Shown here piece after piece: positions 1 through 64,000 of a stretch of DNA of 64,000 bases. Numbering within the stretch: the stretch's first letter is position 1; the number at the start of each line of letters is the position of its first letter. The notes below the pieces were generated by a model. The model had not been told where the DNA came from. It ran no database searches and worked only from the letters and a program-made list of their open reading frames with translations. This DNA is from a virus. Made by a program: the position numbers and the translations under genes. Location of the stretch: IMG/VR virus record IMGVR_UViG_3300002835_000070, positions 1 through 64,000 of that record. One strand, 5' to 3'.

Positions 1-405
1 CATCTTAAAATTAAAAATACAAGAAATGATTTCACTCACAAAATCTCAATTCAATATGTCAAAGAAAATTCGTTGATTGTAGTTGAAGATTTGAAAGTTA
101 AGAATATGATTAAATTTGGTCATCTATCAAAGCACATAGCCGATGTTAGTTGGTCTGATTTTTTCAATAAACTTGAATACAAATCTAAAATGTATGATAA
201 AACTTTTGTCAAAATTAACCCAAAATACACATCTCAAAAATGTAATTCTTGTGGTCATATTGCAAAAGAAAATCGCTTAAATCAATCTAAATTCGAGTGT
301 GTAAGTTGCGGTCATAAAGACAATGCTGATTCCAATGCGAGTAAAAATATATTAGCGGAGGGCATCCGCTTAACACGCCAACGTGATGCAGTAGTATGTG
401 CGTAG
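1..405 (+). CDS. tnpB: TnpB (IS200/IS605-family RNA-guided nuclease), C-terminal part; 5' end lies outside the window
   Basis: Frame open from base 1. RuvC-II motif IVVEDL, Zn ribbon (YTSQKCNSCG...FECVSCG) and RuvC-III-like NADSNASKNI. Confidence 0.92.
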   Translation, partial: HLKIKNTRNDFTHKISIQYVKENSLIVVEDLKVKNMIKFGHLSKHIADVSWSDFFNKLEYKSKMYDKTFVKINPKYTSQKCNSCGHIAKENRLNQSKFECVSCGHKDNADSNASKNILAEGIRLTRQRDAVVCA

Positions 406-445
406 TGTTTAGAACCTCGCTTCATTTATGGGCGAGAGTATGTCA
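1..445 (+). mobile_element. IS200/IS605-family element, right end (omegaRNA scaffold region)
   Basis: The tnpB 3' end is followed by a subterminal hairpin CTCGC(416-420)...GCGAG(432-436) and a terminal TGTCA (441-445). Confidence 0.7.
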
Positions 446-614
446 GTTTAGTGAGGTTTTGTCTTCCAAGACCAAAAAAGCTACAAAACACGAAATTCAG
501 TATAAGATTTTGAATTTTCTTTCAGAAAAGGGAAATAAAATGTTTGTTGAATTTTACAACGACACTTTTTCAAGTAAAAACTTTGAAGAAGCATTAAAAA
601 TTTTAAATATTTAA
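446..614 (+). pseudogene. Probable 3' remnant of the gene interrupted by the IS element
   Basis: Open frame FSEVLSSK...LKILNI begins right after the IS end, has no start codon at the junction and stops 4 nt before the next gene. Confidence 0.5.
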
Positions 615-618
615 TAAA

Positions 619-846
619 ATGCAAAAAATTCAGGTAGAAGTAACCAAGTTATACAAAATACTTCTTGACAGGAGTATGACCCAAAAAGACTTACATAACT
701 TGATAATGGATGCCAATGACGGAAAATCCGTTTCAATGTACATTTTAAACGAGATTGTAAATGGCAAAAGAAAAAACTACACCATTAGTACCGCCATATT
801 AATTTGCAATGCTCTTAACGTTCCTATTGACGATATAGTTGACTAA
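619..846 (+). CDS. XRE/Cro-like HTH transcriptional regulator
   Basis: LLDRSMTQKDL...LNEIVNGKRKNYTISTAILICNALNVPIDDIV matches the HTH_XRE pattern. Confidence 0.85.
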   Translation: MQKIQVEVTKLYKILLDRSMTQKDLHNLIMDANDGKSVSMYILNEIVNGKRKNYTISTAILICNALNVPIDDIVD

Positions 847-1562
847 TGGAAGTAATCGAGTTCATCAACGATTTAAGAAAGATGGGTGGTCAATATTATA
901 ATATTTGGCTTCCTATTATTTTGCAGTTTCAAAAAGACGAACCTGTTATTATTAGATTGAATGTATCTTGTAATGTACCTAAAACTACTTACCATAGAAT
1001 TATAAAATACGGTGTTTCTATTTTTCCAAAACATTTCAGTTTTTACATTTTGACTAAAAACCATAGCGTTTTAAATTTGTCAAAAAAAGAGGTTTTAATT
1101 GAAGATTTTTCACAAATTAAAACACAACCGAAAGAAGCCGTAATTTTAGTTCAGGAACAAGTAGTTGAAATTATTGAGCCAACCATACAAACTCCAAAAG
1201 CAACAAGAAAAAAAGCGCAGGAGGTTTCATATTCAAACGAAGTTTATGAATCGATAATTGACTGCTTAAATCAGTCAACAGGAAAGAACTATAAGCATAA
1301 CTCTATAATCAACAGAAAATTCATTACATCAAGACTAAACGAGGGTTTTACCGTTGATGATTTTAAAAGAGTTATCGAAGTAAAAAGCATTAATTGGTTG
1401 GGTAGTAAAATGGAACAATTTTTAAGACCTGAAACCTTATTCTCTAACAAGTTTGAATCGTATCTAAATGAAAATGTAGTTTCAAATACACCAAACTCTA
1501 ATTTAAAAAATACTTATGACCAAGTTAGTATCGCAAACGAATTCTACAATAATCAAGGATAA
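846..1562 (+). CDS. Phage replication initiator-like protein with conserved phage C-terminal domain (Phg_2220_C type)
   Basis: LNQSTGKNY...RLNEGFTVDDFKRVI...W...FLRPETLFSNKFESYLN motif. Confidence 0.85.
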   Translation: MEVIEFINDLRKMGGQYYNIWLPIILQFQKDEPVIIRLNVSCNVPKTTYHRIIKYGVSIFPKHFSFYILTKNHSVLNLSKKEVLIEDFSQIKTQPKEAVILVQEQVVEIIEPTIQTPKATRKKAQEVSYSNEVYESIIDCLNQSTGKNYKHNSIINRKFITSRLNEGFTVDDFKRVIEVKSINWLGSKMEQFLRPETLFSNKFESYLNENVVSNTPNSNLKNTYDQVSIANEFYNNQG

Positions 1563-2358
1563 TGTTGTTCTTGGTAGTTTGCCAAACACAAACTCAAACG
1601 ACATTCTTCTTTATAACAAGAAACAGACTGAAAGAAAACTAAAGGAAATCAGTGATTCTGATAAAGCAGAAAAGATTGAAATAACAAAGACTATTGCTCA
1701 ATGGGGTTATGCTTTGGGAATAACGGTAATTGCTCAAGACTTAATCACGTTAAATAACTTTATAAGAGAAAATTTTCCAAATCTAAATATTTTTGATTTA
1801 AAGGTTTGTGTTAAACTTGTTTCTGTTGATTCTGAATTGCTTGAAACAGATGCCGAGCATTATGGTAAACTTACTATGATTTATGTTTCTAAAGTATTAA
1901 AAGCGTATGAGAGATACAGAAGCGGTATTTGTATTGGTGTCCAAGAAAAAGTAACCAAATTTACTGAAGAAAATAAGCCTCCTATGTCAAAAGAGGAAAG
2001 GCTAAAAAACTTTAAAGAACTTTTGACCGATGCAAAACAAACAAGGGTAAAAGGCGAGATTTACGAAGATTTAGGGGAGGTAATTTACAACTTTATTAGG
2101 CACAACAAACTTATTAAAATCGACAAGGTTTTAATTGACGAAGCAATGGAGTATGGAGAAAAAGCCTTTAAGAACTCAATGAGTGATTTCAAGCGTGGAA
2201 ACCTTAAAAAATTGGTTAATGATGTTTCTTTTACTTCTACTAAAAAAGAGGATATGGTTAAGCGTGATGCGAGAAGATATGTATCAAATTTTTGGGTAGA
2301 AAAGATGAACTTGGAACTGATGTTAAAAAATTTAACCTATGAAATGCTTTTATATTAG
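1516..2358 (+). CDS. Hypothetical protein (possibly replication-associated)
   Basis: 280-aa ORF overlapping the initiator gene; function suggested by position only. Confidence 0.6.
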   Translation: MTKLVSQTNSTIIKDNVVLGSLPNTNSNDILLYNKKQTERKLKEISDSDKAEKIEITKTIAQWGYALGITVIAQDLITLNNFIRENFPNLNIFDLKVCVKLVSVDSELLETDAEHYGKLTMIYVSKVLKAYERYRSGICIGVQEKVTKFTEENKPPMSKEERLKNFKELLTDAKQTRVKGEIYEDLGEVIYNFIRHNKLIKIDKVLIDEAMEYGEKAFKNSMSDFKRGNLKKLVNDVSFTSTKKEDMVKRDARRYVSNFWVEKMNLELMLKNLTYEMLLY

Positions 2359-2395
2359 AAATAATATTTATTTTTACAAACAATAACATTTAATT

Positions 2396-2704
2396 ATGGT
2401 TTGTAAAGGTGTAATATTAGACTTAATTCCTGTAACTGATACAGTTATGCAGGTGGTAATTCGGGTAAAAAAGAGTGATTCTTATTTCCCTCTTGCCTTT
2501 ACGGCTTATTTGGAAATAAAGGTTCTTATTCAGCAAATAAAAATTGAAAAAGGCGATACTGTAAAGATTGATTACTACATTAAATCTAAAAAATGGCAAG
2601 ACAAATACTTTACAAGTGCGGTCATTGAAAAAATAAAAATAATTGTCAAAAAACCATCTCAACAATTAATTGTTGATTTGTCCACAGGAGAAATAATAGG
2701 TTAA
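2396..2704 (+). CDS. DUF3127-like OB-fold protein (putative SSB paralogue)
   Basis: GDTVKIDYYIKSKKWQDKYFTS resembles the DUF3127 C-terminal strands of 2990-3289. Confidence 0.6.
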   Translation: MVCKGVILDLIPVTDTVMQVVIRVKKSDSYFPLAFTAYLEIKVLIQQIKIEKGDTVKIDYYIKSKKWQDKYFTSAVIEKIKIIVKKPSQQLIVDLSTGEIIG

Positions 2705-2715
2705 AAACGATAAAT

Positions 2716-2979
2716 ATGTCAGGATTTGAATTTTTAAAAGCAATTGGTAGATTGTCGGTTTTTGGGCTTTACCCTGAAAATAAATCAGCAACGGTAAAGA
2801 TTTTTCAACAAAGGGTAAACACTTGCTATTCCTGTGAATTTTGTCAAACAGTAAAATCCCCGTTCAAAGAAGTTTATTTCAAAGACAATTGCATAAAAGG
2901 CGTTCCAAATTCAGAAAACTTCGATATATACGATTACGCAAAGCAAGAGAAAAACAAGTGTCCAATTAACAAATGGTAA
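2716..2979 (+). CDS. Small Cys-rich hypothetical protein
   Basis: RxxxCxxC...C...CPxxKW pattern typical of small phage Zn-binding proteins. Confidence 0.65.
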   Translation: MSGFEFLKAIGRLSVFGLYPENKSATVKIFQQRVNTCYSCEFCQTVKSPFKEVYFKDNCIKGVPNSENFDIYDYAKQEKNKCPINKW

Positions 2980-2989
2980 ATAATTAAAA

Positions 2990-3289
2990 ATGGAAATAGC
3001 AGGAAAAATTAAAGTCATAAACCCGATTAAAGAGGTTTCTGATAGTTTTAAAAAAAGAGAGTTAGTTGTAACTACTCAAGAACAATATCCACAACATATC
3101 TTAATAGATTTTATTCAAGAAAAATGTTCTGTACTTGATAACTTCAATGTTGGGGATGATGTAAATGTTTCAATAAATGTTAGAGGCAAGGAATACACTA
3201 ACAAAAATGGAGAGGTAAGCTATTTTAATCAACTGCAAGGTTGGAAAATTGAAAAAACAGGTTCGGCAATACCGCCTGAACATCAATAA
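2990..3289 (+). CDS. DUF3127 family single-stranded DNA-binding protein
   Basis: MEIAGKI...FKKRELVV...QYPQHILIDF...GDDVNVSINVRGKE...YFNQLQGWKIE. Confidence 0.9.
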   Translation: MEIAGKIKVINPIKEVSDSFKKRELVVTTQEQYPQHILIDFIQEKCSVLDNFNVGDDVNVSINVRGKEYTNKNGEVSYFNQLQGWKIEKTGSAIPPEHQ

Positions 3290-3291
3290 AT

Positions 3292-3537
3292 ATGTCGAAA
3301 CAATTAATTAGAGTTCAGGTTTCTTCGCCTGTTGAAAGCGAAAAATCAATTGGAGTATTGGTAGATTTATTATTTGATGAAAACGGTAGAAATACTTCGG
3401 CAAGTAATTTAAAGTGGTTTCCAAAGAGCCTTTGTTCTATTGAGAGAATAGAGCCTATTGACCCTAAAAAAGAATTGCCGTCATATTTTTTGACTGCGCC
3501 AAAATGGATTATTGATAAAAACATTAATACTAAATAA
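3292..3537 (+). CDS. Hypothetical protein
   Basis: ORF packed in the operon. Confidence 0.6.
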   Translation: MSKQLIRVQVSSPVESEKSIGVLVDLLFDENGRNTSASNLKWFPKSLCSIERIEPIDPKKELPSYFLTAPKWIIDKNINTK

Positions 3538-3539
3538 AT

Positions 3540-3845
3540 ATGAGTTTTAGCATAGGAGATAAGATTGTATGTATTGATTCGTCAATGCGACCTGAAGCAA
3601 TTGAAGAACTTAAAAGAACAGTGCCTAATTGGATTGTGCAAGACGAAAAGTACACCATAAGAGGTTTTCAAGACAACGATGGAATAGCGTTAGGTATATT
3701 ACTCGAAGAGGTTACAAATCCGCTTATTTACATTCCCTTGTTAGGGAGAGTTCAAGAACCCGCTTTCGCTGAATGGAGGTTTAGAAAATTAGCCCCAAAC
3801 GAAAGTATGGTGGAAGTAGTTCAAGAAGTATTAGAAATGGTTTAA
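3540..3845 (+). CDS. Hypothetical phage protein (SH3/KOW-like N-terminus)
   Basis: FSIGDKIVCID start; operon packing. Confidence 0.6.
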   Translation: MSFSIGDKIVCIDSSMRPEAIEELKRTVPNWIVQDEKYTIRGFQDNDGIALGILLEEVTNPLIYIPLLGRVQEPAFAEWRFRKLAPNESMVEVVQEVLEMV

Positions 3846-3869
3846 TGTAGTTGAAATAAAAAAATATCT

Positions 3870-3877
3870 TATATTTG
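3870..3877 (+). promoter_or_regulatory. Bacteroidota sigma-A -7 promoter element
   Basis: TATATTTG (TAnnTTTG consensus) in the gap upstream of the glycosyltransferase cluster. Confidence 0.6.
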
Positions 3878-3946
3878 TTTTTTCAAATTAAAATTTTTGA
3901 AATACAACCAATTAACAAATTAAATTAACAACAAAAAAAAGTACAA

Positions 3947-4573
3947 ATGAAACTTATTATCGGAATACCAACAATTAACAGAGCCGACCTTTTAAATGAA
4001 GCGTTGGCTAAATATTTTGAAGATTTTAAAGAAACTGAAATTTTCATAGTAGATAATGGAAATCAAGAAATTATCACAAGAGAGAAGAATTTTGCAATTT
4101 ATCGTCCCGAAAGTAACCTTAATGTTTCGGGTAGTTGGAACTTGATTATGGATTATGCTAAAAAAGTAAATGCTACTCACGTTCTGATGCTTAATGATGA
4201 TGTTTATTTAGGTAAAGCGGAATTAGAAATCCAAACTATTTTAAGGCTTTGGAAAGACGTTCCTTTTTTTAATTCAGAAATGAATTGGTGTAGTTTTATT
4301 ATGTCGCTTGATGGATTTGAAAAAGCAGGTAAATTTGATGAAAATCTATTCCCAAATTACTTTAACGATAACGATATGTTTTACCGTATGGGATTATTAA
4401 ATATGGATATGGTTTATACCGCTATGCTAAACCCTGTGGTTTATAGAAATAGTATGACAATTGCCAAAGACCCCACATTAAATACAAGGTTTTTAGAATA
4501 CCGTCAAAACTACATAAATAAATGGGGAGGAGAACCTGCTCAAGAAACTTTTGGAACTCCTTTCAATCAATAA
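3947..4573 (+). CDS. Glycosyltransferase family 2
   Basis: IGIPTINR, IVDNG, LMLNDD, FDENLFPNYFNDND (GT-A motifs). Confidence 0.9.
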   Translation: MKLIIGIPTINRADLLNEALAKYFEDFKETEIFIVDNGNQEIITREKNFAIYRPESNLNVSGSWNLIMDYAKKVNATHVLMLNDDVYLGKAELEIQTILRLWKDVPFFNSEMNWCSFIMSLDGFEKAGKFDENLFPNYFNDNDMFYRMGLLNMDMVYTAMLNPVVYRNSMTIAKDPTLNTRFLEYRQNYINKWGGEPAQETFGTPFNQ

Positions 4574-4576
4574 TCA

Positions 4577-5284
4577 ATGAAAATCGATTCAAATAAGGCA
4601 ACTTGTGTGATTCCTTTTTATAATGAAAACACGAGAACAATTGTTGATATAATCATTACATTGTTAAACGTTGAAGAGATAGACAAAATAGTAATTGTTG
4701 ATGATGGTTCAGTATCAAAAAAAACGTTTAATTTCTTAAAAAATAAGTGTTCTGAAAATAAAAATATAACGGTGTTAAGACTTGCAAAAAACTATGGCAA
4801 ATCATTTGCCGTTAGATTTGGATTGACTTTTACAAGCAATGAGAATATATTTTTATTAGATGCTGATTTAAAGAATCTTGACCAAGAAGAAATTAGTGAA
4901 AGCATTAATAAATTCGTATTGCTTAATTTAGAAATGTTGATTTTAAGACGAGTAAATTCTTTGCCTTTAGTAAAACTTATAAGGGCTGACACGCTTCTAT
5001 CAGGCGAAAGGATAATTAAGAAAAGTCATTTAAAAAAAATATTGATGTCAGGTGTAGATGGTTATGAGTTAGAAGTTGCTACAAACCAATATTTTATAGA
5101 TAATAAATTGCAACACAAGTGCTTTTGGTCGCCAAGTTCTGCGTTAAATAACTATAAATTCAGGAAATTAAAATTTTTAAAAGGTATTCTCAAAGATTTG
5201 AAAATGTACTGTAACTTGATTAAATATATTGGAATCAGAAACTACTTCAATCAAGTTTTTAATTTCTGTAAAATTAACGTATAA
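4577..5284 (+). CDS. Glycosyltransferase family 2
   Basis: VIPFYNE, IVDDGS, NYGKSFAV, LLDADL. Confidence 0.92.
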   Translation: MKIDSNKATCVIPFYNENTRTIVDIIITLLNVEEIDKIVIVDDGSVSKKTFNFLKNKCSENKNITVLRLAKNYGKSFAVRFGLTFTSNENIFLLDADLKNLDQEEISESINKFVLLNLEMLILRRVNSLPLVKLIRADTLLSGERIIKKSHLKKILMSGVDGYELEVATNQYFIDNKLQHKCFWSPSSALNNYKFRKLKFLKGILKDLKMYCNLIKYIGIRNYFNQVFNFCKINV

Positions 5285-5290
5285 AAAAAT

Positions 5291-6001
5291 ATGGAGCAAA
5301 ACAATCACAAAAAGGTATGTGTAATTTTACACCTTTACTATATTGATTTATGGGGTTATTTCCTGCCTTACTTGAAAGGAATTGATACTGACATTGATTT
5401 GTATGTTACAATAACGGATGGTCATTCAGGGGCGTTTACAGATATTATCGATGCGGTTAGTTCAGAGTTTCCGCAATCTTATATTTACTCATTGCCAAAC
5501 AGAGGAATGGACGTAGCACCATTTCTGTATGTTATGAATGAAATATTCTTGAGCAAAAAAACTTACGATGTAATGATTAAACTCCATAGCAAGAAAAGTT
5601 TGGCTCACGGATTTGAACTTGGAGAGCGTTGGAGAAATCAACTAACAGATGCCTTGTTAGGTTCGCTCCCAAAATTACAAAATGGATATTTTTCTTGTGT
5701 AGGTTCTAATCACACTATGGTCGGTAGTTCTGCTTGGATTCAAAATCAAAACGTATTAGGGTATGAGCAACAGTTCCTCAAAGAAGAAATAACTTTTAAT
5801 GAATACGAATTTGTTGCAGGAACAATGTTTATGGCTAATTTTAATTTGATTATGGATTGGTTTGTATCAAATAGTATTTACGATAGATTTTACAAAGAAT
5901 TTCAAGACGGCTACATTGGGGACGGTTCAATAGCGCATCAACTTGAGAGGGTATTAGGTTGCTTGGTAAAAGTAAAAGGAAAGAAAATTTTAAGAGCGTG
6001 A
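5291..6001 (+). CDS. Rhamnan synthesis F (RgpF)-like protein
   Basis: HLYYIDLW, NRGMDVAPF, KLHSKKS, FVAGTMF, AHQLER motifs. Confidence 0.85.
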   Translation: MEQNNHKKVCVILHLYYIDLWGYFLPYLKGIDTDIDLYVTITDGHSGAFTDIIDAVSSEFPQSYIYSLPNRGMDVAPFLYVMNEIFLSKKTYDVMIKLHSKKSLAHGFELGERWRNQLTDALLGSLPKLQNGYFSCVGSNHTMVGSSAWIQNQNVLGYEQQFLKEEITFNEYEFVAGTMFMANFNLIMDWFVSNSIYDRFYKEFQDGYIGDGSIAHQLERVLGCLVKVKGKKILRA

Positions 6002-6222
6002 TGAAAAACAAAAAAATAACAAAGGAAGTTCGTTTAAATTTTAGCGATTTATGTGCAGTTAAAAAAGTAAGATGCCCTTATTATGGTTGTAGTGGAGAGT
6101 TTAAAGTTAAAAACCCCAAAAAAAAAGACATTGGTTCTTTTTATCAATTTCCTTGTTCTTGCGATACGGTATTTACTATATTTTATGATGTAGATTTATA
6201 TCCAAATATAGAAGCGAAATAA
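6001..6222 (+). CDS. Small Zn-finger-like hypothetical protein
   Basis: CPYYGC...CSC; ATG at 6001 overlaps the upstream stop. Confidence 0.5.
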   Translation: MKNKKITKEVRLNFSDLCAVKKVRCPYYGCSGEFKVKNPKKKDIGSFYQFPCSCDTVFTIFYDVDLYPNIEAK

Positions 6223-6259
6223 ATTATAAAAAAACCAAAAAATTTTAAGAGCATAGATT

Positions 6260-6637
6260 ATGGATTTAGAAGAAAGAATTGAGGAGTACACTAAAAAGCA
6301 AAAAGAGGCTCAAGGAACGGTAGATTTTTACAAAGTGCATATTGAGGCACTTTCAAAATTAACACAACCTACAACTGATGACTTTTACGCTAATTTACCA
6401 ACTGAAAAATATTATACTGCGGAGTTTGAAGAAAAGAAGTATGAGTTTATTTTAGGCGGGGACGGAAGAAGTTCTGCTTGGAGCGAGTGGCGAGAGGGTT
6501 GTGTTTTGGTAGTTAAAGTTAAAGAGGGTTATTATCTCACAAACGAATTAATATTGGCACTCACTAACTATATAAAAGAAAAATACAAAGGTCAATACAG
6601 TCACTTGGAAAGACACTTCATTGATATTAAACTATAA
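6260..6637 (+). CDS. Hypothetical protein
   Basis: 125-aa ORF with A-rich leader. Confidence 0.6.
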   Translation: MDLEERIEEYTKKQKEAQGTVDFYKVHIEALSKLTQPTTDDFYANLPTEKYYTAEFEEKKYEFILGGDGRSSAWSEWREGCVLVVKVKEGYYLTNELILALTNYIKEKYKGQYSHLERHFIDIKL

Positions 6638-6649
6638 ATAAATTCAAAT

Positions 6650-7174
6650 ATGAAAAAAAAATCAGTTATTTTAAGGCAACCATATATTGTAAATATTGAA
6701 AATACAACTAAAGATAAAATTGAAAATATTACTCTTTTTTTTAGTTACAGTTCATTAAATAAAAAGTTTAATCCCGATGGTAATTTAGAAGAAAACGGAT
6801 TGATAATATCGTCAATAAAAGACGTTTCTTATAAACAAATTTTAGAACATACACATTGGAATAAAATTAGAATTGGATTAACTTCAATTACAAGCGAAAC
6901 TGAAAATAATAATAGAAATTCCATACAATATAAATACTACGGAACAAATGGTCATTTCTTTAGTAAAACATTAATTTTATTAAGTGAAGATTTTTCAATT
7001 AATTCTGAAAATTCTCAACCTTATGTTGTTGATGGTTCTGTTGCTTTAATATTAAATTCTATCGAACCAAATTCAAAATTAACATTAAGATTTTACCCAA
7101 GAGATATGGAAGAGTGTAACGATTCTTTAGTTATTCAAAATACAGTAGATAAACTAATTAATAGAGAAATTTAA
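6650..7174 (+). CDS. Divergent paralogue of the candidate major capsid domain
   Basis: QPYIVNIENT...SYKQIL...IGLT...YVVDG...LRFYP aligns by eye with 59233-59928. Confidence 0.75.
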   Translation: MKKKSVILRQPYIVNIENTTKDKIENITLFFSYSSLNKKFNPDGNLEENGLIISSIKDVSYKQILEHTHWNKIRIGLTSITSETENNNRNSIQYKYYGTNGHFFSKTLILLSEDFSINSENSQPYVVDGSVALILNSIEPNSKLTLRFYPRDMEECNDSLVIQNTVDKLINREI

Positions 7175-7175
7175 A

Positions 7176-7844
7176 ATGGCACAGGGAGTACATCAAATTA
7201 CTGCTGATTTCGAGAAAGAATTAGCAAAATACACGGGCGCACCTTATGTGCTTTGCGTAGATAATCAAAGCAACGCATTATTTATGTGTTTGTATTATTG
7301 GATTCAAAAAAGAAAAAAAGAGTATAAAAAAGACTTTGATTATGTTGAGATAATTGACGTTCCTCAACGAACATATCCCTCTGTACCTTGCGAAGTAATT
7401 CACGCAGGGGCAGAGGTTAATTTCACAAAAGTAGATGGCGAAACAATTAAGGGTGCTTATCAATTAAGTCCAAGTAATGTTTGGGATTCGGCTTTGAGAT
7501 TTACGGCAGATATGTACATTCCCGATTCAATGATGTGTATTTCATTCACGGGGGCTTACAAGCATTTTAAACTGTCAAAAGGCGGTGCAATACTATTAGA
7601 TGATTTAGATGCCTACAATTGGCTGAAAAAAGCCCGTTTTAGCGGAAGAAGCGAATGTAGCTACCACGAAGATAACTTTGACGACAACCCTGTTATTGGT
7701 TGGAACTTCTATATGATGCCTGAACTTTCGGCAAGAGGAATGTTATTGATTAATCAATTTTATAACTCTGACGGAAGTAAAAAGCATAACGAGGATTTGG
7801 AATTACCATATCCTGATTTAAGTAAATTTAAAATTTGGAAATAA
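7176..7844 (+). CDS. DegT/DnrJ/EryC1/StrS-like PLP-dependent sugar aminotransferase (short form)
   Basis: FEKELAKYTGAPY, TYPSVP, WDSA, SFTGAYKH...KGGAIL, GWNFYM. Confidence 0.85.
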   Translation: MAQGVHQITADFEKELAKYTGAPYVLCVDNQSNALFMCLYYWIQKRKKEYKKDFDYVEIIDVPQRTYPSVPCEVIHAGAEVNFTKVDGETIKGAYQLSPSNVWDSALRFTADMYIPDSMMCISFTGAYKHFKLSKGGAILLDDLDAYNWLKKARFSGRSECSYHEDNFDDNPVIGWNFYMMPELSARGMLLINQFYNSDGSKKHNEDLELPYPDLSKFKIWK

Positions 7845-8482
7845 TGCAAGAAGAAAATTCAGAAAAAAAAGACGTAAAAAAAAGAGCGTCTAAAATAACT
7901 GATTCAAAAAAAGAAGAAGTAAATTTAAAGAGCATATTATCTGAAAACGAAAATTTAAAGACAGAAATAAGATTGCTTAAATTAAAGATTGATGCGGTAA
8001 ATGATAAATCATATATTGAGGGATTAGAAACTGAAATAAATAGTATTACAGAAAAAGTTACTGATAAAAATTTAAGATTAGAATTAAATGCACTTAAACT
8101 AAAAAATAGTGTTCTTGAAGACCCTAAACGTAATAAAAATTTGGAAATTGTAGTAAACCAACTTACTAAAGAAATTCAAGATAAAAACGAGGTTATGTCA
8201 AAACATTTAGACGAAATTAAATTTAAAGACGAAACAATATCAGGGTTTCAAAAGGCTATTCTTTTTAGAGATAAAGAAATCAAACTTTTAAAACAAACTA
8301 TAAAAGACATAAATAAAAAATATAACGATTCTGAAGAAATGTACGAGCAGGTTTCTGTTACTTTAGAGGACTGTATGCGAGATAATGATAAATTAAAACT
8401 CGACTTGATTGAAAAAAAGAAGCCGATAGTTTTTGAGTATAGATTATTTGGTTTTAAGTTTTTCACTAAAACTTCATCTTAA
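7844..8482 (+). CDS. Coiled-coil protein
   Basis: Heptad-rich K/E/L sequence; ATG overlaps the upstream TAA. Confidence 0.65.
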   Translation: MQEENSEKKDVKKRASKITDSKKEEVNLKSILSENENLKTEIRLLKLKIDAVNDKSYIEGLETEINSITEKVTDKNLRLELNALKLKNSVLEDPKRNKNLEIVVNQLTKEIQDKNEVMSKHLDEIKFKDETISGFQKAILFRDKEIKLLKQTIKDINKKYNDSEEMYEQVSVTLEDCMRDNDKLKLDLIEKKKPIVFEYRLFGFKFFTKTSS

Positions 8483-8488
8483 AAATTT

Positions 8489-9214
8489 ATGAAAAATCAC
8501 TTAATAATATTAATAGCGTATAAGCACTTTGATATAGTAAAGAGTAGCCTTGATAGTATTATTGGTTATAAAAATGCTGATGTATTTGTAGTTGAAAATA
8601 AATCTGAAAATTCTATTGAATTAGAAAATTATTTTATCACAAAAGACCTTGTAGGCTATATTCAATTTGAAACCAACATCGCAAATAGCGCAATAACTAT
8701 TTTTATTAGAGATTTTTGGGATTTAATTTCTCAATATGATTACGTTACAATTACTGATGGCGACCTTTTTATTGCGGACATAAACGAAACTTTTAAAGAG
8801 ATAATTGACGCTTTTAAAAACCCTGAAATCATCGTTAGTAGTGTTGATTTATGGCAGGGAAATAGTTATCTGAATGAGGTTAGATTATCTGAAAAAGAAT
8901 ATTTAGAAGATTCGTTAGTAAACCAAAGAGATTTTGGTGGTATTGAGGGCATAACAGGTGCGTTTTTAATAACTATTCAGAACAAGCATTTAGAAGCTAT
9001 AAGAGGTTATCTTTTTGTAGATAGTCATTTAGCTAATAAAGTAAATGAAATGCAAGGCAGGTGGTTTAAAACCAACAAAAATCTCGCATATCATTTAACT
9101 TGGGATTTATATTATGAGGGAAATGAATATTTTGAATGGAAAAAACAAGTTTTTGATAAAATATGGTTTGTTGAGAAATATTGTAATTATAAAATAATAA
9201 AATATGGAAAATAA
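8489..9214 (+). CDS. Putative GT-A fold glycosyltransferase
   Basis: VFVVENKS, DxD motif in ITDGDL, HLTW; glycan-cluster context. Confidence 0.6.
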   Translation: MKNHLIILIAYKHFDIVKSSLDSIIGYKNADVFVVENKSENSIELENYFITKDLVGYIQFETNIANSAITIFIRDFWDLISQYDYVTITDGDLFIADINETFKEIIDAFKNPEIIVSSVDLWQGNSYLNEVRLSEKEYLEDSLVNQRDFGGIEGITGAFLITIQNKHLEAIRGYLFVDSHLANKVNEMQGRWFKTNKNLAYHLTWDLYYEGNEYFEWKKQVFDKIWFVEKYCNYKIIKYGK

Positions 9215-9881
9215 TAAAAAAAGAATTTTATTATTCGGTGGTGGTAATCAAGTGCATTACACAATCGACATTATCGAAAAAGAAAATAAGTATGAGATTG
9301 TGGGTATTATTGATTCAGTTCACGAAATAGGAACTGAAAGATATGGTTACAATGTTTTAGGGAGGCAAGAAAATTTGAGTGATATTGTAAAAGAGCATAA
9401 CATAGATGCGGGAATTATAACAATTGGCGACAATTGGTCACGGTCAATCGTGTATAATGCAATTACGAAACAAATGCCGAGTTTTCAATTCGTTAATGCA
9501 ATACATCCCTCTGTAATTATTGGTAAAAATGTTGATTTGGGATTTGGAGTTGTAATGATGGCAGGGGTTATTGTAAATCCTTTGGCTAAAATTGGAAACT
9601 TTACTTTTTTTGCAACGGGTTGTCAAATTGAACACGATTGTATTATTGAAGATTACGCAAGTGTTTCTGCGGGGTCTGTAATGGGTGGATATGTTACAAT
9701 AGGTAAATTTTCAGCAATAACATTAGGGGTTACAATATTAGACAGATTAAAAATAGGCGAAAATTCAGTAATAGGTTCAGGTAGTTTAGTTTTAAAAGAT
9801 ATTCCTGATAATGTATTGGCTCACGGAAATCCAATAAACAAAATAAGAGCAAGAATAACGGGAGAAAAATTTTTAAAGTAA
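9204..9881 (+). CDS. NeuD/PglB-family sugar acetyltransferase
   Basis: GGGNQ, IGDNWSR, NAIHPS, hexapeptide repeats, IEHDC, GNP. Confidence 0.92.
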   Translation: MENNKKRILLFGGGNQVHYTIDIIEKENKYEIVGIIDSVHEIGTERYGYNVLGRQENLSDIVKEHNIDAGIITIGDNWSRSIVYNAITKQMPSFQFVNAIHPSVIIGKNVDLGFGVVMMAGVIVNPLAKIGNFTFFATGCQIEHDCIIEDYASVSAGSVMGGYVTIGKFSAITLGVTILDRLKIGENSVIGSGSLVLKDIPDNVLAHGNPINKIRARITGEKFLK

Positions 9882-9886
9882 AAATT

Positions 9887-10660
9887 ATGTACAAAGAATT
9901 AAAAGAAACGGGTATTTGTTTTTTAAGAAAAAACATTGAAGATGATTTAATAGAAGATTTAAGAAATGCAGTTAGTATATCTTTTGTGAAACACAGGGAA
10001 ATACAACTTGCTCTAAATAATGAAATTAATTCAGACGGAGTTGCTTTGAATGTTTTTAATGATGATTTTGCATACGTTAAATTGTTAGAAAAAATTATGG
10101 ATTTAGGTATAATTAAAGATTTGGAAACTAATTTTTTTAAAAGCAAGTTTATACTAAATTCTATGAGTGCTTTAGACAATAAACCTAATAGCCCTAATTT
10201 TTCAGCAATTGTACATAGGGATATAAAATTCTTTTCAAAAGACTTGCCTATTATGTTAAACGCATTAGTTTTGCTTGACGATTTTACTATTGAAAACGGT
10301 GCTACAATGCTATTGCCTAATTCACATAAAGTAGAAGAAAAACCAACCGATAAGTCTTTTATAAAAGAATGTGTTAGGGCGATAGGAAAAAAAGGCGATA
10401 TTCTTTTGTTTAACTCAAATATTTGGCATTGTTCAGCACCAAACAACACCAATGAGAGCCGTAGAGCAATACCTATGACATTTTCTAAATCTTGTATGAA
10501 GCAAATGTTTGATTACACTAAAAGCATTGAAACTGAATGTATGTATAATTTTTCAGACGAAATGAAGCAATTATTAGGATTTGATTCAAGAGTTCCGTCA
10601 TCATTGTACGAATGGTATTTACCTGCTGAAAAAAGATTTTATAAAAAAAACCAAGATTAA
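9887..10660 (+). CDS. PhyH-family Fe(II)/2-oxoglutarate dioxygenase
   Basis: HRD...LDDFTIENGATMLLPNSH...GDILLFNSNIWH...RR. Confidence 0.9.
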   Translation: MYKELKETGICFLRKNIEDDLIEDLRNAVSISFVKHREIQLALNNEINSDGVALNVFNDDFAYVKLLEKIMDLGIIKDLETNFFKSKFILNSMSALDNKPNSPNFSAIVHRDIKFFSKDLPIMLNALVLLDDFTIENGATMLLPNSHKVEEKPTDKSFIKECVRAIGKKGDILLFNSNIWHCSAPNNTNESRRAIPMTFSKSCMKQMFDYTKSIETECMYNFSDEMKQLLGFDSRVPSSLYEWYLPAEKRFYKKNQD

Positions 10661-10679
10661 CAATAAACTAAATAACAAT

Positions 10680-10874
10680 ATGATATTAACGATAGATTTT
10701 GAAAATAAAGATTTGCCAAAAACATCATTCAAAGCATTTAAAGAAATGTTTGAAATTCTGTCCCCAAAAACTTCATTTGAATACAAGAACTATAACCTTG
10801 TAGATGATTCAACAGAAGTTTTTGCAGGAACTCAATTTCTGTTAAAAAGAATGGCAGATAGTTTAGAAAAATGA
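10680..10874 (+). CDS. Hypothetical protein
   Basis: ATG at 10680 after an A-rich leader; stop overlaps the next start. Confidence 0.5.
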   Translation: MILTIDFENKDLPKTSFKAFKEMFEILSPKTSFEYKNYNLVDDSTEVFAGTQFLLKRMADSLEK

Positions 10875-11374
10875 TTATTCAGCAATTAGAACATAAAAAA
10901 GTAAGACCCTGCAAAGATTATCAATTGCGGGTTTTATTTCTTGACCCAAAGCCAATTTACGATAGGATTAAAGTTGACCATTTCAAAAGAATACAGAGTG
11001 TTCCAATTGGCGATATTTTTCCTATAAGTGGTAATATTTGCGGTTGTGGTTGTGGTGCTGAAGTAACAGGAAGAAGAAGACGTTGGGCTACGGATAGTTG
11101 TAAATATTTTGCTCAAGCAGTTTGGGCTATTATAAATGGTCATTCAGAAACAATTTCGAGTTATTTGCATTTATATCACGGGGTAATAGCTTGTATTGAA
11201 TGTGGTATTACAGACGTATATACAGAGTATGCTAACGGACTTTGCGTAAATTCAATACACAAAGACCATATTTTACCTGTTTTTAAGGGCGGAGGAGGTT
11301 GTTGGTTGTCAAACTATCAATATCTTTGCGACACCTGTCATAAACAAAAAACAAAAACTGATTTAAAAAAATAA
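10871..11374 (+). CDS. HNH endonuclease
   Basis: CIECG...DHILPVFKGGG...NYQYLCDTCHKQKT. Confidence 0.85.
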   Translation: MIIQQLEHKKVRPCKDYQLRVLFLDPKPIYDRIKVDHFKRIQSVPIGDIFPISGNICGCGCGAEVTGRRRRWATDSCKYFAQAVWAIINGHSETISSYLHLYHGVIACIECGITDVYTEYANGLCVNSIHKDHILPVFKGGGGCWLSNYQYLCDTCHKQKTKTDLKK

Positions 11375-11379
11375 AAAAA

Positions 11380-12027
11380 ATGAATTTAAAACCAACACAA
11401 AAATCATTAGATATAGTAGCATTAATCGCTACTAATGTATCGACATTCCACCACCATTATCACATACTTTTTGATATTGCTGAAACCTTTGGAGATAAGA
11501 AAATTAATTATGTGGAAATAGGGGCTTATGCAGGTGGAAGTTCTTGTCTGATGTTACAAAGATTAAATACCACAATCGTCAGTATTGACTTGGGCGAACC
11601 TATACCAAAAGGCGTAGTTTTTGAGAATGTAATTAATTATAAAAATAATAATAATTATTATAAATATATTCAAGGTAATTCGCAAATTATTGAAACTAAA
11701 AACGAAGTAATTGGAGCGTTAAGCAATTCAAGAGTTTTGGGTTATAGTAATAAAATTGATTTGTTGTTTATTGATGGCGACCACTCTTTAAATGGTGTAC
11801 TTGCTGACTTCAATATGTATAGCGATTTAGTTGCTATTGGCGGGTATATTGTGTTTGACGATTATTACGATGACGTTCATAGTCCTGACGTTAAAAAAGC
11901 ATTGGATGAAATTATATTGCCTAATCTTGTAGATTACGAAATTATAGGTACTTTGGAGAACTCTTTAGGGGCATACCCAAGCGAACTTAAAGACGGTAAC
12001 TGTTTTATAATTAAAAAGGTTAAATAA
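11380..12027 (+). CDS. Class I SAM-dependent methyltransferase (Methyltransf_24-like)
   Basis: VEIGAYAGGS, DLLFIDGDH, GGYIVFDDY. Confidence 0.9.
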   Translation: MNLKPTQKSLDIVALIATNVSTFHHHYHILFDIAETFGDKKINYVEIGAYAGGSSCLMLQRLNTTIVSIDLGEPIPKGVVFENVINYKNNNNYYKYIQGNSQIIETKNEVIGALSNSRVLGYSNKIDLLFIDGDHSLNGVLADFNMYSDLVAIGGYIVFDDYYDDVHSPDVKKALDEIILPNLVDYEIIGTLENSLGAYPSELKDGNCFIIKKVK

Positions 12028-12734
12028 TGACTTTAGGAATTACATTACATACATATCAAAGGGCTGACGGTCAAACACCTCATCTTCTTTCAAGGACAAT
12101 TCAAAGTATCGTAAATCAGTCGTACCAAAATTTTAAGATTTTCATAGTTGGGGATAAATATGAAGATAACCAAGAGTTTGAGGATGTGATTAATGGATTT
12201 GTTGAAATTGCAGACAAAATTTTTTACGAGAACTTGCATTTTGCTCACGAGCGAGATAAATACTTGGGCGTAAATAATTCTGCTCTTTGGAATTGCGGTG
12301 GCGCAAATGCGTTAAACCACGCTAACAACTTGGCTAAAGCACACGGTATAACGAAAGTTTGCCATATAGACCACGATGATATTTGGCTTCCAAACCATTT
12401 AGAGTTAATTGCTAAAGCGATTGTAGAGAAAAACAACCCTGCCTTTATCCATACTTTAAGTCAATACATACATAATCCTGTATTTCCTCAAATGGTAGTT
12501 GACGGACAGGTAATAGAGTATTATCCCGCCTACTGTTGTTTGATTCATAGTTCAGTTTATATGGATTTGGAACAGTTACATTTGCCTTACAGAGATATGT
12601 GGGCTGAAGAGGGTCGGTATTTTCCAAGTGACGGAGATTTGTGGGAAAGGATTAGAGAAAAATGTACCGCAGAAAATTTAAAATGCTATGTTATCAGACA
12701 GGTAACTTGCATACACGAAAACGAAAACTATTAA
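12027..12734 (+). CDS. Glycosyltransferase family 2-like
   Basis: TYQR...SIVNQSYQNF, HIDHDDIWLPNHL, DGDLW. Confidence 0.85.
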   Translation: MTLGITLHTYQRADGQTPHLLSRTIQSIVNQSYQNFKIFIVGDKYEDNQEFEDVINGFVEIADKIFYENLHFAHERDKYLGVNNSALWNCGGANALNHANNLAKAHGITKVCHIDHDDIWLPNHLELIAKAIVEKNNPAFIHTLSQYIHNPVFPQMVVDGQVIEYYPAYCCLIHSSVYMDLEQLHLPYRDMWAEEGRYFPSDGDLWERIREKCTAENLKCYVIRQVTCIHENENY

Positions 12735-12745
12735 AAACAAAAACT

Positions 12746-13141
12746 ATGAAACTATATTTTGCAATTTACCTTTTAGGGTCTGTCGTTTCGCTTGTAATGA
12801 CGTTAATTACTTTATTTTTAAGCAAGACTGCTTCTGACGAACTTATGGATATAGCCAACGATAAAATATCCGAAAGTTTCAATCACTATGAGAGAATGAA
12901 TTTTGTAAATCCGAATACTTACTGCGCAGTAAACTTTTTAATGTCTTGGTTTCAAGTGGCGATGTTTCTTTATTCTTATTTGCCGAGTAGATTTTACATA
13001 AAAATAAATTTTTATAGATTTATTTCAGCGATTTTTATTTGGATTCATACTAAAACAGGAGCGATAGCACACGCAGTCGTTAATAAGCATAACGATACTA
13101 TAAGAGATTATAACACAAAGCACGGAATTAAAAACGAATAA
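12746..13141 (+). CDS. Membrane protein
   Basis: N-terminal hydrophobic helix and further hydrophobic segments; ATG at 12746. Confidence 0.6.
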   Translation: MKLYFAIYLLGSVVSLVMTLITLFLSKTASDELMDIANDKISESFNHYERMNFVNPNTYCAVNFLMSWFQVAMFLYSYLPSRFYIKINFYRFISAIFIWIHTKTGAIAHAVVNKHNDTIRDYNTKHGIKNE

Positions 13142-13158
13142 ATAAAATAGAATATAAA

Positions 13159-13332
13159 ATGGAAAGAATGTTTACTGACACAGGTTTTGAGGTTACTCAA
13201 TTAGTTGGAAATAAAAAAACAAAATTTGTTGAAACGAGAGAAGAAGCAAAAAAACTTACAGAAAGGGCAGGGTATTTTTATACAGTGCTTGATGCAAAGA
13301 AAAATATAATCGGGTTCGGAATACCTAAATAA
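13159..13332 (+). CDS. Small hypothetical protein (57 aa, absent from the ORF track)
   Basis: MERMFTDTG...GFGIPK fills the gap between neighbouring genes. Confidence 0.55.
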   Translation: MERMFTDTGFEVTQLVGNKKTKFVETREEAKKLTERAGYFYTVLDAKKNIIGFGIPK

Positions 13333-13348
13333 TAATTAATTAAAAAAA

Positions 13349-13675
13349 ATGGAAAAAACACACACGCTTATTTATGGATGTTCTGACGATATAGTAGAAA
13401 TTGACGGTCAGATTCAAGCAGAATACAACAATTACACACTTGCTTCAAGAGGTATTCCTTTTGAGTGTTCAGACGAAACTAAAGGTATAATTACCTATGA
13501 TGGAGATTGGTTAATCACAGTAGAGAAAGAGGGAAGCCTGTTTCAGGAATTAAGACCAAATGTAGGGGACGTTGGCAAACACAAAGATTTAGCTTTCAAA
13601 TGTACTTCGTATAGCGATGTGCTGATTTTGAAAGATGGAATTTTATGGGTAAAAATAAATGGTAGGAAAGTTTAA
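13349..13675 (+). CDS. Hypothetical phage protein
   Basis: IYGCSDDIVEIDG...YSD motif, common in phage proteins. Confidence 0.65.
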   Translation: MEKTHTLIYGCSDDIVEIDGQIQAEYNNYTLASRGIPFECSDETKGIITYDGDWLITVEKEGSLFQELRPNVGDVGKHKDLAFKCTSYSDVLILKDGILWVKINGRKV

Positions 13676-13680
13676 ATGCC

Positions 13681-13688
13681 TATATTTG
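13681..13688 (+). promoter_or_regulatory. Bacteroidota -7 promoter element
   Basis: TATATTTG 30 nt upstream of 13719. Confidence 0.6.
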
Positions 13689-13718
13689 TAATCAAGAAAT
13701 TTTTAAATAACAACAAAA

Positions 13719-13979
13719 ATGGAAACAACTTTCAAAAAAGTAGAGGCTAAATTCAAGTTCTCTAAAGATTGGACAGACATAACCGAGAAAACACAATTGG
13801 TTACTGTTGACCTAATTATTAATTATCACAACAAAACTTTTAGCGTTACTCCTAACAACCAAGTTTCGGGAAAATTCACGTTCTGTCAAGGAGGTGCTAA
13901 TTCTGCTATTATGTGGAACACAGTATTGGAAACAATCAAAGAAGCAACATATTTCGCTCATAAAGAGTTGGAATTTTAA
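13719..13979 (+). CDS. Hypothetical protein
   Basis: ORF downstream of a promoter. Confidence 0.6.
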   Translation: METTFKKVEAKFKFSKDWTDITEKTQLVTVDLIINYHNKTFSVTPNNQVSGKFTFCQGGANSAIMWNTVLETIKEATYFAHKELEF

Positions 13980-14223
13980 CAACAACATTTATTAATCACT
14001 AAAACAAAAGATTATGAGTGAAACTATTCACACAGTACCCGAATTAAAGGTGCTTCAAATTGCAATAGTTTGTCATCAGGCAAACAAAGCGTGGTGCGAT
14101 GCACACGGAGATACAACTCAAAAAAATTGGGACGAAGCAGAGGGTTGGCAACGTCAAAGCGCAATTACAGGAGTTCTTTTTAGAATTGGTAATCCTGAAG
14201 CGGGACACGATGCGCAACACAAC

Positions 14224-14450
14224 GGTAAACCGCTATGAGTAGTGGCGGATTTGGAACTACTCACTTTAAATTTAGCAATAATGTCAAAAGAAAAAACAAA
14301 ACTTCAAGAACCAACTATCCCGCCATTACTTATAGCGGATGTTAACATATCGGTTTGCGAACACAATAATTTAATAATAAAAAAGAAAACGGTAAAATGT
14401 CCGCATTGTGGCAAAATATGGAAAGTTGTCTAAGCAAACTGGATGCTAAC
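14224..14450 (+). mobile_element. Small attC-like/cassette-like insertion carrying a 50-aa ORF
   Basis: AAC at both junctions; two inverted-repeat pairs (14230-14249/14319-14338 and 14341-14358/14434-14450). Confidence 0.75.
14281..14433 (+). CDS. Insertion-borne mini-protein with CxH...CPHC
   Basis: MSKEKTKLQEPTIPPLLIADVNISVCEH...CPHCGKIWKVV; stop abuts the terminal inverted repeat. Confidence 0.55.
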   Translation: MSKEKTKLQEPTIPPLLIADVNISVCEHNNLIIKKKTVKCPHCGKIWKVV

Positions 14451-14647
14451 GCTTGGTTGGAAGACAAGAAAAAAGACGGTTGGGTTTATGGAGAGGTTAA
14501 AGATGCCGAAGCCAAAACACACCCTTGTATAGTGCATTTCGAGGAACTGCCTGAATTTCAAAAGAAAAAAGACGCTCTTTTCTGCGCAATTGTTGATTCA
14601 TTATCAGCTAATAAAATGCTAACAATAACAAAATTAAAATAAATAAA

Positions 14648-15112
14648 ATGGAAAATAGAACTGCACAACCTATGATAATAACGGTTGAAAATAAAACTGA
14701 AAAAGAAATGCAAGATGTTATTTTGTTTGGCGCATCAAATATATTTAATAATTTATTATCCAAAAAAGATAATTTAATTGAGGGTTTAGAAATAAAATCA
14801 TTTATACCCAATGTTGAATATAGTGACATAATTTTAAAAACAATAACCAATACTCTTCATATTCAAAATATAGGTTTTAAAATTAATAATAGACCCGATG
14901 AATTTGATTTATTTATAAAAACGAAAGATATTAATGGCAATGTTGCTCAAATGAACGCACAATTAAATTCAGATTTAAAAAAAGAAGACGGACAAGCAAA
15001 AGGATATGATTTTTATACGGAAAGAAAATTTAGAATAGATGCTTTTACTGAATTAATAATACCTAAAATACTTGCAAAAACTAAAATAACTATTTACATT
15101 TATTACATATAA
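14648..15112 (+). CDS. Paralogue of the candidate major capsid domain
   Basis: QPMIITVEN...LFG...IPNVEY...TKDINGNVAQ...FRIDAFTELII aligns with 59233-59928. Confidence 0.8.
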   Translation: MENRTAQPMIITVENKTEKEMQDVILFGASNIFNNLLSKKDNLIEGLEIKSFIPNVEYSDIILKTITNTLHIQNIGFKINNRPDEFDLFIKTKDINGNVAQMNAQLNSDLKKEDGQAKGYDFYTERKFRIDAFTELIIPKILAKTKITIYIYYI

Positions 15113-15113
15113 A

Positions 15114-16388
15114 ATGGCTACAAAACCACAAAAATTAAAAAACCTATTATTCTTCGGAGATTTTGGCTGTACAACAGGATTCGCAAACGTTTCTAAAGAA
15201 TTAATTGAAAATTGGGCTAAAGACAAAAACCTAAAAATAGTTGTTTTCGCAATTAACGACTATGGCAAAGAGCCTTACGATTACTTGCCAAACGTAAAAG
15301 TAATACCTGCAATGTCGTCTGTACTTGCTGACGAACCAAAAGATGATGTGTATTGCAGATTACAGTTTTTACGACTTTTAATGCACAACGACTTCGATGT
15401 TGTGTTTTGTTTGAACGATATTGAAATTTTCAATGAAATGGGCGAACATTTAAGAAACGTAAAAAACGAAAAGAGAAAACAGAACAAACCGAGTTTTAAA
15501 TCTATGGTTTACTTCCCAATTGATAGTGAGCCAAGACCTGTTGACTTGAAAATATTGGATTTCTTTGAAGAAGCTATCACTTATACCGAATACGCTAAAA
15601 GCGTACTAACTCCTTTGACTACTCCGTCAAACGCTAAAAAAATTAAGGTAATTCCTCACGGTTGCAATACTAAAGAATTTTACCCGCTTTCTGAAGAAGA
15701 AAAATTAAAAGCAAAATTAGAAATAGTTGGAGAGGGTAATGAAGAAACTTTCTTATTTGGAACTGTCAATAGAAATTCAGCAAGAAAAGACTTGGGTAGT
15801 TTGGTTTTAGGATTTTCTACATTCAAGCGTAATTCAGAAGCAAATGCCGTGCTTTACTTACATTGTAATCCATTAGACCCATCAGGTATAAATATTCACA
15901 GATTATGTGAGCGTTTAGGTTTAAGAGTAGGGGTTGATATTATATTTCCAAAATCACATAGCGAAAACAAAGGTTGTGATAATGCAGAATTGAATAGAAT
16001 TTATAATGCTTTAGATTGCTTTGTTACAACAACTACCGCAGAGGGATGGGGTTTAACCGTTACGGAAGCAATGGCGACCAAAACTTTAGTAGTTTGTCCG
16101 CAACATACTTCTTTGACAGAAATTACAGAAGCAGGAAACAATACAATTTCTTTTATGTTCAATCAGGCAAATGTTTTTGTAAACGACTTTGAAAAAATAC
16201 GTTTCACAACAAATCCTCACGAAGTAACCAATTTACTTGGGATAGTTTACAATCTAAAACACGATGAGGAAGAAGTACAAATAATTGCTCAAGAGAAAGT
16301 AGAACGTGCTTACGAAAAGGTAAAAGGTTTGAAATGGGAAAATGTAGCAAAAGAGTTTAAATTAAAAATAGACAAATTAGCAAAATAA
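15114..16388 (+). CDS. Glycosyltransferase family 4 (GT-B)
   Basis: TGFANVS, IPHG, VNRNSARKD, EGWGLTVTEAMA (EX7E). Confidence 0.9.
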   Translation: MATKPQKLKNLLFFGDFGCTTGFANVSKELIENWAKDKNLKIVVFAINDYGKEPYDYLPNVKVIPAMSSVLADEPKDDVYCRLQFLRLLMHNDFDVVFCLNDIEIFNEMGEHLRNVKNEKRKQNKPSFKSMVYFPIDSEPRPVDLKILDFFEEAITYTEYAKSVLTPLTTPSNAKKIKVIPHGCNTKEFYPLSEEEKLKAKLEIVGEGNEETFLFGTVNRNSARKDLGSLVLGFSTFKRNSEANAVLYLHCNPLDPSGINIHRLCERLGLRVGVDIIFPKSHSENKGCDNAELNRIYNALDCFVTTTTAEGWGLTVTEAMATKTLVVCPQHTSLTEITEAGNNTISFMFNQANVFVNDFEKIRFTTNPHEVTNLLGIVYNLKHDEEEVQIIAQEKVERAYEKVKGLKWENVAKEFKLKIDKLAK

Positions 16389-16489
16389 AAAAAAACCTGC
16401 GTTAATGGCAAGTAGGGAAACTTCGTGAAAAATTGTACATAAAGTAGCGAAGTTTCAAGGGCTGAATTTAATAACTAATTCAAAAGAAA

Positions 16490-16714
16490 ATGAGCAAGAA
16501 ATTAAAAAGTTTAGTTGAGCATAACTCGATGAGTACAACATTTCATTTAGGAATGTTAAGTCCGAAACCTACTCCTAATGGAATTGCTTGTCCTAAATGC
16601 GGGGAAGAGTTACTTGATACCAAGCCAAATGAAACATTGGCTTCTATGCCACCACAAAAAAATGTTGGGTGTTCAAGTAAAAAATGTGATTATACAGGTT
16701 ATAGAGTAATTTAA
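16490..16714 (+). CDS. Zn-ribbon hypothetical protein
   Basis: CPKCG...CSSKKC. Confidence 0.6.
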   Translation: MSKKLKSLVEHNSMSTTFHLGMLSPKPTPNGIACPKCGEELLDTKPNETLASMPPQKNVGCSSKKCDYTGYRVI

Positions 16715-16728
16715 TAAAAAACAAAAAT

Positions 16729-17013
16729 CCGATTGCAAGGTTAATTGCTACAATTATTATGGAAAATACATTTTTAGACAGGCTTAAAGTTGAAAAAAAT
16801 GAATTACTTGAAAAGGTAACTAAATTGGCAATGTTTTTAAATTCAGACAAAGTAGATAGCTTGTCTGATGCTAATGAATTACTTCTTAAACAACAGTTGG
16901 AAGCAATGAATACCTATTTGAACATTCTAATTATTAGAGTTGAATTATTAGAAAAATAAAATAAACCAAGAACCCGATTGCAAGGTTAAGTGCTACAATC
17001 ATTATGGAAAATA
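16729..17013 (+). repeat. Duplicated 40-bp leader (16729-16768 and 16974-17013)
   Basis: CCGATTGCAAGGTTAA(T/G)TGCTACAAT(T/C)ATTATGGAAAATA, 38/40 identical, each including a start codon. Confidence 0.9.
16759..16959 (+). CDS. crAss001_48-like helical hairpin protein
   Basis: FLDRLKVEKNEL..K..KL..FL...LLKQQLEAMNTYLNIL..R. Confidence 0.75.
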   Translation: MENTFLDRLKVEKNELLEKVTKLAMFLNSDKVDSLSDANELLLKQQLEAMNTYLNILIIRVELLEK

Positions 17014-17213
17014 TGACATTAGGACAAAGAAGAGTTCAAAGAAACTTTAATCCAACTGCTAATCCGCAGGTTGAAGAATTAAAAGAAAGTTATGCTCAAA
17101 TTATTGATAAACTTGAAAGTTTGAGAAACGAAAAAAACGGTAGAGAAATTTCAATTGCTCAAACTGAAGCCGAAACATCTTGTATGTATGCGGTTAAAAG
17201 TTTGTTTGTTTAA
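17004..17213 (+). CDS. Acb2/Tad1-like helical hairpin (possible signalling-nucleotide sponge)
   Basis: GQRRV..NFNP...REISIAQTEAETSCMYAVKS resembles the Acb2-type R-x-S-x-A-x-T-x-x-E...M-W-A-V-K tail. Confidence 0.55.
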   Translation: MENMTLGQRRVQRNFNPTANPQVEELKESYAQIIDKLESLRNEKNGREISIAQTEAETSCMYAVKSLFV

Positions 17214-17224
17214 TCCAAAGAACT

Positions 17225-18418
17225 ATGAGCGCAACTAAAGAAAAATCACAGGGCAAAATTAAAATTAAATACAGAAAACCAATGCAACAAAGTTTTTTAA
17301 ATAAATTTTCCTGCAAATTACTAAACGCATTTTTATTCTTTATTCCTCCTTTTTTTAAGAAGAAAAAAAAATACGTTGATGTAAGCAAACAACAAGGGCT
17401 ACCCTATATTGTTAGTGTTGAAAATACTACTACAAAAGCAGTTCACAATGTAGAATTGTTTGGTTCTTACGATATTTTAAGTAGAGATGTTTTTGATAAT
17501 TACGGGAACTATGTTAGTCGTGGATTGAAAATAACTTCTAACGTTCCTAACGTAAGTTATAAAGACATACTTCACGCATTTGCTTTTATGAAATTCAGGG
17601 TTGGTTTAACTTACATTATGACGGTTAATCAAAAACAAATTTTCCACCCATTAAAAGTTCTTAAAAAAATGATTAGTGGAGATTTAAGCGAGAAAGTGTT
17701 GATAGTAACTAAAGACCCTTATCAGCAACAAATGAACATAGTTGCGGTAAAATCTGATTATGAGATTGACGGATTTACAAGTGTAATTATTCCAACATTA
17801 GAACCAAAAACAACTGCTAATTATTATTTCTACCCTGAACCTTTAGCTTTTGAAGAGGTTAAAAAAGAGAATTTCGCATTTAGGTTTTTCAAATCCATTT
17901 CCGACTATTTTAAGAAAAAAGAAGTCGTTAAACGTGCAAGTTTACCATTCACTATCGAAATTGCTAACTATACAGACGAAGTAAAGAAAGACGTTTCGTT
18001 GTTTGGGTCTTTTTCTAAAATAAGCCCGAATGAAGACAGTTATTTTAACAAAAGCAATAGTCTTGTTTGTAATGATGTTTTGATTAGTTCTTTAACACCT
18101 AATATCTCTTACGCAGAAATTCTTTATTATATTACGAATAACCCTGTTGGTATTGGGTTGAATTATATAAGAAGTTTAGAGGGCGATAAAAGTCAAATTA
18201 CGGCAGAATTTAAAATCAGAACAAAAGATGCCACAGGAAATGTAGCGCAGAGAACTATTGTTCCTGTAATTGACCCTTATCAGCAACAATCTGACGTTAT
18301 TAGTAATAATCAAAAATTTACTATTGACGGATTTACTGAATTTATAATTAGTGAACTCCAACCAAAAACTACCGTTGTTTATCAGTTTTATCCTGAAGAA
18401 GAGGTTGTGAAGAAATAA
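17225..18418 (+). CDS. Protein with two tandem copies of the candidate capsid domain
   Basis: Both halves contain LFGS, VGLTYI/IGLNYI, DPYQQQ, IDGFT and FYPE, matching 59233-59928. Confidence 0.88.
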   Translation: MSATKEKSQGKIKIKYRKPMQQSFLNKFSCKLLNAFLFFIPPFFKKKKKYVDVSKQQGLPYIVSVENTTTKAVHNVELFGSYDILSRDVFDNYGNYVSRGLKITSNVPNVSYKDILHAFAFMKFRVGLTYIMTVNQKQIFHPLKVLKKMISGDLSEKVLIVTKDPYQQQMNIVAVKSDYEIDGFTSVIIPTLEPKTTANYYFYPEPLAFEEVKKENFAFRFFKSISDYFKKKEVVKRASLPFTIEIANYTDEVKKDVSLFGSFSKISPNEDSYFNKSNSLVCNDVLISSLTPNISYAEILYYITNNPVGIGLNYIRSLEGDKSQITAEFKIRTKDATGNVAQRTIVPVIDPYQQQSDVISNNQKFTIDGFTEFIISELQPKTTVVYQFYPEEEVVKK

Positions 18419-18423
18419 ATTAC

Positions 18424-18530
18424 TACATTTGTCAGGTAGTTGCCACTCGACAAAAAGTAACTTAAAAATTTTATGCTCTTACAATGAAGAACGAGGTCGA
18501 GTGCGTTTGGATTTGTAGGAGCATTTTTTG
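18424..18530 (+). promoter_or_regulatory. Promoter plus structured leader of the NUMOD4-HNH gene
   Basis: TACATTTG; crossing stems 18444-18451/18496-18503 and 18473-18483/18514-18524, then a T tract. Confidence 0.6.
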
Positions 18531-18543
18531 TAAAAAAAATATT

Positions 18544-19050
18544 ATGCAAGAAGTTTGGAAAGATATTAAAGATTTTGAGGGTTTTTATCAAGTTTCTAAT
18601 TTAGGGAATGTAAAAAGGTTGAAAGGAAAAGGTAGTGTTTCGGAAAGGTTATTGTGCCGTAAAATAGATAGGTATGGCTATGTAAAAAGGGTTTTATGTA
18701 GATATGGTAAATGTTTTTTCTTAACTGAACATAGATTAGTCGCTAACTCATTTATAGAAAATCCCGAAAATAAAGCAACAGTAAATCATATTAACGGAAT
18801 TAAGACTGACAATAGAGTAGAGAATTTAGAATGGAATACTCAATTAGAAAACAAACAAAACGCAGTCAATTCAGGTTTGACAAACTTAAAAGGTAATAAC
18901 CACCCAAGAAGTAAATTGACAGAAATTCAAGTTTTAGAAATTAAAGATGTTGGTTTGTCTAAAACAAAAACTTTTTTGTCTAAAAAATACGGTGTTTCAA
19001 GAATTACCATTTCAAGAATAATTAATAATGTAAATTGGAATCATATATAA
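18544..19050 (+). CDS. NUMOD4-HNH homing endonuclease
   Basis: EVWKDIKDFEGFYQVSNLGNVK, HRLVA..F, VNHINGIKTDNRVENLEW. Confidence 0.93.
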   Translation: MQEVWKDIKDFEGFYQVSNLGNVKRLKGKGSVSERLLCRKIDRYGYVKRVLCRYGKCFFLTEHRLVANSFIENPENKATVNHINGIKTDNRVENLEWNTQLENKQNAVNSGLTNLKGNNHPRSKLTEIQVLEIKDVGLSKTKTFLSKKYGVSRITISRIINNVNWNHI

Positions 19051-19052
19051 AT

Positions 19053-19088
19053 AAAAAAGCCACGCTATTTTAGTGTGGCTTTTTTTTT
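19053..19088. terminator. Bidirectional intrinsic terminator
   Basis: AAAAAAGCCACGCTA-TTT-TAGTGTGGCTTTTTTTT between convergent genes. Confidence 0.85.
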
Positions 19089-19104
19089 GTTAAATTGGTT
19101 GAGA

Positions 19105-19227
19105 TTATCCTCTTTTGAATAACCCTACTTTCCAAGCAACACCTAACAATAATACAATTTGAATTGTATTATGTACGTTGTTTCCGCCCAGCCAATTAGG
19201 ACTGTTGATGTCTAAAACTCCTGTCAT
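19105..19227 (-). CDS. 40-aa hydrophobic peptide (absent from the ORF track)
   Basis: MTGVLDINSPNWLGGNNVHNTIQIVLLLGVAWKVGLFKRG, with its own promoter and terminator. Confidence 0.65.
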   Translation of the reverse strand: MTGVLDINSPNWLGGNNVHNTIQIVLLLGVAWKVGLFKRG

Positions 19228-19259
19228 AATTTAAAGATTTAATTATTAATTAATAGTTA

Positions 19260-19267
19260 CAAATATA
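19260..19267 (-). promoter_or_regulatory. -7 promoter element for the small minus-strand gene
   Basis: Reverse complement reads TATATTTG. Confidence 0.55.
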
Positions 19268-19380
19268 ATTAAATATTTTTTACATTTACACTTTATTAAA
19301 ATTTTTTTATTATTTTTAAAATTGAATAATATAAAAGAACCAAATCGAATTGCACATAAAATCATTATATTTAATATGAT

Positions 19381-19411
19381 TTTGATAATTCGATTATTAT
19401 AAATATATTTG
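19381..19411 (+). promoter_or_regulatory. Bacteroidota -33/-7 promoter of the giant-protein block
   Basis: TTTG (19381-19384), 19-nt spacer, TATATTTG (19404-19411). Confidence 0.7.
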
Positions 19412-19418
19412 CTAAATA

Positions 19419-20663
19419 ATGTTTAAAGCTATGAAAAACAACCAATTAGATTATTCAGACTACTACGCAGACGGTGGTAAAGTTGACAAAGCAATTCCTC
19501 TTAACATAAGAAAACAAATCTACGATGCAGACGGAGAAAGAATAATTGACCCCGAAGCAATAGAAGTGCTTACTAACTACGCTGAAAATTTACCTCAAAC
19601 AAAAGACTTAAATACAAGCAAAACAACGGGAGAATATTATCCTGCAAGAAAAAAGCTACACGAAAAAATAATGGAATCTTTTAAAGAGGATTTGATTTGT
19701 ATTCAAAACGATGAGCCTATTGCTATTCTTATGGGTGGTTCTCCTGCAAGTGGGAAAAGTACATTTTTAAGAAAATACGCTCCTTACTTGTTAAAAGAAG
19801 AAATATTAAAAGTTGATGCTGACGAAATTAGAGCCAAACTACCTGAATACAAAGGTTGGAACGCTACTTCTACGCACCAAGAAACAAAAGATATTGTAAA
19901 TACACTTTTGAGTGACAGAACTATTGGTATTCCTTGTAAGTATGATATTATTTATGACGGAACTATGAATAGCACCAAGAGTTATTATCCACTAATTGCC
20001 CTATTGAAAAAATTGGGTTATAAAATATTTATCGTTTACATTGACAAAGTTGATGAGGCGGTAGTAAAAAAACGTGCTTTAGAAAGGTATAAAAAGAGTG
20101 GGCGATTTGTTCCTTTGGCGGTAATCGATGATTTCTTCACAAGGGGCAAAAGCGCACTTAATGAACTAAAAAGCAAAGCAGACGGGTATATGATTGTTGA
20201 CGGTTCAGGTGTAGATTATAATGTAATTGAGCGTGGAGGAATGAATTTACCTAAAAGACGTGCCTACTCAAAATTAGGTGTTCCAATTGCGGAATTAGAA
20301 AAACAACGTAAAATGGAATATGGCGGGAATACTTTTACTTTAAATGCTAAAAACCCAAAAAGTATTTCAGGAAGAAGCCTAACTCCACTACCTAAAATGA
20401 ATTACGGTTCTAATAGAAGTGTTTCAATGAGTGATAAGAAATTTGCTCAATGGTTATACGATAATGCTTTAGAAGAAGTAAAAGGCGATGATTATAGAAC
20501 GACTTTAGTTAAAGCGTTAAATCCAAGCAGACTTTCTCCTGCTGATTATGATTTCTTGAATTTGGTTCTTTTTGACCAAACCAATTGCAAGATAACCTAC
20601 GAAGACGGTGGTATTACCGAAAGTGGTACGCCTGACTATTTAGAAATGTTTTTAGGAAAATAG
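19419..20663 (+). CDS. Modular protein with a zeta-toxin-like P-loop kinase domain
   Basis: GGSPASGKST, DADEIR, IIYDGT; domain bounded by YYADGG and MEYGG; C-terminal YLEMFLGK. Confidence 0.88.
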   Translation: MFKAMKNNQLDYSDYYADGGKVDKAIPLNIRKQIYDADGERIIDPEAIEVLTNYAENLPQTKDLNTSKTTGEYYPARKKLHEKIMESFKEDLICIQNDEPIAILMGGSPASGKSTFLRKYAPYLLKEEILKVDADEIRAKLPEYKGWNATSTHQETKDIVNTLLSDRTIGIPCKYDIIYDGTMNSTKSYYPLIALLKKLGYKIFIVYIDKVDEAVVKKRALERYKKSGRFVPLAVIDDFFTRGKSALNELKSKADGYMIVDGSGVDYNVIERGGMNLPKRRAYSKLGVPIAELEKQRKMEYGGNTFTLNAKNPKSISGRSLTPLPKMNYGSNRSVSMSDKKFAQWLYDNALEEVKGDDYRTTLVKALNPSRLSPADYDFLNLVLFDQTNCKITYEDGGITESGTPDYLEMFLGK

Positions 20664-20667
20664 GTAT

Positions 20668-21585
20668 ATGAAAAATTTCGCCTTTATAATAGTAATTCAA
20701 AACATAAAAAATCCAAACTTAATTTTAAGTGGTGGGATTAAAAACAAGTATAAAGGTGCTTACAATAAAATTTTTGACATTTTAAATGAAGATTTTGTAT
20801 TTGTTGAATTTGGAAGCGAAGATGAAGAGTTAATTGGAAATGATTTTTATTTATATTTTAATCTCACTCCTGATTTAGAAAAATTACATAGAATAACTAA
20901 AATACCAAATGTGAAAATAATCAGTCAAACATATAGTCAAGGAGGGTTAATAGCACCTAACGGAAAGCCAAGCAATCTAAATGCTACGCAGTATGAATTA
21001 GTTCGTACAACTGACTTTAAAAAGTGGTTTGGGGATTGGGAAAACGACCCTGATAATGCGAGTAAAGTTGTTGACGATAATGGAGAGCCTTTAGTTGTTT
21101 ATCATAATTCTAATATAGAATTTAATGTATTTGAATTAAAAGGATTATCTGATGGTTTTTTCTTTACAAAAAACATTGAAGATGAAGAATTTTCACAAAA
21201 AGGGTGGTTAAAATCTGAAGGTTTAACATACGAACAAGCAATAAAAAAAGGTTATGATTTAAAATACGAAAAAGTAAAACCTTACTTTTTAAATATAAAA
21301 CAATTTTTTACAGAAAAAAATGTTAAAAAACAATTTTGGAGTACACCTTATTTTGAAAATAGGGTTATTGAGTTTTCAAAAAGAAATAAAAAAAATGATG
21401 GGGTTGAATTTTTACGAGAAATAGATAACAAGCAAATAATAGTTGCTTTTTATCCAAACCAAATTAAACTTGCTGACGGAACGAATACTAAATTTGATTC
21501 AAGTAGTGACGACATAAGATTTGAGCAAGGTGGCGAAAATAAAAGCGGTACGCCTAATTATTTAAGAATGTTTTTAGGAAAATAG
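20668..21585 (+). CDS. Polyvalent-protein-type ADP-ribosyltransferase-like module protein
   Basis: FKKWFGDWE...SKVVD.NGEPLVVYH...GFFF...FLNIK...AF.PNQIK; C-terminal YLRMFLGK. Confidence 0.75.
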   Translation: MKNFAFIIVIQNIKNPNLILSGGIKNKYKGAYNKIFDILNEDFVFVEFGSEDEELIGNDFYLYFNLTPDLEKLHRITKIPNVKIISQTYSQGGLIAPNGKPSNLNATQYELVRTTDFKKWFGDWENDPDNASKVVDDNGEPLVVYHNSNIEFNVFELKGLSDGFFFTKNIEDEEFSQKGWLKSEGLTYEQAIKKGYDLKYEKVKPYFLNIKQFFTEKNVKKQFWSTPYFENRVIEFSKRNKKNDGVEFLREIDNKQIIVAFYPNQIKLADGTNTKFDSSSDDIRFEQGGENKSGTPNYLRMFLGK

Positions 21586-21589
21586 GAAT

Positions 21590-23884
21590 ATGAAAAACGA
21601 GTTATTAGCACCTAACGGAAAGCCAAGCAATCTAAATGCAACCCAATACAAATTGGTTCGCACACCTGCGTTTAAAAATTGGTTTGGGGATTGGGAAAAC
21701 GACCCTGCTAATTCGAGTAAAGTTGTTGATGAGAACGGAGAGCCTTTGGTTGTTTATCATAGGACTAAAACAAAGTTTTATGAGTTTAATTCAGGTTCAA
21801 ATCTTATTGGGTGGTTAGGCAGAGGTTTTTATTTTTCTCCAAACAAAAACGAATTTAAGGAATACGGAAGAAGCGTTTTGAGTTGTTTTTTAAACATAAA
21901 AAATTTATTTGTATCTAAAGGCGAAGATGATGGATATTTGTTTAGCGAAGTTAAATCAATGAATAAAAGTAATGTTTTCAATGAAATAGATATTTCTCAA
22001 ACATTAAAAGAAAATGGCTATAATGGCGTTTTATTAAAACATTGGGATAGAGGTGTTATAATCAATTGTTTTGAGCCAAACCAAATAAAACTTGCTGACG
22101 GAACTAATACAGAATTTGATTCGAGCAGTAATGATATTAGATTTGATATGGGTGGTACTATTTTATTAGCACCTAATGGAAAACGAAGCAATCTAAATGC
22201 CGAGCAATATAAATTGGTTCGCACTCCTGCGTTTAAAAAATGGTTTGGAGATTGGGAAAACGACCCTGCTAATGCGAGTAAAGTAGTTGACAGAAATGGA
22301 GAACCTTTGGTTGTATATCACGGAACAAATACCGATTTTACAATATTCAGTTTAGAAAAAGTTGGGTCAAATGTAGATTATGGAATGTGGGGAAGTGGAT
22401 TTTACTTTTCTCCTTTGAGGTCATTTAGCAAAAATTATGGTAGTAGGTTATTAAAATTATTTTTAAATATTAGAAATCCATTTGTAAAGAATCCAAACAT
22501 TCAAGGAAGTAAGTCACAATTCAAGCCTGTTTACGGCAAGGAAGCATCTCTTAATTTAAGAAATGAAATATTGTCATATAATTATGACGGGGTTTTACAA
22601 TTTGAATCAGGAGAGAAAAACCCGCTTACTCAAATTATTGCATTTGAGCCAAACCAAATAAAACTTGCTGACGGAACTAATTTAACTTTTGATTCGGAGA
22701 ATGACGACATAAGATTTGAGCGAGGCGGGGAATTAAAAGCAGAAGATATGTTAAAGCACCCTTTGACAATCAAAAGATTACAAGACCTTGACGATAATGA
22801 TGGGTATTGGGTTAATCAGTATCACGCCAAAACAAAGAACTATAAACCAAATACCTATTACCATTTAAACACAAATAGTGGTCTTAATGCAGGTGTTGGA
22901 AAAGGCTTGTATCTTGGTAGAGATAAAGATGCTTTAATTTCATTTTATGATTTAGAGGGCGAAAATAAAACAGTAGATACTTATGTCGGAAATCCAAATT
23001 GGTTCGATTTAATGGACTATGCCGATTATGACCGATATGAACAAGAAGCGATTAGAAAATATGGTAAAAACTATGTTTCAAAAAACTCTATTTCTGATAT
23101 AGACATTAGAGGCGAAATGTTGAGAAAACTTGCTATTGAAAAAGGGTTTGACGGAATAAGATATTATGACCCTCAAGCAACAGGCGAAGAGTTTGTTTTG
23201 TTTGACGTAAAAAAGGTAAAAAAAATTGATGACGATTTTAGATTCAAAAATGGTGGTCGTACAGTAGCACAAACACCCGCACCGAAGAAAGACCGTGTGT
23301 ATGGAAGCGATTTGAACAAAAATAATTCTTCAAAAAGCGTATCAAGCGCAAAAATGATTAAATTTGACGAAAATACGCTTGAAGCTATAAAAAATAAAGT
23401 TCAAACACATAATGAGCAATACCCTGATAAAAAAATAAATTTGTCAAGTGCTAAAGCAGTTGTCCGTAGAGGAATGGGTGCTTATTCAAGTTCGCATAGA
23501 CCAACTATTTCAGGTGGAAAACCAAATAGTAGAGTTGCTTGGGGATTGGCAAGATTAAACGCCTTTACATACAAAATTGTAAACGGTAAAAGCAAGTCAG
23601 GAAAATACAGTCAAGATGATGATTTGATTGAAGAATTAGGGTTTAAGGTTGCTGATTATAAAAATGGTGGAGAAATGAGTAAAGATATAAGATGTATCAA
23701 CTGCGGTTGGGAATGGGATAGAAAAGATTCAGAATTATGGGATATGTACGTTTGTCATAAATGCGGTTTTGACAACACATCGTTTTACACTTCTGACCCA
23801 ATTAATCAGTTGTTAAAAGGTGGTAGATTAAATTCAAATAAAGGAGTTAATCCTGAATATTTAAAAATGTTTTTAGGCAAATAG
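21590..23884 (+). CDS. Modular polyvalent protein: 2-3 ART-like modules, DUF5824-like module, Zn finger
   Basis: Two APNGK.SNL...FK.WFGDWE...PNQIK repeats; RRGMGAYSSSHRP...WGLARLNAF; CINC/CHKC; modules separated by FxxGG. Confidence 0.75.
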   Translation: MKNELLAPNGKPSNLNATQYKLVRTPAFKNWFGDWENDPANSSKVVDENGEPLVVYHRTKTKFYEFNSGSNLIGWLGRGFYFSPNKNEFKEYGRSVLSCFLNIKNLFVSKGEDDGYLFSEVKSMNKSNVFNEIDISQTLKENGYNGVLLKHWDRGVIINCFEPNQIKLADGTNTEFDSSSNDIRFDMGGTILLAPNGKRSNLNAEQYKLVRTPAFKKWFGDWENDPANASKVVDRNGEPLVVYHGTNTDFTIFSLEKVGSNVDYGMWGSGFYFSPLRSFSKNYGSRLLKLFLNIRNPFVKNPNIQGSKSQFKPVYGKEASLNLRNEILSYNYDGVLQFESGEKNPLTQIIAFEPNQIKLADGTNLTFDSENDDIRFERGGELKAEDMLKHPLTIKRLQDLDDNDGYWVNQYHAKTKNYKPNTYYHLNTNSGLNAGVGKGLYLGRDKDALISFYDLEGENKTVDTYVGNPNWFDLMDYADYDRYEQEAIRKYGKNYVSKNSISDIDIRGEMLRKLAIEKGFDGIRYYDPQATGEEFVLFDVKKVKKIDDDFRFKNGGRTVAQTPAPKKDRVYGSDLNKNNSSKSVSSAKMIKFDENTLEAIKNKVQTHNEQYPDKKINLSSAKAVVRRGMGAYSSSHRPTISGGKPNSRVAWGLARLNAFTYKIVNGKSKSGKYSQDDDLIEELGFKVADYKNGGEMSKDIRCINCGWEWDRKDSELWDMYVCHKCGFDNTSFYTSDPINQLLKGGRLNSNKGVNPEYLKMFLGK

Positions 23885-23918
23885 CGTTATCGTAAAATAT
23901 AAAAAAATATATTTAAGA

Positions 23919-26900
23919 ATGAAAAAAGGTAATATAGAGTTAACTCAAGAAGATGCAGAAAATACACCTGCGGGTGGAGTTGTAGTTGGTAAAAGAGATG
24001 GTCAAACTATGATTTATGACGATGCTTCTCTTGGCGGATATTTTGTGGGTAAACTACATAAAGACGGTGGAATTAAAATGATTAATAAGTCAACGGGTCA
24101 GCCTCTTGAGGTACAAGGAAGTGAAATAATTATTACCGCTCCTGCCGTTAATGACCAAACAAAACGTGAATTTGAGGGTAAGATGATGACTAATCGTGAA
24201 ATACTTTCAAAGATTAATTCAGACGGTGGTGGGGTTTCGTTTGCTGATGGTGGCGATATTCCTGCTAAAATTCACACTACTGATAAAGAGTATGAGTATG
24301 GAGGTAAAATGGTTCACGATTCGGACATAGCACATTCATTAGGTATGAATTCTACTTTGAAAAAAGGAAAGCAACATTTTTCTTCAGGAGATACAACTTA
24401 TGACGTAGATGCTATTTACAATGCTATTAAAAAAGGTAAACTTCGTTTAAAAACAAAAGAGGTTGAAACTTTTGCTATGAAGTACCCTGTGTACGACAAA
24501 AAATATAGCGAAACCGTTAAAACTGATTTCCGAAAACCAAACGGAATAATGGTTCGCTTGGAAAATGGCGAAGAAGTTCTGATTGACGGTAATCATAGAA
24601 TGAACAATGCCTACTTAAAAGGCAAGAAAACTATAAAAACTTATTACATCGAAGACCCAAAACAAATCGCCAAGTTTACCAAAAAGAATAAATTTGAGTT
24701 AGGTGGCGAAAATAAAGTTGGAGGTCATTTATCAAAAAACAAATCATTGAAGCAAATTGCAGAAATGCACAACGTTTCTTTGGCTCACATCAACGAAGAA
24801 ATTGCTAAAGGATTGGAAGTAGAGAAAGAACACTTTGCTGACTTCAAAGAGCGCACAAGAGTTGCTAAAGACCATTTAGTTGAAAATCCTAACTATTATA
24901 CTATTCTTGCTAAAGTAGGTCTAAAAGACGGTGGACATTTAAGACATCACAGACATAGTGATAATTTAGTTAAAGACGCTAAAAGCGGAAATACACCTGC
25001 GAGAGATTTGAACAACTACAATGACTTGTTAGATGTTCAGGCTGACGGTGCGGTTGGTGGGGATAGTGGTATTTACGCCAATGGCGGTGTAACGCCTTAT
25101 GATGCGAACCAAGAGGGAGATTCTGTTGATGTTGTTGAAGATGAATTCGCAAAAGGCGGAGTGGTTTACGATACAACAAAACCAACAGTTGATAAAATTA
25201 CGATTAGAGAAACTAAATATGATGGAGGTTCAAATTTATATTCAGGTTTAAGGGAAAATATTGTCGGAAAAGAAGCGACCAATATTTCTTATTTTATAAA
25301 TTTAATTAAAGATTATGTTGGACAAAACCCAATAGAAGAAACAGATTGGATTAGTTTCTATGTTAATGACGGAAAAAGAGGTAATTATTATATAGACTTA
25401 AATAAAGACAAGAAAAATACAGTTAAAAATGTTAATCCAAAAACGGGTGGTGGTAATGACATAAAAAGAGTCATTGATGCTAAAACGTATTTAGTTAAAA
25501 ACTATGATTGGACTGAATTTTTTGGAGGTCAAAGAACCAAAAAAGATAATTCAGTAATAAGAATATCAGTTAGCTATGATAGTAAAAATATATCAAATTC
25601 AAGTAATCTAAAATTGACTAATAATACTCTTGAACTTTATAATTTTTTAAGAGGTTTACACATTGGGGATTATGAAAATATAAAGTTACAACCGATTGGA
25701 AATGCTTTAGGTGTTGACCCTATTGAAGTTAATTTAAGCACATTTAGTTGGGACAATCTTTTAATGATGTCGCCCCAAGAAACTGCGGTAAAAGAAATAA
25801 ATAGAATTTTGTATGGGCTTTTCCCTAATTTGAATTTCGATAAATTTGTTAAAAGCGAACCTAATTCAAATGCTTCAAAAGAACTTGATTTAACAGACAC
25901 TAAAGTTTGGATTGGAGATGACCCTAAACTTTCTGAAGAAATTCAGAAAGCGGTATTTAGTCTTGGTTGGACTTGGAGTGGACGTAAAGAGGTAAAATTT
26001 ACTGATGCGAAATATTTGATTTTTAATTCGGGGAAATTTATTGGGTACAGAGCAAGTGGTACAAGAAATGATTTCGATTCAAATACAAGTAAAGAATTAA
26101 ACCCTCAAGATATTTTGTTGGCTAAAAAACCAACTATTACAACTACTCAATCACAATATCCTGAATATTATGAGTTTGTAGATGATACTCGTAATAGTTT
26201 TACTAAAGGTAAAATTTATAAAGTTAGAAACCCAAAAGATATTGAAGCGGGGGAAAATTTCATAGATGATAACGGTATTACAAACGGTTTTAGCGGTAAT
26301 AATGCCAAATATTTCAAACCGTCAACAGAACAAGCGTTTTTAGCGCAACAATCGGGTACTTCAGCTTCGGCTAAATCTTTTGATTTTACTGATACCAAAA
26401 TAGATGTTAAAAACAATCCTGCGTTATCAATAAGAGTTCAGAAACAAGCCTTTGAAAATGGTTGGGAATGGGAGAGTGGAAAAGGAAAAAATATTGATTT
26501 AGACCCTTTTAATTATTTGTACTTTACAAAGAAAAGTATTTCAGAGGGTAGTGGTATAAGTAGCTTTAATAATAGCCCTAAAAGAGAAATAACCGAAGAG
26601 GAAATATTCGGAGGTCAAAAAAACGTTTTGGCTCAAACGCAATATCCTGAATATTATGAGTTTATAGAAAATTTTTTTAGCAATAGTTTTACTAAAGGCA
26701 AAATTTATAAAATTAAAAACCCAAAAGACTTACACGCATCTAATAATTTTGTTAATGATTCAGGTCTGCCTGACGGCTATGGTACTTTAAATGACAAATA
26801 TTTTAAACCGTCAACAGAAGAGGCGTTTTTAGCGCAACAGAATGATGATAAGATAACTAAATTTAACGTAGTTGTAGAGAATAGTAGTTATCCCGATATT

Positions 26901-28964
26901 GAAGTAAATAATGTTTTGGAATTGTTCTCTGCTTTACAAACAAGAGTAGGTTGGGATTCTACAATTCTTTTAAAATATAAAACTCCAAAAGGGGAAAGTA
27001 AAAAATTTGGTCTTTATTTTAGAAACAATCCTGATGAGTATTACGAATTAAAAAGAGAAAACGGTAAATTAGATTTTGACGTAAATTATCTTTCTAATAA
27101 AGTAAAAGAATGGTTTCCAAATGAAGTTTCGGATAAGTTCTTTAAAAACGCACTTACTACTTCTAATATAGATAAAGAAATAACTTCGGTAGATTTAAGT
27201 TATGAAGTAAATGGAAATCCTACATATTATAGTGGTTTAACTACGGGAAAAGACTTTATAGAAGCAATAAACAACGTTGAACAATACAATCCAAATCAAG
27301 ATGTTGAAGTAAGATTTAGTTTCAATTACAAAGAACAAAATATTACAGGTGGTTTTTCGAGAGAATCATCAGTAAGATACTTTACATTTGGAAAGGGTGC
27401 TTTTAAACCAAGCAATTGGACTGTTTCTGAAATTAAATCAATTGTTCAAGATGATTGGCTTGATAATGAATATGATTTTGATAAATTTTTCAGCGATATT
27501 GTGTCTGTGGGTTCAACCAAAGGTTCTAATTTAGCACCTTACGAAGCGTCAAAAGTTATTCTTGAATGGAAAAATAAATTAGGAATACTTGTTTATAGAA
27601 TTTTTATTACTGAAAATTTATTATCGGGACAAGAATTTATAGATGAATTAAAAAGTATAGAAAAAGAATTAGGTGTTAATGATGTTGAAGTTAAAATAAC
27701 TGCCTATGCTAAAGATAGTAAAGGAAATGAATTTGATAGAATAACGGAATTTACGATTGGAGAAAATTGGTTTCAACCAAGCACAAGAACAAATGAGCAA
27801 ATAAAATCAATTGTTGAAAACGAATGGATTGACGGAATCAATTTTGATAAATTTTTTCAAGAAGCGCAAACGCCTACTTCAAATTCTGTCGTACCAAAAA
27901 CTGCTAACGATGAGAAATTTACAGATTTTAAAGAAGTAGTTGGTAAATTAGAGGGTTTTGCTTCAAAAGCATCAGAAAAGTACAATACTAAAAAATACGA
28001 AGAAAGTTTAGAATTATTAAACGAAGTTAAAGATGATTACGCTCTTGCTTTAAGTTTTACTCCTGAAAGTTCTTTTATGTACGAGCGTATTGAATTGATG
28101 AAAAAAATAGCAGAAGTTCAAAAGGAAATCACGAGAATTACCGAACTTAAAAGCGGTGGTGCTTACTATATTTTATCTAAAGTTATTGAACGATTAGAAA
28201 AAGGCGAAGATTGGAAAGAATCAGGTAGAGGCGAAATAGTGACAAATGAAGTTCCGCAACAAGAAATAGATTCTGTTATTCATACAGAGAAGTTTAAAAA
28301 TTGGTTTGGAAATTGGGAAAAAGCATTAATTACAAAAGAATACGACTATGTTAGTAAAGCTATAACAGAAATCGGAAAGCCTTGTGTAATGTATCACGGT
28401 GCTAAACGTATCAAGTTTTCTTATAGACAAGTTAGTAATGGGGTTTTATATTTGGCTGAAAATAGAAGCTATGCTGAATGGTTTAGTGCAAACGAAAGTC
28501 CATATCAGAAACAAGGGGATTATTTAACGCAATGTTTCGTGAATATTAAAAACCCAATTGACTTAACGCCTCTTGGTGTAGAAGAATTGGATTTAAGAGA
28601 TATAATTCAGTTTATCGACTCTTCATATCCCCTTGCTAAAATATACGATGTTTTAGACCCTCGTATATCTATGGCAATTATGAATAACAATTTAATTGGT
28701 TTAAATGTAAGGGCTTGGAATATTATAAGACAATATCCTGAATTTAACTCTCACATTAGAGATAATACAACTTATGACGGATTCATTTATTATGAGAATA
28801 ACCCATCTGACAAAATAATTAATGAAATCACAGGGGAATTAGAAGATAAAGTAACAAAAGCAACTGCCGTGTTTAATTCAAATCAAGTAAAATTGGTAGA
28901 TGCTATGTTGTTTGATTCGTCATTAGACGATTGGAGATTTGAAACGGGAGGAAAAGTAAATTAA
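23919..28964 (+). CDS. Giant polyvalent protein (ParB-like, DUF5661-like, internal repeats, C-terminal ART-like module)
   Basis: LIDGNHR; KGLEVEKEH...AKDHLVENPNYY; duplicated QYPEYYEF...SFTKGKIYK...YFKPSTE; FKNWFGNWE...MYHG. Confidence 0.75.
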   Translation: MKKGNIELTQEDAENTPAGGVVVGKRDGQTMIYDDASLGGYFVGKLHKDGGIKMINKSTGQPLEVQGSEIIITAPAVNDQTKREFEGKMMTNREILSKINSDGGGVSFADGGDIPAKIHTTDKEYEYGGKMVHDSDIAHSLGMNSTLKKGKQHFSSGDTTYDVDAIYNAIKKGKLRLKTKEVETFAMKYPVYDKKYSETVKTDFRKPNGIMVRLENGEEVLIDGNHRMNNAYLKGKKTIKTYYIEDPKQIAKFTKKNKFELGGENKVGGHLSKNKSLKQIAEMHNVSLAHINEEIAKGLEVEKEHFADFKERTRVAKDHLVENPNYYTILAKVGLKDGGHLRHHRHSDNLVKDAKSGNTPARDLNNYNDLLDVQADGAVGGDSGIYANGGVTPYDANQEGDSVDVVEDEFAKGGVVYDTTKPTVDKITIRETKYDGGSNLYSGLRENIVGKEATNISYFINLIKDYVGQNPIEETDWISFYVNDGKRGNYYIDLNKDKKNTVKNVNPKTGGGNDIKRVIDAKTYLVKNYDWTEFFGGQRTKKDNSVIRISVSYDSKNISNSSNLKLTNNTLELYNFLRGLHIGDYENIKLQPIGNALGVDPIEVNLSTFSWDNLLMMSPQETAVKEINRILYGLFPNLNFDKFVKSEPNSNASKELDLTDTKVWIGDDPKLSEEIQKAVFSLGWTWSGRKEVKFTDAKYLIFNSGKFIGYRASGTRNDFDSNTSKELNPQDILLAKKPTITTTQSQYPEYYEFVDDTRNSFTKGKIYKVRNPKDIEAGENFIDDNGITNGFSGNNAKYFKPSTEQAFLAQQSGTSASAKSFDFTDTKIDVKNNPALSIRVQKQAFENGWEWESGKGKNIDLDPFNYLYFTKKSISEGSGISSFNNSPKREITEEEIFGGQKNVLAQTQYPEYYEFIENFFSNSFTKGKIYKIKNPKDLHASNNFVNDSGLPDGYGTLNDKYFKPSTEEAFLAQQNDDKITKFNVVVENSSYPDIEVNNVLELFSALQTRVGWDSTILLKYKTPKGESKKFGLYFRNNPDEYYELKRENGKLDFDVNYLSNKVKEWFPNEVSDKFFKNALTTSNIDKEITSVDLSYEVNGNPTYYSGLTTGKDFIEAINNVEQYNPNQDVEVRFSFNYKEQNITGGFSRESSVRYFTFGKGAFKPSNWTVSEIKSIVQDDWLDNEYDFDKFFSDIVSVGSTKGSNLAPYEASKVILEWKNKLGILVYRIFITENLLSGQEFIDELKSIEKELGVNDVEVKITAYAKDSKGNEFDRITEFTIGENWFQPSTRTNEQIKSIVENEWIDGINFDKFFQEAQTPTSNSVVPKTANDEKFTDFKEVVGKLEGFASKASEKYNTKKYEESLELLNEVKDDYALALSFTPESSFMYERIELMKKIAEVQKEITRITELKSGGAYYILSKVIERLEKGEDWKESGRGEIVTNEVPQQEIDSVIHTEKFKNWFGNWEKALITKEYDYVSKAITEIGKPCVMYHGAKRIKFSYRQVSNGVLYLAENRSYAEWFSANESPYQKQGDYLTQCFVNIKNPIDLTPLGVEELDLRDIIQFIDSSYPLAKIYDVLDPRISMAIMNNNLIGLNVRAWNIIRQYPEFNSHIRDNTTYDGFIYYENNPSDKIINEITGELEDKVTKATAVFNSNQVKLVDAMLFDSSLDDWRFETGGKVN

Positions 28965-28972
28965 TAAAAAAA

Positions 28973-30732
<1,760 letters not shown>

Positions 30733-30733
<1 letters not shown>

Positions 30734-32145
30734 TGGAAGATAATACAAAAGAGATAGAAAAATTTCAAAGAATTATAGACAATTTCCCTGCTGATTCAAC
30801 TGCGGTTAAAGTTGCAAAAGAAAAATTAGCGCAAATTCAAGAACGTAAAAAAGTTGAAGTTGACAAAGATTTTTCGGGAGTAGTAACGTCAATTAATACA
30901 TTGATAGACAAGGTGTACAATACATCGGCAAATACTTCAAGTAGAGATATTGATAATGCTATCAACGAGAGGTTGAAGAAGATGAAAATTAACGAAAATA
31001 ATTTATCTCCTGAACTTAAAAAGTTGATTGGCGAAACAAAAACTATTGAGGTAAAAGTCAATAATGTAAAAACGTTTAGCGGAAAAACAGGCGAAGACCG
31101 TAGATTGATTGATGTTTTGTTATCTGATTACGAAGCCCAAAACAACGTGTATTTATACGGAGAAGCGGGAACTGGTAAAACATTTGTCGCAGGTATTATC
31201 GCTGATAGAATCAACTACAAGCTAATTACTTTAAACTGTAATCAATATACTTCTCCGTTAGATATTTTAGGAGGACAAACAATTGACGGTTATCAAGAGG
31301 GTAGGCTTACTGAAGCGTGGGGCAACATTGAATTAGGTTTAAATGCTAAAAACGAACCTTACGAGGGTGCTTTATTGCTTTTAGACGAGTTACCTAAAAT
31401 CGACCCTAATACGGCAGGTTTATTAAATGACGGTTTAGCGAAAATTAAAGATGCCGTTAAAGTTGTTGAATTGGCTAATAAAACTACAATAGAAGTTCAG
31501 CCAACAATATCAAATGGTAGAGGACAAAGGATACCAAGAGCAAAGATTTTTATCATTGCAACAGGTAACTCTTTGCTTAATGAGGCGAACAAAGATTACG
31601 AAGCGAATTTCAAACAGGATTTATCTTTACAAGACCGTTTCGCAGGAAGTTGTTACAAAATTACTTATAACTACAAATTTGAGTACGATAAAATAATGAC
31701 TAATATATCATCGGAAAGTTTCCCTGACGGAACTGTGATTGATATGACTTTTGCATTTAACTTCTTGGCTCAATTGCGTCAGCAAATTGTAGAAGATAGA
31801 TTAACGGGAATTGCTTTCGTTTCAACTCGTTTGATGATTGTAGCAAGAGATACGTTTGTTGCTTTTCTTGTAAATAGAGAAGAAACTCCGAACAAAATAC
31901 CAAGACCTAAAAAATTAAGTGAGGTTGTGAAATCATTCTTGGCTTTATTCTCTGAACAACAAAGAGAAAGTCTAATTCAAAAGTTAGATAGTCAGTTCAA
32001 AGAATTTTACGCTATTTGCGAAGTTAAAGACGTTACGCCTTTAGACCAATTAGGTACTTCGACAGAATTAGAGAGAAAAACTGCGGAACTAATAATCGAG
32101 GAAGCAGAAAGAAAATATGCTGAAAATAGTGCAATCCCTTTATAA
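30733..32145 (+). CDS. MoxR/CbbQ/CobS-type AAA+ ATPase
   Basis: Walker A GEAGTGKT, Walker B LLLLDE, IATGN, QDLSLQDRF. Confidence 0.88.
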
Positions 32146-32148
32146 AAA

Positions 32149-33738
32149 ATGATAAACGCAAGTCTTGCAAGACAATTAGAGATTTACTTTTACAACTCCC
32201 AAAGGGATTTGCTAAAAGAAGTTGAGGATTATTGGTTAAATAATCCGTCAGAGTATGACCCTATTGTTCAAAGACCCGATACTTCGGATGACTACATTAG
32301 AAGCAATCCTGAATTTTATGGGTATGACCCTAATAGTAATAAAACACTTCAGGAACAATTCTCTTATGATGAAGTTAAGATTTTTAGCGATATGCCTTTA
32401 TTGGAAAGTGCTTTAAATGGATTTTCTGACATTAAAAGAACATTAGATTTAGGAGGGGATTTCGATTCAGCAAGAATGAAATTTACGTCTTTGCCAAAAG
32501 GTGTATTCAATTTCGGTATAGCTTCAAAAGGGCTATACAGAAAAGTTGAATATTTTGACGAAACTCACGGTATAGTAATAGATAGTAACCTTGTTTTGCA
32601 AAGTGAAATTGACAACACGCCTTATTATAATTTCAAAGGTAATAGATTGTATTTAAGAAAGCAACAAGAGGGAACTTCTTTAATTGAAAAGCATTGTGAG
32701 GGCGTAAAGGTTAAATATTCAGATGCTAATATGTTATACTTGCCCTTTAAAGACGGTAAAATTTACAATGGTTGTGGATTTGAAGTTAATAAGGAAAAAG
32801 GAATTTTCGCTAAATTAAAATATGCCACAACTACAAAAAAGGTTTTTTCTTATAGAGAAAAATTAGGTGGTGGAATTTCCCCTTTTGTGGATTTATTTGT
32901 TGTGGTCGGTGGGCTTGGAACATTAGAAACAGAAGCTATGTTGGCTAAAAATTTACCAACATTTATCGTTGCTGATATTTTAGAAAAAGCAGGGGTTAAA
33001 GTAAGGATTTACGGTGTTAGGTCATATTCTAAAGATGATAAAATAGTTTTTTTACCATTTGCTTTAAAAGAATATGGAGAAACAATTGATTTTGGAAGCC
33101 TTGCTTCTTTTACTTCTGATGTTAGATTTTTTAGAGTAAATCTTTGGAGAAGTACGGCAACAATTAGAAGAATGGCTGAAAAAGCTAAAAACCCAAGAAG
33201 TTCAAGCTATCCTAAAGGAATGGGAACTACACTTTATGGGTATAATAACAATGTTCGAGATGAGTTATATGATGTTTTTCAAATGTATAAAAATTGGGTT
33301 TTTAATAATAAAGGCTCTGTAAAAAATACAACTAAAATAAACGATAAAGGATTGATGATTCTTGGAGGGTTAAGAAATATTCAAAATTCTGATAAACTAA
33401 CAGGAAGAAATCAGGCTCAAACATTTGCGAAAATAAAAGAAGAGGTTTATAGAATGTTAGATTATGTTGGTATGTTGTTAACAACTAATCCATCAAAATT
33501 TATTCAGGGAATTTACAATAGAGAAAAAGATAGCCCTAAATATGCTAATTATTCTATACCACAAAGAAAGCAAGAAATGACAAGATATTTATCAGGTCTT
33601 ATTAGAGATAATTTACAAGTCGTTCCTGATTTAAACGACCCGAATTTAAAGGTTTACGAAACACCTAAAGACGAGGTTTTAAGAATTGAAGAACGAACAA
33701 AAGACTTGATAAAAGCAATCGAAAAAACATTGAGTTAG
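32149..33738 (+). CDS. Putative VWA-like partner of the MoxR ATPase
   Basis: Directly follows the AAA+ gene; VADILEKAGVKVRIY...LKEYGE...FFR pattern; canonical MIDAS DxSxS not evident. Confidence 0.5.
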   Translation: MINASLARQLEIYFYNSQRDLLKEVEDYWLNNPSEYDPIVQRPDTSDDYIRSNPEFYGYDPNSNKTLQEQFSYDEVKIFSDMPLLESALNGFSDIKRTLDLGGDFDSARMKFTSLPKGVFNFGIASKGLYRKVEYFDETHGIVIDSNLVLQSEIDNTPYYNFKGNRLYLRKQQEGTSLIEKHCEGVKVKYSDANMLYLPFKDGKIYNGCGFEVNKEKGIFAKLKYATTTKKVFSYREKLGGGISPFVDLFVVVGGLGTLETEAMLAKNLPTFIVADILEKAGVKVRIYGVRSYSKDDKIVFLPFALKEYGETIDFGSLASFTSDVRFFRVNLWRSTATIRRMAEKAKNPRSSSYPKGMGTTLYGYNNNVRDELYDVFQMYKNWVFNNKGSVKNTTKINDKGLMILGGLRNIQNSDKLTGRNQAQTFAKIKEEVYRMLDYVGMLLTTNPSKFIQGIYNREKDSPKYANYSIPQRKQEMTRYLSGLIRDNLQVVPDLNDPNLKVYETPKDEVLRIEERTKDLIKAIEKTLS

Positions 33739-33739
33739 T

Positions 33740-34015
33740 ATGATAGCAGAAGCAACAAAACGGAAAAAATATTACCAAGATTTTGGTAAACACAAAAACG
33801 TATCTTTGAGTAAACTTCAGGTTTTGAAACACCCTGAAATTCCAAATACATTTTTTATTCACGTTAATTACCACATCGGAGAGGGTGGTATTTACAAGGA
33901 AGCAGAAATACTTGAATCATACGATACCGAAAAGGGTTGGCAGAATTTAGAAAGAGAAATGACACGTTTGGAGTACGGTGCTTTTTTAGGCGATTTAAAG
34001 CCGACAGAAATATAA
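33740..34015 (+). CDS. Hypothetical protein
   Basis: Operon packing. Confidence 0.6.
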   Translation: MIAEATKRKKYYQDFGKHKNVSLSKLQVLKHPEIPNTFFIHVNYHIGEGGIYKEAEILESYDTEKGWQNLEREMTRLEYGAFLGDLKPTEI

Positions 34016-34031
34016 TTTAAAAAGGTAAGAA

Positions 34032-35102
34032 ATGGAATTAATAATGGATTATAAAGAGGGGAATTTAATAATGGATGATATATCAGGTAGATTATACTTG
34101 GTATCTTTCAAGACCCTTTACAACTTGGTTTTAATAGAATTTCAAAGAGATATTAGAGAACGCAGACCATATTCAGATTGGCAAAGTAATTTACCTTTGT
34201 TTACTTGGAAAAACTATAACTTGACAAATAAAGACGACATTAATGAACTAAATAACAATTTTAATATTACGCTTGACCCTAAAAAAATATCAAGATATTA
34301 TCCAAATGTTTACGGAGTTGAAGTTGGTTCTGTTGTTGAATTTGACTATAAGCAAATGATGTTAATTGGAGAAACTGAAAGAAAAGTTTTGACTTTTAAA
34401 TTAACACGACCTGTTTTGTTTGATTTTAACAAAGTAAAAGAAAAATACATCGTATTTGATAGGCTAAATAAATTAAACGAGTTACAACAAGATTTTAATA
34501 GTAATTGGGCTGATTATTTTGTAACCCCTTTATCTTCTAAAGAAAATATTGATTGGGTTGTAGTTAAAGACAGGTTGCCTTTTGAAGAGGTTATCGGTAA
34601 AGAGTTTATAATTAATGAATTTGTTCATACGCCTACTGATAAAATTACTTTAAATGATTTTATGGAAGTCATAGATACTAAAAAGCTAAATAAAATTGCT
34701 GACGAGAGTATTAAGAACGAAATAATCAATTTAATTAAGCAAACTTTGGTTCTTGCTAAAGAAAACGAAACTATTGGTATTAAAGGCGAACCTGCTAAAC
34801 CAAAGGAGAAAGAAAATAAATTTAAAGTTGAATACACTTTCAAATTAAATGCTTCTGATAAAGACGTTTTAACCGAAATTTATGATATTTTTGCAACAGA
34901 CGAAGAAGAAGCTATAAAAAAGGCTCAAAAAGAATTTTACGATATTTACGAGGGTTTAAATTACGATTTAATTTCAGTATCTTTGGTTGAAGATGTTGAA
35001 CAAAAAGAACCTGTCGAACCAACAGTTGAAGTTCCTCTTACTAAAGAACAAGAACAAGAACTTGAAATGCTTAATAATTTGCTGATGTCAACAATGCAAT
35101 AA
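34032..35102 (+). CDS. Hypothetical protein
   Basis: 356-aa ORF. Confidence 0.7.
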   Translation: MELIMDYKEGNLIMDDISGRLYLVSFKTLYNLVLIEFQRDIRERRPYSDWQSNLPLFTWKNYNLTNKDDINELNNNFNITLDPKKISRYYPNVYGVEVGSVVEFDYKQMMLIGETERKVLTFKLTRPVLFDFNKVKEKYIVFDRLNKLNELQQDFNSNWADYFVTPLSSKENIDWVVVKDRLPFEEVIGKEFIINEFVHTPTDKITLNDFMEVIDTKKLNKIADESIKNEIINLIKQTLVLAKENETIGIKGEPAKPKEKENKFKVEYTFKLNASDKDVLTEIYDIFATDEEEAIKKAQKEFYDIYEGLNYDLISVSLVEDVEQKEPVEPTVEVPLTKEQEQELEMLNNLLMSTMQ

Positions 35103-35170
35103 AATTAATCAGATTAATTAAAATTTAAAAGACTTATTAAAAACATACGAATAATAAAAAAATTGAAAAT

Positions 35171-38100
35171 ATGAACCTTACTTTATTAAAAAAATACGAA
35201 ACTCTTGAAATTTCTAAAGTGTCTGAAAAAGACCAAAAGACTTTGGAACAAGTAAAAAAACTTCTTAATAATTTTGAAGAAACCAATGAGGCAAAAAACA
35301 AAGTTGGCGAACAAATATTAGACCAAGTTATAAAGTTGAATCCTGATGCCGTAAAAAAGCCACAGGTGGTTGCTCAAAAAGTTGCTAAAGTAAAACAAGT
35401 CGCTAAAGCGAAAAAAGTTACTCAAGCGAAAAAACCTGCAACCACTTCTACTGCTAAAACTTCGGGCAATAATATAATGTCAGTTGCTAAAGAAATTCAA
35501 AAAGCAGGAGAATCTTGGAAAGATGCTATGGAACGTGCTAAAACAGTTCTTAAAGAACGTAGAGGTCAAGTTGCAGAGCAAAAGAAAACTGAATTGGAAA
35601 AACTTTTGGCTCTTGTGAGAACTAAAAAAGAACTTCAAGGATTTGCTAATTCCGATATTAAACGTGATGCGGTAAGAGAAGCAAAAGTAAAAGGAGCAAG
35701 ATTTGTAACCAAAGAGGGTTCTACTTCAAATGCCTATGGTACTTTCCCTAATAAGTTAGGTAGAAAGTATTGGGAAACTCGTGACCGTCACTCTGACCGT
35801 TTAGCACCTAATTACCCAAAAGATATGCCTTTGTTGGCTAAAGGTGGTAATGTATCTAACGAAGAAAAGTTGCTGAAAGAGTTACATAAACTTCAAAGAG
35901 ATTTGAATAGCAGTAGATTAAGTACTTACAGAGAGGGCGATGATTCTCAAGAAGAAAAAGACAGAACAAGAGAAAGAGAATCTAAACTTGCTCGTTTCAA
36001 TGAGATTTTAAAAGTATTAAGAGAAAGTGATGCTAAATTTGCTAACGGTGGCTCACTTCCATTTATGACAGACCCTAACTTTGGAAACTTCCAAAATACA
36101 GGTTCGTTTGCTGACGGAGGGGATTTAGATAAATACAAGTTAGAACTTTACGATATGGATTATGCTTTTATTTCATCTCCTAAACTTTCTGAATTAAAAA
36201 AAGAATTTGCGAATGAAATAAAAAACAAAGGTTACAAGGTATTTGATTTACCTACATCACACCCTGATTATAAAAGAGGGAATAAATGGGGGCTTTTTAA
36301 ACCAAAATCTTTTGAACTTGGTGGCGCATTTATGACAACTGATTTAGCAGGTCATTCAGGCGGTGGTACGGGCGGTTTAAATGCCGATATGCCTTTAAGC
36401 GGGGTTTCAGGAACTAACTACACGGGTCTTGTTGGAGAAACAGGTGCTATGTCAAGCGGAGAGTTGTTTATGGACGGTGGGGCTATGGCTCAAAACCAAC
36501 AAGTAATCAATGATGCTTCTCAATCTTATGTTAACTACTACTTGGGCGAGGGCGCAAGTCAAGGTATTTACAAAGACGGTGGTTCTATTCCTAATAATTA
36601 TGAGGGAAGAACTCCTGAAGATGTTTGGAATAATTGGGATTTATCACAAAAATTACATTTTTTAAGTGACCACACCGAAGAAGTTTACGGAAAAGCATCG
36701 GTAAAAGGAGAAACGAATAATGAAATAAACGAGTTTTTTGGAAAATTAATTTATGAAAAATATGACGACTTACCTATAAATATAAAAGTTGCTTTAGTTA
36801 TGCACACTACTCGTGGTCAATACGCAAGTGGTGGTGCTTTAAAAGACGTTGATGATAATCTTTATGTTTCTATTTCAAAAACAGAAGACGATTATTGGTT
36901 TATTACTTCAAAACCAACAACAAAAAAACAAGCCGAAGAAATGGCTAATTTAGTTACTCCAATGAGAGGAGAGGTTAATGATGTAAAAACTGTTGGTCAA
37001 GTAAAGGCTCACTCAAAAGTGATTTACGAAAATGGTGGTGCTTTCGCTCCAAGCGTTTCAAACGGAACTGAATTTATGAGTGGGGTTTATGCTAATGGTG
37101 GTTCTATGTCAGAAGACATATCCGAGTGTAAAAAACTTGTTTCTGCTTTCTGTAAAGAATTTGGAGATAAATTTGGTCTAAATGAAGAAGCGATTTTAGA
37201 AAAAGTAAAATTTAGAGATTATCTTGGAAATGGGGCAAGTGTTTTCGTTAGTCTTTCCGTTACTTCAAATGTTGAAGATTTAAAGGTGGGAGAAACAAGA
37301 CCGACAGGAGGTTATATAATTTTTACAAGCGACATCAATCCAAACGGAGTTACGGGTAAAGACGATATTGCAAGAACTTACAGTATTGACATTGAAATAA
37401 AAGGTGTTAAAAGATATACTCAAAGAAGAACTGAAGAGGGTAGATACTTTAAGTCTTACAATTATGGAAGAACGATTGAGGAGGCTATGGACAAAACTGA
37501 TACTAAAATAATTTACGACTTATATTCTTTAGAGAAAAAAGACGATTTAAAATTTAAAATGAGTAGTTTATTTGCTGACGGTGGTGCTTTCGCTCCAAGC
37601 ATTTCAAACGGAACTCAATTTATGAATGGGGTTTACGCTAATGGTGGTTCGGTAAATGATTCAGTAATTGATGAATTGTGGAATGGTTATGCTTCGGCAG
37701 TTCTTTTCACGGAAACTGATTCTGATTCAGGAGAGCCACTTGATAGCGAATATTCTGTTTCTGATTTCGACAAAGAAACTGTAACTTCAACTAAAAAAAT
37801 GTTGGCTGATTACTATTCAGAAAACAAAGATGCCATTGAAGAAAGCGGACTTGATTTAGATACTATCGGAAATGATATTTGGTACACAAGAAGCAGACAA
37901 GGCGTAGGTTTCTTTGACCATAGTCTTGATGAAGAAGTAGAAGAAAAACTAACCAAAGGTGCAGAAGCACTTGGAGAATACCCAAGCGTTGAAACTTATG
38001 ACGGAAAAATTTCTGTAAGAGGTGGAAAGGTTTTTGCTAAAGGCGGAAAAATAAAAGTTGGAGGCGATGATTTTACTTTTTTACTTGACTTATCGGATAA

Positions 38101-41100
38101 AGAATTGCAAGAAAGATTGGAATTGGTTAATAAGCAAAAAACTATTAACGCTAAAAAATATTTTGAAGCGAAAGATAAAAAAGAAAATACTTCTAAAATA
38201 GAAGAGGCGGGTACAAGATTAGATAATCAATGGTATGCAATAGTTGAAGCAAGAAGTATAAAAAATTTCGCCAAAGGCGGTTTTGTTGGTACGGTTGAAT
38301 TCAACGTAGGAGATACTGTTTGGCAAAAAGACGAAAAAAGATACGCAACTGTAATGAATAATTATGGCGACCCTATCAATGGAGATTATGGAGAATTAAG
38401 ACTTGATACAACAGGGAATACTCTAATATTTACTTCTGATAAAGAATACAATACAACAGGCTATAATCTTATCAAACTTGGAGAAAAAGGCGACACGGGT
38501 AAATTCACTCCTGAAGTTCTTGAAGATATGAAAGCAAGTGCAAACCGTCTTATTGAATCAAGAAGACAAGGTAAGGATAAAGAGGGTGTTGCTTACTATC
38601 AGGAAGTTTACAAAAGACTTCTTGACGGAGAGTTTGATTCTATGGCAGGTGGTGCTAAAGCGACTGCTTCTAACAAAAAAAGTTCAGTTGATTATACTTA
38701 CGTTCCTAATAAAGACGTAAAAGAATTGAGCGTTGTAGTTAAGGGCGAATTAAAGAAATTAATGGGTTCTGATATACTTGACGGGGTTTACGTTAAAAAT
38801 TCAGCGAAATCTACTGCGAAATCTACTGCAAAAGTAGATGCAAATGCCGTGTTTGCTAAAATGCTTAAAGATGCAAAAGAAGCAAAAATCGGAAAGACGA
38901 AAAGGTTTACCGTTACTGATTTAAAAAAATTAAATCTTGAAATGGTTCAAAAACTTGTAGAGGCAGGTTACACCGAACAACAAATAAGAAATATTATTTT
39001 TGGATATGCTTTTGATAACGAAATTGTGGCTGACAACGAACTTGAATACGATAAGGGTATTTTTTCTTACGAAGACACTTATGTTAAAAGCAAAATCGAG
39101 GGTTTAGTTGAGGCTCAAAAAAACAAAGAGTTTGCAGTTGGTATTGAATACCCTGACTTTGATTGGCAAGGTATCATAAAGAAATATAAAATATCTTCAA
39201 AACCTAAAGACATAACTGAAAAACAAAAAGGTACTTCAGGTTCTACCGAGAACTACTATGAAGTTTTTGTTGGAGAAAATATAGTGATAGGTCATAATTA
39301 CGGATATAAATGGCTTGATGCTGACGGAAAAGTGTTAAGTAATTATATGGAAGAGGATAAAAAAGTTTCTGACCCTACTAAACAAAATGCTTGGCAAAAA
39401 GAAAGAGGACAAAAAGCAGGTTTCAACGGAGGTTGGTGGACTATTATTTCTTCTAAAATAGAAATTATTGACGATGTATTGAAAACTTTACTTGCTCAAA
39501 AGGGTAGTTACTGTAAAGAGATACAATTTTATGACGATTCTTTACCTAAAGCCTTAAAAGAAAACAAGATTGATTTTGAACTTGGGGGAGATTTTGCTCC
39601 AAACGTTTCAGACGGAACTCAATTTATGGGCGATGTTTATGCTAAAGGCGGAAAACTTACAAAATATATCGACCACGATGATATTAAAAGCGTTACCTTA
39701 AAATTAAAAGGTAAAGTTGTAACTGTTGCAGGTAGTGATGTTTTGAATGGTGCAAACATATTAAAAGACGGTGGAGATTTAAGTAAAATTGCAAACTACG
39801 TTGGTAAAAACGATGTGGTTTCTGTTGAACTTAAAAACGGAGAAACTATAAAACCTGCAAATGGATATTGGGTAAAGAAAGGGGCAGAGCCTCTTTCTGC
39901 TCCAAGTTCAAAACCTGTTAGTAAAACAGGTGCGAGATTTAAGTTTGAAGTTGGCGATAAAGTAATGGTTGATGATTCGGGTTATGTTACCTCTTTTACA
40001 GAATTTGACTTATCTAAACCTGCCGAAATTATTGACAGGTCTGTATCGAAAATGGGTGGAAAAACTTATTACTTTTATAAGTTGAAAATGGCTGACGGTA
40101 GAACTGCTTTTAATCAGGCAGAACAAAGTAAATTGACACTTGCACAAAACACAACGCCTACTTCTAAAAAAGATGTTAATAAGTTAGTCGCTCCAAAGGG
40201 ATATGTTTTTGTTAATTCAGGAAGCCATAGAGCAACCCAACAAATAAATAGAAGTGATGTAAAATACATTTCGTTGTACTCATTTGGAGGTTCTAACACA
40301 AGTGCAGGGACTACGATTATGTTTATGACCGAAAATGATTATGAAAAAATTAAAGGCGTAAGAGGTGTTTCTCCTGCTAAAAGTTATCTGTCTGCAAAAT
40401 CTCAATGGTTTTCAAGACAAGAAGATAAAAAATTAGACACTTTATTTAGAGAAATTGAACAAAAAGAATCTTTTGGTTATGCTGACGGTGGAAGTACTGA
40501 TGAAGTTGCCAAAATAAAAGTATCAAGTCCTGACGGAAAATATGTAGATACTTGGTACATTACAAAAGATACCGATACAACTCACTTTTACATATCAAAT
40601 TCTACTGAATCAAAAGGAGTGCCGTATCACGTTGGTCAATTTAGAAGCGAGGTTTTTTACGAAGATTTAAGAAGTTGGTTAAAAGGCGGTACTAATATTG
40701 ATGGAAAAGAATATAAAACCAATTCTTACGCTAAAGGCGGAGAAATGCAAGGAAATAACATTGATGCTGAATTACAAGACTTCGATTTAGATAATTTAGA
40801 CCCTATTGAAACGATGCAGTATAATCATTTTGTAAAAAGTTCAGGCAAAGTCGGTGCGTTGCAGGTTTTAATAAATAGCGTTGAGGGCGACTATTCTCAA
40901 TTAAGTCCTGAATTGGCTGAATTGGCTGAAATGCAATTGTCAACCGAAGAATGGGACGAAATGACAAATGAACAAATAAGAGAAGAATATAGCTATGCTA
41001 AAGGCGGAGATGTTGAAGAAAGGTTAGTTGGAAGTTTTTACTATGACTCAAGAAAAGACAAAACTTTTAGAATAATTTATTCTGATAAAGATAAAATATC

Positions 41101-41974
41101 AATACAATATTTTGATAAATCTAAAAACCCTGTTGGTAAAATAGAAGACGTGCAAAGAAGTGAGTTTGAATATTTAACAAATATGGGTGCTTGGGGAAAA
41201 TATAAACAATCTTATTTTGCTGATGGCGGATTTATGAATAATGTTTACGCTAAAGGTGGAGATTTAAAAGGCAAATTTTTAGCTGAAATCGGAGTTCCTT
41301 ACAATTTTGAATATGTTGTTGAAGATGAGTACGAATTTTCTCGATTTTTATCAAAAGCCTTAACTAATAAATTTAATTTCGGAAACGGTGCTTGGGGTAT
41401 TAAAATAGTAAAACCATTATTTGAGAAAAACTACGGGCAAAAAATAGTTGTTGAAATTGACATACCTTTAGGTGTAACTCAAGGTGGCGGGTTAGATAAG
41501 TTTGACGTTTTAGAATTTATGTCAAAAACATTAACTAAAAAATGGTTTGGTAACGGTGTTTGGAGTGTTGAAGTTGTTAATAGTTATGCTGACGGTGCTA
41601 TGTTAGACGACAACGAGGGGTTTATGAAAGCAGATAACGAAAACAATTACAGATACCCTGAAAGAGAAGTTCACGTTGATACTCTTGACGAGCCAATTGA
41701 CTTGACTAATAAAGTAAGTCGCATAAGTGGCAAGATTGATACTCTTGACGAGCCAATTGATTTAAAAAGTAATGTAAGTCGCAGAACTAACGATGTTGTA
41801 ATTAGAACGCTTGACGAAAGTGCTGATTTGAATGACGACAAAAGAGTAAGAGCAAGAATGAGTTACAATCCAAAAGACAGAAACCCTGACAAACTTTTAA
41901 GTGTAAACCCAAGAGCGTTTGAGTTCATAAAGGATTTACCAATGCCTACATCAAACACACATAAAAACGATTAA
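35171..41974 (+). CDS. 2267-aa modular protein with about 20 [FY]xxGG-delimited segments (putative polyprotein)
   Basis: Repeated FADGG/YAKGG/YANGG/FELGG; recurring linkers AFAPSVSNGTEFMSGV and FMNNV. Confidence 0.8.
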   Translation: MNLTLLKKYETLEISKVSEKDQKTLEQVKKLLNNFEETNEAKNKVGEQILDQVIKLNPDAVKKPQVVAQKVAKVKQVAKAKKVTQAKKPATTSTAKTSGNNIMSVAKEIQKAGESWKDAMERAKTVLKERRGQVAEQKKTELEKLLALVRTKKELQGFANSDIKRDAVREAKVKGARFVTKEGSTSNAYGTFPNKLGRKYWETRDRHSDRLAPNYPKDMPLLAKGGNVSNEEKLLKELHKLQRDLNSSRLSTYREGDDSQEEKDRTRERESKLARFNEILKVLRESDAKFANGGSLPFMTDPNFGNFQNTGSFADGGDLDKYKLELYDMDYAFISSPKLSELKKEFANEIKNKGYKVFDLPTSHPDYKRGNKWGLFKPKSFELGGAFMTTDLAGHSGGGTGGLNADMPLSGVSGTNYTGLVGETGAMSSGELFMDGGAMAQNQQVINDASQSYVNYYLGEGASQGIYKDGGSIPNNYEGRTPEDVWNNWDLSQKLHFLSDHTEEVYGKASVKGETNNEINEFFGKLIYEKYDDLPINIKVALVMHTTRGQYASGGALKDVDDNLYVSISKTEDDYWFITSKPTTKKQAEEMANLVTPMRGEVNDVKTVGQVKAHSKVIYENGGAFAPSVSNGTEFMSGVYANGGSMSEDISECKKLVSAFCKEFGDKFGLNEEAILEKVKFRDYLGNGASVFVSLSVTSNVEDLKVGETRPTGGYIIFTSDINPNGVTGKDDIARTYSIDIEIKGVKRYTQRRTEEGRYFKSYNYGRTIEEAMDKTDTKIIYDLYSLEKKDDLKFKMSSLFADGGAFAPSISNGTQFMNGVYANGGSVNDSVIDELWNGYASAVLFTETDSDSGEPLDSEYSVSDFDKETVTSTKKMLADYYSENKDAIEESGLDLDTIGNDIWYTRSRQGVGFFDHSLDEEVEEKLTKGAEALGEYPSVETYDGKISVRGGKVFAKGGKIKVGGDDFTFLLDLSDKELQERLELVNKQKTINAKKYFEAKDKKENTSKIEEAGTRLDNQWYAIVEARSIKNFAKGGFVGTVEFNVGDTVWQKDEKRYATVMNNYGDPINGDYGELRLDTTGNTLIFTSDKEYNTTGYNLIKLGEKGDTGKFTPEVLEDMKASANRLIESRRQGKDKEGVAYYQEVYKRLLDGEFDSMAGGAKATASNKKSSVDYTYVPNKDVKELSVVVKGELKKLMGSDILDGVYVKNSAKSTAKSTAKVDANAVFAKMLKDAKEAKIGKTKRFTVTDLKKLNLEMVQKLVEAGYTEQQIRNIIFGYAFDNEIVADNELEYDKGIFSYEDTYVKSKIEGLVEAQKNKEFAVGIEYPDFDWQGIIKKYKISSKPKDITEKQKGTSGSTENYYEVFVGENIVIGHNYGYKWLDADGKVLSNYMEEDKKVSDPTKQNAWQKERGQKAGFNGGWWTIISSKIEIIDDVLKTLLAQKGSYCKEIQFYDDSLPKALKENKIDFELGGDFAPNVSDGTQFMGDVYAKGGKLTKYIDHDDIKSVTLKLKGKVVTVAGSDVLNGANILKDGGDLSKIANYVGKNDVVSVELKNGETIKPANGYWVKKGAEPLSAPSSKPVSKTGARFKFEVGDKVMVDDSGYVTSFTEFDLSKPAEIIDRSVSKMGGKTYYFYKLKMADGRTAFNQAEQSKLTLAQNTTPTSKKDVNKLVAPKGYVFVNSGSHRATQQINRSDVKYISLYSFGGSNTSAGTTIMFMTENDYEKIKGVRGVSPAKSYLSAKSQWFSRQEDKKLDTLFREIEQKESFGYADGGSTDEVAKIKVSSPDGKYVDTWYITKDTDTTHFYISNSTESKGVPYHVGQFRSEVFYEDLRSWLKGGTNIDGKEYKTNSYAKGGEMQGNNIDAELQDFDLDNLDPIETMQYNHFVKSSGKVGALQVLINSVEGDYSQLSPELAELAEMQLSTEEWDEMTNEQIREEYSYAKGGDVEERLVGSFYYDSRKDKTFRIIYSDKDKISIQYFDKSKNPVGKIEDVQRSEFEYLTNMGAWGKYKQSYFADGGFMNNVYAKGGDLKGKFLAEIGVPYNFEYVVEDEYEFSRFLSKALTNKFNFGNGAWGIKIVKPLFEKNYGQKIVVEIDIPLGVTQGGGLDKFDVLEFMSKTLTKKWFGNGVWSVEVVNSYADGAMLDDNEGFMKADNENNYRYPEREVHVDTLDEPIDLTNKVSRISGKIDTLDEPIDLKSNVSRRTNDVVIRTLDESADLNDDKRVRARMSYNPKDRNPDKLLSVNPRAFEFIKDLPMPTSNTHKND

Positions 41975-41986
41975 TTTAAAAATACT

Positions 41987-44900
41987 ATGAAGTTATTTAA
42001 TAAAACAATAGACAGACAATTATTCAATCAATATTCACTTGGTAGTAACCTCTCTAAACAAGAGGTTGTTGTCAAGATATTCAATCCTATGGGGAATGGA
42101 AGCTGGTATATTTTAAATTCTGACCCCAATGACCCTGATTATCTTTGGGCTATTGTAGATTTAGGATATGGTGCTGAAGTAGGTTCAGTAAGCCGTAGCG
42201 ACCTTGAAACGTATAGAGGTCGATTTGGATTAGGATTTGAGCGTGATTTAGGTTTTGACCCAATTAACGCTGAAGAACTTTATAACGGTTTGAGAGAGGG
42301 TAAATTTTACGCTGACGGTGGCAACATTGAAAGTTTCAGCGATAACCAACGTATGATTATGAATCAAAACGTTGAGGTAGAACATCATCACGAGGAATTG
42401 GAAGATATTTTAGAAGATAAAGTTCCTGTTCCTGCTTGGGTAGTTGCAAAAATGGAAACTGCAACGCAAAACCTTTCCGACATTACTCATTACCTTGACG
42501 GTAAAAAAGAGTTGATGGAGGAAGAAAACGAAGAAGAGGACGAAGACGAGGAAGAGGACGAGGAAGAGGACGAAGACCAAGACGATATTAAAAATCAAAA
42601 TGTTGTCGAACCAATAAACGTGTCTGCGGGAACTAAAGCAGAATTGACTAAAAAATTTACTGACGATGCTTTGGGTAATTTTAAAGGTTTCTTGAAAGGT
42701 ATGGAGGGAGTTGACTTGCGTGAAGACTACACGTTTGATTACAAGGACGAACAATACGAAGTTGAGCCAATTGTTAACTCTGATGAAAACGGTGTTTCAA
42801 ATGCCGTGTTTAGCATTTTTGACGGAGACGGAGAAGAAGTTGGGGAAGTTACTTATAGCCGTGACGGTGGAAAACAAAAGTTTACTGCTAATTCGGAATT
42901 TTTCGGTTGGAATAATGCAAAGTTTGAAGACGGTGGGTTTATGAATAATGTTTACGCTGACGGGGGAGAAATAAGTCTTTGGAAAGCAGAGCCAAATAAC
43001 AAACCTGAAAAATTAAAAACTTTTAAATCATTACGGGCTTATAATACTTATATGAATAAAAACCGTGAATTTTTTAGAGATGAACATTCTAAAAACGGAA
43101 CAGGATTTTATGGTTTTGAAGCAGATGTAACTGAAAAAGAAGTTGAAAGCAGTATAGAAAATCTATATGATTCTAATAATAAATATGCTAACGGTGGATA
43201 TTTTGACGGAACTATACCGAAAGTTTCTACTTATATGAGTAATTATGCTAAAGGCGGAGAAGTTGCCAAAGCAGAAATTCTTGGTTTGAGTAAAAACATA
43301 ATGGGAACTACTGATATTGAAATGAAAATTTCAGGAATGAGAAAATCTCAAGACTTTAGTGTTTACCCAATTGGTAAAGATGATACAGACCAAATTATTA
43401 CAATTCAATCTGAAACAAGAATTGGTAAAATAGATTTGTCAACAGGTCGTGGATTAATGAGCCAAAGTCATTCTAACGGTGCTTACTTTGTACATTTTCA
43501 AATGGACAATCTTACTAAATTTACTGTAAGCGAAAGCGACTTAGAAGAATTGAAAATGTACATTTTTAAAACTGCGGGTTCTAATGTTGGAAGTTCAATT
43601 GTAAAATCTGACAATTCAGGGGCTTCGGGCGTTTATGAAGACGGTGGTTCTGTAAAAAGAACAAGGCGAACAAAAAACCAAATAAGGAAAGACGAATACA
43701 ATAAAGAAGTTGATTTATATAATTGGTATATTGTAAATTTTTTAGAAAATAAAGTAGAATCAGGATTTGAATATAAAGAAGATGCTGTTGACTTACTTTC
43801 TGATTATGATGGAGATAAAAATTTTAAAGTAGTATCTAAAAAAACCTTAAAAACTTTAGGAATTGAAATACCTAATGAAAATTGGAAATATGCTGACGGT
43901 GGCTTTATGAATAATGTTTACGCTAAAGGCGGTAAAATTGATAACTCACATAATTATCGATTATTAGATAGATTACGTTCAGATAACGATTATTTTTTAG
44001 GTAATGGAAACAGGTCTGAAAAACATTTGTGGGCGGGTAATGTAGATGCTCAAATAAAAGAAATGAAGCGTTTGTGGAATAACTTACCTGAAGATGCAAA
44101 ACCTGAATGGTTAAGTATGGATGATATTTTAGAATACGAACAAAAAATGAAAAAGCAATACGCTGACGGTGGCTTTATGAATAATGTTTATGCTGACGGT
44201 GGTAGAGTTAGTAATGAAGACTACGAACAAAGACTTCAATATTTAAAAATGATGAAGAACAATGAACCTACTGATTTAGGTAAATACAGAATTGACAAAG
44301 AAATCAGAGAAATAAATACAATTTTAAACCATAGAGGAAATCTAAAAAATTCTTACGCCAAAGGCGGAAGTTTAGAAGATAAACTGACTAAACTTGAAAA
44401 CAAAAAATCTGAATTAGAATCAAAATTATTTGAAGCTAAATTAAAAGAATATAAAGTTATAGAAAATATGGGTTGGGGTGCAGGTATGAGAAGAAGTAAG
44501 GTTAGTATCAGCACAAGACAAACAGATTCTTTAAAAGAAAGAATTAAACTTGTGGAAAAGGAAATAGAGCAAACCAAAATAGATATTTTGCCAAAAAAAC
44601 CTAAATACATTCTTAAAGCAGACATCAAAACCGTTACACTTAAACGTAATGGCAAGGAGGTTACTTACAGTGGTGCTGATGTTCTAAATGGTGCTAACGT
44701 ACTTGCGAAAGGCGGAGATTTGACTTCAAAAGCAAATTACATTCCAAAACGTGATGTAGTTTCTGTTGAGTTGAAAGATGGAACTACCGTTAAGCCTGTA
44801 AATGGGTATTGGGTTAAGAAAGGTGCTGAACCAATTGGAGGACAACCAACGCCTACTTCTTCAGGAAAATCAGAACCTAAAATTAGTACAACTGAAATTA

Positions 44901-45526
44901 GAAAAGATGCAAGAGGTAATTGGAGAGCGGAAAACACAGTAGATGATTTTAACGGTTACGATTGGAGAATATCTACCGTTAAAACTTATAGTGGTAATTT
45001 AGTTTCTTCTGCTCAAGGAGGTAAAACAGAGCCGACAGGAACAAAAGGTTATAGTATTTTTAAATATACTATGTATCAAGACCCAAATCATACTTTAGAA
45101 GTTTCTAAACCAAAAAGATTGACTGATAAGGTAGTTTCTGAACAACACGAAAAAGCATTAGCCAAGTTCAAAAAGTTTATGGAAACAGGAATGTTCAAAG
45201 GCGGAGGTAAAATCTCCAACTTTGATAAACTTTCTGATAAAGTAGCAAAAGAATACGAGGGAATACCTGTTAAGAGCAAATACCAAGAGCAATATGGTAG
45301 ATACTATTCTAAAGAAGAAGCACAGGAAGTTGGCGATAAAGTTGCGGGAAAAGTAAAGGCTATGCAATCTGCTAAAAAGATGTCAGGCGGTAGTACAGAC
45401 GGTAAAAAATCAAATAGCGGAGCAGAAACCCTAAAAAAAGCAAATGATTTAGCTAAAAAAATCCGTATGGATGGAGAGAGTTGGAACAATGCTAAAAAAA
45501 GAGCCTTTGCCCAATTAAAAAAATAG
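41987..45526 (+). CDS. 1179-aa modular protein: DUF2958 N-terminus, LPD11-like module, about 12 [FY]xxGG sites
   Basis: KIFNPMGNGSWY...GAEVGSVSRSDL...FERDLGF (DUF2958); YRLLDRLRSDNDYFLGNG...LWAG...KPEWLSM (LPD11-like). Confidence 0.8.
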   Translation: MKLFNKTIDRQLFNQYSLGSNLSKQEVVVKIFNPMGNGSWYILNSDPNDPDYLWAIVDLGYGAEVGSVSRSDLETYRGRFGLGFERDLGFDPINAEELYNGLREGKFYADGGNIESFSDNQRMIMNQNVEVEHHHEELEDILEDKVPVPAWVVAKMETATQNLSDITHYLDGKKELMEEENEEEDEDEEEDEEEDEDQDDIKNQNVVEPINVSAGTKAELTKKFTDDALGNFKGFLKGMEGVDLREDYTFDYKDEQYEVEPIVNSDENGVSNAVFSIFDGDGEEVGEVTYSRDGGKQKFTANSEFFGWNNAKFEDGGFMNNVYADGGEISLWKAEPNNKPEKLKTFKSLRAYNTYMNKNREFFRDEHSKNGTGFYGFEADVTEKEVESSIENLYDSNNKYANGGYFDGTIPKVSTYMSNYAKGGEVAKAEILGLSKNIMGTTDIEMKISGMRKSQDFSVYPIGKDDTDQIITIQSETRIGKIDLSTGRGLMSQSHSNGAYFVHFQMDNLTKFTVSESDLEELKMYIFKTAGSNVGSSIVKSDNSGASGVYEDGGSVKRTRRTKNQIRKDEYNKEVDLYNWYIVNFLENKVESGFEYKEDAVDLLSDYDGDKNFKVVSKKTLKTLGIEIPNENWKYADGGFMNNVYAKGGKIDNSHNYRLLDRLRSDNDYFLGNGNRSEKHLWAGNVDAQIKEMKRLWNNLPEDAKPEWLSMDDILEYEQKMKKQYADGGFMNNVYADGGRVSNEDYEQRLQYLKMMKNNEPTDLGKYRIDKEIREINTILNHRGNLKNSYAKGGSLEDKLTKLENKKSELESKLFEAKLKEYKVIENMGWGAGMRRSKVSISTRQTDSLKERIKLVEKEIEQTKIDILPKKPKYILKADIKTVTLKRNGKEVTYSGADVLNGANVLAKGGDLTSKANYIPKRDVVSVELKDGTTVKPVNGYWVKKGAEPIGGQPTPTSSGKSEPKISTTEIRKDARGNWRAENTVDDFNGYDWRISTVKTYSGNLVSSAQGGKTEPTGTKGYSIFKYTMYQDPNHTLEVSKPKRLTDKVVSEQHEKALAKFKKFMETGMFKGGGKISNFDKLSDKVAKEYEGIPVKSKYQEQYGRYYSKEEAQEVGDKVAGKVKAMQSAKKMSGGSTDGKKSNSGAETLKKANDLAKKIRMDGESWNNAKKRAFAQLKK

Positions 45527-45655
45527 TACGAAAACAGATGTAATATGTCCGACACCAAGCGGACAAAAAATAATAGCAGAAAGCCTGTTAGAAACATAAA
45601 AAAAGACAATTATTTTAAAAACAAGGCATTAATTACTTGTTTATCAAAATTTTAT

Positions 45656-45663
45656 TATATTTG
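45656..45663 (+). promoter_or_regulatory. -7 promoter element of the membrane/structural block
   Basis: TATATTTG upstream of 45696. Confidence 0.6.
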
Positions 45664-45695
45664 TAGATTAAATTAACTTTATTAAGTACAATACT

Positions 45696-46262
45696 ATGGA
45701 AACAATTAATGGATTATTAAGAGCGTTGGATAACAAAGTACCCGCTTCAATGGCTAAAAGAATAGACGGTTTGCAAAAACTGAATGTGAAATTAGAAACC
45801 GCAAGAAGCGAACACGATGCTAACCCGACAGAGGCTTCTCAAGATGCGTTAGACGAGATTATAGAATTTATCAAAGACACCCAAGAGGATGTTCAAGAAG
45901 ATTTAGAAACTCTTGTAGAGCAAAAAAGAAGTGCTAATTTAAAAGCACAGGGAGAAGAGAAAAAAAGAAGAGAACAAGAGGCTTTAGCGAAAAGAGGAGA
46001 ACAAGAGGCGTTAGCCAAAAGAAGAAAACAACAAGAGGAATTAGCAAATAGAAGAGCAAGTGAAAAAGCCCAAAAAGATGCTGAAGAATTGAGAGAAAAA
46101 GAAGATTTAGAGAAAAAAGAATCGGAAGAACAAGAATTAAAAACAGATGACGAAACTAAAACTGAAAAAAAATCAGGAATTGGTTGGGGAAGTTTGCTTT
46201 TAGGCGGTATTCTACTTGTAGCAACAGGTGGGGCAATAAAGTATTTCGGAAATAAAAAATAA
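45696..46262 (+). CDS. Coiled-coil protein with C-terminal TM anchor
   Basis: Charged helix followed by GIGWGSLLLGGILLVATGGAIKYF. Confidence 0.75.
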   Translation: METINGLLRALDNKVPASMAKRIDGLQKLNVKLETARSEHDANPTEASQDALDEIIEFIKDTQEDVQEDLETLVEQKRSANLKAQGEEKKRREQEALAKRGEQEALAKRRKQQEELANRRASEKAQKDAEELREKEDLEKKESEEQELKTDDETKTEKKSGIGWGSLLLGGILLVATGGAIKYFGNKK

Positions 46263-46429
46263 TGAGCAAAGCGCAAAAAATTTTATTAGTAGTAGGCATT
46301 TTAGGTGTTGCTTTCGGAGGCTTTGTCTTGGCGAAGTATCTTACTCGTAATGTTAGAAAAATTCGAGGTGGAACAGTCACTTTTCAAAAGTTTGACACAC
46401 CGCCAATAGAAGAACCTTTATCTGAATAA
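46262..46429 (+). CDS. Small TM protein (55 aa, absent from the ORF track)
   Basis: MSKAQKILLVVGILGVAFGGFVLAKY...; fills the gap exactly. Confidence 0.7.
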   Translation: MSKAQKILLVVGILGVAFGGFVLAKYLTRNVRKIRGGTVTFQKFDTPPIEEPLSE

Positions 46430-46431
46430 TT

Positions 46432-47130
46432 ATGGGAAAGTACACGACAGTTGCGATTAAAGTGCCTGATATTAATAGAAGTTTTGCACAATCAAATTAT
46501 AAATACTCTAACCCCGATGTTATAAGAGTTAACAATTTACTTATAGATGAAATCAATAAGTCATTTGGAAGCTATGTTACAAAGTGGGGAATTGAATTTG
46601 AAATTGATGATTCAATAATTATAGGTTTTATTGCTACCGAAAGTGGCGGTATTAATTCTCCTCCGAATAAATATGATGCGACAGGTCTTATGCAGATGAC
46701 TCCAAACACAGTTTGGGAAATTTTGGCAAAATGGCAAGTTATGGTCAATTCCCCGCTATCTACTAAAGCAAAATCTTTTTTCAATAAAGCGATTCCGTCA
46801 AGTAAAAATTTCAACGCTAATGTACTTCCGAGTTCGGCAGTAAAAAGCGAAATACGCAAAGCATTACAAAATAATCCTGAATTCAATATAGCAATTGGTA
46901 CTGCTAATTTAAGATGGCTTTTAGAAGCATTTAAAGAGGGCAACGTTGCGAGTATGAATAAAGTTATGGTTTCCTACAATGCGGGTTACTATGCTATGAG
47001 AAATAAGGTAAAAGGTGCTTTAACAACTCAACAATTAATCAATAATAAATCTATTCCTTTGGAAAGCAGAGGTTATTTATTAAAAATGTTAGGCGTAAAC
47101 GGTTTTTTAGACCTATGGTTTAAAAAGTAA
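46432..47130 (+). CDS. Lytic transglycosylase (SLT family)
   Basis: IATESGG, ATGLMQM, SYNAG motifs. Confidence 0.9.
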   Translation: MGKYTTVAIKVPDINRSFAQSNYKYSNPDVIRVNNLLIDEINKSFGSYVTKWGIEFEIDDSIIIGFIATESGGINSPPNKYDATGLMQMTPNTVWEILAKWQVMVNSPLSTKAKSFFNKAIPSSKNFNANVLPSSAVKSEIRKALQNNPEFNIAIGTANLRWLLEAFKEGNVASMNKVMVSYNAGYYAMRNKVKGALTTQQLINNKSIPLESRGYLLKMLGVNGFLDLWFKK

Positions 47131-47214
47131 TTATAAACAAAAACAAGAAACAAAACAACAACCTAATTAAGTAATGATAAATTTAAAAAATATAAACAAT
47201 TAAATATTAAAATT

Positions 47215-47469
47215 ATGAAAAAAGGTTATTTAGTAGGTGGTTTAGCGATTGTAGGTGCAATAGCATTATTTATGTATTTAAAACCAAAAAACAAAGCAAA
47301 TTCAGAGGGTTTTTACGGGGCAAATGGTAAATTAACTACCAAAGGAGGTTCGACTTCAAAAGTTCAATTACAATGTAAAAGACCTAATGGAAGTTATTAC
47401 TTACAACCATCAGGAGCAACTGCTTGTGTGTATGGTAGTGACACACCAATTCGTTACGTTGAAAATTAA
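47215..47469 (+). CDS. N-anchored small membrane protein (GGLA-SEGF family)
   Basis: TM helix, KPKNKANSEGFYGANG, Cys-pair tail. Confidence 0.8.
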   Translation: MKKGYLVGGLAIVGAIALFMYLKPKNKANSEGFYGANGKLTTKGGSTSKVQLQCKRPNGSYYLQPSGATACVYGSDTPIRYVEN

Positions 47470-47480
47470 AAACAAAAAAA

Positions 47481-47612
47481 ATGGAAAAGAAATATATCGT
47501 AGGAGGTTTAGCCGTAGTAGGTGCTTTAGCATTATTAGCTTGGTATTTTACACCAAAGAAAAGTTCAGATAAATTCTTGAACGCAACAGGTGGTTGCGGT
47601 TGTGGGGCTTAA
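47481..47612 (+). CDS. 43-aa member of the GGLA family (absent from the ORF track)
   Basis: MEKKYIVGGLAVVGALALLAWYFTPKKSSDKFLNATGGCGCGA. Confidence 0.75.
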   Translation: MEKKYIVGGLAVVGALALLAWYFTPKKSSDKFLNATGGCGCGA

Positions 47613-47614
47613 TA

Positions 47615-47908
47615 ATGGCTTATAAAATTTTACCATATTCAAAAGCACAGGCGGATAAGTTGGGGGTTGAAATAAAGCCCTCAACAAACTCTGTTAAAAA
47701 AATTGATATTTTTAAAAATGGTAAAAAAATTGCTACAATAGGGGCTTCGGGTATGAATGATTACCCGACCTATTTGGAGAAAGAAAAAAAAGGGTATTTC
47801 CCGAAAGGATATGCTAAAGAAAGACGTAGATTGTATAAGCAACGCCACGAAAAAGACCGTCATAAAACAGGGTCGAATGGTTGGTATGCAGATAAAATAT
47901 TGTGGTAA
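47615..47908 (+). CDS. DUF5754-like basic viral protein
   Basis: KK...IGASGMNDY...RRRLYKQRH...GWYADKILW; real start probably the ATG at 47615. Confidence 0.65.
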   Translation: MAYKILPYSKAQADKLGVEIKPSTNSVKKIDIFKNGKKIATIGASGMNDYPTYLEKEKKGYFPKGYAKERRRLYKQRHEKDRHKTGSNGWYADKILW

Positions 47909-48529
47909 ATGGCTCTAATATACGAAAATAAAGTTCCTGCTTCATACAGGATACCTTTTGTTAACAAGGTAAACGAAATTGCACCAAGAATAGGGGTTGA
48001 CCCTAATTGGTTAATGGCAATTATGTACTTTGAGAGCGCAGGTGGTTTTAGCCCGTCTATTACAAATTCATTAGGGTATGTAGGCTTAATTCAATTTGGA
48101 GCATCGGCAAGAAAAACTTTAGGTGTTACAAAAGAGCAACTAAAGGCAATGACCGCAGTAGAGCAATTAGATTACGTTGAAAAATATTTTAATTTATATA
48201 AGGGTAAATACAAAACTTATATAGACACATATTTTGCAGTATTTTTTCCTTTAGCAATTGGAAAGCCCGATGATTGGGTAATTCAAGGCGGAGGTCTTAC
48301 GGCAAAACAAATTTACGATGCGAACCCCGCTTTCCGAAATGTAAAAGACGGAAAATTGAGAGTTTGGGAAGTTAAAAAAACAATGTTAGAAAAACTGCCG
48401 AGCCAATGGCTACAAGACGGAAGTTTTAGTTTGGCAGTTAAAGCATACAAGAATTATATTGCAGTTGGTATATTATCAATATTGGCAGGATTAACATTAT
48501 ATTATTATGGTAGAAGCAGTACAAAATAG
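47909..48529 (+). CDS. Lysozyme-like/lytic transglycosylase with C-terminal TM anchor
   Basis: LMAIMYFES...GLIQF...EQLDYVEKYF; hydrophobic C-terminus. Confidence 0.85.
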   Translation: MALIYENKVPASYRIPFVNKVNEIAPRIGVDPNWLMAIMYFESAGGFSPSITNSLGYVGLIQFGASARKTLGVTKEQLKAMTAVEQLDYVEKYFNLYKGKYKTYIDTYFAVFFPLAIGKPDDWVIQGGGLTAKQIYDANPAFRNVKDGKLRVWEVKKTMLEKLPSQWLQDGSFSLAVKAYKNYIAVGILSILAGLTLYYYGRSSTK

Positions 48530-48701
48530 TCAGACGGGAACACCAAATGAAGAAATGGATAAGACGATAAAAAAAGACGTAAATGCTCAAATACATCAGC
48601 ATTTATCTACAATTTTTGTTGTAGTAGGCATTATATCTTTTACATTGGGTGCAATTGTAAATTGGTACACAATTCAAAGAATTAAAGGCGGAAAAATATA
48701 A
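48507..48701 (+). CDS. Small TM protein
   Basis: STIFVVVGIISFTLGAIVNWY helix. Confidence 0.7.
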   Translation: MVEAVQNSQTGTPNEEMDKTIKKDVNAQIHQHLSTIFVVVGIISFTLGAIVNWYTIQRIKGGKI

Positions 48702-49129
48702 TGAAAATATTTGGACAAGTTTTAGATACAAATGATGAACCAATGGCATTGGCGAATATTACTATTGTTACAGGCGTAAATGCTAATACTATGGGTACTC
48801 ACGGTGATTTAGATGGTAATTTTGTTTTAGAAAGTCCTAATATTGAAAGCGATTCCCGATTTAAGGTTTCTTATGTAGGATATGTATCTCAATTTTTCAA
48901 TACAAATGAATTACAAGGTAAAAAAGTAAAATTAAAAGACGATGTGGAAGAATTGCAAGAAGTTGTAATTACGGCAGGTTCAAAACCGTCTAATTCTTCT
49001 ACTAAAACTAATGTAGTACAATCGAGTAAAAAAAAGTTTGTTCAGCACTTACAAGACCATAAATTCGTTTATGCGGGATTAGGAGGATTGGCAGGAATAA
49101 TATTAATTGCGAGAGCATTTAAAAGATAA
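48701..49129 (+). CDS. Carboxypeptidase-regulatory-like (SusC N-terminal type) domain with C-terminal TM
   Basis: GQVLD..DEPMALANI...GTHGDLDGNF...VSYVGY...LQEVVIT. Confidence 0.85.
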   Translation: MKIFGQVLDTNDEPMALANITIVTGVNANTMGTHGDLDGNFVLESPNIESDSRFKVSYVGYVSQFFNTNELQGKKVKLKDDVEELQEVVITAGSKPSNSSTKTNVVQSSKKKFVQHLQDHKFVYAGLGGLAGIILIARAFKR

Positions 49130-49140
49130 AAAATAAGATT

Positions 49141-49575
49141 ATGGCAAAATATAAATTGTTAATAGATATTGTAACGTATAATTATGGAGGCGGAAACCCA
49201 CCAAAAGTAATTTCGGAAAAATTTGTAATTCCAAAAGGAACAATTGTTGATATTACACCGCAACCGTATTCAGGAACAACTAATTTTTCTTATATTGTAG
49301 ATACAAAATACGGAAAAACAAATCAAAATAATTTTGATAACGGAAGTAAAGACGAACCATCAATCACGATTGAAAAAGTTTCTGAAAACACCCCCGTTAC
49401 TTTAGATGCGAAAATAATTCCTAAAAACGTATCTTCAAATCAATCTATGCAAAATATTAGTTCAGGTATCACAAATGTTGTTCCTGAAACATTTTTACAA
49501 AAACACAAAAACCATTTACTAATTGTTGGAGCATTAGTTATTGGATATTTCGCATATAAAAAAATAAATAATTAA
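49141..49575 (+). CDS. C-anchored membrane protein (KHKNHLL family)
   Basis: Ends TFLQKHKNHLLIVGALVIGYFAYKKINN. Confidence 0.75.
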   Translation: MAKYKLLIDIVTYNYGGGNPPKVISEKFVIPKGTIVDITPQPYSGTTNFSYIVDTKYGKTNQNNFDNGSKDEPSITIEKVSENTPVTLDAKIIPKNVSSNQSMQNISSGITNVVPETFLQKHKNHLLIVGALVIGYFAYKKINN

Positions 49576-49599
49576 ATAAATAAATAAAAATTAAAAGTT

Positions 49600-50037
49600 A
49601 TGGAAACTAAAAAAATATTATTGATAGGTGGTGGAGTAGTAGTTGCTTATTTACTTTACAAAGGATATACTGATAAAAAAGCAAAAGATTTAATTGCTTC
49701 TGACTTATTAGCAACAAAAACCGCAGATTGCGAAGCTAAATTTTTAGAAAATGAAAAAACAGTTAGAAGAAGTGCAGGTTTTGATATGGTTGCTTATAAA
49801 ACGCAATTTATGAAAGACTGTTTAAATGCTACACCTGAAACAGGCGGGGCAGAAATACCTCTTGGAACAGGTGGAATTAAAACACCACAAGAAAACCCAA
49901 TTAAAGGCAATATAATGCCTTTAAAGAGCAATACAATGACTCTTGACGACAATATTATAAGAGGTCAATTAGAACAAGCAGAATTAAGTTTTGCAGGGAC
50001 TAAAGGAAAATCTTTAGCGGGACAATATTATAGATAA
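49600..50037 (+). CDS. N-anchored membrane protein with Cys-pair helical hairpin
   Basis: TM helix; DCEA...FMKDC motif shared with 52294 and 52569. Confidence 0.75.
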   Translation: METKKILLIGGGVVVAYLLYKGYTDKKAKDLIASDLLATKTADCEAKFLENEKTVRRSAGFDMVAYKTQFMKDCLNATPETGGAEIPLGTGGIKTPQENPIKGNIMPLKSNTMTLDDNIIRGQLEQAELSFAGTKGKSLAGQYYR

Positions 50038-50041
50038 AAAA

Positions 50042-50296
50042 ATGGAAAATAAAAATTTATTGCTAATTGGCGGTGGTCTGCTAATAGCTTATTTAGTTTT
50101 TAACAATTTAAAAGCAAATAAAAGAGCAAATGATTTAGAAACGATGGTTGCTTCTATGAATCAAGCAACACAGGAAAATAATATTCAATTAAGCAATGTA
50201 GGTCAATTAGCTTCTGAAGTTGTTGAAACTCCTGCTCCTGAACAACCGCAACAAAGAGTTAGGCTGAATGAAATGCCTTTGTCAACTCGTTATTAA
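50042..50296 (+). CDS. N-anchored membrane protein
   Basis: LLLIGGGLLIAYLVF. Confidence 0.75.
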   Translation: MENKNLLLIGGGLLIAYLVFNNLKANKRANDLETMVASMNQATQENNIQLSNVGQLASEVVETPAPEQPQQRVRLNEMPLSTRY

Positions 50297-50313
50297 AAAT
50301 TAATAAAAAAGTT

Positions 50314-50622
50314 ATGGCAAAATATACATTTGTAAAAGATTATAGTTACACAGTTTACGGAATTGGAAGACAAGATAACACCATAAAAAAAGGACAATCA
50401 TTTGACGGTATTGAAACGGCAAACGGAATTGTTATTTCTCCAAATGGAAGTGACTTATCTAACTATCAAAAAGAGGTTTTGTATCCTGATATGCCATCGT
50501 CATACTTGGAAGTACCTAAAGAGTATTTAACTCAATCGTTCTTTCAGCAACACAAAAACCATTTACTAATTTTAGGAGGATTGGTATTAGGATATTTAGC
50601 ATTTAAAAAATTTAATAAATAA
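50314..50622 (+). CDS. C-anchored membrane protein (KHKNHLL family)
   Basis: Ends HKNHLLILGGLVLGYLAFKKFNK. Confidence 0.75.
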   Translation: MAKYTFVKDYSYTVYGIGRQDNTIKKGQSFDGIETANGIVISPNGSDLSNYQKEVLYPDMPSSYLEVPKEYLTQSFFQQHKNHLLILGGLVLGYLAFKKFNK

Positions 50623-51365
50623 AAAGTTATGAATATTGCAAAACTATCATTAAGTACAAGAATGGCGATAAGTAATAATTTCGGATTTCCAAAAGGGGAA
50701 AACGGAAATATTGGTGCTTTTGTTAAGGTAAGTAAAAATATAGACAAAGAATTAAAAGATTTAGGGGCTTCTATTCAAGGTTTAATGCAGGGTCAAACAA
50801 CAGGAGAACTTTTTACAATTCGATTCCCGATTAATTCACTTGATAAAATATCAGAAATTGACGGTCTTATTTATCTTGATATTGGAGAAAAAGCAAATAT
50901 GAATATTGACAGTCCTAAAAAACAAGCAAATTATAATTTATTAAATGAGCAATATCAAGATGCAATAAATCAGCAAAAGGCTTTAAATAATAAAAGTAAT
51001 TCAGTTTCAAAATATATTTTTAAAGAAGATTACGAGGCTATTGGAACAAATATAATTGACAATAATCTAACAGACCAACGCTCACAAAAATTAAAACATC
51101 AATTTAAAAAAGGAGATGTTTTTGAGGGAAATAAAATAGCAATTGGTGGTGGAGCAGACCCTAATTTTGTTCAATATGGTATAGAAATAATCACTCCGAA
51201 TAATTATTTAGAAGACGGAAGATTCGTGATGTATAATGGAGTATTTCAAGTTCCTGAAATAGTAGTGAGCGAACAAACATTTTTACAAAAACACAAAAAC
51301 CATTTACTAATTTTAGGAGGATTGGTATTAGGATATTTAGCATTTAAAAAATTTAATAAATAAAA
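50549..51365 (+). repeat. Identical 76-bp direct repeat (50549-50624 and 51290-51365) encoding the C-terminal anchor
   Basis: Direct sequence comparison; a more diverged third copy lies at about 49489-49575. Confidence 0.92.
50629..51363 (+). CDS. C-anchored membrane protein (KHKNHLL family) with an extra N-terminal domain
   Basis: Internal KYIFKEDY...KKGDVFEG module and the same C-terminal anchor. Confidence 0.75.
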   Translation: MNIAKLSLSTRMAISNNFGFPKGENGNIGAFVKVSKNIDKELKDLGASIQGLMQGQTTGELFTIRFPINSLDKISEIDGLIYLDIGEKANMNIDSPKKQANYNLLNEQYQDAINQQKALNNKSNSVSKYIFKEDYEAIGTNIIDNNLTDQRSQKLKHQFKKGDVFEGNKIAIGGGADPNFVQYGIEIITPNNYLEDGRFVMYNGVFQVPEIVVSEQTFLQKHKNHLLILGGLVLGYLAFKKFNK

Positions 51366-51368
51366 GTT

Positions 51369-51689
51369 ATGGAAACAGAAGTATCAGTAGCCCCCGTAGC
51401 ACCTGTACAAACAGTAGCACCTATTCAAACGTTAGCGCCATCGTCAGGTGGTGGCGATGACGTATTTGAAAATATGAGTTCACAAAAGCCAATGGATTTA
51501 AAAAGTTTACTTATATTTGGTCTTTTAATCGCATTTTCAATATACGGAATAACGTATTACAGAAAAGCGATTTCTAAATTGAACGAGGATAAGAAGCCAA
51601 ACGATGACTTTTTGAATTTAGTAGATGACGTAGAAGAAGTAAAATACAATGTTAAAAAAGCATTGGGTCAGAAATATTCAACGACTTAA
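51369..51689 (+). CDS. Single-TM protein
   Basis: LLIFGLLIAFSIYGITYY. Confidence 0.72.
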   Translation: METEVSVAPVAPVQTVAPIQTLAPSSGGGDDVFENMSSQKPMDLKSLLIFGLLIAFSIYGITYYRKAISKLNEDKKPNDDFLNLVDDVEEVKYNVKKALGQKYSTT

Positions 51690-51698
51690 TAATAGTTT

Positions 51699-51902
51699 AT
51701 GTCAGCAGTAGCAAAAAACGATAATTCAGCAGTTTTATTAGTAATACCTTTAGGTTTTGCTATTTACTCATATACTCAAAAGTACAGTTTTGGAAAAGGT
51801 GCTTTAGTAACTGTTTTAGGAACTTTAGCAGTAGGCGTTGCGGTTGGGATTTATTCCGTAGCTTCGTTAACTTCTAAATTAGTTGATAAAAGTTATAATT
51901 AA
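51699..51902 (+). CDS. Small two-TM protein
   Basis: Two hydrophobic segments. Confidence 0.7.
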   Translation: MSAVAKNDNSAVLLVIPLGFAIYSYTQKYSFGKGALVTVLGTLAVGVAVGIYSVASLTSKLVDKSYN

Positions 51903-51936
51903 AAAAGATTAAGCCAAGTATAACAACAAAAAAACA

Positions 51937-52119
51937 ATGGAAAAGAGTAAAGGTTTAGGCGATACCATTGAAAAAATTACTAAATTTACAGGAATTAAAG
52001 CCGTTGTAGATGCAGTAGTTGAAGACTGTGGTTGCGAAGCAAGAAAAGATTGGTTAAATGGCATAGTGCCTTATGACGGAAAAAACGTTCAAAGAATATT
52101 AAAGTTTTTTAAAAAATAA
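51937..52119 (+). CDS. Small phage protein (GLGDTIEK...DCGC motif)
   Basis: SKGLGDTIEKITKFTGIK...DCGCEARKDWLN. Confidence 0.7.
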   Translation: MEKSKGLGDTIEKITKFTGIKAVVDAVVEDCGCEARKDWLNGIVPYDGKNVQRILKFFKK

Positions 52120-52153
52120 AAATCAATTATAAATTAAATAAAAAAAAGAAATT

Positions 52154-52291
52154 ATGGCAAAAGCGGTAAACGGGTATTTCAAAGCAATGTTGGAAGCCAA
52201 AAAGAGTAATTCAGCATCTTTCGAGTACAATGGTAAAACTTATGTAGCTTCAAAGACAAAAACAGGTTTAACTGTTTATAAAGCAAAATAA
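52154..52291 (+). CDS. 45-aa basic protein (absent from the ORF track)
   Basis: MAKAVNGYFKAMLEAKKSNSASFEYNGKTYVASKTKTGLTVYKAK; A-rich leader. Confidence 0.65.
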   Translation: MAKAVNGYFKAMLEAKKSNSASFEYNGKTYVASKTKTGLTVYKAK

Positions 52292-52293
52292 TC

Positions 52294-52557
52294 GTGAATA
52301 CGAGAGATTTTCTTTTAGTAGGCACGGGTTTAGTTGTCGGGTTCTTTGTAAAAAGAACTTTAGACAACAGAAATGCACTTGCTTTGGCGGATAGAGTTGA
52401 TTCGCTTCCTGATGATACAAACTATGTATTTTCTCAAAAGTACAAAGATTGTGAGGCAATTGTAAGTCAAGATATGGCTCAATCAAGATACGCAGGAAAT
52501 GTTGATTTAGTTGCTATGAAAAAATCTTTAATTGACGACTGTATGAAAGCAGTATAA
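52294..52557 (+). CDS. N-anchored membrane protein (MNTRD family)
   Basis: TM helix plus DCEA...IDDC. Confidence 0.72.
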   Translation: MNTRDFLLVGTGLVVGFFVKRTLDNRNALALADRVDSLPDDTNYVFSQKYKDCEAIVSQDMAQSRYAGNVDLVAMKKSLIDDCMKAV

Positions 52558-52568
52558 AAATAAAAATT

Positions 52569-52883
52569 ATGAACACGAGAGATATAGTTTTATTTGGTGT
52601 AGGGGCATTTGCAGGATACCTATTGGTAGGCTATTTGAATAAAAACAAAGTAGCTTCAGGAGCAACCGATACAATGGGTTTACCTGATACCTCTTCTCAA
52701 ACAGTACCGCCTGAAACAATAGGTTCTACTGATTCAAATGGCGGAGAAACATTAGTTGACCCAAGATTGACTTTATGCGAGGAAAATTGGGGTAAATTTT
52801 CATCTACACAAAGATTTGGTTCAGCAGAACAAGCACAATCAGTACACGATAATTTTATTACAAGTTGTTTAGCTAAAGGATAA
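52569..52883 (+). CDS. N-anchored membrane protein (MNTRD family)
   Basis: TM helix plus LCEE...FITSC. Confidence 0.72.
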   Translation: MNTRDIVLFGVGAFAGYLLVGYLNKNKVASGATDTMGLPDTSSQTVPPETIGSTDSNGGETLVDPRLTLCEENWGKFSSTQRFGSAEQAQSVHDNFITSCLAKG

Positions 52884-52895
52884 TAAATTGTAACT

Positions 52896-53543
52896 ATGGA
52901 ATTTAACGATTTAACATACGGAAATCCAACTGTTGAGGATTTAGTTTACATTCAGGGAAATGGATTGACAGACGACCTTTTTGAAACATTAAAGTCCAAG
53001 TTGTCATATCCAAAAAATGATTCTGAATTAGTTAAGGACGAACTTAACGAAATTGTAGATGCTTTGGCAACAATGGCTCAACCTGAAAATCAAAACTATT
53101 TAAAAAGATACAAGTCTTACGATAGGAATTTAATTCAGTCGCTTTCAGCAATATTTAAACAAAGAAATATTGATGTTGAACAATTGTGTAAAGACGTAGT
53201 TATGGATATGCAAAATTTGATTTATAAATTAAAATTTTACTATCAAAGACCACGACCAAAGCAAATTGCGCAATATTACAAGTTGAAATTATTTCCATAC
53301 AAAAGTTTTTCAGCACACACGCCATCGTTCCCTTGCGGACATTGCGTACAAGCAATTGTAATGCTTAACGTAATAGGAAATAAAAACCCTACTGAATATC
53401 CGTTCTGTAAAGAACTAATTGAAGATATTGCATACAGTAGAGTATATTTAGGACATCATTTTCCAAGCGATAATGACGGAGCAAGAGAAATTGGTAAAGC
53501 GATTTTAAAACACCCTGAATTTGCGAAAAAATACGGCATATAA
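52896..53543 (+). CDS. PAP2/haloperoxidase-superfamily phosphatase
   Basis: KFYYQRPRP, PSFPCGH, SRVYLGHHFPSD. Confidence 0.88.
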   Translation: MEFNDLTYGNPTVEDLVYIQGNGLTDDLFETLKSKLSYPKNDSELVKDELNEIVDALATMAQPENQNYLKRYKSYDRNLIQSLSAIFKQRNIDVEQLCKDVVMDMQNLIYKLKFYYQRPRPKQIAQYYKLKLFPYKSFSAHTPSFPCGHCVQAIVMLNVIGNKNPTEYPFCKELIEDIAYSRVYLGHHFPSDNDGAREIGKAILKHPEFAKKYGI

Positions 53544-53591
53544 ATTTATTTGTACGCCTTAATAAAAACCAAGACTAAACTAACAACAATT

Positions 53592-53978
53592 ATGAAACAC
53601 GAGGAATATGAACTACAAAAATCAGTAGCCCGTTATTTATCTTACCAATATCCAGATGTTGAATATATGTCGGATACTATTGCCTCTGTAAAACTTACCG
53701 AAAGACAGGCAGGGCGAAACAAACTTGTTCAAAAGAACAATTTTAAATGTCCTGATATTTTGATATTTGAGCCACGCAATAACTTTTGTGGCTTGTTTAT
53801 AGAACTTAAAATTGAAACCCCTTTCAAGAAAGACGGTACAATTAAGGCTTCTCAAAAAGACCATTTGAAACTACAACACGAATGTTTACTTAAACTAACC
53901 TCAAAAGGTTATAAGGCGGTATTTTCTTGGAATTTTGATATGACAAAGCAAATTATTGACGAATACTTAAATCAATAG
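53592..53978 (+). CDS. VRR-NUC-like PD-(D/E)XK nuclease
   Basis: EYELQ...CPDILI...GLFIELK...Q...L...GY. Confidence 0.8.
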   Translation: MKHEEYELQKSVARYLSYQYPDVEYMSDTIASVKLTERQAGRNKLVQKNNFKCPDILIFEPRNNFCGLFIELKIETPFKKDGTIKASQKDHLKLQHECLLKLTSKGYKAVFSWNFDMTKQIIDEYLNQ

Positions 53979-53980
53979 CT

Positions 53981-54412
53981 ATGACTCAAGAAACTAACGA
54001 TGTATCAAAGGTATTAAAGGAGTTGGATAAAACCATTCAGGTAATAGGAACAGAAAAGCTAATTGAGATTCTAAAATACTCACGGCTTAATATGGCAAAC
54101 ATAAACGAGGAACAAATTAACAGGTCTTTAGAAATAATTAAAGTTGTTTGTGATGAATTTAATATTTCATTAGTTGAGTTCTTCGACAGAAAGCGTAAAA
54201 CCAATAGAAGAACTGCAATAGGCATTTGCGCCTATCTAATTCAAAAAGAATTAAATCTTGACAATTCAAACATATCATACATTTTGAAAAAACCTGACGA
54301 AGTAATATCTTTGTACAAACAAGAAATAATCAGATTGAACTCAAACCATCCTCAAGACATACAGGTATTGGAAAAAATAAAAATAATAAGTGAAACTATA
54401 AAATTACAATAA
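53981..54412 (+). CDS. DnaA C-terminal-like HTH protein
   Basis: IIKVVCDEFNIS...RKR...AIGICAYL...ISYIL. Confidence 0.6.
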   Translation: MTQETNDVSKVLKELDKTIQVIGTEKLIEILKYSRLNMANINEEQINRSLEIIKVVCDEFNISLVEFFDRKRKTNRRTAIGICAYLIQKELNLDNSNISYILKKPDEVISLYKQEIIRLNSNHPQDIQVLEKIKIISETIKLQ

Positions 54413-54415
54413 AAA

Positions 54416-55558
54416 ATGAGCAACCAAGAAAAACAAATAGAAGAAGTTTATGCAGAAGTAGTGCAAACAATTGATGATGATTTCTCTCCGTTAGATGCCC
54501 CCGTAAAACAGAGGGCATATACACAACACAAATTAGACGACAGTCAAGTAATGCAGGATTTGGAAGAACCAAGTTTTGAAAGACCAAGTTTTGCAGACCT
54601 TGATGGAAGTGCCGAAGAGGAATCATCAGAACCTGAAAGACCTTTTAACCCGTCTTATAATGAATTAGACGGTAAAGAAAAGACAATGGGGGCTGAAATG
54701 ATGGCTGAAATGACTTTGGACATTTACGAAAAGGGTTGTTTCTATATGGGTAAAATACCCGAAATCAGTGAGCAAAAATTAGATAAGTTAATTGCAGAGG
54801 GGGAAATAGACCCGTCAATCCAACTTCAAACAGAAGCGGGTTCAATGCCTATTAAAGATTTTGCAGTAGAGTTCAACGACAGTATTAAAGATGCTTTTGC
54901 GGTAACTGACGAATTTAAAGAAAAAGTAAAACCACCATTAATCCGTGTTTTCAAAAAACGTGGAATTGGAATGACCGATGAGCAATTATTGGCTTACTAC
55001 TTTATTTCAGATTTAGGAGCAAAAGGCGCACAAGCGTTTATGTTGCGTAAAACGGCTAATAGCATTTTGGATTCTTTGAGAGAAAACACTTTGGCAATTA
55101 GAGAAAATCAATTAAGAACAGAAAGACCAACTCCTCCACCTGCGCCACAACAATCGTATCAGGAAAGAACTGATTGGGATACTTCGTCAAAACCGAGAAA
55201 CGTAAATACTACCGATTCCGAACCAATAGATAGAGAGGACTTTGACTATTCCGAAAACATAGCAGAAGTTATACAAAAACCTGTTAAGAAAGAAAAACTT
55301 GAAAAACCTGTAAGAAGAAAGCCTCAAACTAATTTAGAAGAGCAATTAGCTTATTTTGAGCCTGAAGAACAAGAAGTTTTTAGTAACTTAAAAGATAAAG
55401 ACGGTTTTACAGATAGATTTCAAGACGTAGCAGGTATGCCTCAATATGGCGACCCTGTAATGATGTCAGAATTAGAGAAGTTGAGTAAGAAAGACCCAAC
55501 TAAACCTGTTAGAAAAGTAAGAACAACTGCTTTAAGAAAACCAAGAAATAAAAAATAA
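54416..55558 (+). CDS. Hypothetical protein upstream of the packaging ATPase
   Basis: 380 aa with acidic and Pro-rich flanks. Confidence 0.7.
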   Translation: MSNQEKQIEEVYAEVVQTIDDDFSPLDAPVKQRAYTQHKLDDSQVMQDLEEPSFERPSFADLDGSAEEESSEPERPFNPSYNELDGKEKTMGAEMMAEMTLDIYEKGCFYMGKIPEISEQKLDKLIAEGEIDPSIQLQTEAGSMPIKDFAVEFNDSIKDAFAVTDEFKEKVKPPLIRVFKKRGIGMTDEQLLAYYFISDLGAKGAQAFMLRKTANSILDSLRENTLAIRENQLRTERPTPPPAPQQSYQERTDWDTSSKPRNVNTTDSEPIDREDFDYSENIAEVIQKPVKKEKLEKPVRRKPQTNLEEQLAYFEPEEQEVFSNLKDKDGFTDRFQDVAGMPQYGDPVMMSELEKLSKKDPTKPVRKVRTTALRKPRNKK

Positions 55559-55560
55559 TT

Positions 55561-55677
55561 ATGGCAAGTAATATAGCGAATAATAAAAACAACAATAACA
55601 ATCCTATATGGGTTGTTATGTTGTTATTCGTAATTTGGCTTATATTAATTTTTTTAAGACTTAAACAAACTTTATAA
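55561..55677 (+). CDS. 38-aa TM protein (absent from the ORF track)
   Basis: MASNIANNKNNNNNPIWVVMLLFVIWLILIFLRLKQTL; ends 1 nt before the ATPase start. Confidence 0.6.
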   Translation: MASNIANNKNNNNNPIWVVMLLFVIWLILIFLRLKQTL

Positions 55678-55678
55678 T

Positions 55679-56503
55679 ATGGAAGAAAGAGAACCGAAAT
55701 TATTAGTTGCAGTTGGACGTAAAGGGTGCGGTAAAACTTTTTCAACAAGAAAAATGCTTACAAGTTATGTTCAAGGCAATATTTCAAAAGGTATTGCCCC
55801 AAGAAGAGTTTTAATATTTGATGTAAATGATGAGTTTGAGGACATAAAAGCATTGGCTTTAAAAGATGTGGCTTTATTTTCTATGCACCCAAAAATAGAG
55901 ATAAGAAGAATTAGACCATTCAACAAGGACGGAAGACCTATGGGTATTAATGAAATGCAAGAAACATTATTTAAAATAGTTAATAATTTTAGAGGAGGAA
56001 TGCTTTTGTTAGAGGATTTAAACGGTTACGTTGGGGATTATATCCCACAGGATTTAATAGGTAAAATAGTAAGAGCAAGACACGCAGATTTGGACATAAT
56101 TACGCATTTTCAATCAATAGGAAGAATATCGCCTAAAATTTGGCAGAACGTCAACGCTATTCGTTTTCACAAAAATACAGATTCAGTTTTAAAACATTCC
56201 AAGAAATTTGATAATTTTTCAGAAATGTTTTTATTAGTGGAGGCTTATGTAAATTCCGAGTATCATTTAGGAAATGAAAGAATACAAGTTTGGGTTGATA
56301 CAGAAAACGAAAAAATTAAAATACCAAAAGAAAATATAGCTAAATTTGAAAAAATTGTAGAATTGTACTTAATGGAAAACCATAAAAGAATACTTTCCCC
56401 TTTATTAAATAAAAATATTTTCTTTAAAAATAATAAACCATTAACAATGCAAGAAGTTTTAAAAATAAAAAAAGCAGAAATGTTAAAATATTATTTAGAT
56501 TAA
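55679..56503 (+). CDS. A32/P9-like FtsK-HerA genome packaging ATPase
   Basis: Walker A GRKGCGKT, LIFD, Walker B LLLED, arginine-finger motif RARH, then hhhxQ. Confidence 0.78.
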   Translation: MEEREPKLLVAVGRKGCGKTFSTRKMLTSYVQGNISKGIAPRRVLIFDVNDEFEDIKALALKDVALFSMHPKIEIRRIRPFNKDGRPMGINEMQETLFKIVNNFRGGMLLLEDLNGYVGDYIPQDLIGKIVRARHADLDIITHFQSIGRISPKIWQNVNAIRFHKNTDSVLKHSKKFDNFSEMFLLVEAYVNSEYHLGNERIQVWVDTENEKIKIPKENIAKFEKIVELYLMENHKRILSPLLNKNIFFKNNKPLTMQEVLKIKKAEMLKYYLD

Positions 56504-56517
56504 AAATAAATATTTTT

Positions 56518-57111
56518 TTATAAATATTTATTTGTAATTCCGTTTTGTTTTTCAAAATCAACTCTTTTTTGGTAAGCCTCCTCTTCAGTTTTAAACATTC
56601 CGAACCGAACAGATTTTCCATTAAACTGAATTGAACTTCTCCATTTATTATCTCTTTTAAAATATGAAACGCCAATATATTTACTTGTGCAGTTTGAATT
56701 TTTAACCCTATGACAGCTATTTTCCCTATTGTTTACCCATTCTAAATTTGAAATTTTATTATTAAGTTTATTTCCGTCAATATGGTTTACTTGCGGATTA
56801 TTTTTTGGGTTATTAATAAACGAAATAGCAATCAGCCTATGTATTTTTTTTGTAATTTCAAGTGCATTTTTACAAAAACCTACTTCCCAATAACCCCTTT
56901 TACTTATATGTGGTTTTTTTATTAATACCTTATAAATGCACTTTTTCCCACTTATAATAAGTGTTTTCTCTAAAGATTTTACTCTTCCAAGATTCGATAT
57001 TTGATAATACCCCTCGTAATCAGGAACATCTTTCCATTCTTCAACACGAGTAACACCATTATCATCTATATAGACAATATCTTCTAAACTTAAATCTTTG
57101 TAGTAATCCAT
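56518..57111 (-). CDS. NUMOD4-HNH-AP2 homing endonuclease
   Basis: EEWKDVPDYEGYYQISNLGRVKS, HRLIA, VNHIDGNKLNN, SKYIGVS...KWRSSI. Confidence 0.93.
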   Translation of the reverse strand: MDYYKDLSLEDIVYIDDNGVTRVEEWKDVPDYEGYYQISNLGRVKSLEKTLIISGKKCIYKVLIKKPHISKRGYWEVGFCKNALEITKKIHRLIAISFINNPKNNPQVNHIDGNKLNNKISNLEWVNNRENSCHRVKNSNCTSKYIGVSYFKRDNKWRSSIQFNGKSVRFGMFKTEEEAYQKRVDFEKQNGITNKYL

Positions 57112-57113
57112 AA

Positions 57114-57210
57114 AATAAAAAACCCATAAATCAATAGGTCGAAGTCTATATCATTATGGGAATTTAATTATTTTTTTTATTTCGGCTTCGACTCCGACAG
57201 TACAAATATA
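57114..57210 (-). promoter_or_regulatory. Promoter plus structured leader of the NUMOD4-HNH gene
   Basis: TATATTTG on the minus strand (57203-57210); crossing stems 57184-57192/57138-57146 and 57154-57160/57123-57129, then a U tract. Confidence 0.6.
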
Positions 57211-57362
57211 ACTAATGTATTTTGACCAAAATAAAAATTAAGTATTTTTTATGAAAAATAAAATTATTCTTTGTAAAATTCTTTTCACTACCTTTGACAG
57301 ATGCTATAAAATAGCTTAAACCAAGAAACTTTAATAACAAATAAATCAATAAAATTAAAGTT

Positions 57363-57605
57363 ATGAAAAAAAGTAGATTTAGTAAGTTATGTCTAAAAGA
57401 CCTTTCACGGGGTGTGATAATGACAGTAGGTACAACTTTTGTAGGGTTGTGTAGCACAAGTGTAGTTTCGGGAATATTTCCTGCGGTTGCAGATTTTATT
57501 AATATGGGTAAGGTAGGTTTGCTTTCAGGAGCAGTTTATTTAGTTAAAAACTTCCTTACAAACTCAAAAGGCGAATTTTTAAAACAAGAAGAAGATGTCG
57601 TATAG
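57363..57605 (+). CDS. Putative holin
   Basis: Two hydrophobic segments, YLVKNFLTNSKG tail, overlaps the endolysin start. Confidence 0.65.
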   Translation: MKKSRFSKLCLKDLSRGVIMTVGTTFVGLCSTSVVSGIFPAVADFINMGKVGLLSGAVYLVKNFLTNSKGEFLKQEEDVV

Positions 57606-58122
57606 TTATTTAAGCAAAGAGGCTTCGCCTCAAATTTTAGTTCAAGCAAAATCCCTTTTAGGAACTAAAGAAATTGTAGGCGTTATTCATAATAAAACTA
57701 TTATGAGTTGGGCTAAAGGTTTAGGTCTTGAAAAAATATATACCTCTGACGAAATCGCTTGGTGCGGTTTATTTATGTCAGAAGTTTGTAAAAAAGCGGG
57801 GGTAGAAACCAACTTAACCCCTAAAGATTCATTGTGGGCTTTAAATTGGAGTAAATTTGGAACAAAGCAATCAGTAGCGATGCTTGGGGATATTCTTACT
57901 TTTAAAAGAAACGGAGGCGGACACGTTGGTATTTATGTTGGGGAAGACGATACTTGCTATCATATTCTTGGGGGAAACCAATCTAATATGGTTTGCGTTA
58001 CTCGAATTGAAAAATCAAGAGTTAACAGTATTAGACGTACAAGTTGGAAGTCAAAACAACCAAGTAATGTAAGGGTAATAAAACTCGAAAGTAACGGTAT
58101 AATTTCTAAAGACGAGAGTTAA
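57595..58122 (+). CDS. NlpC/P60-CHAP-type cell wall hydrolase (TIGR02594-like endolysin)
   Basis: DEIAWCGLF, GDILTFKRNGGGHVG, ILGGNQSN. Confidence 0.88.
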   Translation: MSYSYLSKEASPQILVQAKSLLGTKEIVGVIHNKTIMSWAKGLGLEKIYTSDEIAWCGLFMSEVCKKAGVETNLTPKDSLWALNWSKFGTKQSVAMLGDILTFKRNGGGHVGIYVGEDDTCYHILGGNQSNMVCVTRIEKSRVNSIRRTSWKSKQPSNVRVIKLESNGIISKDES

Positions 58123-58123
58123 T

Positions 58124-58513
58124 ATGGAAAATTTAAAAAATGTTTTATCAAACAAACTAAACCTGCTTATACTTTTGGTAGCAATTATTTTTTGCTTCCA
58201 AGTTTTTAGTTTATTTAGTAACGGTAATGAAACCCAAAAAATCAACTACATCAAAGATGAAATATCTGATTTAAAAACAGGGGTAAAGGTTATTTACGAT
58301 TCATACGAAAGAATGGATAAAAAAATTGAAACTTTCAATACGAAAATAAATAACATTGACAATCAAGTAAAAATAAATAATACTAAAATAGATAATCTAA
58401 AAAAAGATGAAAAAACTAAAATTGATAATTTCAAGTCTTATGATGCTCGTATGTATGAGCGTTATTTCACAGAACGCTATGCAAAAAAGCCAAGTACCGC
58501 TACAATCAAATAA
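58124..58513 (+). CDS. Spanin-like protein (N-terminal TM plus coiled coil)
   Basis: Follows the endolysin; overlaps the next gene. Confidence 0.55.
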   Translation: MENLKNVLSNKLNLLILLVAIIFCFQVFSLFSNGNETQKINYIKDEISDLKTGVKVIYDSYERMDKKIETFNTKINNIDNQVKINNTKIDNLKKDEKTKIDNFKSYDARMYERYFTERYAKKPSTATIK

Positions 58514-58844
58514 AGTAGTAATAGATACTTCCATAGCAAGGAAAATAGCAACAGACCTTGTAAGAGGAGATTTCTGTAAAGCAGAAATAAAGTTAGTCAG
58601 AAGCAATTTAGACTTAACGAAGAAACAAGTAGTACTAAAAGACAGTATCATAAAGACTTTAGGAACTCAAAAGGAAGAACTTAATTTGATTATTTCAAAA
58701 AAAGATGAAATGTTTTCCAAACAAGAGGAAATATCGAATAGTTATAAAAAAGAATTGTCAAAACAAAAGGGAACAACGTTCCTTTATAAGTTACTATCCC
58801 TGTTAGGTGTTGTTTCTACCTCACTACTCATAATAAAACCATAA
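58407..58844 (+). CDS. Spanin-like protein (signal peptide, coiled coil, C-terminal TM)
   Basis: Overlapping reading frame in the lysis cassette. Confidence 0.55.
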   Translation: MKKLKLIISSLMMLVCMSVISQNAMQKSQVPLQSNKVVIDTSIARKIATDLVRGDFCKAEIKLVRSNLDLTKKQVVLKDSIIKTLGTQKEELNLIISKKDEMFSKQEEISNSYKKELSKQKGTTFLYKLLSLLGVVSTSLLIIKP

Positions 58845-58847
58845 CAC

Positions 58848-58877
58848 AAAGCGCACCAATACGGTGCGTTTTTTTTT
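58848..58877 (+). terminator. Intrinsic terminator after the lysis cassette
   Basis: GCGCACC-AATAC-GGTGCGT plus T tract. Confidence 0.88.
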
Positions 58878-59046
58878 GCTCATTACCTTTACGTTGAGAA
58901 TAATTAAATAGTTTGTGAATTATTATTTAATGATAAAGTAGGCGTTAAATAAATTTGATGTGCTATTATGCTATAAATTTGGCTTTGATATTATTTCTGT
59001 AAATTAATATCATTAAAAATAAGTTTAACAAAAAAATCATTCTGAA

Positions 59047-59178
59047 ATGAAAAACGAAATTGTTCCTTTATTGAAAAGCGTTGCCGTTGTAGTTGTAGGT
59101 GTGTTAGTTGCTAACTATGTTCAAAAAACATTGTTGACTAAAGCAGTTGTCGCTCCCGCTTCTTCTTCAGCAGTATAA
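59047..59178 (+). CDS. 43-aa TM protein immediately upstream of the capsid gene (absent from the ORF track)
   Basis: MKNEIVPLLKSVAVVVVGVLVANYVQKTLL...; TAAATTTG promoter-like elements at 58950 and 58974. Confidence 0.7.
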   Translation: MKNEIVPLLKSVAVVVVGVLVANYVQKTLLTKAVVAPASSSAV

Positions 59179-59232
59179 TTAGGTGTCAAAACCGAGTAAA
59201 AAAATTAGTAAATAATATTAAATTAAATTAAA

Positions 59233-59928
59233 ATGTCAAACGTAAGAAGATATTTAAGCAATGCACGTCAAAGTGCAATGGAATCTTTCTCAAATGCTGA
59301 CGGATTCATCGACCAAGACCTGTCATTCACAGGAGATGATTTCTTTAGAGCAGACGGAGGAATGGGGCAACAAGATATTCAAACATCTCAACCCTACATT
59401 ATCAACGTTACTTCTACATCAGGAGCAGCGATTGCTAACTTTGCTATATTAGGTTCATACCAATATATCAATAACACAGGATTCGTTAACGGTTCGTTAA
59501 CAATCGGTCCAGTGACTGTGAGTTCAGGTATTCCTGACATCACTTACCAAGAAATGTTATACCAATTTATGAATAATCCTTATTCTGTTGGTTTAACTTA
59601 CATCCAATCGGCTACTACTAACCAAGTTCTACAAACTTTGTCAGTAAACACGAGAGATGCGAATGGTAACTTGGCACAAAAAACTTTAGTGCCTACAATT
59701 GACCCATATCAGCAACAAACGAATATCGTTGCAATGAAGTATGCTTACCGTATTGATGGTTTCACAAAAATCATCATTGCTCAAATTTTAGCAACTGCTA
59801 CATTGTCATTATACTTCTATCCTGCTGATAACATCAACCTTGCAAGAGCATTGGGTGGTCAACCTGTAAGCAGACAATTCGGAACACCTCCTGTAACTAA
59901 TGGACAAACCATCAAGTTAAGAGCGTAA
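59233..59928 (+). CDS. Candidate major capsid protein (single vertical jelly-roll-like)
   Basis: About 150-aa beta-strand-rich core; apparent enrichment in TTC/ATC/AAC codons; own terminator; near the A32-like ATPase and among TM proteins. The fold is inferred. Confidence 0.7.
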   Translation: MSNVRRYLSNARQSAMESFSNADGFIDQDLSFTGDDFFRADGGMGQQDIQTSQPYIINVTSTSGAAIANFAILGSYQYINNTGFVNGSLTIGPVTVSSGIPDITYQEMLYQFMNNPYSVGLTYIQSATTNQVLQTLSVNTRDANGNLAQKTLVPTIDPYQQQTNIVAMKYAYRIDGFTKIIIAQILATATLSLYFYPADNINLARALGGQPVSRQFGTPPVTNGQTIKLRA

Positions 59929-59966
59929 TTATCAGTGATGATATAACGAATTAATGTATAATTTAG

Positions 59967-60006
59967 AAAAAGAGCAAGTTTGATTTATTTCTACTTGCTC
60001 TTTTTT
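59967..60006 (+). terminator. Intrinsic terminator after the capsid gene
   Basis: AAAAAGAGCAAGT...ACTTGCTCTTTTTT. Confidence 0.85.
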
Positions 60007-60023
60007 GCTTAAAACAAATAACT

Positions 60024-60461
60024 ATGAACGTATATGAATATGTTGCGGATTCAAATCCAAGAGTAGCAGAACAAATAATGAACTCATTTAATTATGATGT
60101 CGTTAATTCTGCTGATATGGGATTGAGCCAATTAGTTGACAAGGTCGGAGAACCTGCTTTGCAAAAAGTAATGGAAAACCACCCTGATAAAGAAATTATT
60201 TTAGAGATGTTCTCTAAAAAAGAGGATAGTAAGGATAGTACTTGCGGTTGCGATAGTTGTAGATACAGAAATCGAAATGGCAATGAAAATTTGAATTATC
60301 TTAATATGACAGGCAGTGGGAATGTTTCTCCTACTAATGTTCCAAATACAACTGCTACTGATTCTACTTCAAATACTCATTTATTGGCAAACCAAACAAA
60401 TGTCATTTTAGTAGTATCTGCATTATTCATAGCAACTGCATTAATTTTAAAAAATAAATAA
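60024..60461 (+). CDS. Putative virion membrane protein (C-terminal TM)
   Basis: HPDKE.I, CGCDSC, YLNMTG, C-terminal hydrophobic helix. Confidence 0.72.
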   Translation: MNVYEYVADSNPRVAEQIMNSFNYDVVNSADMGLSQLVDKVGEPALQKVMENHPDKEIILEMFSKKEDSKDSTCGCDSCRYRNRNGNENLNYLNMTGSGNVSPTNVPNTTATDSTSNTHLLANQTNVILVVSALFIATALILKNK

Positions 60462-60463
60462 AA

Positions 60464-61138
60464 ATGGCAAATTCAAAAGCGACTCCTCAATTAGGAGCAT
60501 TAACATTAGTATTACTTGTAAGAAATTATAGAAGCCAAATGATTGCTTTATTGGCAAGAAATGGTGTTGCGGTAAAACCTAATGCGTCAGAACAAAATAT
60601 AGCCAATTTAATGGCTAATTTATTAAAAGTATCAAAATCTTTTTTCAAAGATTTAAGCGACTTTTTAACTAACCCTGCGGTAACTAAAGTACTTGCAGAT
60701 GGGGTTGCTAAAGTTTCACAAACTGCTCAATATATGAAAGCAAGTGGAAATGGGTATATGAATTATGAGGGGGAAGAATATGACGATGCTTACTTTGAAG
60801 AAGACCCTATTGACCCTGCATTACCTGTACCGTCAAATACTCCAAAAAAAGGGTTTTGGTCAGATTTGAATTTTGCAGAAATATTAAAAGGAGGTATGAA
60901 TCTTTTTGGTAATTATACAAAAGCACAATCTGATGCTGAAATAGCAAGGCAACGTGCTAAAGTTGCAGAAGCGGGAGGTGGAGCAGTTGTTTTAGACCCA
61001 ACGACAGGGGAAGAAGTTGACCCAAATGACAAACCTGATACGGGATTGGGTACAACTACAATTGTTGTATTAAGTTTAGTAGGCGTTGCATTATTAGGAA
61101 CTGTAATATATTTTATTGCAAGACCTAAAAAATCTTAA
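60464..61138 (+). CDS. Putative virion membrane protein (C-terminal TM)
   Basis: IVVLSLVGVALLGTVIYFI; YMKASG and YMNYEG motifs. Confidence 0.72.
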   Translation: MANSKATPQLGALTLVLLVRNYRSQMIALLARNGVAVKPNASEQNIANLMANLLKVSKSFFKDLSDFLTNPAVTKVLADGVAKVSQTAQYMKASGNGYMNYEGEEYDDAYFEEDPIDPALPVPSNTPKKGFWSDLNFAEILKGGMNLFGNYTKAQSDAEIARQRAKVAEAGGGAVVLDPTTGEEVDPNDKPDTGLGTTTIVVLSLVGVALLGTVIYFIARPKKS

Positions 61139-61149
61139 AAAATAGAGTT

Positions 61150-61374
61150 ATGATTGATGAAAAAATGTTATCCAATATAATTGGGGCTTCTGTTGGAACT
61201 TATCCTAATGAAGTTGCTGACTTCCTTGTGCGTAATAACGTAATTGCACCTGCACCTGAATACACGCTTGACCAATTGGTAGAGGGTGTATTTATAGGTT
61301 TGAATAAAAATCCAACTTTTACTCAAGAATATGGTTCTTGGGTAGAGCAAATTATAACTACATTAACCTTTTAA
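61150..61374 (+). CDS. Hypothetical structural-region protein
   Basis: Operon packing; FLVRNNV resembles LLARNGV of 60464. Confidence 0.65.
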   Translation: MIDEKMLSNIIGASVGTYPNEVADFLVRNNVIAPAPEYTLDQLVEGVFIGLNKNPTFTQEYGSWVEQIITTLTF

Positions 61375-61386
61375 AAATATAATATT

Positions 61387-61692
61387 ATGGCAGGATGGGC
61401 AGATGCTTTAGGAGCAATATTACCAGCTTTTATAACGGTTGGCGGAGGATTAATTTCGCAAAACCAATTAGTGCAACAAGCGCAAGGTCAAGCTAATGAT
61501 GCAAGAGCATTAGCTGAAAAACAATACGAAACTGCATTGGCACAACAAAAGGCGCAAGAATTAGCTTCAATAAATGCAAACAAAAATAAAGTCGTAACTC
61601 CACCAAAGAACAATACTTTACTTTATGTTGGATTAGGTGTAGGCGGTGTTGTTTTAATTGGAGTTGTAATTTTTGCGGTTACGAGAAACTAA
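61387..61692 (+). CDS. Putative virion membrane protein
   Basis: Ala/Gln helix plus C-terminal TM. Confidence 0.72.
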   Translation: MAGWADALGAILPAFITVGGGLISQNQLVQQAQGQANDARALAEKQYETALAQQKAQELASINANKNKVVTPPKNNTLLYVGLGVGGVVLIGVVIFAVTRN

Positions 61693-61711
61693 TTTTTAAT
61701 AAATATTAGAT

Positions 61712-61927
61712 ATGCAAGATTTTTTAGCACAAGCGAAAGACATAGCGAGTAAGGACAAAAGAGAAATTCTTATGGTAACTACTCAAGCATCGGTAAACGG
61801 TGCGGTTACAGGACTTGTTTTGGGTCTTATGATTGGTTATTGGAAAAACAAAAATATTTACATCACAGGTCTTGTAGGTGCTATCATTGGTGGTGTTGCT
61901 ACAAGTATTATAGTTAATAAAAAGTAA
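61712..61927 (+). CDS. Small two-TM Gly-rich protein
   Basis: GAVTGLVLGLMIG...GLVGAIIGG. Confidence 0.72.
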   Translation: MQDFLAQAKDIASKDKREILMVTTQASVNGAVTGLVLGLMIGYWKNKNIYITGLVGAIIGGVATSIIVNKK

Positions 61928-61934
61928 TATAATT

Positions 61935-62870
61935 ATGGATTCATCAAAATTATTGATAGTTGGGGGAGTAGTTTTAGGAGGTTTTTACCTTTTAAATAAA
62001 GGAAAAAAAACAAAAGCAGATGCGGATACAAAAGCATTAGCAGACGCTCAAGCACAAGCATTAGCTTTAGCAATGGCAACCCCAACAATACCCAATCCTG
62101 TCGTTGTAGAGTCAAAATTCTATACTCCTGCCGAAGCAACTAAAAAAGCATTGGAAGTTGTAACTAAATGGATAAGCCTTTTAGATGCTATTCCAAAAGA
62201 AGCGTTGACAGAGGAAAACAAAAATATACTCAATCAAAAGGCTTGGGATGAAAAAGCAAAAAAAGATAAAGCCGAATATGATAAAGCATTAGCACTTGCG
62301 AAATCAAAAAATGAACCTAAATTTACTTTTGGCGATACGAATTATTGGACGGCTAATGAAGAGGATGTTAGAAACGGAAGTTGGGTTAAAGTATTGTCGG
62401 CAAATGTTTGGCAACCAAACAATATTATTTCTTATTCTAATTCATTTAAAATTAGAGATGGCGACAGAATGTTTGAAATTAGTCGTGCGAATCTTATGTT
62501 TTCAAATGCCCCTAAAAATTTAGGAGATTATGTAAAGAGAGTGAAACAAATAGATTTTTCAAATGTTTACGATGCTTTAAAAGTACAATTTGCAGAACTT
62601 CCAAAAACAGATGTTGATAGGTTAGTAATATTATTGCCTAAATATCTTTTGGTAGTAAATGATGATTTTAAATATTTTGAAAATTATTTACAGCAAAATC
62701 CATTTACAATAGAAGAACAGTTGTATTTAAAAGATGTTAGTATTGATAGTTTATTCAATCCTAAAAAAACCGTAACACCTCAATTCTACGGTAATCCGAT
62801 TATACAAAACGCTACATCATTTGCAAATGCGGTACAAAACGCTACATCAATAGCAAATGCGGTTAGGTAA
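61935..62870 (+). CDS. N-anchored membrane protein
   Basis: LLIVGGVVLGGFYLL; 30-bp tandem duplication at the C-terminus (QNATS.ANAV x2). Confidence 0.72.
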   Translation: MDSSKLLIVGGVVLGGFYLLNKGKKTKADADTKALADAQAQALALAMATPTIPNPVVVESKFYTPAEATKKALEVVTKWISLLDAIPKEALTEENKNILNQKAWDEKAKKDKAEYDKALALAKSKNEPKFTFGDTNYWTANEEDVRNGSWVKVLSANVWQPNNIISYSNSFKIRDGDRMFEISRANLMFSNAPKNLGDYVKRVKQIDFSNVYDALKVQFAELPKTDVDRLVILLPKYLLVVNDDFKYFENYLQQNPFTIEEQLYLKDVSIDSLFNPKKTVTPQFYGNPIIQNATSFANAVQNATSIANAVR

Positions 62871-62890
62871 ACAATAGATAAAAAAAGATT

Positions 62891-63001
62891 ATGAAAAAGC
62901 AAAATATAATAATTGGTTTAGTTGGATTAGTAATTTCTCTTGGAGTAGTTTACGGATATACCTATGTAATTGGAAAATCTTGGAAAGCAAGTCAAAAATA
63001 A
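62891..63001 (+). CDS. 36-aa TM protein (absent from the ORF track)
   Basis: MKKQNIIIGLVGLVISLGVVYGYTYVIGKSWKASQK. Confidence 0.65.
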   Translation: MKKQNIIIGLVGLVISLGVVYGYTYVIGKSWKASQK

Positions 63002-63021
63002 TTAATTAAAAAATTAATAAA

Positions 63022-63462
63022 ATGGAAATTTTAAAAGACAAAAAAATATTAGTAGGTGGTTTGGCAGTAATAGGAGGTATAGCACTCGTTGCTTACTTGT
63101 TAAAGCAAAAAACACCAACAAGAAATTCAGAGGGGTTTTTTAATGCGGGTGGGAGAATTTTACCAATAAAAGAACCAATATTACCAAAAAACCAAGAGGT
63201 TTGTAATTTGCCTAATAATTTTGTTAGACAGGTAGTTACTAAAACAGGAGTAATTAAAAATTTTTGCGGTAGATACGATAGGGTTATAGCTATGACACCA
63301 ACAGGTAAAGGATTTCAATACAGGTTGCGACCTGAAATTCCGAGCGCAACTTTTATAAATGGTGGTTTTGTAAATTCAAACGGAACGGGAATTATTACAA
63401 CATATCAAATAATTAGTAGTTCTGATTATGAATCCGCATTTATTTATGGACAAAATTGTTAA
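63022..63462 (+). CDS. N-anchored membrane protein (GGLA-SEGF family)
   Basis: TM helix, RNSEGFFNAGG, Cys-containing domain. Confidence 0.78.
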   Translation: MEILKDKKILVGGLAVIGGIALVAYLLKQKTPTRNSEGFFNAGGRILPIKEPILPKNQEVCNLPNNFVRQVVTKTGVIKNFCGRYDRVIAMTPTGKGFQYRLRPEIPSATFINGGFVNSNGTGIITTYQIISSSDYESAFIYGQNC

Positions 63463-63489
63463 AAAACATTAATCATTAATTCAAAAAAA

Positions 63490-63837
63490 ATGGAAAAGAA
63501 GTATTTAGTAGGAGGTTTAGCAGTAGTAGGTGCAATAGCATTGTTTATGTATTTAAAACCAAAAAACAAAGCAAATTCAGAGGGTTTCTTTAATATGAGT
63601 GGGTTTAATCCTCAAACAAATCCATTTATACCAAATTCTTTTACAAGACAAGATAGATTTTGTAAAGTTTGTGTGCAGTATGATAAAATACAATCGCCTA
63701 AAGGAGGGTTTATGTATTTAAAAAAACTGTACAACCCTAACCAATCTATTAGCGAAGCATTTAGTATCACAGAACAAGAATACACATCTGCGTTTACTAA
63801 AAACGGACTTTGTAAAGTAAATCCACCAACAAAATAA
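63490..63837 (+). CDS. N-anchored membrane protein (GGLA-SEGF family)
   Basis: TM helix, ANSEGFFNMSG, Cys-containing domain related to that of 63022. Confidence 0.78.
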   Translation: MEKKYLVGGLAVVGAIALFMYLKPKNKANSEGFFNMSGFNPQTNPFIPNSFTRQDRFCKVCVQYDKIQSPKGGFMYLKKLYNPNQSISEAFSITEQEYTSAFTKNGLCKVNPPTK

Positions 63838-63865
63838 AACATTAACAATTAAAATTATAATAAAA

Positions 63866-64000
63866 ATGGAAAAAAAGTATATCATCGGAGGTTTAGCAGT
63901 AGTAGGTGCAATAGCATTATTTATGTATTTAAAACCAAAAAACAAAGCAAATTCAGAGGGTTTCTATGGTGCAAATGGTAGATTAACTACAAAAGGAGGT
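63866..64000 (+). CDS. GGLA-SEGF family protein, truncated by the window end
   Basis: MEKKYIIGGLAVVGAIALFMYLKPKNKANSEGFYGANGRLTTKGG, nearly identical to the N-terminus of 47215. Confidence 0.8.
   Translation, partial: MEKKYIIGGLAVVGAIALFMYLKPKNKANSEGFYGANGRLTTKGG

What the first reader, a model, noticed from the sequence alone, without database searches (positions are those of the whole stretch)
14014..14642. 227-bp transposase-free, attC-like cassette precisely interrupting a RyR-domain gene
Seen: removing 14224-14450 (AAC at both junctions) restores ...HDAQHN-AWLEDKKKDGW... in frame. The insert has two inverted-repeat pairs: CCGCTATGAGTAGTGGCGGA / CCCGCCATTACTTATAGCGG, and GTTAACATATCGGTTTGC / GCAAACTGGATGCTAAC. 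A circle closed at AAC would therefore fold into a rod with AAC opposite the central GTT (14341). It encodes a 50-aa Cys-containing peptide that reads through the repeat. Known: integron attC sites are folded ssDNA substrates with AAC/GTT cores. Inference: a minimal mobile cassette mobilised in trans, or an RNA-level excised element. Since 227 is not a multiple of 3, the host gene needs excision to be restored.
Basis: partly seen in the sequence, partly recalled or inferred. Interest (0 to 1): 0.75.

Follow-up and report, generated by a model that had tools for sequence, protein, structure and literature searches.

The report
Integron-like cassette splitting a phage gene
A 227-base mobile gene cassette, one of a large and barely described integron-like family used by Bacteroidota and their phages to swap accessory genes, has landed inside an ordinary phage gene and split it; related phages still carry the intact gene, which fixes the cassette's ends to within four bases.

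Summary
Removing 14224-14450 rejoins the two halves of a RyR-domain gene with no residue lost or gained. Twenty-nine uninterrupted homologues exist, and two syntenic relatives (L104, L105) have the empty site. Independent lake metagenome assemblies from 2016 to 2024 bridge both junctions, so it is not a chimera.

The insert is not an orphan. Its first ~120 nt recur at 81-91% identity in about 70 viral contigs. There they head single-gene cassettes arranged in tandem arrays of up to 11 units, many carrying DNA methyltransferases. Each unit has the same plan:
- ...TAAC|G, a 5-nt spacer, then a ~110-nt hairpin whose loop holds the start codon
- GTTA plus 11 cassette-specific nt, the cargo, then the complementary 11 nt plus TAAC

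The layout matches an integron attC site (R box, spacer, L box), with strong covariation and near-invariant G.T pairs on the sense strand.

A Xer-like tyrosine recombinase without the IntI-specific domain adjoins such arrays in some phages and in Flavobacteriaceae chromosomes. This phage has none.

Best reading: a solitary cassette inserted in trans at an R-box-like secondary site (ACACAAC|G), disrupting the gene. No evidence supports RNA-level excision.

This scan had already noted the family in at least 19 other genomes. The published precedent is Qi et al. 2023.

The parts
14014..14223 (+). N-terminal 70 codons of the RyR-domain gene. As it stands the frame runs on to a TGA at 14236-14238.
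   Evidence: ORF list. It is 69-73% identical to uninterrupted 124-146-aa PF02026 proteins.
14221..14224 (+). Left junction AACG. The target ACACAAC|G resembles the R-box end of natural cassettes.
   Evidence: Natural cassette ends such as ...GCACACAAC and ...TGACACAAC appear.
14224..14229 (+). Unpaired spacer GGTAAA between the AAC core and the hairpin.
   Evidence: The same TAAC|GGTAAA-CCGC is found in L070 and L076. The spacer is G plus 3-5 nt in the whole family.
14230..14338 (+). Hairpin 1 (L-box-like). The arms are 14230-14248 and 14320-14338, and the 71-nt loop holds the start codon.
   Evidence: It is 81-91% identical to about 70 viral copies. Covariation is shown.
14281..14433 (+). 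Cargo ORF of 50 aa. The first 26 aa are the family leader encoded by the hairpin. The last 24 aa are unique and carry CxH...CxxC, which looks like a zinc ribbon.
   Evidence: The Zn-ribbon Pfam hits are weak and below cut-off (E 0.03-0.1). Other small cassettes carry CxxC...CxxC cargo.
14341..14358 (+). Left cassette-end repeat (GTTA core plus extension), GTTAACATATCGGTTTGC.
   Evidence: The family rule is GTTA plus 11 cassette-specific nt.
14388..14396 (+). Internal exact copy of the left-junction 9-mer AACGGTAAA, directly before ATG 14397. Unexplained.
   Evidence: Repeat D3; sequence.
14434..14450 (+). Right cassette-end repeat ending in TAAC, GCAAACTGGATGCTAAC. It pairs with 14341-14358.
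   Evidence: The pairing is less perfect than the family norm of 14.6 of 15.
14448..14451 (+). Right junction AACG.
14451..14642 (+). C-terminal 63 codons plus stop of the RyR-domain gene. An in-frame ATG at 14397 inside the cassette could give an 81-aa product.
   Evidence: Pfam PF02026 at E 2.3e-9; alignment; ORF list.

Best explanation
The 227-nt insert is a complete, very small gene cassette. It belongs to an integron-like gene-shuffling system shared by Bacteroidota (Flavobacteriaceae) chromosomes and their phages.

A cassette runs from the G after ...TAAC to the next ...TAAC. It comprises a short spacer, a ~110-nt hairpin whose loop carries the start codon, a GTTA box plus about 11 cassette-specific nt, the cargo, and the complement of those nt ending in TAAC. 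When the cassette is a circle, the two ends pair and extend the hairpin into one rod with the layout of an attC site: R box, unpaired spacer, L box.

I infer the following steps:
- A tyrosine recombinase of the Xer/IntI clade, supplied in trans by the host or by a co-infecting phage, recombined the folded sense strand of such a circle with the gene.
- The target was a sequence in the RyR-domain gene that mimics an R box (ACACAAC|G), with the crossover inside AACG.
- The event split the gene and left only one complete site, so the cassette is probably trapped.

Shown: family membership, the cassette boundaries, DNA-level gain in this lineage, conserved single-strand structure, and the link between arrays and the recombinase.

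Inferred: which enzyme acted, the single-strand mechanism, and loss of RyR function.
For: Precise insertion:
- Uninterrupted homologues exist.
- Syntenic relatives L104 and L105 carry the empty sites CAACATAAC|TCT and CAACACAAT|TCT.

Stable and not an assembly artefact:
- Contigs of four independent lake runs bridge both junctions with no differences.

Family:
- About 70 viral copies share the hairpin, the preceding (T)AACG and the following GTGTTA.
- Among 173 unique cassettes there are 137 distinct end repeats. Cognate ends pair at 14.6 of 15 positions against 9.7 of 15 for non-cognate ends.
- Tandem arrays reach 11 units.
- Arrays also occur in cultured Flavobacterium phage snusmum6-1 and Polaribacter phage P12002L.

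Structure:
- 18 of 19 hairpin pairs covary, and one G.T pair is present in 89 of 98 sites.
- The sense strand is the more stable strand in 89 of 107 sites.

Recombinase:
- A 267-277-aa Xer-like enzyme lies 46-68 nt after the last cassette in phage loci L010/L125, L066, L082 and L122.
- Homologues at about 40% identity occur in 52 of 201 Flavobacteriaceae genomes searched. Of the 20 loci fetched, 11 show a cassette within 1.5 kb.
- Two chromosomes have arrays of about ten cassettes or more, whose hairpins begin ...GGCTATGAGTAGTTGC, close to the window's.

Experimental precedent:
- Qi et al. 2023 (PMC9892861) showed that IntI1 recombines P12002L_attC2. From their primer sequences and the P12002L sequence in L111, I infer that this site's R' box is the reverse complement of a cassette's ...GCCTAAC end.
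- By that inference the crossover falls at the same bond and on the same strand that I deduce for the window.
Against: - No recombinase of any tested family is encoded in this complete 102-kb genome.
- Only 7 of 50 element-bearing viral contigs, and 3 of 16 that are at least 90% complete, have a tyrosine recombinase.
- The recombinase lacks the IntI-specific insertion.
- The hairpins have no extrahelical bases.
- The orientation of the recombinase relative to the cassettes differs between phages (same strand) and chromosomes (convergent).
- P12002L_attC1, the site most like these junctions, gave no IntI1 recombinants (PMC9892861).
- Because the cargo genes lie on the folding strand, the conserved structure and the G.T pairs could serve the mRNA instead.
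- The window's end repeats are imperfect.
- No circle, excision product or activity has been observed.
Confidence: 0.6

Rival explanations
1. An IS200/IS605-type (PATE-like) single-strand transposon derivative. A Y1 HUH transposase supplied in trans cuts after TAAC at both ends, excises a single-strand circle, and pastes it 3' of another TAAC/CAAC.
For: - Insertion is 3' of a fixed tetranucleotide.
- The same tetranucleotide ends the element.
- There is no true target duplication, the structure is strand-specific, and removal is precise in silico.
Against: - No PF01797 is found in the own genome or in any of 50 element-bearing contigs.
- The right end has no local hairpin of its own and pairs only with the distal left repeat.
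- The hairpin of ~110 nt is far larger than TnpA sites (my own knowledge of the family).
- Arrays adjoin a tyrosine recombinase, not a Y1 enzyme.
Confidence: 0.1
2. The hairpins are expression or RNA-processing modules (start codon, leader, mRNA stems). Cassettes shuffle by homologous recombination between the repeated modules, as proposed for the PeSL elements of T4-type phages. On this view the copy in the RyR gene is a rare illegitimate event.
For: - The start codon lies in the hairpin loop in 65% of cassettes, and stop codons sit at two fixed places in the end repeat.
- G.T pairs occur only on the mRNA-sense strand.
- A conserved alternative local helix exists (14237-14243 with 14256-14262).
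- Most phages with arrays lack any recombinase.
- PeSL precedent: PMC2839356 and PMC4122927.
Against: - The RyR target shares only AACG with the element, yet both ends fall exactly at the family's unit boundaries.
- The end repeats are cassette-specific and covary, which homologous exchange does not need.
- The recombinase adjoins the arrays.
Confidence: 0.15
3. An RNA-level element: a new kind of self-splicing or protein-spliced intron, or a long translational bypass between the matched AAC codons. Either would keep the RyR protein whole.
For: - Both AAC triplets are in-frame codons.
- The insert is highly structured, and both gene halves are still open.
- The occupied allele has persisted from 2016 to 2024.
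Against: - No Rfam family matches, even at E up to 10.
- 69 of 70 copies flank complete genes and do not interrupt one.
- The matched AAC is explained by the element's own TAAC end and an R-box-like target.
- 227 nt is far beyond known bypass gaps of about 50 nt (my own knowledge).
- The first stop comes five codons after the AAC, not next to it.
Confidence: 0.05

Closest known systems
[quoted passage not shown]
   Same: - One-gene cassettes lie in tandem arrays.
- The site plan is ...YAAC, unpaired spacer, paired L box, variable loop, L box, GTTR..., about 130 nt long, like the sites of sedentary chromosomal integrons.
- Structure is conserved more than sequence, and folding is strand-biased.
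- The crossover falls within the AAC core.
- A tyrosine recombinase of the Xer/IntI clade sits beside the arrays.
- A cassette can land at a GTT/AAC-type secondary site and become trapped.
   Different: - The recombinase lacks the IntI-specific insertion: 25 residues where VchIntIA has 68.
- There are no extrahelical bases; near-invariant G.T pairs take their place.
- The pairing outside the core is 15 bp and cassette-specific.
- Genes lie on the folding strand, so the site sits in front of the gene and supplies its start codon.
- In a linear cassette the site is split between its two ends.
- IntegronFinder surveys report almost no integrons in Bacteroidetes (PMC9024848).
CALINs in virulent phages (Qi et al. 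2023, PMC9892861), especially Polaribacter phage P12002L
   Same: - It is the same system. P12002L_attC1 is one of the junction hairpins between methyltransferase cassettes in L111.
- The cargo is rich in DNA methyltransferases.
- No integrase is present in the phage.
   Different: - That paper found two sites in this phage and treated them as ordinary attC sites.
- It did not describe the covarying cassette ends, the start codon in the site, the Xer-like recombinase, the host chromosomal arrays, or an insertion inside a gene.
- The window's hairpin is longer (110 nt against about 45-60 nt).
PeSL mobile regulatory cassettes of T4-type phages (PMC2839356, PMC4122927)
   Same: - Repeated intergenic stem-loop modules flank small accessory genes in phage variable regions.
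- They are linked to the gain and loss of single genes.
   Different: - PeSLs are promoter-terminator motifs thought to act through homologous recombination.
- Here the unit ends are exact, the end repeats are cassette-specific, and a recombinase is associated.
IS200/IS605 family and its PATE derivatives
   Same: Strand-specific folded ends, insertion next to a fixed tetranucleotide, seamless excision in principle, and non-autonomous derivatives.
   Different: No Y1 transposase anywhere nearby, a different end architecture, and cargo-bearing arrays.

Membership tests
Classical integron (IntI + attI + attC cassettes) | An integron integrase carrying the IntI-specific additional domain | tested here: not met
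   - None is present in the window genome.
- The array-linked recombinases score below the cut-offs for TIGR02249 and NF011946, and their best match is XerA-type.
- Alignment to VchIntIA (2A3V) breaks where the additional domain lies: query 177-201 against chain 180-247.
Classical integron (IntI + attI + attC cassettes) | attC layout: R'' (RYYYAAC), unpaired spacer, L'', variable loop, L', R' (GTTRRRY) | tested here: met
   All sites share ...TAAC, G plus 3-5 nt, a 19-bp helix, a loop, the helix return, (G/A)TG, then TTA.... In the window these are CAAC / GGTAAA / 14230-14338 / AT / GTTAAC. The R boxes fit the consensus only loosely.
Classical integron (IntI + attI + attC cassettes) | Extrahelical bases in the L box that mark the recombinogenic strand | tested here: not met
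   The hairpin arms are of equal length and pair without bulges. Asymmetry comes from G.T pairs instead.
Classical integron (IntI + attI + attC cassettes) | Recombination by an integrase at the AA|C / G|TT bond | not testable with these tools
   The AACG identity at both junctions allows this bond. IntI1 recombined P12002L_attC2 in Qi et al. 2023 (PMC9892861).
Bacteroidota/phage integron-like cassette family (as defined here) | The unit starts ...AAC|G + spacer + conserved hairpin + GTTA repeat, and ends with the complementary repeat + TAAC | tested here: met
   Window 14224-14450. It is 91% identical over 114 nt to an L053 cassette and 88% over 129 nt to an L076 cassette. The end repeats pair, though imperfectly.
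Bacteroidota/phage integron-like cassette family (as defined here) | The cargo ORF starts at the ATG in the hairpin loop and stops just before or within the right repeat | tested here: met
   The ORF runs 14281-14433, and its stop directly precedes 14434-14450. Its leader MSKEKTKLQEP..PPLLIADV matches the L053 leader.
Group I / group II introns | A match to the intron RNA models | tested here: not met
   No Rfam hit at gathering threshold on the whole window, and none up to E 10 on 13900-14800.
IS200/IS605 (PATE) | A Y1 (HUH) transposase in the element, the genome or related elements | tested here: not met
   PF01797 is absent from the own genome and from 50 element-bearing contigs, while the control genomes gave hits. 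Host genomes were not tested.

The most novel reading that the evidence does not exclude
The rod-forming ends let the cassette be removed seamlessly, either from single-stranded replication intermediates or from the transcript. In that case the RyR-domain gene stays usable, and these cassettes can live inside ordinary genes much as introns do: an integron-type cassette that behaves as an excisable intervening sequence. The intact reading frames of both halves and eight years of persistence in lakes do not exclude this, but nothing positively supports it.
Probability: 0.06. Interest if true: 0.9.

Novelty: new variant of a known kind. Interest (0 to 1): 0.62.

Why it matters
Standard surveys regard integrons as nearly absent from Bacteroidota, and only a handful of attC sites have been reported in phages.

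- This element belongs to a large parallel system: arrays in many freshwater and marine phages, and in a quarter of the Flavobacteriaceae genomes sampled.
- The system has a Xer-like recombinase, reversed gene orientation, and recombination sites that double as translation starts.
- It carries anti-restriction methyltransferases and many unknown small proteins, so it is probably a main route by which these phages and hosts trade defence and counter-defence genes.
- The window adds something the arrays cannot give: an occupied site with matching empty sites. That pins the unit's ends and the crossover to four bases, and shows that cassettes can hit ordinary genes.
- The exact fit of each gene between start-codon hairpin and stop-codon repeat also bears on the open question of how integron cassettes are made.

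Tried and rejected
- **Rfam:** nothing on the whole window at gathering threshold or on the region at E up to 10, apart from a chance ctRNA fragment outside the insert.
- **Other copies in the own genome:** BLAST and a custom scan for AAC + stem + GTTA found only the one at 14224.
- **Phage database:** blastn of the insert gave one real hit, LR756502.1. The rest were short AT-rich chance matches.
- Alignment A1 was too diverse for that tool.
- **Other gene-interrupting copies:** none among the 70 loci.
- **Excision products:** the only contig that skips the insert (run X12, 94 nt) differs at 9 of 74 flanking letters and carries TT at the joint. It is an L105-like relative with an empty site, not an excision product. 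Logan contigs cannot show rare circles.
- **Integrase orientation as an argument:** dropped, because it differs between phage and chromosomal loci.
- **Zinc-ribbon assignment of the cargo:** only weak Pfam hits, all below cut-off.
- **Bacterial genomes:** the exact two-arm pattern was found only in nine metagenome-assembled genomes, mostly Bacteroidota and probably phage contigs.

Full report
**1. The observation**

The window is the first 64 kb of a complete 102,228-bp IMG/VR virus record. The ORF 14014-14238 encodes the N-terminal part of a RyR-domain protein and ends ...GHDAQHN-GKPL-stop. The frame beginning at 14451 encodes AWLEDKKKDGWVYGE..., which matches Pfam RyR PF02026 (E 2.3e-9).

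A search with the N-terminal 70 residues among longer proteins found 29 uninterrupted relatives of 124-224 aa, all carrying PF02026. Aligned with eight of them, the two window pieces abut exactly at ...GHDAQHN|(A/S)WLE....

Two viral contigs, L104 and L105, share the window's gene order from about 10 to 16.7 kb at 50-92% amino-acid identity. Both have the gene intact. A DNA alignment shows a single clean 227-nt gap. The empty sites read CAACATAAC|TCTTGG and CAACACAAT|TCTTGG, against CAACACAAC|[227 nt]|GCTTGG in the window. The identity shared by the two junctions is AACG, four bases.

Since every other homologue is uninterrupted, the insert was gained in this lineage.

**2. Not an artefact**

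Twenty-four freshwater and lake metagenome runs from 2016 to 2024 hold the stretch. I laid contigs from four of these runs on the region. In each run, single contigs or overlapping pairs bridge both junctions with no differences.

One 94-nt contig in run X12 skips the insert, but it differs at 9 of 74 flanking letters and carries TT at the joint. It is an L105-like relative with an empty site, not an excision product.

**3. Anatomy of the insert**

| Part | Coordinates | Note |
|---|---|---|
| Spacer GGTAAA | 14224-14229 | unpaired |
| Hairpin | arms 14230-14248 and 14320-14338 | 19 nt, two G.T pairs; the 71-nt loop holds ATG 14281 |
| AT | 14339-14340 | |
| GTTAACATATCGGTTTGC | 14341-14358 | left end repeat |
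| Unique sequence | 14359-14433 | rest of the cargo |
| GCAAACTGGATGCTAAC | 14434-14450 | right end repeat |

The 50-aa ORF 14281-14433 reads through the 3' arm and the GTTA repeat, and stops directly before the right repeat.

Folded as single-stranded DNA, a circle closed at AAC forms one rod: the two end repeats pair, with TAAC opposite GTTA, and stack under the hairpin.

**4. It belongs to a large family**

The hairpin recurs in a 642-kb uncultured phage with two compensatory changes. A 15-mer from its 5' arm found 95 viral contigs, and about 70 copies have both arms. Positions 1-121 of the insert are 81-91% identical to these copies. The cargo part is unique.

In all copies the hairpin is preceded by (T)AACG and followed by (G/A)TGTTA. 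After GTTA come 11 nt that differ from copy to copy. Their complement, ending in TAAC, lies 200-1100 nt downstream.

Figures for the family:
- 173 unique cassettes carry 137 distinct left repeats.
- Cognate ends pair at 14.6 of 15 positions, against 9.7 for non-cognate ends.
- Position 11 is G opposite T in about 150 of the 173.
- The units form tandem arrays, with eleven in L067, seven in L082 and about eleven in the cultured Flavobacterium phage vB_FspS_snusmum6-1.
- The ~115-nt junction hairpins between units come in many sequence variants with one shape.

On 98 junction sites, 92% of cells of the 19-bp helix are paired, and 18 of 19 pairs change on both sides. The covariation score is 0.545 against 0.135 in shuffles and at most 0.13 for slid partners. 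One pair is G.T in 89 of 98 sites. With DNA energy parameters the gene-sense strand folds better than its complement in 89 of 107 sites.

Cargo:
- Many N6/N4 and C5 DNA methyltransferases, an HNH/NUMOD-type endonuclease, small CxxC...CxxC proteins, and unknowns.
- In 65% of cassettes the ORF starts at an ATG inside the junction hairpin.
- In 68% it stops at one of two fixed places in the right repeat, one of which is the TAA of the terminal TAAC.

Among the 70 copies, only the window's copy lies inside a gene.

**5. What moves it**

The junction has the layout of an integron attC site: an R box ending in AAC, an unpaired spacer, a paired L box, a variable loop, and an R box beginning GTT. It spans about 130 nt.

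The window's insertion shows that the unit travels as hairpin + cargo. The crossover is within AACG on the 5' side of the hairpin on the gene-sense strand. In integron terms (the bottom-strand convention is my own knowledge of integrons) this is the bottom-strand AA|C bond.

A 267-277-aa tyrosine recombinase (PF13495 + PF00589) lies 46-68 nt after the last cassette in phage loci L010/L125, L066, L082 and L122. Its best NCBIfam and PDB matches are XerA-type, below every cut-off. Against VchIntIA it has 25 residues where the integron integrase has 68, so it lacks the IntI-specific domain.

Only 7 of 50 element-bearing contigs have any tyrosine recombinase. None has a Y1 transposase. The window genome has no tyrosine, serine or Y1 recombinase.

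Homologues of the phage recombinase at about 40% identity occur in 52 of 201 Flavobacteriaceae genomes searched. Of the 20 loci fetched, 11 show a cassette of the same design within 1.5 kb. Two chromosomes have arrays of about ten cassettes or more, whose hairpins begin ...GGCTATGAGTAGTTGC, close to the window's. The host group therefore offers a plausible enzyme in trans.

The recombinase is on the same strand as the cassettes in phages but convergent with them in chromosomes, so I draw no argument from its orientation.

**6. Literature**

- Qi et al. 2023 (PMC9892861) reported 17 CALINs in phages.
  - Their P12002L_attC1 is one of the junction hairpins in L111, and it gave no IntI1 recombinants.
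  - Their P12002L_attC2 was recombined by IntI1. Its R' box is the reverse complement of a cassette's ...GCCTAAC end, and only its bottom strand, which is the gene-sense strand, gave recombinants. The strand assignment is my reading of their primers against L111.
- IntegronFinder 2.0 found almost no integrons in Bacteroidetes (PMC9024848).
- PeSL elements of T4-type phages are a looser analogue.
- I found no paper describing the covarying ends, the start codon in the site, the Xer-like enzyme or the chromosomal arrays.
- Earlier notes of this scan describe the same family in at least 19 other genomes. I re-derived the points I use here myself.

**7. Verdict**

The insert is a solitary, probably trapped cassette of this integron-like system. 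It was inserted at an R-box-like secondary site and disrupts an accessory gene.

- Family membership and DNA-level gain: about 0.9.
- Tyrosine-recombinase, folded-strand mechanism: about 0.6.
- Rivals: homologous or regulatory shuffling 0.15, an IS200/IS605-like mechanism 0.1, an RNA-level element 0.05.

**8. Left unexplained**

- The internal AACGGTAAA at 14388-14396, which lies before an ATG that is in frame with the C-terminal half.
- The invariant G.T pairs.
- The alternative local helix 14237-14243 with 14256-14262.

Noticed in passing
window 14388-14399: An exact second copy of the left-junction 9-mer AACGGTAAA lies inside the cassette. It is followed at once by ATG 14397, which is in frame with the RyR C-terminal half (81-aa ORF 14397-14642). 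It could be the remnant of another site, an alternative crossover point, or a start that lets the C-terminal half be made.
   Followed up: no
window 14237-14243 and 14256-14262: GAGTAGT in the 5' arm of the hairpin can pair locally with the conserved loop segment ACTACTC instead of with the distal arm. A similar alternative helix (GGGCTTT / AAAGCCC) occurs in another hairpin variant, at L066 5044-5085.
   Followed up: partly
L066 6016-6082; L010 9712-9747; L082 (reverse strand) just after the last cassette; L112 (reverse strand) 6964 onward: Arrays end with TAAC followed by an AT-rich motif (TATTATAT..., TATAATAT..., TACAATAT...). In Flavobacteriaceae chromosomes the last cassette is followed by ...GGATAAAC.... 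This may be the attI-like partner site.
   Followed up: no
L146 (G204:C1:271205-289000) and L147 (G066:C20:69461-87000): Flavobacteriaceae chromosomes carry arrays of about ten cassettes or more, of the same design, next to a Xer-like recombinase that is convergent with the cassettes. Some cassettes are duplicated within one array: the 730-nt and 1469-nt units occur twice in L146.
   Followed up: partly
L091 3578-4234 (- strand): One cassette carries a NUMOD4/HNH-type homing endonuclease as its cargo, so one mobile element rides inside another.
   Followed up: no
lake metagenome run X12, contig record 16: The occupied allele and a roughly 12% diverged empty-site allele of the RyR gene occur together in the same 2024 lake sample.
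   Followed up: partly
L110 3001-3290: Another RyR-domain homologue matches in pieces that lie in different frames, which suggests a frameshifted copy.
   Followed up: no

What the first reader, a model, noticed from the sequence alone, without database searches (positions are those of the whole stretch)
17225..18418. Tandem double copy of the capsid domain in one ORF
Seen: both halves align with the capsid candidate. DPYQQQ, IDGFT and FYP occur in all three domains, and TRDANGNLAQKTLVPTIDPYQQQ matches TKDATGNVAQRTIVPVIDPYQQQ. Each half is preceded by an aromatic/basic segment (FLFFIPPFFKKKKK; FAFRFFKSISDYFKKK). Known: double-jelly-roll capsids are proposed to derive from duplication and fusion of single jelly rolls. 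Inference: an independent single-to-double fusion, possibly a minor capsid protein or decoy.
Basis: partly seen in the sequence, partly recalled or inferred. Interest (0 to 1): 0.78.

Follow-up and report, generated by a model that had tools for sequence, protein, structure and literature searches.

The report
Fused double coat-like jelly-roll protein
An uncultured 102-kb virus carries a conserved gene in which a whole membrane-tethered relative of its jelly-roll coat-protein candidate was duplicated and fused head to tail; the single-to-double fusion can still be traced in the sequence, but nothing yet shows that it builds the shell.

Summary
ORF 17225-18418 (397 aa) holds two jelly-roll domains that are 36% identical to each other (E 5e-33). 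Each is about 34% identical to the 231-aa coat-protein candidate at 59233. The repeated unit is a whole gene: an aromatic/basic leader, the jelly roll and an EEV(V)KK tail.

The fused form is kept in about 44 orthologue clusters (49-97% identity) at one syntenic position. It is under purifying selection, with dN/dS 0.21-0.38 against 0.05-0.12 for its neighbours.

A second tandem protein (P0258) arose independently elsewhere in the family (AU p 0.011).

The capsomer reading is not shown.
- Both halves belong to an accessory branch of the family. That branch lacks the coat protein's arms and carries membrane-binding segments or transmembrane anchors instead.
- Copy number at this locus varies between close relatives, and one relative has no tandem there.
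- Codon bias is average.
- Fold searches give only generic jelly-roll matches (Z 7.0 or less). Both rolls superpose on PRD1 P3 only at 13.6 Å rmsd.
- The trimer prediction gave no verdict.

My best reading (confidence 0.4) is a membrane-tethered minor virion or assembly protein. By sequence look-up, the scan has noted this only on this genome.

The parts
17225..18418 (+). Gene for the 397-aa tandem double jelly-roll protein
   Evidence: Open frame. About 44 orthologue clusters of 380-410 aa. dN/dS 0.21-0.38.
17297..17371 (+). Leader of unit 1 (aa 25-49): hydrophobic FLFFIPPFF followed by KKKKK. Predicted helix 25-38. It is the most hydrophobic 18-mer of the protein.
   Evidence: I40, P41 and K48 are invariant and K45-47 nearly so in 27 orthologues. 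Hydropathy. The same F[IL]LFFIPKK motif occurs in single-domain relatives P0239, P0266 and P0271.
17399..17839 (+). Jelly-roll domain 1 (aa 59-205)
   Evidence: HMM E 2e-66. pLDDT about 90. VIA-align matches to jelly rolls, Z up to 6.3.
17873..17920 (+). Inter-domain amphipathic aromatic/basic helix (aa 217-232, FAFRFFKSISDYFKKK). It is the degenerate leader of unit 2.
   Evidence: Predicted helix 217-229. Hydrophobic moment 0.67. F229 is invariant. It aligns with the unit-1 leader.
17942..18397 (+). Jelly-roll domain 2 (aa 240-391)
   Evidence: HMM E 5e-62. pLDDT 83-94. VIA-align Z 6.4 to the second roll of PRD1 P3.
59233..59928 (+). 231-aa single jelly-roll coat-protein candidate, the reference paralogue. 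It has an acidic N-arm and a C-arm that the tandem lacks.
   Evidence: More than 1400 homologue clusters, the best 120 at 79-93% identity. AF2 core pLDDT 96-98. C-ending codon bias ranks 7 of 128.
14648..15112 (+). 154-aa single-domain accessory paralogue, directly upstream of the glycosyltransferase gene
   Evidence: Absent from relatives L010, L012 and L013. GC3 0.13.
6650..7174 (+). 174-aa single-domain accessory paralogue
   Evidence: Groups with P0270, P0279 and P0290 (99/97*). Absent from L010 and L013. GC3 0.115.

Best explanation
SHOWN:
- The gene encodes a functional, conserved protein.
- It was made by head-to-tail duplication and fusion of one whole unit: an aromatic/basic leader, an eight-stranded jelly roll and a short EEV(V)KK tail.
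- The unit is a diverged paralogue (about 34% identity) of the virus's 231-aa jelly-roll coat-protein candidate.
- Both halves fall in an accessory branch of that family. Its members have lost the coat protein's acidic N-arm and its C-arm. They carry a hydrophobic/basic leader, an amphipathic aromatic/basic tail or a real transmembrane anchor instead.

INFERRED:
- The protein is made in the cytoplasm. The leader has basic residues on both sides and there is no signal peptide.
- It lies on the cytoplasmic face of a membrane, held by the N-terminal FLFFIPPFF-KKKKK segment and the amphipathic linker helix. In tailless membrane-containing viruses, that face becomes the capsid-facing side of the virion's inner membrane.
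- This would present two covalently linked coat-like jelly rolls side by side.
- I propose it acts as a low-copy virion or assembly component that docks coat-protein subunits to the membrane, either as a capsid-membrane tie or as an assembly seed.
- It is not the bulk capsomer. The role is replaceable, because relatives vary the number of such paralogues at this locus.
For: Duplication and fusion:
-, with a unit-to-unit alignment that includes leader and tail.
- The fusion is conserved in 27 aligned orthologues, with invariant I40, P41 and F229 in the two segments.

Fold:
- Two confident jelly rolls and two helices at exactly those segments; pTM 0.71.

Accessory branch:
- Trees. N halves form a clade at 100/94* (98/66 with P0161_N included), and C halves at 100/98*.
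- A sister relation of the two is not rejected (AU p 0.23).

Membrane elements in branch members:
- The FFIP leader in P0239, P0266 and P0271.
- FEKFxxWLKK-type tails.
- C-terminal or double transmembrane anchors in P0286, P0287, P0300 and P0318.
- The linker has hydrophobic moment 0.67, and the leader is the most hydrophobic 18-mer of the protein.

Real, selected gene at a fixed syntenic place:
-.

Context of a tailless, membrane-type virus:
- A 274-aa AAA/HerA-like ATPase, many small membrane proteins and the coat candidate lie at 55.7-61 kb.
- No Pfam HK97 capsid, portal, terminase or NCLDV capsid hit in the 102-kb genome.

Known precedent (PMC10551542):
- The STIV coat protein B345 binds the inner membrane through a hydrophobic terminal helix.
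- Membrane-anchored vertex proteins are proposed to seed capsid-membrane co-assembly.
Against: - There is no direct evidence that the protein is in virions or on a membrane.
- The gene sits about 40 kb from the structural block, among a glycosyltransferase, a homing endonuclease and toxin-like or polyvalent genes.
- It evolves faster than its neighbours (61% against 83-90% amino-acid identity in L011 and L013).
- It is absent from this locus in L019.
- Its codon bias is average, rank 56 of 128.
- All of these equally fit a non-structural accessory role.
- Fold matches are generic (Z 7.0 or less).
- That ORF 59233 is the coat protein is itself an inference.
Confidence: 0.4

Rival explanations
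1. It is a true double-jelly-roll capsomer. Three copies would form a pseudo-hexamer that replaces a hexamer of the single jelly-roll coat protein at some lattice positions. That would make it a young, independent re-invention of the PRD1/STIV-type coat protein.
For: - Two jelly rolls in one chain are derived from the coat-like family.
- In the second look at Foldseek's matches, PRD1 P3 tops the list (Z 7.0 with 197 residues in order; Z 6.4 for one roll). STIV B345 scores 5.9.
- Leaders that precede each roll would sit at the membrane-facing base of vertical rolls.
- pTM 0.71 suggests a fixed packing of the two domains.
Against: - The superposition of both rolls on PRD1 P3 has rmsd 13.6 Å, so the modelled orientation is not that of a double-jelly-roll coat protein.
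- In the wide search, no double-jelly-roll protein aligned over more than about 118 residues.
- All Z values are below the tool's noise mark of 8.
- The protein lacks the coat candidate's N- and C-arms.
- It varies in presence and evolves fast.
- Its codon bias is average.
Confidence: 0.15
2. It is a non-virion accessory protein on the host cytoplasmic membrane that exploits its likeness to the coat protein. It might block superinfection or poison assembly of related competing viruses. It might act as a decoy for a host defence that senses the coat protein.
For: - The gene lies in an accessory region next to an HNH homing endonuclease, a zeta-toxin-like gene and polyvalent effector proteins.
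- A hypervariable islet of small ORFs lies directly upstream.
- Copy number of the paralogues at the locus varies between close relatives.
- dN/dS is 3-5 times that of the neighbours.
- Membrane-binding segments are present.
- There is no high-expression codon bias.
Against: - No match to any PADLOC defence model or to any known exclusion family.
- The gene is still under clear purifying selection, and the coat-family motifs DPYQQQ, IDGFT and FYP are kept. That also fits a structural partner of the coat protein.
- No such coat-mimic exclusion protein is known to me for tailless viruses (my own knowledge).
Confidence: 0.25
3. It is a vertex or spike protein with stacked jelly rolls, like STIV A223. 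One roll would form the penton base and the second would project outwards and take part in host recognition.
For: - Tandem and triple jelly rolls build the STIV turret (PMC10551542).
- The N domain matches the PR772 chain 6q5u_O at Z 6.1, rmsd 2.8 Å over 91 of 124 residues. I take this chain to be the penton protein P31 from its size, not from the entry.
- PRD1 P5 scores Z 4.7-5.0 and STIV A223 Z 4.6.
- Fast evolution fits a host-range protein.
Against: - An amphipathic aromatic/basic helix between the two rolls would be misplaced in a stacked turret away from the membrane.
- Z values are at noise level.
- The gene is far from the structural block.
- Only 2-4 copies could be modelled, so a pentamer was not tested.
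Confidence: 0.1
4. It is a lectin-like glycan-binding module that works with the neighbouring sugar-modifying enzymes, for example by presenting or binding a glycosylated substrate at the membrane.
For: - Accessory-branch paralogues sit directly beside the GT4 glycosyltransferase: 14648 upstream of it here, and a 186-aa paralogue 4 nt downstream of it in L019 and L020.
- Fold hits include carbohydrate-binding modules: tandem CBM32, the AlgX module and others.
- Single jelly-roll capsid proteins are thought to derive from carbohydrate-binding proteins (PMC8812541).
Against: - The tandem gene itself lies about 800 nt and several small genes away from the glycosyltransferase.
- No carbohydrate-binding family matches by sequence.
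- Structural matches to carbohydrate-binding modules are no better than those to capsid proteins.
Confidence: 0.07

Closest known systems
[quoted passage not shown]
   Same: Both have two eight-stranded jelly rolls in one chain, in a virus with a packaging ATPase and membrane proteins of the tailless type. STIV B345 also has a hydrophobic membrane-binding terminal helix (PMC10551542). These proteins give the best, though weak, structural matches.
   Different: - Here the two rolls are still 36% identical and have unfused paralogues in the same genome. In known double-jelly-roll coat proteins, no sequence similarity between the halves remains (my own knowledge).
- The modelled domain orientation does not superpose (rmsd 13.6 Å).
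- The protein is not the conserved, highly expressed coat candidate of its own genome.
- There is no sequence-family membership.
Stacked multi-jelly-roll vertex proteins of STIV (A223 with two rolls, C381 with three)
   Same: They are tandem jelly rolls fused in one chain in a membrane-containing tailless virus. They are tied to the inner membrane (through A55) and are proposed to seed co-assembly (PMC10551542).
   Different: - The match is weak (Z 4.6 to 6bo3_B).
- Here the membrane-binding elements are part of the protein itself, and one lies between the rolls.
- No pentamer was tested.
Two single jelly-roll coat proteins of Helvetiavirae (HCIV-1, HHIV-2, P23-77)
   Same: They are vertical single jelly-roll coat proteins that pair as dimers, the non-covalent equivalent of a double roll, above an inner membrane. 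Membrane proteins position them (PMC6414509).
   Different: - Those viruses have 16-30 kb genomes and two separate coat genes side by side (PMC12642351, PMC12643093).
- Here there is one conserved coat candidate plus dispersed accessory paralogues, one of which is covalently doubled.
- None of these proteins appeared among the listed fold matches, which is inconclusive.
Capsid-protein paralogue families of large viruses (for example the Vp54 paralogues of PBCV-1; my own knowledge, not tested)
   Same: One main coat gene is accompanied by several diverged paralogues scattered over a large genome. Some of them are used at special capsid positions.
   Different: - Those are all double-jelly-roll proteins in eukaryotic giant viruses.
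- Here the paralogues are single rolls with membrane anchors in a bacterial-type virus, and their copy number varies between close relatives.

Membership tests
The coat-like jelly-roll family of this virus group (undescribed; DPYQQQ / IDGFT / FYP motifs) | Significant sequence match of each half to the family profile and to ORF 59233 | tested here: met
   BLASTP E 2e-36 and 9e-35. HMM E 2e-66 and 5e-62. tblastn in the window's own genome.
The coat-like jelly-roll family of this virus group (undescribed; DPYQQQ / IDGFT / FYP motifs) | Eight-stranded jelly-roll fold of the domain | tested here: met
   AF2 pLDDT about 90 for both domains and 96-98 for the ORF 59233 core. The matches listed are largely jelly-roll or similar beta-sandwich proteins.
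The coat-like jelly-roll family of this virus group (undescribed; DPYQQQ / IDGFT / FYP motifs) | Coat-type arms: an acidic N-arm with the F/Y-x-N/G-A-x-G motif, and a C-terminal arm | tested here: not met
   The tandem has basic/hydrophobic leaders and no C-arm. 76 of 147 family representatives have an acidic N-arm and 28 carry the motif. The tandem therefore belongs to the accessory branch, not the coat branch.
[quoted passage not shown] | Two jelly rolls in one polypeptide | tested here: met
[quoted passage not shown] | Side-by-side vertical packing of the two rolls, so that a trimer is pseudo-hexagonal | tested here: inconclusive
   The alignment of both rolls to PRD1 P3 covers 197 residues but at rmsd 13.6 Å, and single rolls align at 4.0 Å. 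Model coordinates could not be inspected.
[quoted passage not shown] | Sequence membership in a known double-jelly-roll capsid family | tested here: not met
   No Pfam or PHROG family for the protein. No Capsid_NCLDV hit in the genome. The profile of the single-domain family (A3) found nothing in the PDB sequences.
[quoted passage not shown] | It is the main, universally kept shell protein of its virus group | tested here: inconclusive
   The tandem is missing from the syntenic locus of L019, but that contig is only 4.8 kb. It evolves faster than its neighbours and has average codon bias, whereas ORF 59233 ranks 7 of 128. Virion content cannot be tested with these tools.
Stacked jelly-roll vertex proteins (STIV A223 type) | Fold likeness to penton-base and turret jelly rolls, and a fivefold ring | tested here: inconclusive
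   PR772 chain 6q5u_O Z 6.1, PRD1 P5 Z 4.7-5.0, STIV A223 Z 4.6. All are below the noise mark of 8. A pentamer cannot be modelled here.
Vertical single jelly-roll coat proteins of Helvetiavirae | Two adjacent single jelly-roll coat genes whose products form the capsomers | tested here: inconclusive
   Only one family member lies in the structural block, and the other copies are 38-52 kb away. No Helvetiavirae protein is among the listed fold matches.

The most novel reading that the evidence does not exclude
The tandem protein would be a young double-jelly-roll capsomer whose origin can still be read in its sequence. It would be a covalently linked pair of coat-like single rolls that assembles into the shell of an undescribed 100-kb membrane-containing bacterial virus, either as a trimer or mixed with the single-roll coat protein. 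With the independent second tandem (P0258), that would show the duplication-fusion route from single to double jelly-roll capsids happening repeatedly in nature. Whether known double-jelly-roll capsids arose that way is now disputed (PMC8812541).
Probability: 0.15. Interest if true: 0.85.

Novelty: new variant of a known kind. Interest (0 to 1): 0.55.

Why it matters
Double jelly-roll coat proteins define a whole virus kingdom. Whether they arose by duplication and fusion of a single jelly roll or were taken ready-made from cellular proteins is under debate (PMC8812541). In all known cases the two halves no longer resemble each other in sequence.

Here one viral genome holds a single-roll coat candidate, unfused accessory paralogues and a fused pair that is still 36% identical. 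A second, independent fusion exists elsewhere in the family. This shows that the fusion step happens readily, and it gives a tractable system to ask what a fresh double roll can do.

The accessory branch is also of interest in itself. Coat-protein relatives fitted with membrane anchors have, to my knowledge, not been described. They could reveal how large tailless viruses tie shell to membrane, or how coat-protein copies are put to other uses.

Tried and rejected
- Trimer prediction (residues 60-392, three copies): no verdict, score 0.28 and 0.01 against a mark of 0.42. This is no evidence either way.
Synteny came from the search for related loci instead.
- The scan of viral contigs found no relative.
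- Search for fused forms longer than 405 aa: none found, which is weak evidence.
- tblastn and megablast against deposited phages: no match.
- No Pfam or PHROG family for any paralogue at the default threshold. PADLOC gave nothing for the tandem and only chance-level hits for neighbours.
- The profile of the family against PDB sequences gave only a chance hit.
- ESM Atlas gave only chance-level hits.
- Foldseek against the PDB and against viral models gave low TM scores to many tandem beta-sandwich proteins, such as CBM32 pairs, discoidin pairs and picornavirus polyproteins. This reflects the fold only.
- Sphaerolipovirus and simulovirus coat proteins did not appear in the listed fold matches.
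- A literature search found no description of this virus type or of this protein.
- I rejected a signal peptide or lipoprotein. The hydrophobic stretch starts at residue 30 and has basic residues on both sides.
- I rejected a pseudogene or chance ORF, because orthologues are conserved and dN/dS is well below 1.

Full report
**Observation**

ORF 17225-18418 is a 397-aa open frame on the + strand.
- Its N half and C half are 36% identical over 187 residues (E 5e-33).
- Each half is about 34% identical to the 231-aa ORF 59233-59928 (E 2e-36 and 9e-35).
- A domain profile built from the genome's own copies hits residues 59-205 and 240-391 with E 2e-66 and 5e-62.

The window is the first 64 kb of a 102,228-bp virus record that CheckV rates complete. 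The genome holds six copies of the domain in five genes: 59233, 17225 (twice), 6650, 14648, and 97286 outside the window. None matches any Pfam or PHROG family at the default threshold.

**What was duplicated**

Unit 1 (aa 25-216) aligns end to end with unit 2 (aa 217-397).
- The alignment includes the aromatic/basic leader (AFLFF-IPPFFKKKKK against AFRFFKSISDYFKKK).
- It also includes the short acidic/basic tail after FYP (EEVKK against EEVVKK).
- The two DNA halves keep in-register residual identity, 72% over 78 nt plus an 18-nt exact match.

So a whole gene was duplicated head to tail and the copies fused. The linker is the degenerate leader of the second copy.

**Is it a real, selected gene?**

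About 44 orthologue clusters of 380-410 aa, at 49-97% identity, keep the fused form. In an alignment of 27 of them, both segments are conserved: I40, P41 and K48 are invariant, K45-47 nearly so, and F229 in the linker is invariant.

Four related metagenome contigs keep the gene at the same place, between the GT4 glycosyltransferase and the HNH/zeta-toxin-like genes.

Nei-Gojobori estimates give dN/dS 0.21-0.38 for the tandem, against 0.05-0.12 for three conserved neighbours. Amino-acid identity to L011 and L013 is 61% where those neighbours are 83-90%. The gene is therefore under purifying selection but changes 3-5 times faster than its surroundings.

**Fold**

AlphaFold2 on the orthologue alignment gives mean pLDDT 77 and pTM 0.71.
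- There are two beta-sandwich domains at pLDDT about 90.
- There are helices at 25-38 and 217-229, that is, at the two segments.
- ORF 59233 with a 116-sequence alignment gives pLDDT 85, with a core of 96-98.

Structure searches return many jelly-roll and similar beta-sandwich proteins and nothing specific.
- Wide VIA-align search of the tandem: best Z 6.3. Hits include PR772 chain O, Faustovirus, PBCV-1, phiCjT23 and FLiP capsid proteins, alongside carbohydrate-binding modules and peptidase domains.
- Second look at Foldseek's matches: PRD1 P3 ranks first. Z is 7.0 for 197 residues in order but at rmsd 13.6 Å, and Z is 6.4 at 4.0 Å for one roll. STIV B345 scores 5.9, PRD1 P5 4.7 and STIV A223 4.6.
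- ORF 59233: best Z 6.1. Foldseek found nothing at E 0.001 or better.

All values are below the tool's noise mark of 8. The domains are jelly rolls, but the fold does not say 'capsid'. The modelled orientation of the two rolls is not that of a double-jelly-roll coat protein. I could not inspect the coordinates.

**Family structure**

An exhaustive search with ORF 59233 finds 555 clusters at the 50% identity level. Most are 220-250 aa.

Trees of the domain separate two branches.
- The coat-like branch holds ORF 59233 and most representatives.
- The accessory branch holds the N halves (clade 100/94*, or 98/66 with P0161_N included), the C halves (100/98*), ORF 6650, ORF 14648 and about a dozen single-domain proteins.

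This split is starred in the quick tree (96*) but only 90/64 in the careful tree. Whether N and C halves are sisters is unresolved, and it is not rejected (AU p 0.23).

In the coat-like branch the N-arm is usually acidic (76 of 147 representatives). It often carries the F/Y-x-N/G-A-x-G motif noted earlier in this scan (28 of 147).

Accessory-branch members instead carry membrane-type elements:
- P0239, P0266 and P0271 have the same F[IL]LFFIPKK leader as the tandem, plus an amphipathic FEKFxxWLKK-type tail.
- P0286, P0287 and P0300 have C-terminal hydrophobic anchors.
- P0318 has transmembrane segments at both ends.

In the tandem, the leader is the most hydrophobic 18-mer, and the linker helix has a hydrophobic moment of 0.67. 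The leader is basic on both sides and starts at residue 30, so it is not a signal peptide. The jelly rolls should stay on the cytoplasmic side.

**A second, independent fusion**

P0258 (411 aa) is also a tandem of two family domains, with a different linker and an insertion in its second roll. Both of its halves fall inside a well-supported clade of the coat-like branch together with the single-domain P0316 and P0312 (95/97*). A tree that forces all halves of both tandems into one clade is rejected (AU p 0.011). The caveat is that I named this grouping after seeing the tree.

**Locus dynamics**

The stretch between the glycosyltransferase and the zeta-toxin-like gene is a variable islet.
- The small ORFs just upstream of the tandem have no counterparts in relatives.
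- L018 has a single-domain paralogue directly before its tandem.
- L019 and L020 have a 186-aa single-domain paralogue 4 nt after the glycosyltransferase. In L019 there is no tandem before the next conserved gene.
- ORF 6650 and ORF 14648 are absent from L010 and L013. They have the lowest GC3 in the genome, 0.115 and 0.13.
- By C-ending codon preference, ORF 59233 ranks 7 of 128 genes and the tandem ranks 56.

**Context**

I checked the genome-level reading only in part.
- A 274-aa AAA/HerA-like ATPase lies at 55679.
- Small membrane proteins surround ORF 59233.
- No Pfam HK97 capsid, portal, terminase or NCLDV capsid hit exists in the 102 kb.

This agrees with earlier notes of this scan that read the genome as a large tailless, membrane-containing virus. 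Those notes are leads, not evidence.

**Interpretation**

What the protein is can be stated with high confidence. It is a conserved fusion of two copies of a membrane-tethered, coat-derived jelly-roll unit.

How it works is inferred. The two segments should hold the two rolls on the cytoplasmic face of a membrane. In PRD1- and STIV-type assembly, that face becomes the capsid-facing side of the inner membrane (PMC10551542). There the protein could dock or seed coat subunits.

The rivals are:
- a true pseudo-hexameric capsomer;
- a non-virion coat mimic used in exclusion or as a decoy;
- a stacked vertex protein;
- a lectin-like partner of the sugar enzymes.

None is excluded, and they are weighed in the fields above. 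The trimer prediction gave no verdict and counts for nothing.

**Comparison and novelty**

Tandem jelly rolls are known in tailless viruses in two forms: side-by-side coat proteins, and stacked turret proteins (PMC10551542). Non-covalent pairs of single rolls build the shells of Helvetiavirae (PMC6414509).

Three things are new here:
- a fusion whose halves are still clearly alike, with unfused paralogues beside it;
- recurrence of the fusion within one family;
- a whole branch of coat-protein relatives with membrane anchors.

This bears on the debate over whether double jelly-roll coats arose by duplication and fusion or were taken from cells (PMC8812541). It shows that the fusion step is easy. 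It does not show that this product is a capsomer. No paper describing the family or the virus type was found.

By sequence look-up, the scan has noted this protein only on this genome.

Noticed in passing
P0258 (411-aa metagenome protein): A second tandem double jelly-roll protein of the same family. It has no hydrophobic leader, and its second roll carries an insertion. It nests with single-domain P0316 and P0312 in the coat-like branch, so the fusion is independent. Its genomic context could not be read.
   Followed up: partly
window 16759-17213; L010 8285-9974; L011 8629-9928; L013 9032-9942: The small ORFs directly upstream of the tandem gene share no similarity between otherwise 83-90% identical relatives. 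The zinc-ribbon-like 74-aa ORF at 16490-16714 (CPKCG...C..C) is kept at 73-84%. This is a hypervariable islet.
   Followed up: partly
window 18484-19050; L010 11173-11573: The NUMOD4/HNH homing-endonuclease gene just downstream of the tandem is present in L011, L012 and L013 but absent in L010. A second copy sits further downstream in L011 and L013. This looks like presence/absence polymorphism of a mobile endonuclease.
   Followed up: no
window 14648-15112 and 6650-7174: These two single-domain paralogues are missing from close relatives. They have the lowest third-position GC of the genome (0.13 and 0.115, against 0.31 for the coat candidate), as expected for recently gained or weakly expressed cassette genes.
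   Followed up: partly
L019 2686-3246; L020 342-902; L018 2073-2741: Relatives carry a 186-222-aa single jelly-roll paralogue of the ORF 6650 subgroup at this locus, with a basic amphipathic N-terminus (MKKVKLFFSKFLGFFK...). In L019 and L020 it lies 4 nt after the glycosyltransferase. In L018 it lies just before the tandem.
   Followed up: partly
L011 5441-8014: In this relative the GT4 glycosyltransferase is part of an 857-aa protein, about twice the length of the 424-aa gene at window 15114-16388. The ORF before it (197 aa) has no counterpart here.
   Followed up: no
P0318, P0286, P0287, P0300, P0247: These family members have true hydrophobic anchors: transmembrane segments at both ends in P0318, and C-terminal anchors in the others. 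They are coat-like jelly rolls built as integral or tail-anchored membrane proteins.
   Followed up: partly
genome 97286-97750 (L008 13286-13747), outside the window: A 154-aa paralogue that matches only profile positions 31-148, so the first strands are missing or replaced. It keeps DPYQYQ and sits on a very long branch in the coat-like part of the tree. Its role is unknown.
   Followed up: no

Follow-up and report, generated by a model that had tools for sequence, protein, structure and literature searches.

A conserved Gly-Gly junction motif divides the multi-effector proteins of an uncultured bacterial virus into cassettes and may mark sites of proteolytic cleavage

What is the role of a short Gly-Gly motif that recurs, joint after joint, in six large proteins of a bacterial virus? 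The virus is uncultured, its genome comprises 102 kb, and the stretch of DNA analysed as a whole (the window, 64,000 nt) corresponds to genome positions 1-64000. The six large multi-enzyme ORFs, P1-P6, start at positions 19419, 20668, 21590, 23919, 35171 and 41987 and encode 6,610 aa in total. Our analysis supports the view that P1-P6 are multi-effector arrays, whose modules are parted at the domain borders by a conserved, lineage-wide junction motif. They belong to the polyvalent proteins as defined by Iyer et al. (2017, J Bacteriol; PMC5512222): unrelated effector or LPD domains are combined in one chain in P6 (DUF2958 and LPD11), P3 (several ART-PolyVal domains) and P1 (Zeta toxin plus a further cassette), and two signature families of the class, PF18760 (E 2e-48) and PF18824 (E 4e-31), were both matched above the curated cut-offs of Pfam. 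The authors of this class-defining paper argued that polyvalent proteins need processing into units, and raised as an open question how usable units could be obtained from one chain of unrelated enzymes (PMC5512222).

P1 (19419..20663, + strand, as are all six genes; 414 aa) consists of a 20-aa leader ending in YYADGG, a Zeta-toxin cassette (residues 21-303), a 95-aa cassette (304-398) and a 16-aa tail (ITESGTPDYLEMFLGK); the Zeta_toxin domain itself occupies residues 94-262 (Pfam, E 2e-24). P2 (20668..21585, 305 aa) joins a 93-aa N-terminal cassette to an ART-PolyVal cassette (domain at residues 136-276, Pfam), which ends in DIRFEQGG and is followed by the same 16-aa tail as in P1. In P3 (21590..23884, 764 aa) two ART cassettes (ART-PolyVal, E 2e-48, in two stretches, Pfam) precede cassettes of 176, 138 and 51 aa, the last of them Cys4 and zinc-ribbon-like, and the tail; the protein starts at the very residue position that follows GG in the internal copies (MKNELLAPNGK versus GG-TILLAPNGK). 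The tail conserved in P1-P3 reads PDYL[KR]MFLGK; conservation of a C-terminal tail was seen in seven proteins of three genomes. Fusion of P1, P2 and P3 via read-through of stop codons was ruled out, as the genes occupy three different frames. P4 (23919..28964, 1681 aa) comprises a motif-bearing N-terminal part (1-414) with DUF5661, a body of 1000 aa (415-1414) with several internal repeats and zero copies of the motif, and an ART-like C-terminal cassette ending in DWRFETGG-KVN-stop, i.e., with a 3-aa tail after GG. P5 (35171..41974, 2267 aa), where Pfam found no domain, is built of approximately 24 cassettes, whose lengths range from 10 to 436 aa, with 20 [FY]xxGG junctions, including double joints of 21 aa, F-A/E-x-GG-AFAPSxSNGTxFMxGV-YAxGG. 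P6 (41987..45526, 1179 aa) carries DUF2958 and LPD11 cassettes and about ten unknown ones (Pfam); doubled joints occur in it four times, three of them as YADGG-FMNNV-YA[DK]GG and one as FEDGG-FMNNV-YADGG. Residues 652-724 of P6 are the sole stretch matched by stand-alone phage LPD11 proteins. No cultured relatives of the virus were found, and the matches to known phages were limited to single cassettes (LPD11, ART).

The preliminary description of this DNA had spoken of roughly 50 motif copies and had expected them to exceed the background. Both statements proved fair. P1-P6 contain 46 copies of [FY]xxGG, compared with 4.2 +/- 2.0 in 1000 residue shuffles (maximum 11), and 38 copies of the strict form [FY][AE]xGG, which is absent from the remaining + strand ORFs of the window (0 in 13.6 kaa) and occurs in just two copies outside P1-P6 in the whole genome. 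The looser hydrophobic-x-x-GG reading gives approximately 60 sites in P1-P6, some of which are false and lie inside folds, such as ILMGG at residues 103-107 of P1, where the Zeta-toxin domain begins. At the DNA level, a proxy of the motif (TWYGCNNNNGGNGG) has 27 matches, all of them in frame within the six genes, versus one on the other strand and one for the control. Across the four genomes compared, the strict motif is limited to 2-4 giant proteins per genome, with three copies or fewer elsewhere in each.

Collection of related proteins yielded 2,295 loose-form and 1,424 strict-form copies of the junction (184 proteins), from which the consensus [YF]-A-[DKN]-G-G-x-hydrophobic or, in a fuller form, [YF]-[AE]-[DKN]-G-G-x-[IVLMF] emerges. 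The residue following the aromatic one is Ala in 58% of the loose-form copies, and the second residue after GG is hydrophobic in 88% of the strict-form ones. Proline is found in 0 of the 1,424 strict-form copies at each position from the aromatic residue through the second residue after GG, with 1 in 1,000 just before the latter, the background being 2.7%; thereafter its frequency climbs to 8%. No mention of the junction motif was found in the literature searched.

The six domain borders that had been placed at the motifs in the preliminary description all hold. The Zeta-toxin cassette of P1 is bounded by YYADGG and MEYGG; the ART-PolyVal modules end in DIRFEQGG, DIRFDMGG, DIRFERGG, DFRFKNGG and DWRFETGG; DUF2958 (residues 25-92) precedes FYADGG at 108-112; LPD11 (654-721) is flanked by YAKGG (649) and YADGG (725-729), and DUF5661 (278-332) by FELGG (263) and LKDGG (339). 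No Pfam match in P1-P6 crosses a strict junction, and among PHROG matches a single one, to a polyvalent-protein profile of 2,900 positions, crosses a strict junction in P2. The overlay on AlphaFold domain boundaries, which had also been proposed, agrees: in the P6 model (m46244e06abbd) all 13 GG dipeptides lie in inter-domain coil between secondary-structure elements, 12 of the 13 in stretches with pLDDT < 50, and the domains begin 2-3 residues past GG, giving the whole the appearance of beads on a string. In comparison between relatives, 56% of the homology-block ends lie no more than 10 aa from a junction versus 16% at random, with a median distance of 8 aa versus 44 aa. The P1 orthologues of two relatives (G001 and G002) lack precisely the 95-aa cassette, between two GGs. 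The AlphaFold model, the ends of homology blocks and the insertion of a whole cassette agree in that the motif marks cassette joints.

Could the motif be kept chiefly as a recombination joint, that is, a shared coding stretch allowing in-frame swap, insertion or deletion of cassettes among related viruses, whose peptide is a tolerated flexible linker? The block ends and the precise insertion just described are what such a joint would leave, the genome possesses a RecT gene (Pfam), and some joints are indeed alike at the DNA level: the FMNNVYA core is near-identical in its four copies, and between two of the 21-aa joints 18 of 19 comparable codons are identical. However, synonymous codons differ at every junction position among the 38 strict-form copies, so that most joints share just 5-8 scattered bases, too few for homologous exchange, and the hydrophobic residue after GG, together with the exclusion of proline, points to selection on the peptide. 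We consider this explanation unlikely, and recombination at the joints is in any case compatible with their cleavage.

As to a plain hinge or domain cap, in which the aromatic residue would pack on the preceding domain and Gly-Gly would flex with no recognition involved, the P6 model lends it something: in several cassettes the predicted helix or strand before the junction ends with the aromatic residue, and every GG lies in coil. However, all-alpha, all-beta, ART and kinase folds would not be expected to share one five-residue cap. The motif is also missing from the interdomain stretches of the P4 body and from polyvalent proteins of other phages having the same modules, namely the ART-PolyVal giants of the crAss-like cr85_1 and of the Bacteroides phage BF1-TP2, which served as a control. 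Finally, it is present at sites lacking a preceding or a following domain, as it bounds short terminal peptides (a leader of 16-20 aa, the conserved 16-aa tail and the 3-aa tail), and at these leaders and tails a hinge would join nothing. We regard the hinge as very improbable, and count the terminal copies in favour of cleavage.

Polyvalent proteins are considered the earliest weapons that a phage or a plasmid delivers into the cell. We propose that P1-P6 are such cargo or host-takeover proteins and that their junctions are cleavage sites of a virus-encoded protease, a reading to which we would give somewhat less than an even chance. The cassettes would fold independently, each bearing the junction peptide at its C-terminal end, and the viral protease would recognise and cut this peptide, releasing the Zeta-toxin kinase, ADP-ribosyltransferases, DUF2958, LPD11 and dozens of unknown modules as small proteins; the N-terminal leader of P1 and the PDYL[KR]MFLGK tail of P1-P3 would be stripped as well. 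Against cleavage speaks the 1000-aa multi-domain body of P4, which is free of the motif, so that not all domains are intended for release. The doubled joints speak against it as well: with a spacing of 5 or 16 residues, they would give rise to peptides of 10 or 21 residues with no obvious use. The near-identity of some joints as DNA, discussed above, likewise suits recombination better. As regards multi-effector arrays with junctions at domain borders, the polyprotein interpretation offered earlier stands; cleavage and carriage in the virion, like the enzyme responsible, the precise bond it cuts and the time of processing, are what we infer.

Repeated Gly-Gly sites are known from viral precursors: adenovirus adenain (clan CE, C5) cleaves (M/I/L)-X-G-G↓X, and pS273R of ASFV cleaves G-G↓X. 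In common with them, the junctions have a Gly-Gly consensus that follows a hydrophobic residue and recurs in precursors of a DNA virus, and short terminal peptides bounded by the motif. The analogy with these enzymes drawn in the preliminary description is nevertheless weak as regards membership. In adenain sites the hydrophobic residue is at P4, whereas here P5 is F/Y, P4 is A/E, and conservation reaches past GG to P2'; the substrates there are core structural proteins, here effector arrays. Nor was an adenain/Ulp1 protease detected: a six-frame search of all 102 kb for Peptidase_C5 (PF00770) and C48 (PF02902) gave zero matches (E <= 10), and clan CE families are absent among the Pfam matches listed for nearly all ORFs of at least 80 aa, although a very divergent member is possible.

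Other sources of a protease were searched for too. The MPTase domain (PF18818) had no match in six frames of the entire genome at E <= 10. Neither P4 nor P5 contains an embedded Pfam peptidase, searches of PDB sequences with them were empty, and the ESM Atlas offered no usable match for P4 416-1410 and P5 1038-1473; Pfam revealed no peptidase families in the giants of three relatives. Prohead serine proteases (S78, U9, S80, ClpP-like) are not among the listed Pfam and PHROG matches of the ORFs. An NlpC/P60-like ORF (57595..58122, + strand, 175 aa; Pfam NLPC_P60, E 1.6e-4, under the curated cut-off) was rejected, being present in 2 of 10 related records. The NCEHF protein (LRAT/PPPDE-like, genome positions 97728-98207) is a genuine member of the NlpC/P60 superfamily, and was rejected as a general protease since it is missing from all five relatives (three of them complete). 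The earlier statement that the window encodes no suitable protease was nearly right: the NlpC/P60-like ORF inside it is weak and unconserved, and the best candidate for the junction-cutting enzyme lies 1.2 kb past its end.

This candidate is a core protein of 261 aa (genome positions 65177-65962, L008:1177-1962) with a predicted zincin fold, the catalytic half of which is best matched by M48 zinc peptidases. In its model (pLDDT 91), residues 1-93 form an N-terminal beta-sandwich and residues 106-254 a zincin-like domain; there are no membrane segments. The predicted zinc-binding and catalytic motif, H188-E-x-x-H192, is followed by E-x-E-A-D, whose E202, E204 and D206 are invariant, stand at the start of helix 202-215 in the model and may include the third zinc ligand. 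HExxH is invariant in 55 close relatives and in 141 of 141 diverse ones, and the H, E, H, E and D residues are so in 25 distant relatives of 22-34% identity. In structural comparison (VIA-align), model residues 124-256 superimpose on BepA (6sar_A, M48) with Z 8.7, rmsd 4.0 and 117 aligned residues; 3c37_B (Z 6.9) and Ste24 (4il3_B, Z 6.0) follow, all these scores being moderate, and Foldseek returned weak rows only. Like the M48 enzymes (BepA/YfgC, Ste24, HtpX), the protein should have a helical HExxH and then an acidic helix; it differs from them in the short H-to-E spacing (about 10 residues), the N-terminal beta-sandwich and the lack of membrane segments. It also has no sequence-level match to Pfam or PDB peptidases: no Pfam family, and hence no curated peptidase model, was matched at E <= 0.1, and a profile search of PDB sequences gave nothing below E 0.25. 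Nor are M48-type peptidases known for Gly-Gly specificity, which, like the moderate scores and the missing Pfam match, speaks against this candidate. Since gluzincins mostly prefer a hydrophobic residue at P1', the scissile bond might be G-G-x↓hydrophobic instead of G-G↓x.

The zincin is present in 9 of 9 related records with motif-rich giants and a completeness of 66% or more, a co-occurrence confounded by shared ancestry. In 31 records with distant zincins the motif pattern was counted 225 times on the main strand, 9 times on the other strand and 5 times in controls. At the same time, some complete zincin-bearing genomes have just 2-5 motif copies, and the zincin must therefore have another or a wider role. 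In the carrier lineage the zincins form at least 744 clusters at 50% identity. No clear description of this lineage was found in the literature searched, and recognisable tailed-phage hallmark genes were not found in it; Pox_A32 and Terminase_6N gave no match. With a GC content of about 32%, the hosts are probably Bacteroidota. A highly conserved protein of 231 aa (59233..59928, + strand) is its capsid-protein candidate. The leader of this protein, of about 45 aa, carries FSNADG-F and FFRADGG-M, and has in common with the cassette junction the core A-x-G(G)-hydrophobic.

Five motif-free genes are interposed between P4 and P5 (28973..35102, + strand), encoding a (GQ)n-repeat protein, an ATPase and proteins of 529, 91 and 356 aa. 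The ATPase is of the MoxR/AAA_5 type (30733-32145, Pfam AAA_5, E 8e-12); it and the 529-aa protein are matched in G001, G002 and G003, the other three in G001 and G002 only. We suppose that this set may load or handle the cargo proteins, and the position of the giant genes beside the morphogenesis module is consistent with their products being packaged in the virion. With a conserved AAA+ gene block inside the cassette-gene cluster, one may also suppose that the junctions are never cut and act as a docking handle, a multivalent linear motif bound by a putative virion or loader partner (e.g., the syntenic ATPase of the MoxR type with its partners, the inner capsid or the membrane), many copies per chain supplying avidity for the loading or threading of a beads-on-a-string cargo. 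An extended, two-sided consensus with hydrophobic anchors flanking GG would suit binding, as would the common doubled joints and the C-terminal tail conserved in seven proteins; moreover, the cargo protein gp45 of crAss001 is reported to be stored as a single chain, with parts in the capsid and the tail (PMC10172136). Copies lying 3 residues before a C-terminus or 15 after an N-terminus suit both docking and cleavage. However, docking leaves the conserved zincin without a use, and we consider it rather unlikely.

Comparison with the polyvalent proteins described so far (PMC5512222) shows the same families (ART-PolyVal, LPD11 and Zeta toxin, with DUF2958 in homologues), the same extensive mosaicism and the same adjacency to morphogenesis genes. 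In contrast to them, the cassettes of P1-P6 end in one regular conserved junction; the text of that paper contains none of the terms linker, glycine, Gly-Gly or diglycine and mentions no such junction. Likewise, MPTase, frequent though not obligatory there, is absent here, and the candidate peptidase is a separate, unrelated zincin.

Among phages, processing at a simple consensus is well known for the prohead proteases. T4 gp21 cuts L/I-x-E↓ (Alt, IPI-III), and gp175 of phiKZ-like phages cuts S/A/G-x-E↓. The resemblance to our system lies in virion-delivered enzymes, ADP-ribosyltransferase included, short targeting peptides and a simple repeated consensus for one protease. The motif and the protease class are different, however, and there are one or a few sites per protein there versus 10-25 cassettes here; their substrates are packaged, whereas packaging is inferred here. 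Polymorphic toxins also have junction motifs, VENN of CdiA and DPxGL of Rhs/YD proteins, the Rhs motif being a processing site as well. They are similar to ours as short conserved peptides bordering swappable modules, i.e., as recombination joints, but there is one junction before a single C-terminal toxin in a system of cellular secretion, whereas the viral proteins carry many.

It is possible, though doubtful, that one maturation code operates throughout this lineage, a large and abundant group of bacterial viruses so far undescribed, the zincin cutting A-x-G-(G)-x↓hydrophobic both in leaders of capsid and membrane proteins and in the giant cargo. If so, dozens of host-takeover and anti-defence enzymes would be obtained from a few genes, as in the polyproteins of RNA viruses, which would represent the first polyprotein strategy driven by a metalloprotease in a bacterial DNA virus. 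'Dark' viral protein amounting to hundreds of kilobases can be divided by the junction code into cassettes of domain size, and those of unknown function constitute a catalogue of candidate anti-defence and host-takeover modules. Together with a single conserved candidate protease, the code makes the processing of polyvalent proteins directly testable.

The peptide [FY]xxGG occurs 46 times in P1-P6, the six motif-rich proteins whose ORFs start at 19419, 20668, 21590, 23919, 35171 and 41987, against 4.2 ± 2.0 copies in shuffled sequences, and its strict form [FY][AE]xGG is present 38 times in these proteins, is absent (0 copies) from the remaining plus-strand ORFs of the window and has only 2 copies outside the motif-rich giants in the whole genome; thus, the enrichment expected from the preliminary description was confirmed. 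The coding pattern TWYGCNNNNGGNGG matches 27 times, always inside the six genes and in frame. The loose "hydrophobic" version of the motif also falls within folds (e.g., ILMGG, where the Zeta-toxin domain begins), and the 1000-aa repeat-containing body of P4 is motif-free. The Pfam families found in the proteins are Zeta_toxin, ART-PolyVal, DUF5661, DUF2958, and LPD11; ART-PolyVal is matched in P2 and P3, and the C-terminal end of P4 (DWRFETGG) is similar, without a Pfam match. P1-P6 are polyvalent proteins sensu Iyer et al. (2017; PMC5512222), a kind already known, for which these authors proposed processing by an MPTase domain; the junction motif present in the proteins described here is not mentioned in their paper.

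The domain borders named from the sequence alone were all correct when Pfam positions were compared with the motif segmentation. Four independent lines agree in placing the motif at the joints of cassettes. Strict junctions are not crossed by any Pfam match; one PHROG match, to a polyvalent-protein profile of 2,900 positions, does span the YSQGG junction of P2. The match of P6 to stand-alone LPD11 proteins of cultured phages is confined to residues 652-724, which constitute a motif-bounded cassette, and the ends of the homology blocks that P1-P6 share with proteins of three relatives are located ≤10 aa from a junction in 56% of cases vs. 16% at random. In the AlphaFold model of P6, weak overall and of low confidence (mean pLDDT only 55.6), 13 of 13 GG dipeptides are in coil, 12 of them in stretches with pLDDT < 50, and the first structured elements appear 2-3 residues past GG. 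A 95-aa cassette sits exactly between two GGs in P1, which without it corresponds to its 315-aa orthologues, and cassette order differs among P2, P3, and their relatives.

The 184 motif-rich proteins of the lineage (265 kaa; 2,295 loose-form and 1,424 strict-form copies) share the consensus [YF]-A-[DKN]-G-G-x-[IVLM], with a hydrophobic residue two positions past GG in 88% of the strict copies. Against a background of 2.7%, proline is missing (0/1424) at every position from the aromatic residue through the second one past GG, save for 1 in 1,000 just before the hydrophobic position, and it rises to 8% directly downstream of the latter. Synonymous codons of the junctions vary, which argues for selection on the peptide; despite this variation, some doubled joints (two junctions close together) are almost identical as DNA. 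The 21-aa double joint GG-AFAPSxSNGTxFMxGV-YANGG is present at 37034-37102 and again at 37580-37648; these copies have 18 of 19 comparable codons in common and different cassettes between them, which points to a recent duplication or gene conversion at joints. That the junction is in itself a recombination joint seems to us distinctly unlikely, and this role and that of a cleavage site are mutually compatible.

The motif is also found at protein termini. P1 starts with a 16-20-aa leader with the motif at its end, P4 ends in GG-KVN, and in P1-P3-type proteins of three genomes the motif is followed by a conserved 16-aa C-terminal tail (PDYL[KR]MFLGK), found in seven proteins. In P1, P2, and P3 this tail (..P-x-Y-L-x-M-F-L-G-K, TAG stop) follows the last GG at 20600-20663, 21522-21585, and 23821-23884, and for two of these genes the next one starts 4 nt downstream in the +1 frame; the tail may act as a C-terminal signal for loading or targeting. 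The terminal motifs suit a removable signal or a recognition tag better than a plain hinge, which would have nothing to join there and is very improbable as an explanation of the junction.

Among the cassette genes (30733-35102), a MoxR/AAA_5 ATPase is encoded along with proteins of 529, 91, and 356 aa. The ATPase and its 529-aa partner, which lacks the DxSxS (MIDAS) motif, have matches in all three relatives (G001-G003), the 91- and 356-aa proteins in two of them only (G001 and G002). This block may load or unfold the cargo proteins, and its retention within the cassette-gene cluster speaks for the junction being an uncut docking handle, a conceivable but unlikely reading. The preceding 586-aa protein (28973-30733), only the ends of which are kept in relatives, contains a (GQ)n/(GEGQ)n low-complexity run of ~220 residues, responsible for the local rise of GC to 40%.

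Cutting of the junction by a viral protease, as originally proposed, has in our view slightly less than an even chance of being correct, the best candidate being a 261-aa zincin encoded 1.2 kb past the window end (genome 65177-65962). C5, C48, and MPTase have no match in the genome. Two ORFs of the NlpC/P60 superfamily were rejected, neither being kept in relatives. The 159-aa LRAT/PPPDE-like protein of this superfamily, with the catalytic-cysteine motif NCEHF (genome 97728-98207; L009:13728-14207), is absent from five relatives and is thus an accessory gene, perhaps for a lipid enzyme. The zincin belongs to the core gene set derived by comparing four genomes, and in its sequence an invariant HEFSH precedes DESEAD. 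It has no Pfam family; its relatives, nearly all of ~260 aa, form 1,174 close clusters and at least 744 clusters at the 50% level, HExxH being present in 141 of 141 diverse members, with H, E, H, E, and D invariant at 22-34% identity. Its AlphaFold model is confident (pLDDT 91, pTM 0.89) and comprises a beta-sandwich and then an alpha/beta domain. In structure, the catalytic domain best matches BepA (M48; Z 8.7), the Z values for a second M48-like peptidase and Ste24 being 6.9 and 6.0; Foldseek by itself gave weak matches. Gluzincins (thermolysin-like enzymes) prefer a hydrophobic P1' residue, so GGx|hydrophobic would be as likely a cut site as GG|x. The zincin occurs in nine of nine sufficiently complete giant-carrying relatives, a co-occurrence confounded by shared ancestry, and the motif-coding pattern was counted 225 times on the main strand of 31 records with distant zincins, vs. 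9 on the other strand and 5 in controls. Several complete zincin-bearing genomes have only 2-5 copies; therefore, the zincin does not depend on how many cassettes there are, and it must have an additional role. No description of the regular junction code, the separate core zincin, or the carrier lineage was found in the searchable literature.

The IMG/VR record, of which the window covers bases 1-64000, comprises 102,228 bp (CheckV completeness 100%, GC ~32%), with nearly all genes on the plus strand. Among the PHROG and Pfam matches listed for nearly all ORFs of ≥80 aa there is no terminase, portal, HK97 capsid, or prohead protease. A 274-aa ATPase with weak AAA_22 and HerA-like (DUF87) matches is kept in five of five relatives tested; Pox_A32 has no match in the genome. 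Inverted terminal repeats, flagged in 5 of 31 zincin-bearing IMG/VR relatives (G019, G029, G033, G043, G046; loci L070, L091, L101, L119, L126), would fit linear, protein-primed genomes. The genome encodes many glycosyltransferases, sulfotransferases, and a PAPS pathway with ATP-sulfurylase and APS kinase (window 1-16400; genome 84000-102228), as well as a PAP2 lipid phosphatase (52896-53543) and two SLT lytic transglycosylases (46432 and 47909); the left terminus of the record (106-405) contains a 99-aa fragment that matches the Cas12f1/TnpB TNB domain (E 6e-23). Three Gly-rich proteins of 852-1451 aa (genome 77766-81002, 81996-84554, 84573-88928; L008/L009), with a common 45-aa N-terminus beginning MAYPNGSIPVTS, look like exchangeable fibres or spikes sharing one anchor.

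Conservation within the lineage is highest (78-90% identity) for a 231-aa candidate capsid protein (59233-59928), which has four diverged paralogues in the genome (window 6650-7174, 14648-15112, 17225-18418; genome 97286-97750), one of them a tandem double copy. Its leader contains FSNADG-F and FFRADGG-M, which suggests an A-x-G(G)-hydrophobic code common to this leader and the cassette junctions. The strict motif is absent from the ART-PolyVal-bearing giants of one crAss-like phage and of Bacteroides phage BF1-TP2, and GC-rich proviruses that likewise have DUF2958 are motif-free. As all of these share modules without the motif, the punctuation is a trait of the lineage and not of the modules.

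Follow-up and report, generated by a model that had tools for sequence, protein, structure and literature searches.

Encapsulin cargo-loading peptides (CLPs) bind in a hydrophobic pocket that the shell protein presents on its inner face, and the genes for shell and cargo lie next to each other. These C-terminal tags are about 10 amino acids long, and shell-fused cargo lacks them (PMC7355545). A CLP is sufficient as an address. To our knowledge, the entry of injected effector or polyvalent proteins into virus particles is understood for only a few tailed phages. Capsid-targeting sequences (CTS) of the T4 type are N-terminal propeptides of about 10-20 amino acids, and the HK97 protease has a propeptide as well, at its C-terminus. 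In T4, the internal proteins and the ADP-ribosyltransferase (ART) Alt carry a removable CTS, and the prohead protease of SPN3US has a C-terminal propeptide with a proposed targeting role (PMC7411985). In both T4 (IPI-III and Alt) and P1 (DarB), a short transplantable peptide routes proteins that are co-injected with the DNA into the particle (PMC7411985, PMC9024508). T4 and P1 place these signals at the N-terminus, and after assembly the prohead protease removes those of T4 at a known site. A CTS of the T4 type suffices to bring a foreign protein into the particle. Packaging and injection have also been predicted for polyvalent proteins (PMC5512222). In the MinD MTS and in FtsA, a short transplantable hydrophobic/basic C-terminal helix on a flexible tether provides weak, reversible membrane binding (PMC8155659).

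The locus described here comes from an uncultured freshwater virus of ~100 kb (102-kb genome) that infects Bacteroidota; the window analysed is a stretch of 64,000 nucleotides from it. It contains a short array of effector genes directly upstream of a giant gene:

18484..19050, + strand: NUMOD4 + HNH_3 homing-endonuclease gene, adjoining the array
19419..20663, + strand: ORF1, 414 aa, with a zeta-toxin/AAA_33 kinase module, an extra module of ~96 aa and the tag
20668..21585, + strand: ORF2, 305 aa, with an N-terminal module (MKNFAF...), ART-PolyVal and the tag
21590..23884, + strand: ORF3, 764 aa, with two ART-PolyVal modules, more modules, a Zn ribbon and the tag
23919..28964, + strand: giant polyvalent protein 1, 1681 aa, without the tag
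59233-59928: coat-protein candidate, ~35 kb from the tagged cargo genes

Pfam assigned Zeta_toxin to ORF1 (E 2e-24) and ART-PolyVal to both ORF2 (E 1e-12) and ORF3 (E 2e-48). Modules of the polyvalent repertoire found in this virus are ART-PolyVal, Zeta_toxin, DUF5661, LPD11 and DUF2958, which places its cargo in the class described for polyvalent proteins, here in viral giant proteins (Iyer, Burroughs, Anand, de Souza, Aravind 2017, PMC5512222). Searching its text by term gave no mention of linkers or glycine motifs, and no description of terminally tagged solo modules or of a rule that ties a tag to the split or fused state. The N-terminal 112 aa of giant protein 1 are 69-94% identical across all seven genomes compared; an identification of this domain as a crAss cargo protein, despite an Atlas score of 0.90, was without support from the Pfam model and was rejected. 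A prohead protease, a terminase and a portal all went undetected, Terminase_6N and Pox_A32 had no match in this virus, and the coat-protein candidate has a predicted fold of low confidence.

ORF1, ORF2 and ORF3 all end in GG, 6 or 9 further residues, P-[DNE]-Y-L-x-M-F-L-G-K and a stop codon:

20607..20660, + strand: tag 1 (ORF1), ...YEDGG-ITESGT-PDYLEMFLGK, stop at 20661-20663
21529..21582, + strand: tag 2 (ORF2), ...FEQGG-ENKSGT-PNYLRMFLGK, stop at 21583-21585
23819..23881, + strand: tag 3 (ORF3), ...LLKGG-RLNSNKGVN-PEYLKMFLGK, stop at 23882-23884, followed by a 34-nt spacer to the giant gene

The first-pass annotation had reported this shared C-terminal tag on three consecutive ORFs together with a common DNA word, and both were recovered: the 18-mer ATGTTTTTAGGNAAATAG occurs three times in the window, at 20646, 21568 and 23867, on the + strand only, whereas 100 dinucleotide shuffles gave a mean of 0.05 matches and three matches in none. 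The zeta protein is otherwise unrelated to the other two, as had been stated, for with the tag cut off the zeta proteins form a BLAST cluster of their own. The use of TAG by all three ORFs, likewise pointed out earlier, is real but incidental. Genome-wide, TAG ends 14 of the 102 ORFs of at least 100 aa, and relatives stop at these junctions with TAA in 54 of 59 cases, so TAG is a trait of this genome that lies outside the signal. No further ORF with such an end was found across the whole 102-kb genome; the tag-like words that close the ORF at 46432-47130 are part of a conserved SLT-like protein and no tag. In the AlphaFold2 model of ORF1 the tail lacks order apart from a short helix (residues 406-411) and has pLDDT <50.

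The tag is widely conserved. Among the 120 best clusters of zeta homologues, 79 have it (59 as type A, PDYLxMFLGK, and 20 as type B, PDYLKFLIG, which is one residue shorter), at identities down to ~63%. Of these 79, 66 have 6 residues between GG and P and 10 have 5, a nearly fixed distance, which bears out the earlier remark that the tag follows the last GG. Of the 59 type-A tags, 58-59 have the same P, Y, L, M, F, L and G, and their linker positions vary. The last one or two residues of the tag vary widely (K, R, E, Q, N, F, H or L; DL or NL); one cluster has two residues beyond GK. A 32-position profile of the tag (A2) was run against 1.84 billion (1.84e9) representatives and gave 115 matches. 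In 59 clusters the match was the tag itself, always at the extreme C-terminus and on at least 12 unrelated module types, and the other 56 matches covered only the module end 'DIRFxxGG' inside giant proteins. No internal tags were found; two internal regex look-alikes lacked the tag context. An origin by recent duplication alone therefore clearly fails, and the search of C-termini in the genome and its relatives that had been proposed as a check revealed many tagged homologues, confined to the array within the virus's own genome.

Synonymous sites of the tag are free to vary, whereas its amino acids are invariant across homologues of 63-96% identity. Gly is encoded by GGA, GGT, GGG or GGC and Pro by CCT, CCC or CCA, and the stop is TAA or TAG. 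Selection acts at the level of the peptide. On a helical wheel, type A, type B and the variant of genome G004 share identical hydrophobic positions, so that in the latter two the residues are altered and the hydrophobic pattern is kept. The hydrophobic moment (0.35-0.45) is equalled by 35-40% of shuffles, and amphipathicity by itself is thus not distinctive.

Presence of the tag depends on whether a module is encoded separately. In an alignment (A1), the 410-aa zeta forms are the 315-aa forms with one more module after 'KMExGG' and ahead of the tag; since the extra module enters between GG and tag, the tag remains terminal. In G005 the zeta module lies inside a 1918-aa giant protein and is followed by GG and the next module without a tag, and no tag was found anywhere in that genome. 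Within ORF3 the ART-to-ART junction reads GG-TI-LLAPNGK, and the boundary between ORF2 and ORF3 equals this junction with an inserted tag, stop and start. Tagged arrays, generally with the zeta gene first, comprise 1-7 genes directly upstream of a giant gene in at least 13 loci, and in five complete genomes no tagged gene was found elsewhere than in the array. Types A and B were never combined within an examined locus, and the complete genome G006 has type B on both of its ART genes. Separately encoded toxin-like effectors of this virus all end in the ten-residue peptide, and fusion of the module into a giant multi-enzyme protein always goes with its loss; the tag therefore resembles a portable address label.

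The reading to which we give an even chance is that the tag is a docking or cargo peptide by which effector modules that were split off travel the same delivery route as the giant protein. The address module would span the last 16-21 residues: a Gly-Gly hinge comes first, then about six residues with little conservation, then Pro-Asp to start the helix, and finally a predicted two-turn hydrophobic helix (Y-L-x-M-F-L) that stops one or two residues short of the free C-terminus. It is joined to effector modules (zeta toxin, ADP-ribosyltransferases, Zn-ribbon and others) that are encoded separately upstream of the giant gene, and modules fused within the giant protein go without it. The helix would dock each free module onto one common viral partner, a protein or an internal membrane, and the free modules would be assembled into the particle and reach the next host alongside the giant polyvalent proteins, a non-covalent link thus taking the place of a covalent one. 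The tag may later be removed at the Gly-Gly. As the giant proteins are never tagged, they would need another route into the particle. What stands of the earlier proposal of a removable sorting signal for capsid loading or membrane docking is a conserved, portable and strictly terminal signal common to unrelated effector modules.

Like a CLP, the tag is a short conserved terminal peptide that a flexible linker of low conservation joins to unrelated cargo. By analogy only, the parallel extends to fusion: fused encapsulin cargo needs no CLP, and the G005 zeta module and the internal ART-to-ART junction of ORF3 are untagged. The sequences are unrelated, however, the cargo genes here adjoin the giant polyvalent gene and not a shell gene, the shell protein is a candidate without a demonstrated HK97 fold, and binding is putative. 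The tailed-phage cargo includes an ADP-ribosyltransferase, as does the cargo class here, and the protease propeptides of SPN3US and HK97 indicate that a C-terminal position is possible for such signals. Unlike the N-terminal CTS of the T4 type, the present tag is C-terminal in 59 of 59 clusters, on all of its module types. Membrane binding of the MinD/FtsA kind would suit a membrane-containing virion. The residues here are invariant and not merely hydrophobic, the hydrophobic positions are kept among the variants, the moment does not exceed that of shuffles, and the helix is predicted with low confidence. Exosortase and rhombosortase signals (e.g., GlyGly-CTERM) occur on secreted proteins and place a full transmembrane helix plus a basic cluster after the motif, whereas the hydrophobic run of the tag is merely 5-6 residues and no N-terminal hydrophobic leader was evident by eye in ORF1-3.

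We hold more tentatively, as a possibility with clearly less than an even chance, that the tag is a genuine code for cargo loading, recognised by a single virion component, in a large virus that is perhaps tailless and membrane-containing. Such a code, held with the same reserve, would let polyvalent proteins split into freely shuffled effector genes that are still co-delivered with the genome. Four candidate readers, the AAA+ MoxR-like ATPase, its 529-aa neighbour, a GQ-repeat protein and a 356-aa protein, were undetectable in G006. Since that genome is complete and tagged with type B, none of them is likely to be a universal reader. Comparison of five tagged genomes with the untagged G005 gave no convincing gene that tracks the tag; those present in all tagged genomes and absent from G005 were only small membrane or coiled-coil proteins with positional counterparts in G005. 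No match to the Gly-Gly-cutting proteases C48 and C5 (PF02902, PF00770) was found in the genome. A complex prediction that combined the tag (A2), the coat-protein candidate (A3) and the N-terminal 112 aa of giant protein 1 (A4) returned no answer, with a score of zero.

Several alternatives were weighed against docking. An unlikely one is that the tag is a control handle, read in the cytoplasm by a host or viral factor, for instance a protease, chaperone or inhibitor, and with no part in packaging; it might, with equally little probability, be a C-terminal degron or sequestration signal that curbs the activity or lifetime of toxic stand-alone effectors. The cargo is indeed toxin-like (zeta toxin, ARTs), a free C-terminus at a fixed distance is required, as for C-degrons, and types A and B were not seen together in any locus examined, which would also suit a single host-specific reader. 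Known C-degrons rely on their last residues, however, and the final one or two residues here are highly variable. The same toxic modules moreover go without the handle once fused in giant proteins, and the strict tie to an array upstream of the giant gene would be left unexplained.

The repeated DNA at the first two junctions raises the quite improbable alternative that the unit is a DNA-level splitter or shuffler, a tag-stop-start block of ~51 nt whose peptide has little function:

20625..20675, + strand: junction cassette 1, consisting of tag codons, stop, a 4-nt spacer and the next gene's ATGAAAAA
21547..21597, + strand: junction cassette 2, located where the equivalent ART-to-ART junction of ORF3 has a two-residue linker 'TI'

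The two cassettes are identical at 46 of 51 nt between unrelated genes, against 26/51 and 8/51 in their flanks. Spread of the block by gene conversion or by homing-endonuclease-driven repair, for which we see just as slight a chance, would agree with the HNH homing-endonuclease genes that flank the arrays (in relatives either ahead of the array or between its last gene and the giant one), with the variation of module order among genomes, which shuffling at junctions would produce, and with a tendency of x-position variants to group by locus. Yet the amino acids are held constant while synonymous sites, stop codon and spacer length vary, and type B and the G004 variant swap residues while preserving the hydrophobic pattern. 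Recombination may spread the tag, but it leaves the purifying selection on it unexplained.

A translational element appears very improbable. In that case the nascent peptide would pause termination from within the ribosome tunnel and lead to re-initiation at the nearby ATG, an arrangement, equally improbable, that would hold split modules at a polyprotein-like 1:1 ratio. Conserved residues at a fixed distance from the stop would suit such an element as well as docking, as would the closeness of the next gene, whose ATG follows the stop of every tagged gene at 1, 3, 4, 5, 6, 8 or 12 nt and once at 34 nt. Within the tag, however, conservation is lowest in the residues adjacent to the stop; type B is shorter by one residue, and one cluster extends two residues past GK. 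The untagged giant gene has an equally close neighbour (8 nt), and RNA folds at the three junctions did not differ significantly from shuffles (z +0.34, +0.06 and -1.91).

Recoding by a +1 frameshift, ribosome hop or read-through at ...GGA-AAA-TAG, yielding one polyprotein, is largely refuted and extremely improbable: each ORF in the window does lie in the +1 frame of the preceding one (0, +1, +2, 0 over the four ORFs) and Lys AAA stands on either side of the first two stops, but the spacers range over 1-34 nt with all three frame relations, so that the frame is not conserved among relatives, the stop is TAA or TAG and in relatives mostly TAA, and HNH genes can separate the array from the giant gene.

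The tag is thus a short, sharply defined candidate signal in an unstudied virus lineage, and the split, tagged modules and their fused, untagged counterparts offer a natural comparison that predicts what the tag replaces. If the reading as a cargo-loading code is true, it would be the first address code of that sort beyond tailed phages and encapsulins. If the tag is sufficient alone, it would provide a handle for loading chosen foreign proteins into particles, and the effector arsenals of related metagenomic viruses could be listed from sequence.

Reading of three consecutive plus-strand genes, ORF1 (19419-20663), ORF2 (20668-21585) and ORF3 (21590-23884), bore out the report of the first-pass annotation that they share a common C-terminal ending. 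This tag consists of a GG, 6 or 9 further residues, and P-[DNE]-Y-L-x-M-F-L-G-K followed by the stop codon. Pfam assigned ORF1 to Zeta_toxin and both ORF2 and ORF3 to ART-PolyVal. The DNA word ATGTTTTTAGGNAAATAG is present in 3 copies in the window, versus a mean of 0.05 in shuffles, and no further copy was found across the whole 102,228-bp virus record, whose bases 1-64000 make up the window. The next ORF (23919-28964, 1681 aa) encodes a giant protein of the polyvalent type, which lacks the tag. All three window junctions use a TAG stop; because TAA is used at 54 of the 59 corresponding junctions of relatives, the triple TAG is a local feature.

The possibility that the ending reflects only recent duplication and is missing from homologues fails, as the tag is kept both in the genomes of relatives and in clusters of zeta homologues. 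A degenerate DNA pattern search located it in three related IMG/VR genomes (G001-G003), each with two to three tagged genes in the equivalent gene block. Of the 120 best cluster representatives in a protein search with ORF1 as the query, 59 carry the ending P-D-Y-L-[RKQ]-M-F-L-G-K (type A) and 20 an ending one residue shorter, P-D-Y-L-K-F-L-[IL]-G (type B); the remaining untagged representatives are mostly fused multidomain or cut forms. At P, Y, L, M, F, L and G, 58-59 of the 59 type-A clusters show no change, and the six linker residues are variable. The gap from GG to P among the 79 tagged zeta homologues is six residues in 66 and five in 10. Scanning of metagenomes identified 42 tags at 26 true loci, including a run of seven tagged genes in succession on one contig (L053). 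The genome scan added an equivalent array (zeta-tag / tag / tag / HNH) on a 132-kb contig, JBBAJS010000009.1, of a Sediminibacterium sp. MAG (L092). In one tag of this array, Ser replaces the Pro that is invariant elsewhere. The binning of this contig with a Sediminibacterium genome provides a lead to the host.

To define the contexts in which the tag occurs, a profile built from 19 tag tails was searched against 1.84 billion representatives. Of 115 matches, 59 clusters carry the tag, in every case (59/59) at the extreme end of the protein, and the other 56 match only a 'DIRFxxGG' module end within giant proteins. Two internal regular-expression look-alikes lack the GG context. The tag follows at least 12 different sequences, among them zeta, ART, two forms of Zn ribbon and several modules without a name, and it is never found on proteins longer than ~1100 aa. 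As a C-terminal signal, the tag is real, conserved and portable.

Within the tag, Gly is encoded by all four of its codons and Pro by three, stops vary, and the spacer to the next gene ranges from 1 to 34 nt. Since synonymous sites, stops and spacers vary but the residues do not, the constraint is on the peptide. No RNA fold better than shuffles was found at the window's junctions. The DNA cassettes of junctions 1 and 2 are identical at 46 of 51 nt, and modules are probably also shuffled by recombination at this junction DNA.

Comparison of separate and fused modules places the tag at the ends of stand-alone proteins. In the related 101-kb genome G005, the giant protein contains the zeta module, followed by GG and a DUF5661 module without the tag, and no tag was found anywhere in that genome. 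The ORF2/ORF3 boundary matches the ART-to-ART junction inside ORF3 (GG-TI-LLAPNGK), except that 'TI' is replaced by ~70 nt comprising the tag, the stop, 4 nt and Met-Lys-Asn-Glu. Zeta proteins of 410 aa differ from those of 315 aa by an extra module inserted between GG and tag, and therefore the tag remains terminal. The sole exception seen to the tagging of stand-alone modules is a 126-aa piece of a 'TPAPKKD...' module upstream of the zeta gene at a scanned locus (L031, 9551-9931), which ends without the tag and may be a decayed fragment.

The arrays share the order [HNH] zeta-tag, (module-tag)n, [HNH], giant gene. The two tag types did not co-occur at any locus examined; the type-B genome G006 has type B on both ART genes. 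An FLDL or FLNL ending is frequent on the tagged gene nearest the giant gene. Homing-endonuclease genes either lie ahead of all the tagged genes or separate the final one from the giant gene; at the conserved DNA of the junctions, they may drive splitting or shuffling.

NUMOD4 + HNH_3 homing-endonuclease genes at the edges of tagged arrays
Window, 18484-19050
L022 (scanned locus), 7364-7915
L031, 10986-11525
L092, 5449-5988, minus strand

We also examined the neighboring genes. The first 112 residues of the giant protein (23919-24254) rank with the best-conserved parts of the virus (69-94% identity, seven genomes); the Pfam model did not bear out their resemblance to crAss cargo protein 1 (ESM Atlas score 0.90). 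Next, 28973-30733 encodes a 586-aa protein (448-586 aa across relatives) with a ~250-residue (Gly-Gln / Gly-Glu)n repeat flanked by helical ends, which could be a disordered scaffold; a Pfam TrAA12 match and a 98-aa alternate-frame ORF (29763-30059) seem to be by-products of the repeat. An AAA_5/MoxR-like ATPase and its 529-aa neighbor (30733-33738) show 78-86% identity in G001 and G003, only 22-38% in G004 and G005, and are undetectable in G006, a drop far steeper than that of other core genes. Transmembrane-like segments occur in 36 of 123 ORFs, 31 of them in a block from 45696 to ~77.5 kb, where many are C-terminal. This block surrounds a P-loop ATPase (55679-56503), with only weak HerA/DUF87 matches, and a 231-aa protein that is very conserved (59233-59928); it fits a putative membrane-containing particle. 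Neither Terminase_6N nor Pox_A32 gave a match. The 231-aa protein, the coat-protein candidate, has a low-confidence fold, with weak Foldseek matches, mostly to jelly-roll capsid proteins (best E-value 0.0098). A 232-aa protein with a lytic-transglycosylase-like motif (ES..G...GLMQ; 46432-47130), conserved in G001-G005, has the tag-resembling words YLLKMLG and FLDL at its C-terminus, probably by chance.

In the AlphaFold2 model of ORF1, pLDDT is below 50 over residues 375-414, with a short helix at 406-411, and the tail fits, at low confidence, a tethered two-turn helix. Hydrophobic positions on a helical wheel coincide in type A, type B and the G004 variant (PDYVRLLFKW); the hydrophobic moment does not stand out. 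As universal readers of the tag, the AAA+ ATPase, its 529-aa neighbor, the GQ-repeat protein and a 356-aa protein were rejected, all being undetectable in the tagged genome G006, and phyletic comparison of tagged and untagged genomes gave no informative candidate. A literature search found 'MFLGK' in no relevant paper, and in the paper on polyvalent proteins (PMC5512222), the class to which the tagged cargo belongs, a term search found no linkers, glycine motifs or passage on such a tag. In logic, the tag resembles phage capsid-targeting sequences (PMC7411985, PMC9024508) and encapsulin cargo-loading peptides, which are likewise lost when the cargo is fused (PMC7355545). The best-supported reading, to which we would give an even chance, is that the tag serves as a docking or cargo address.
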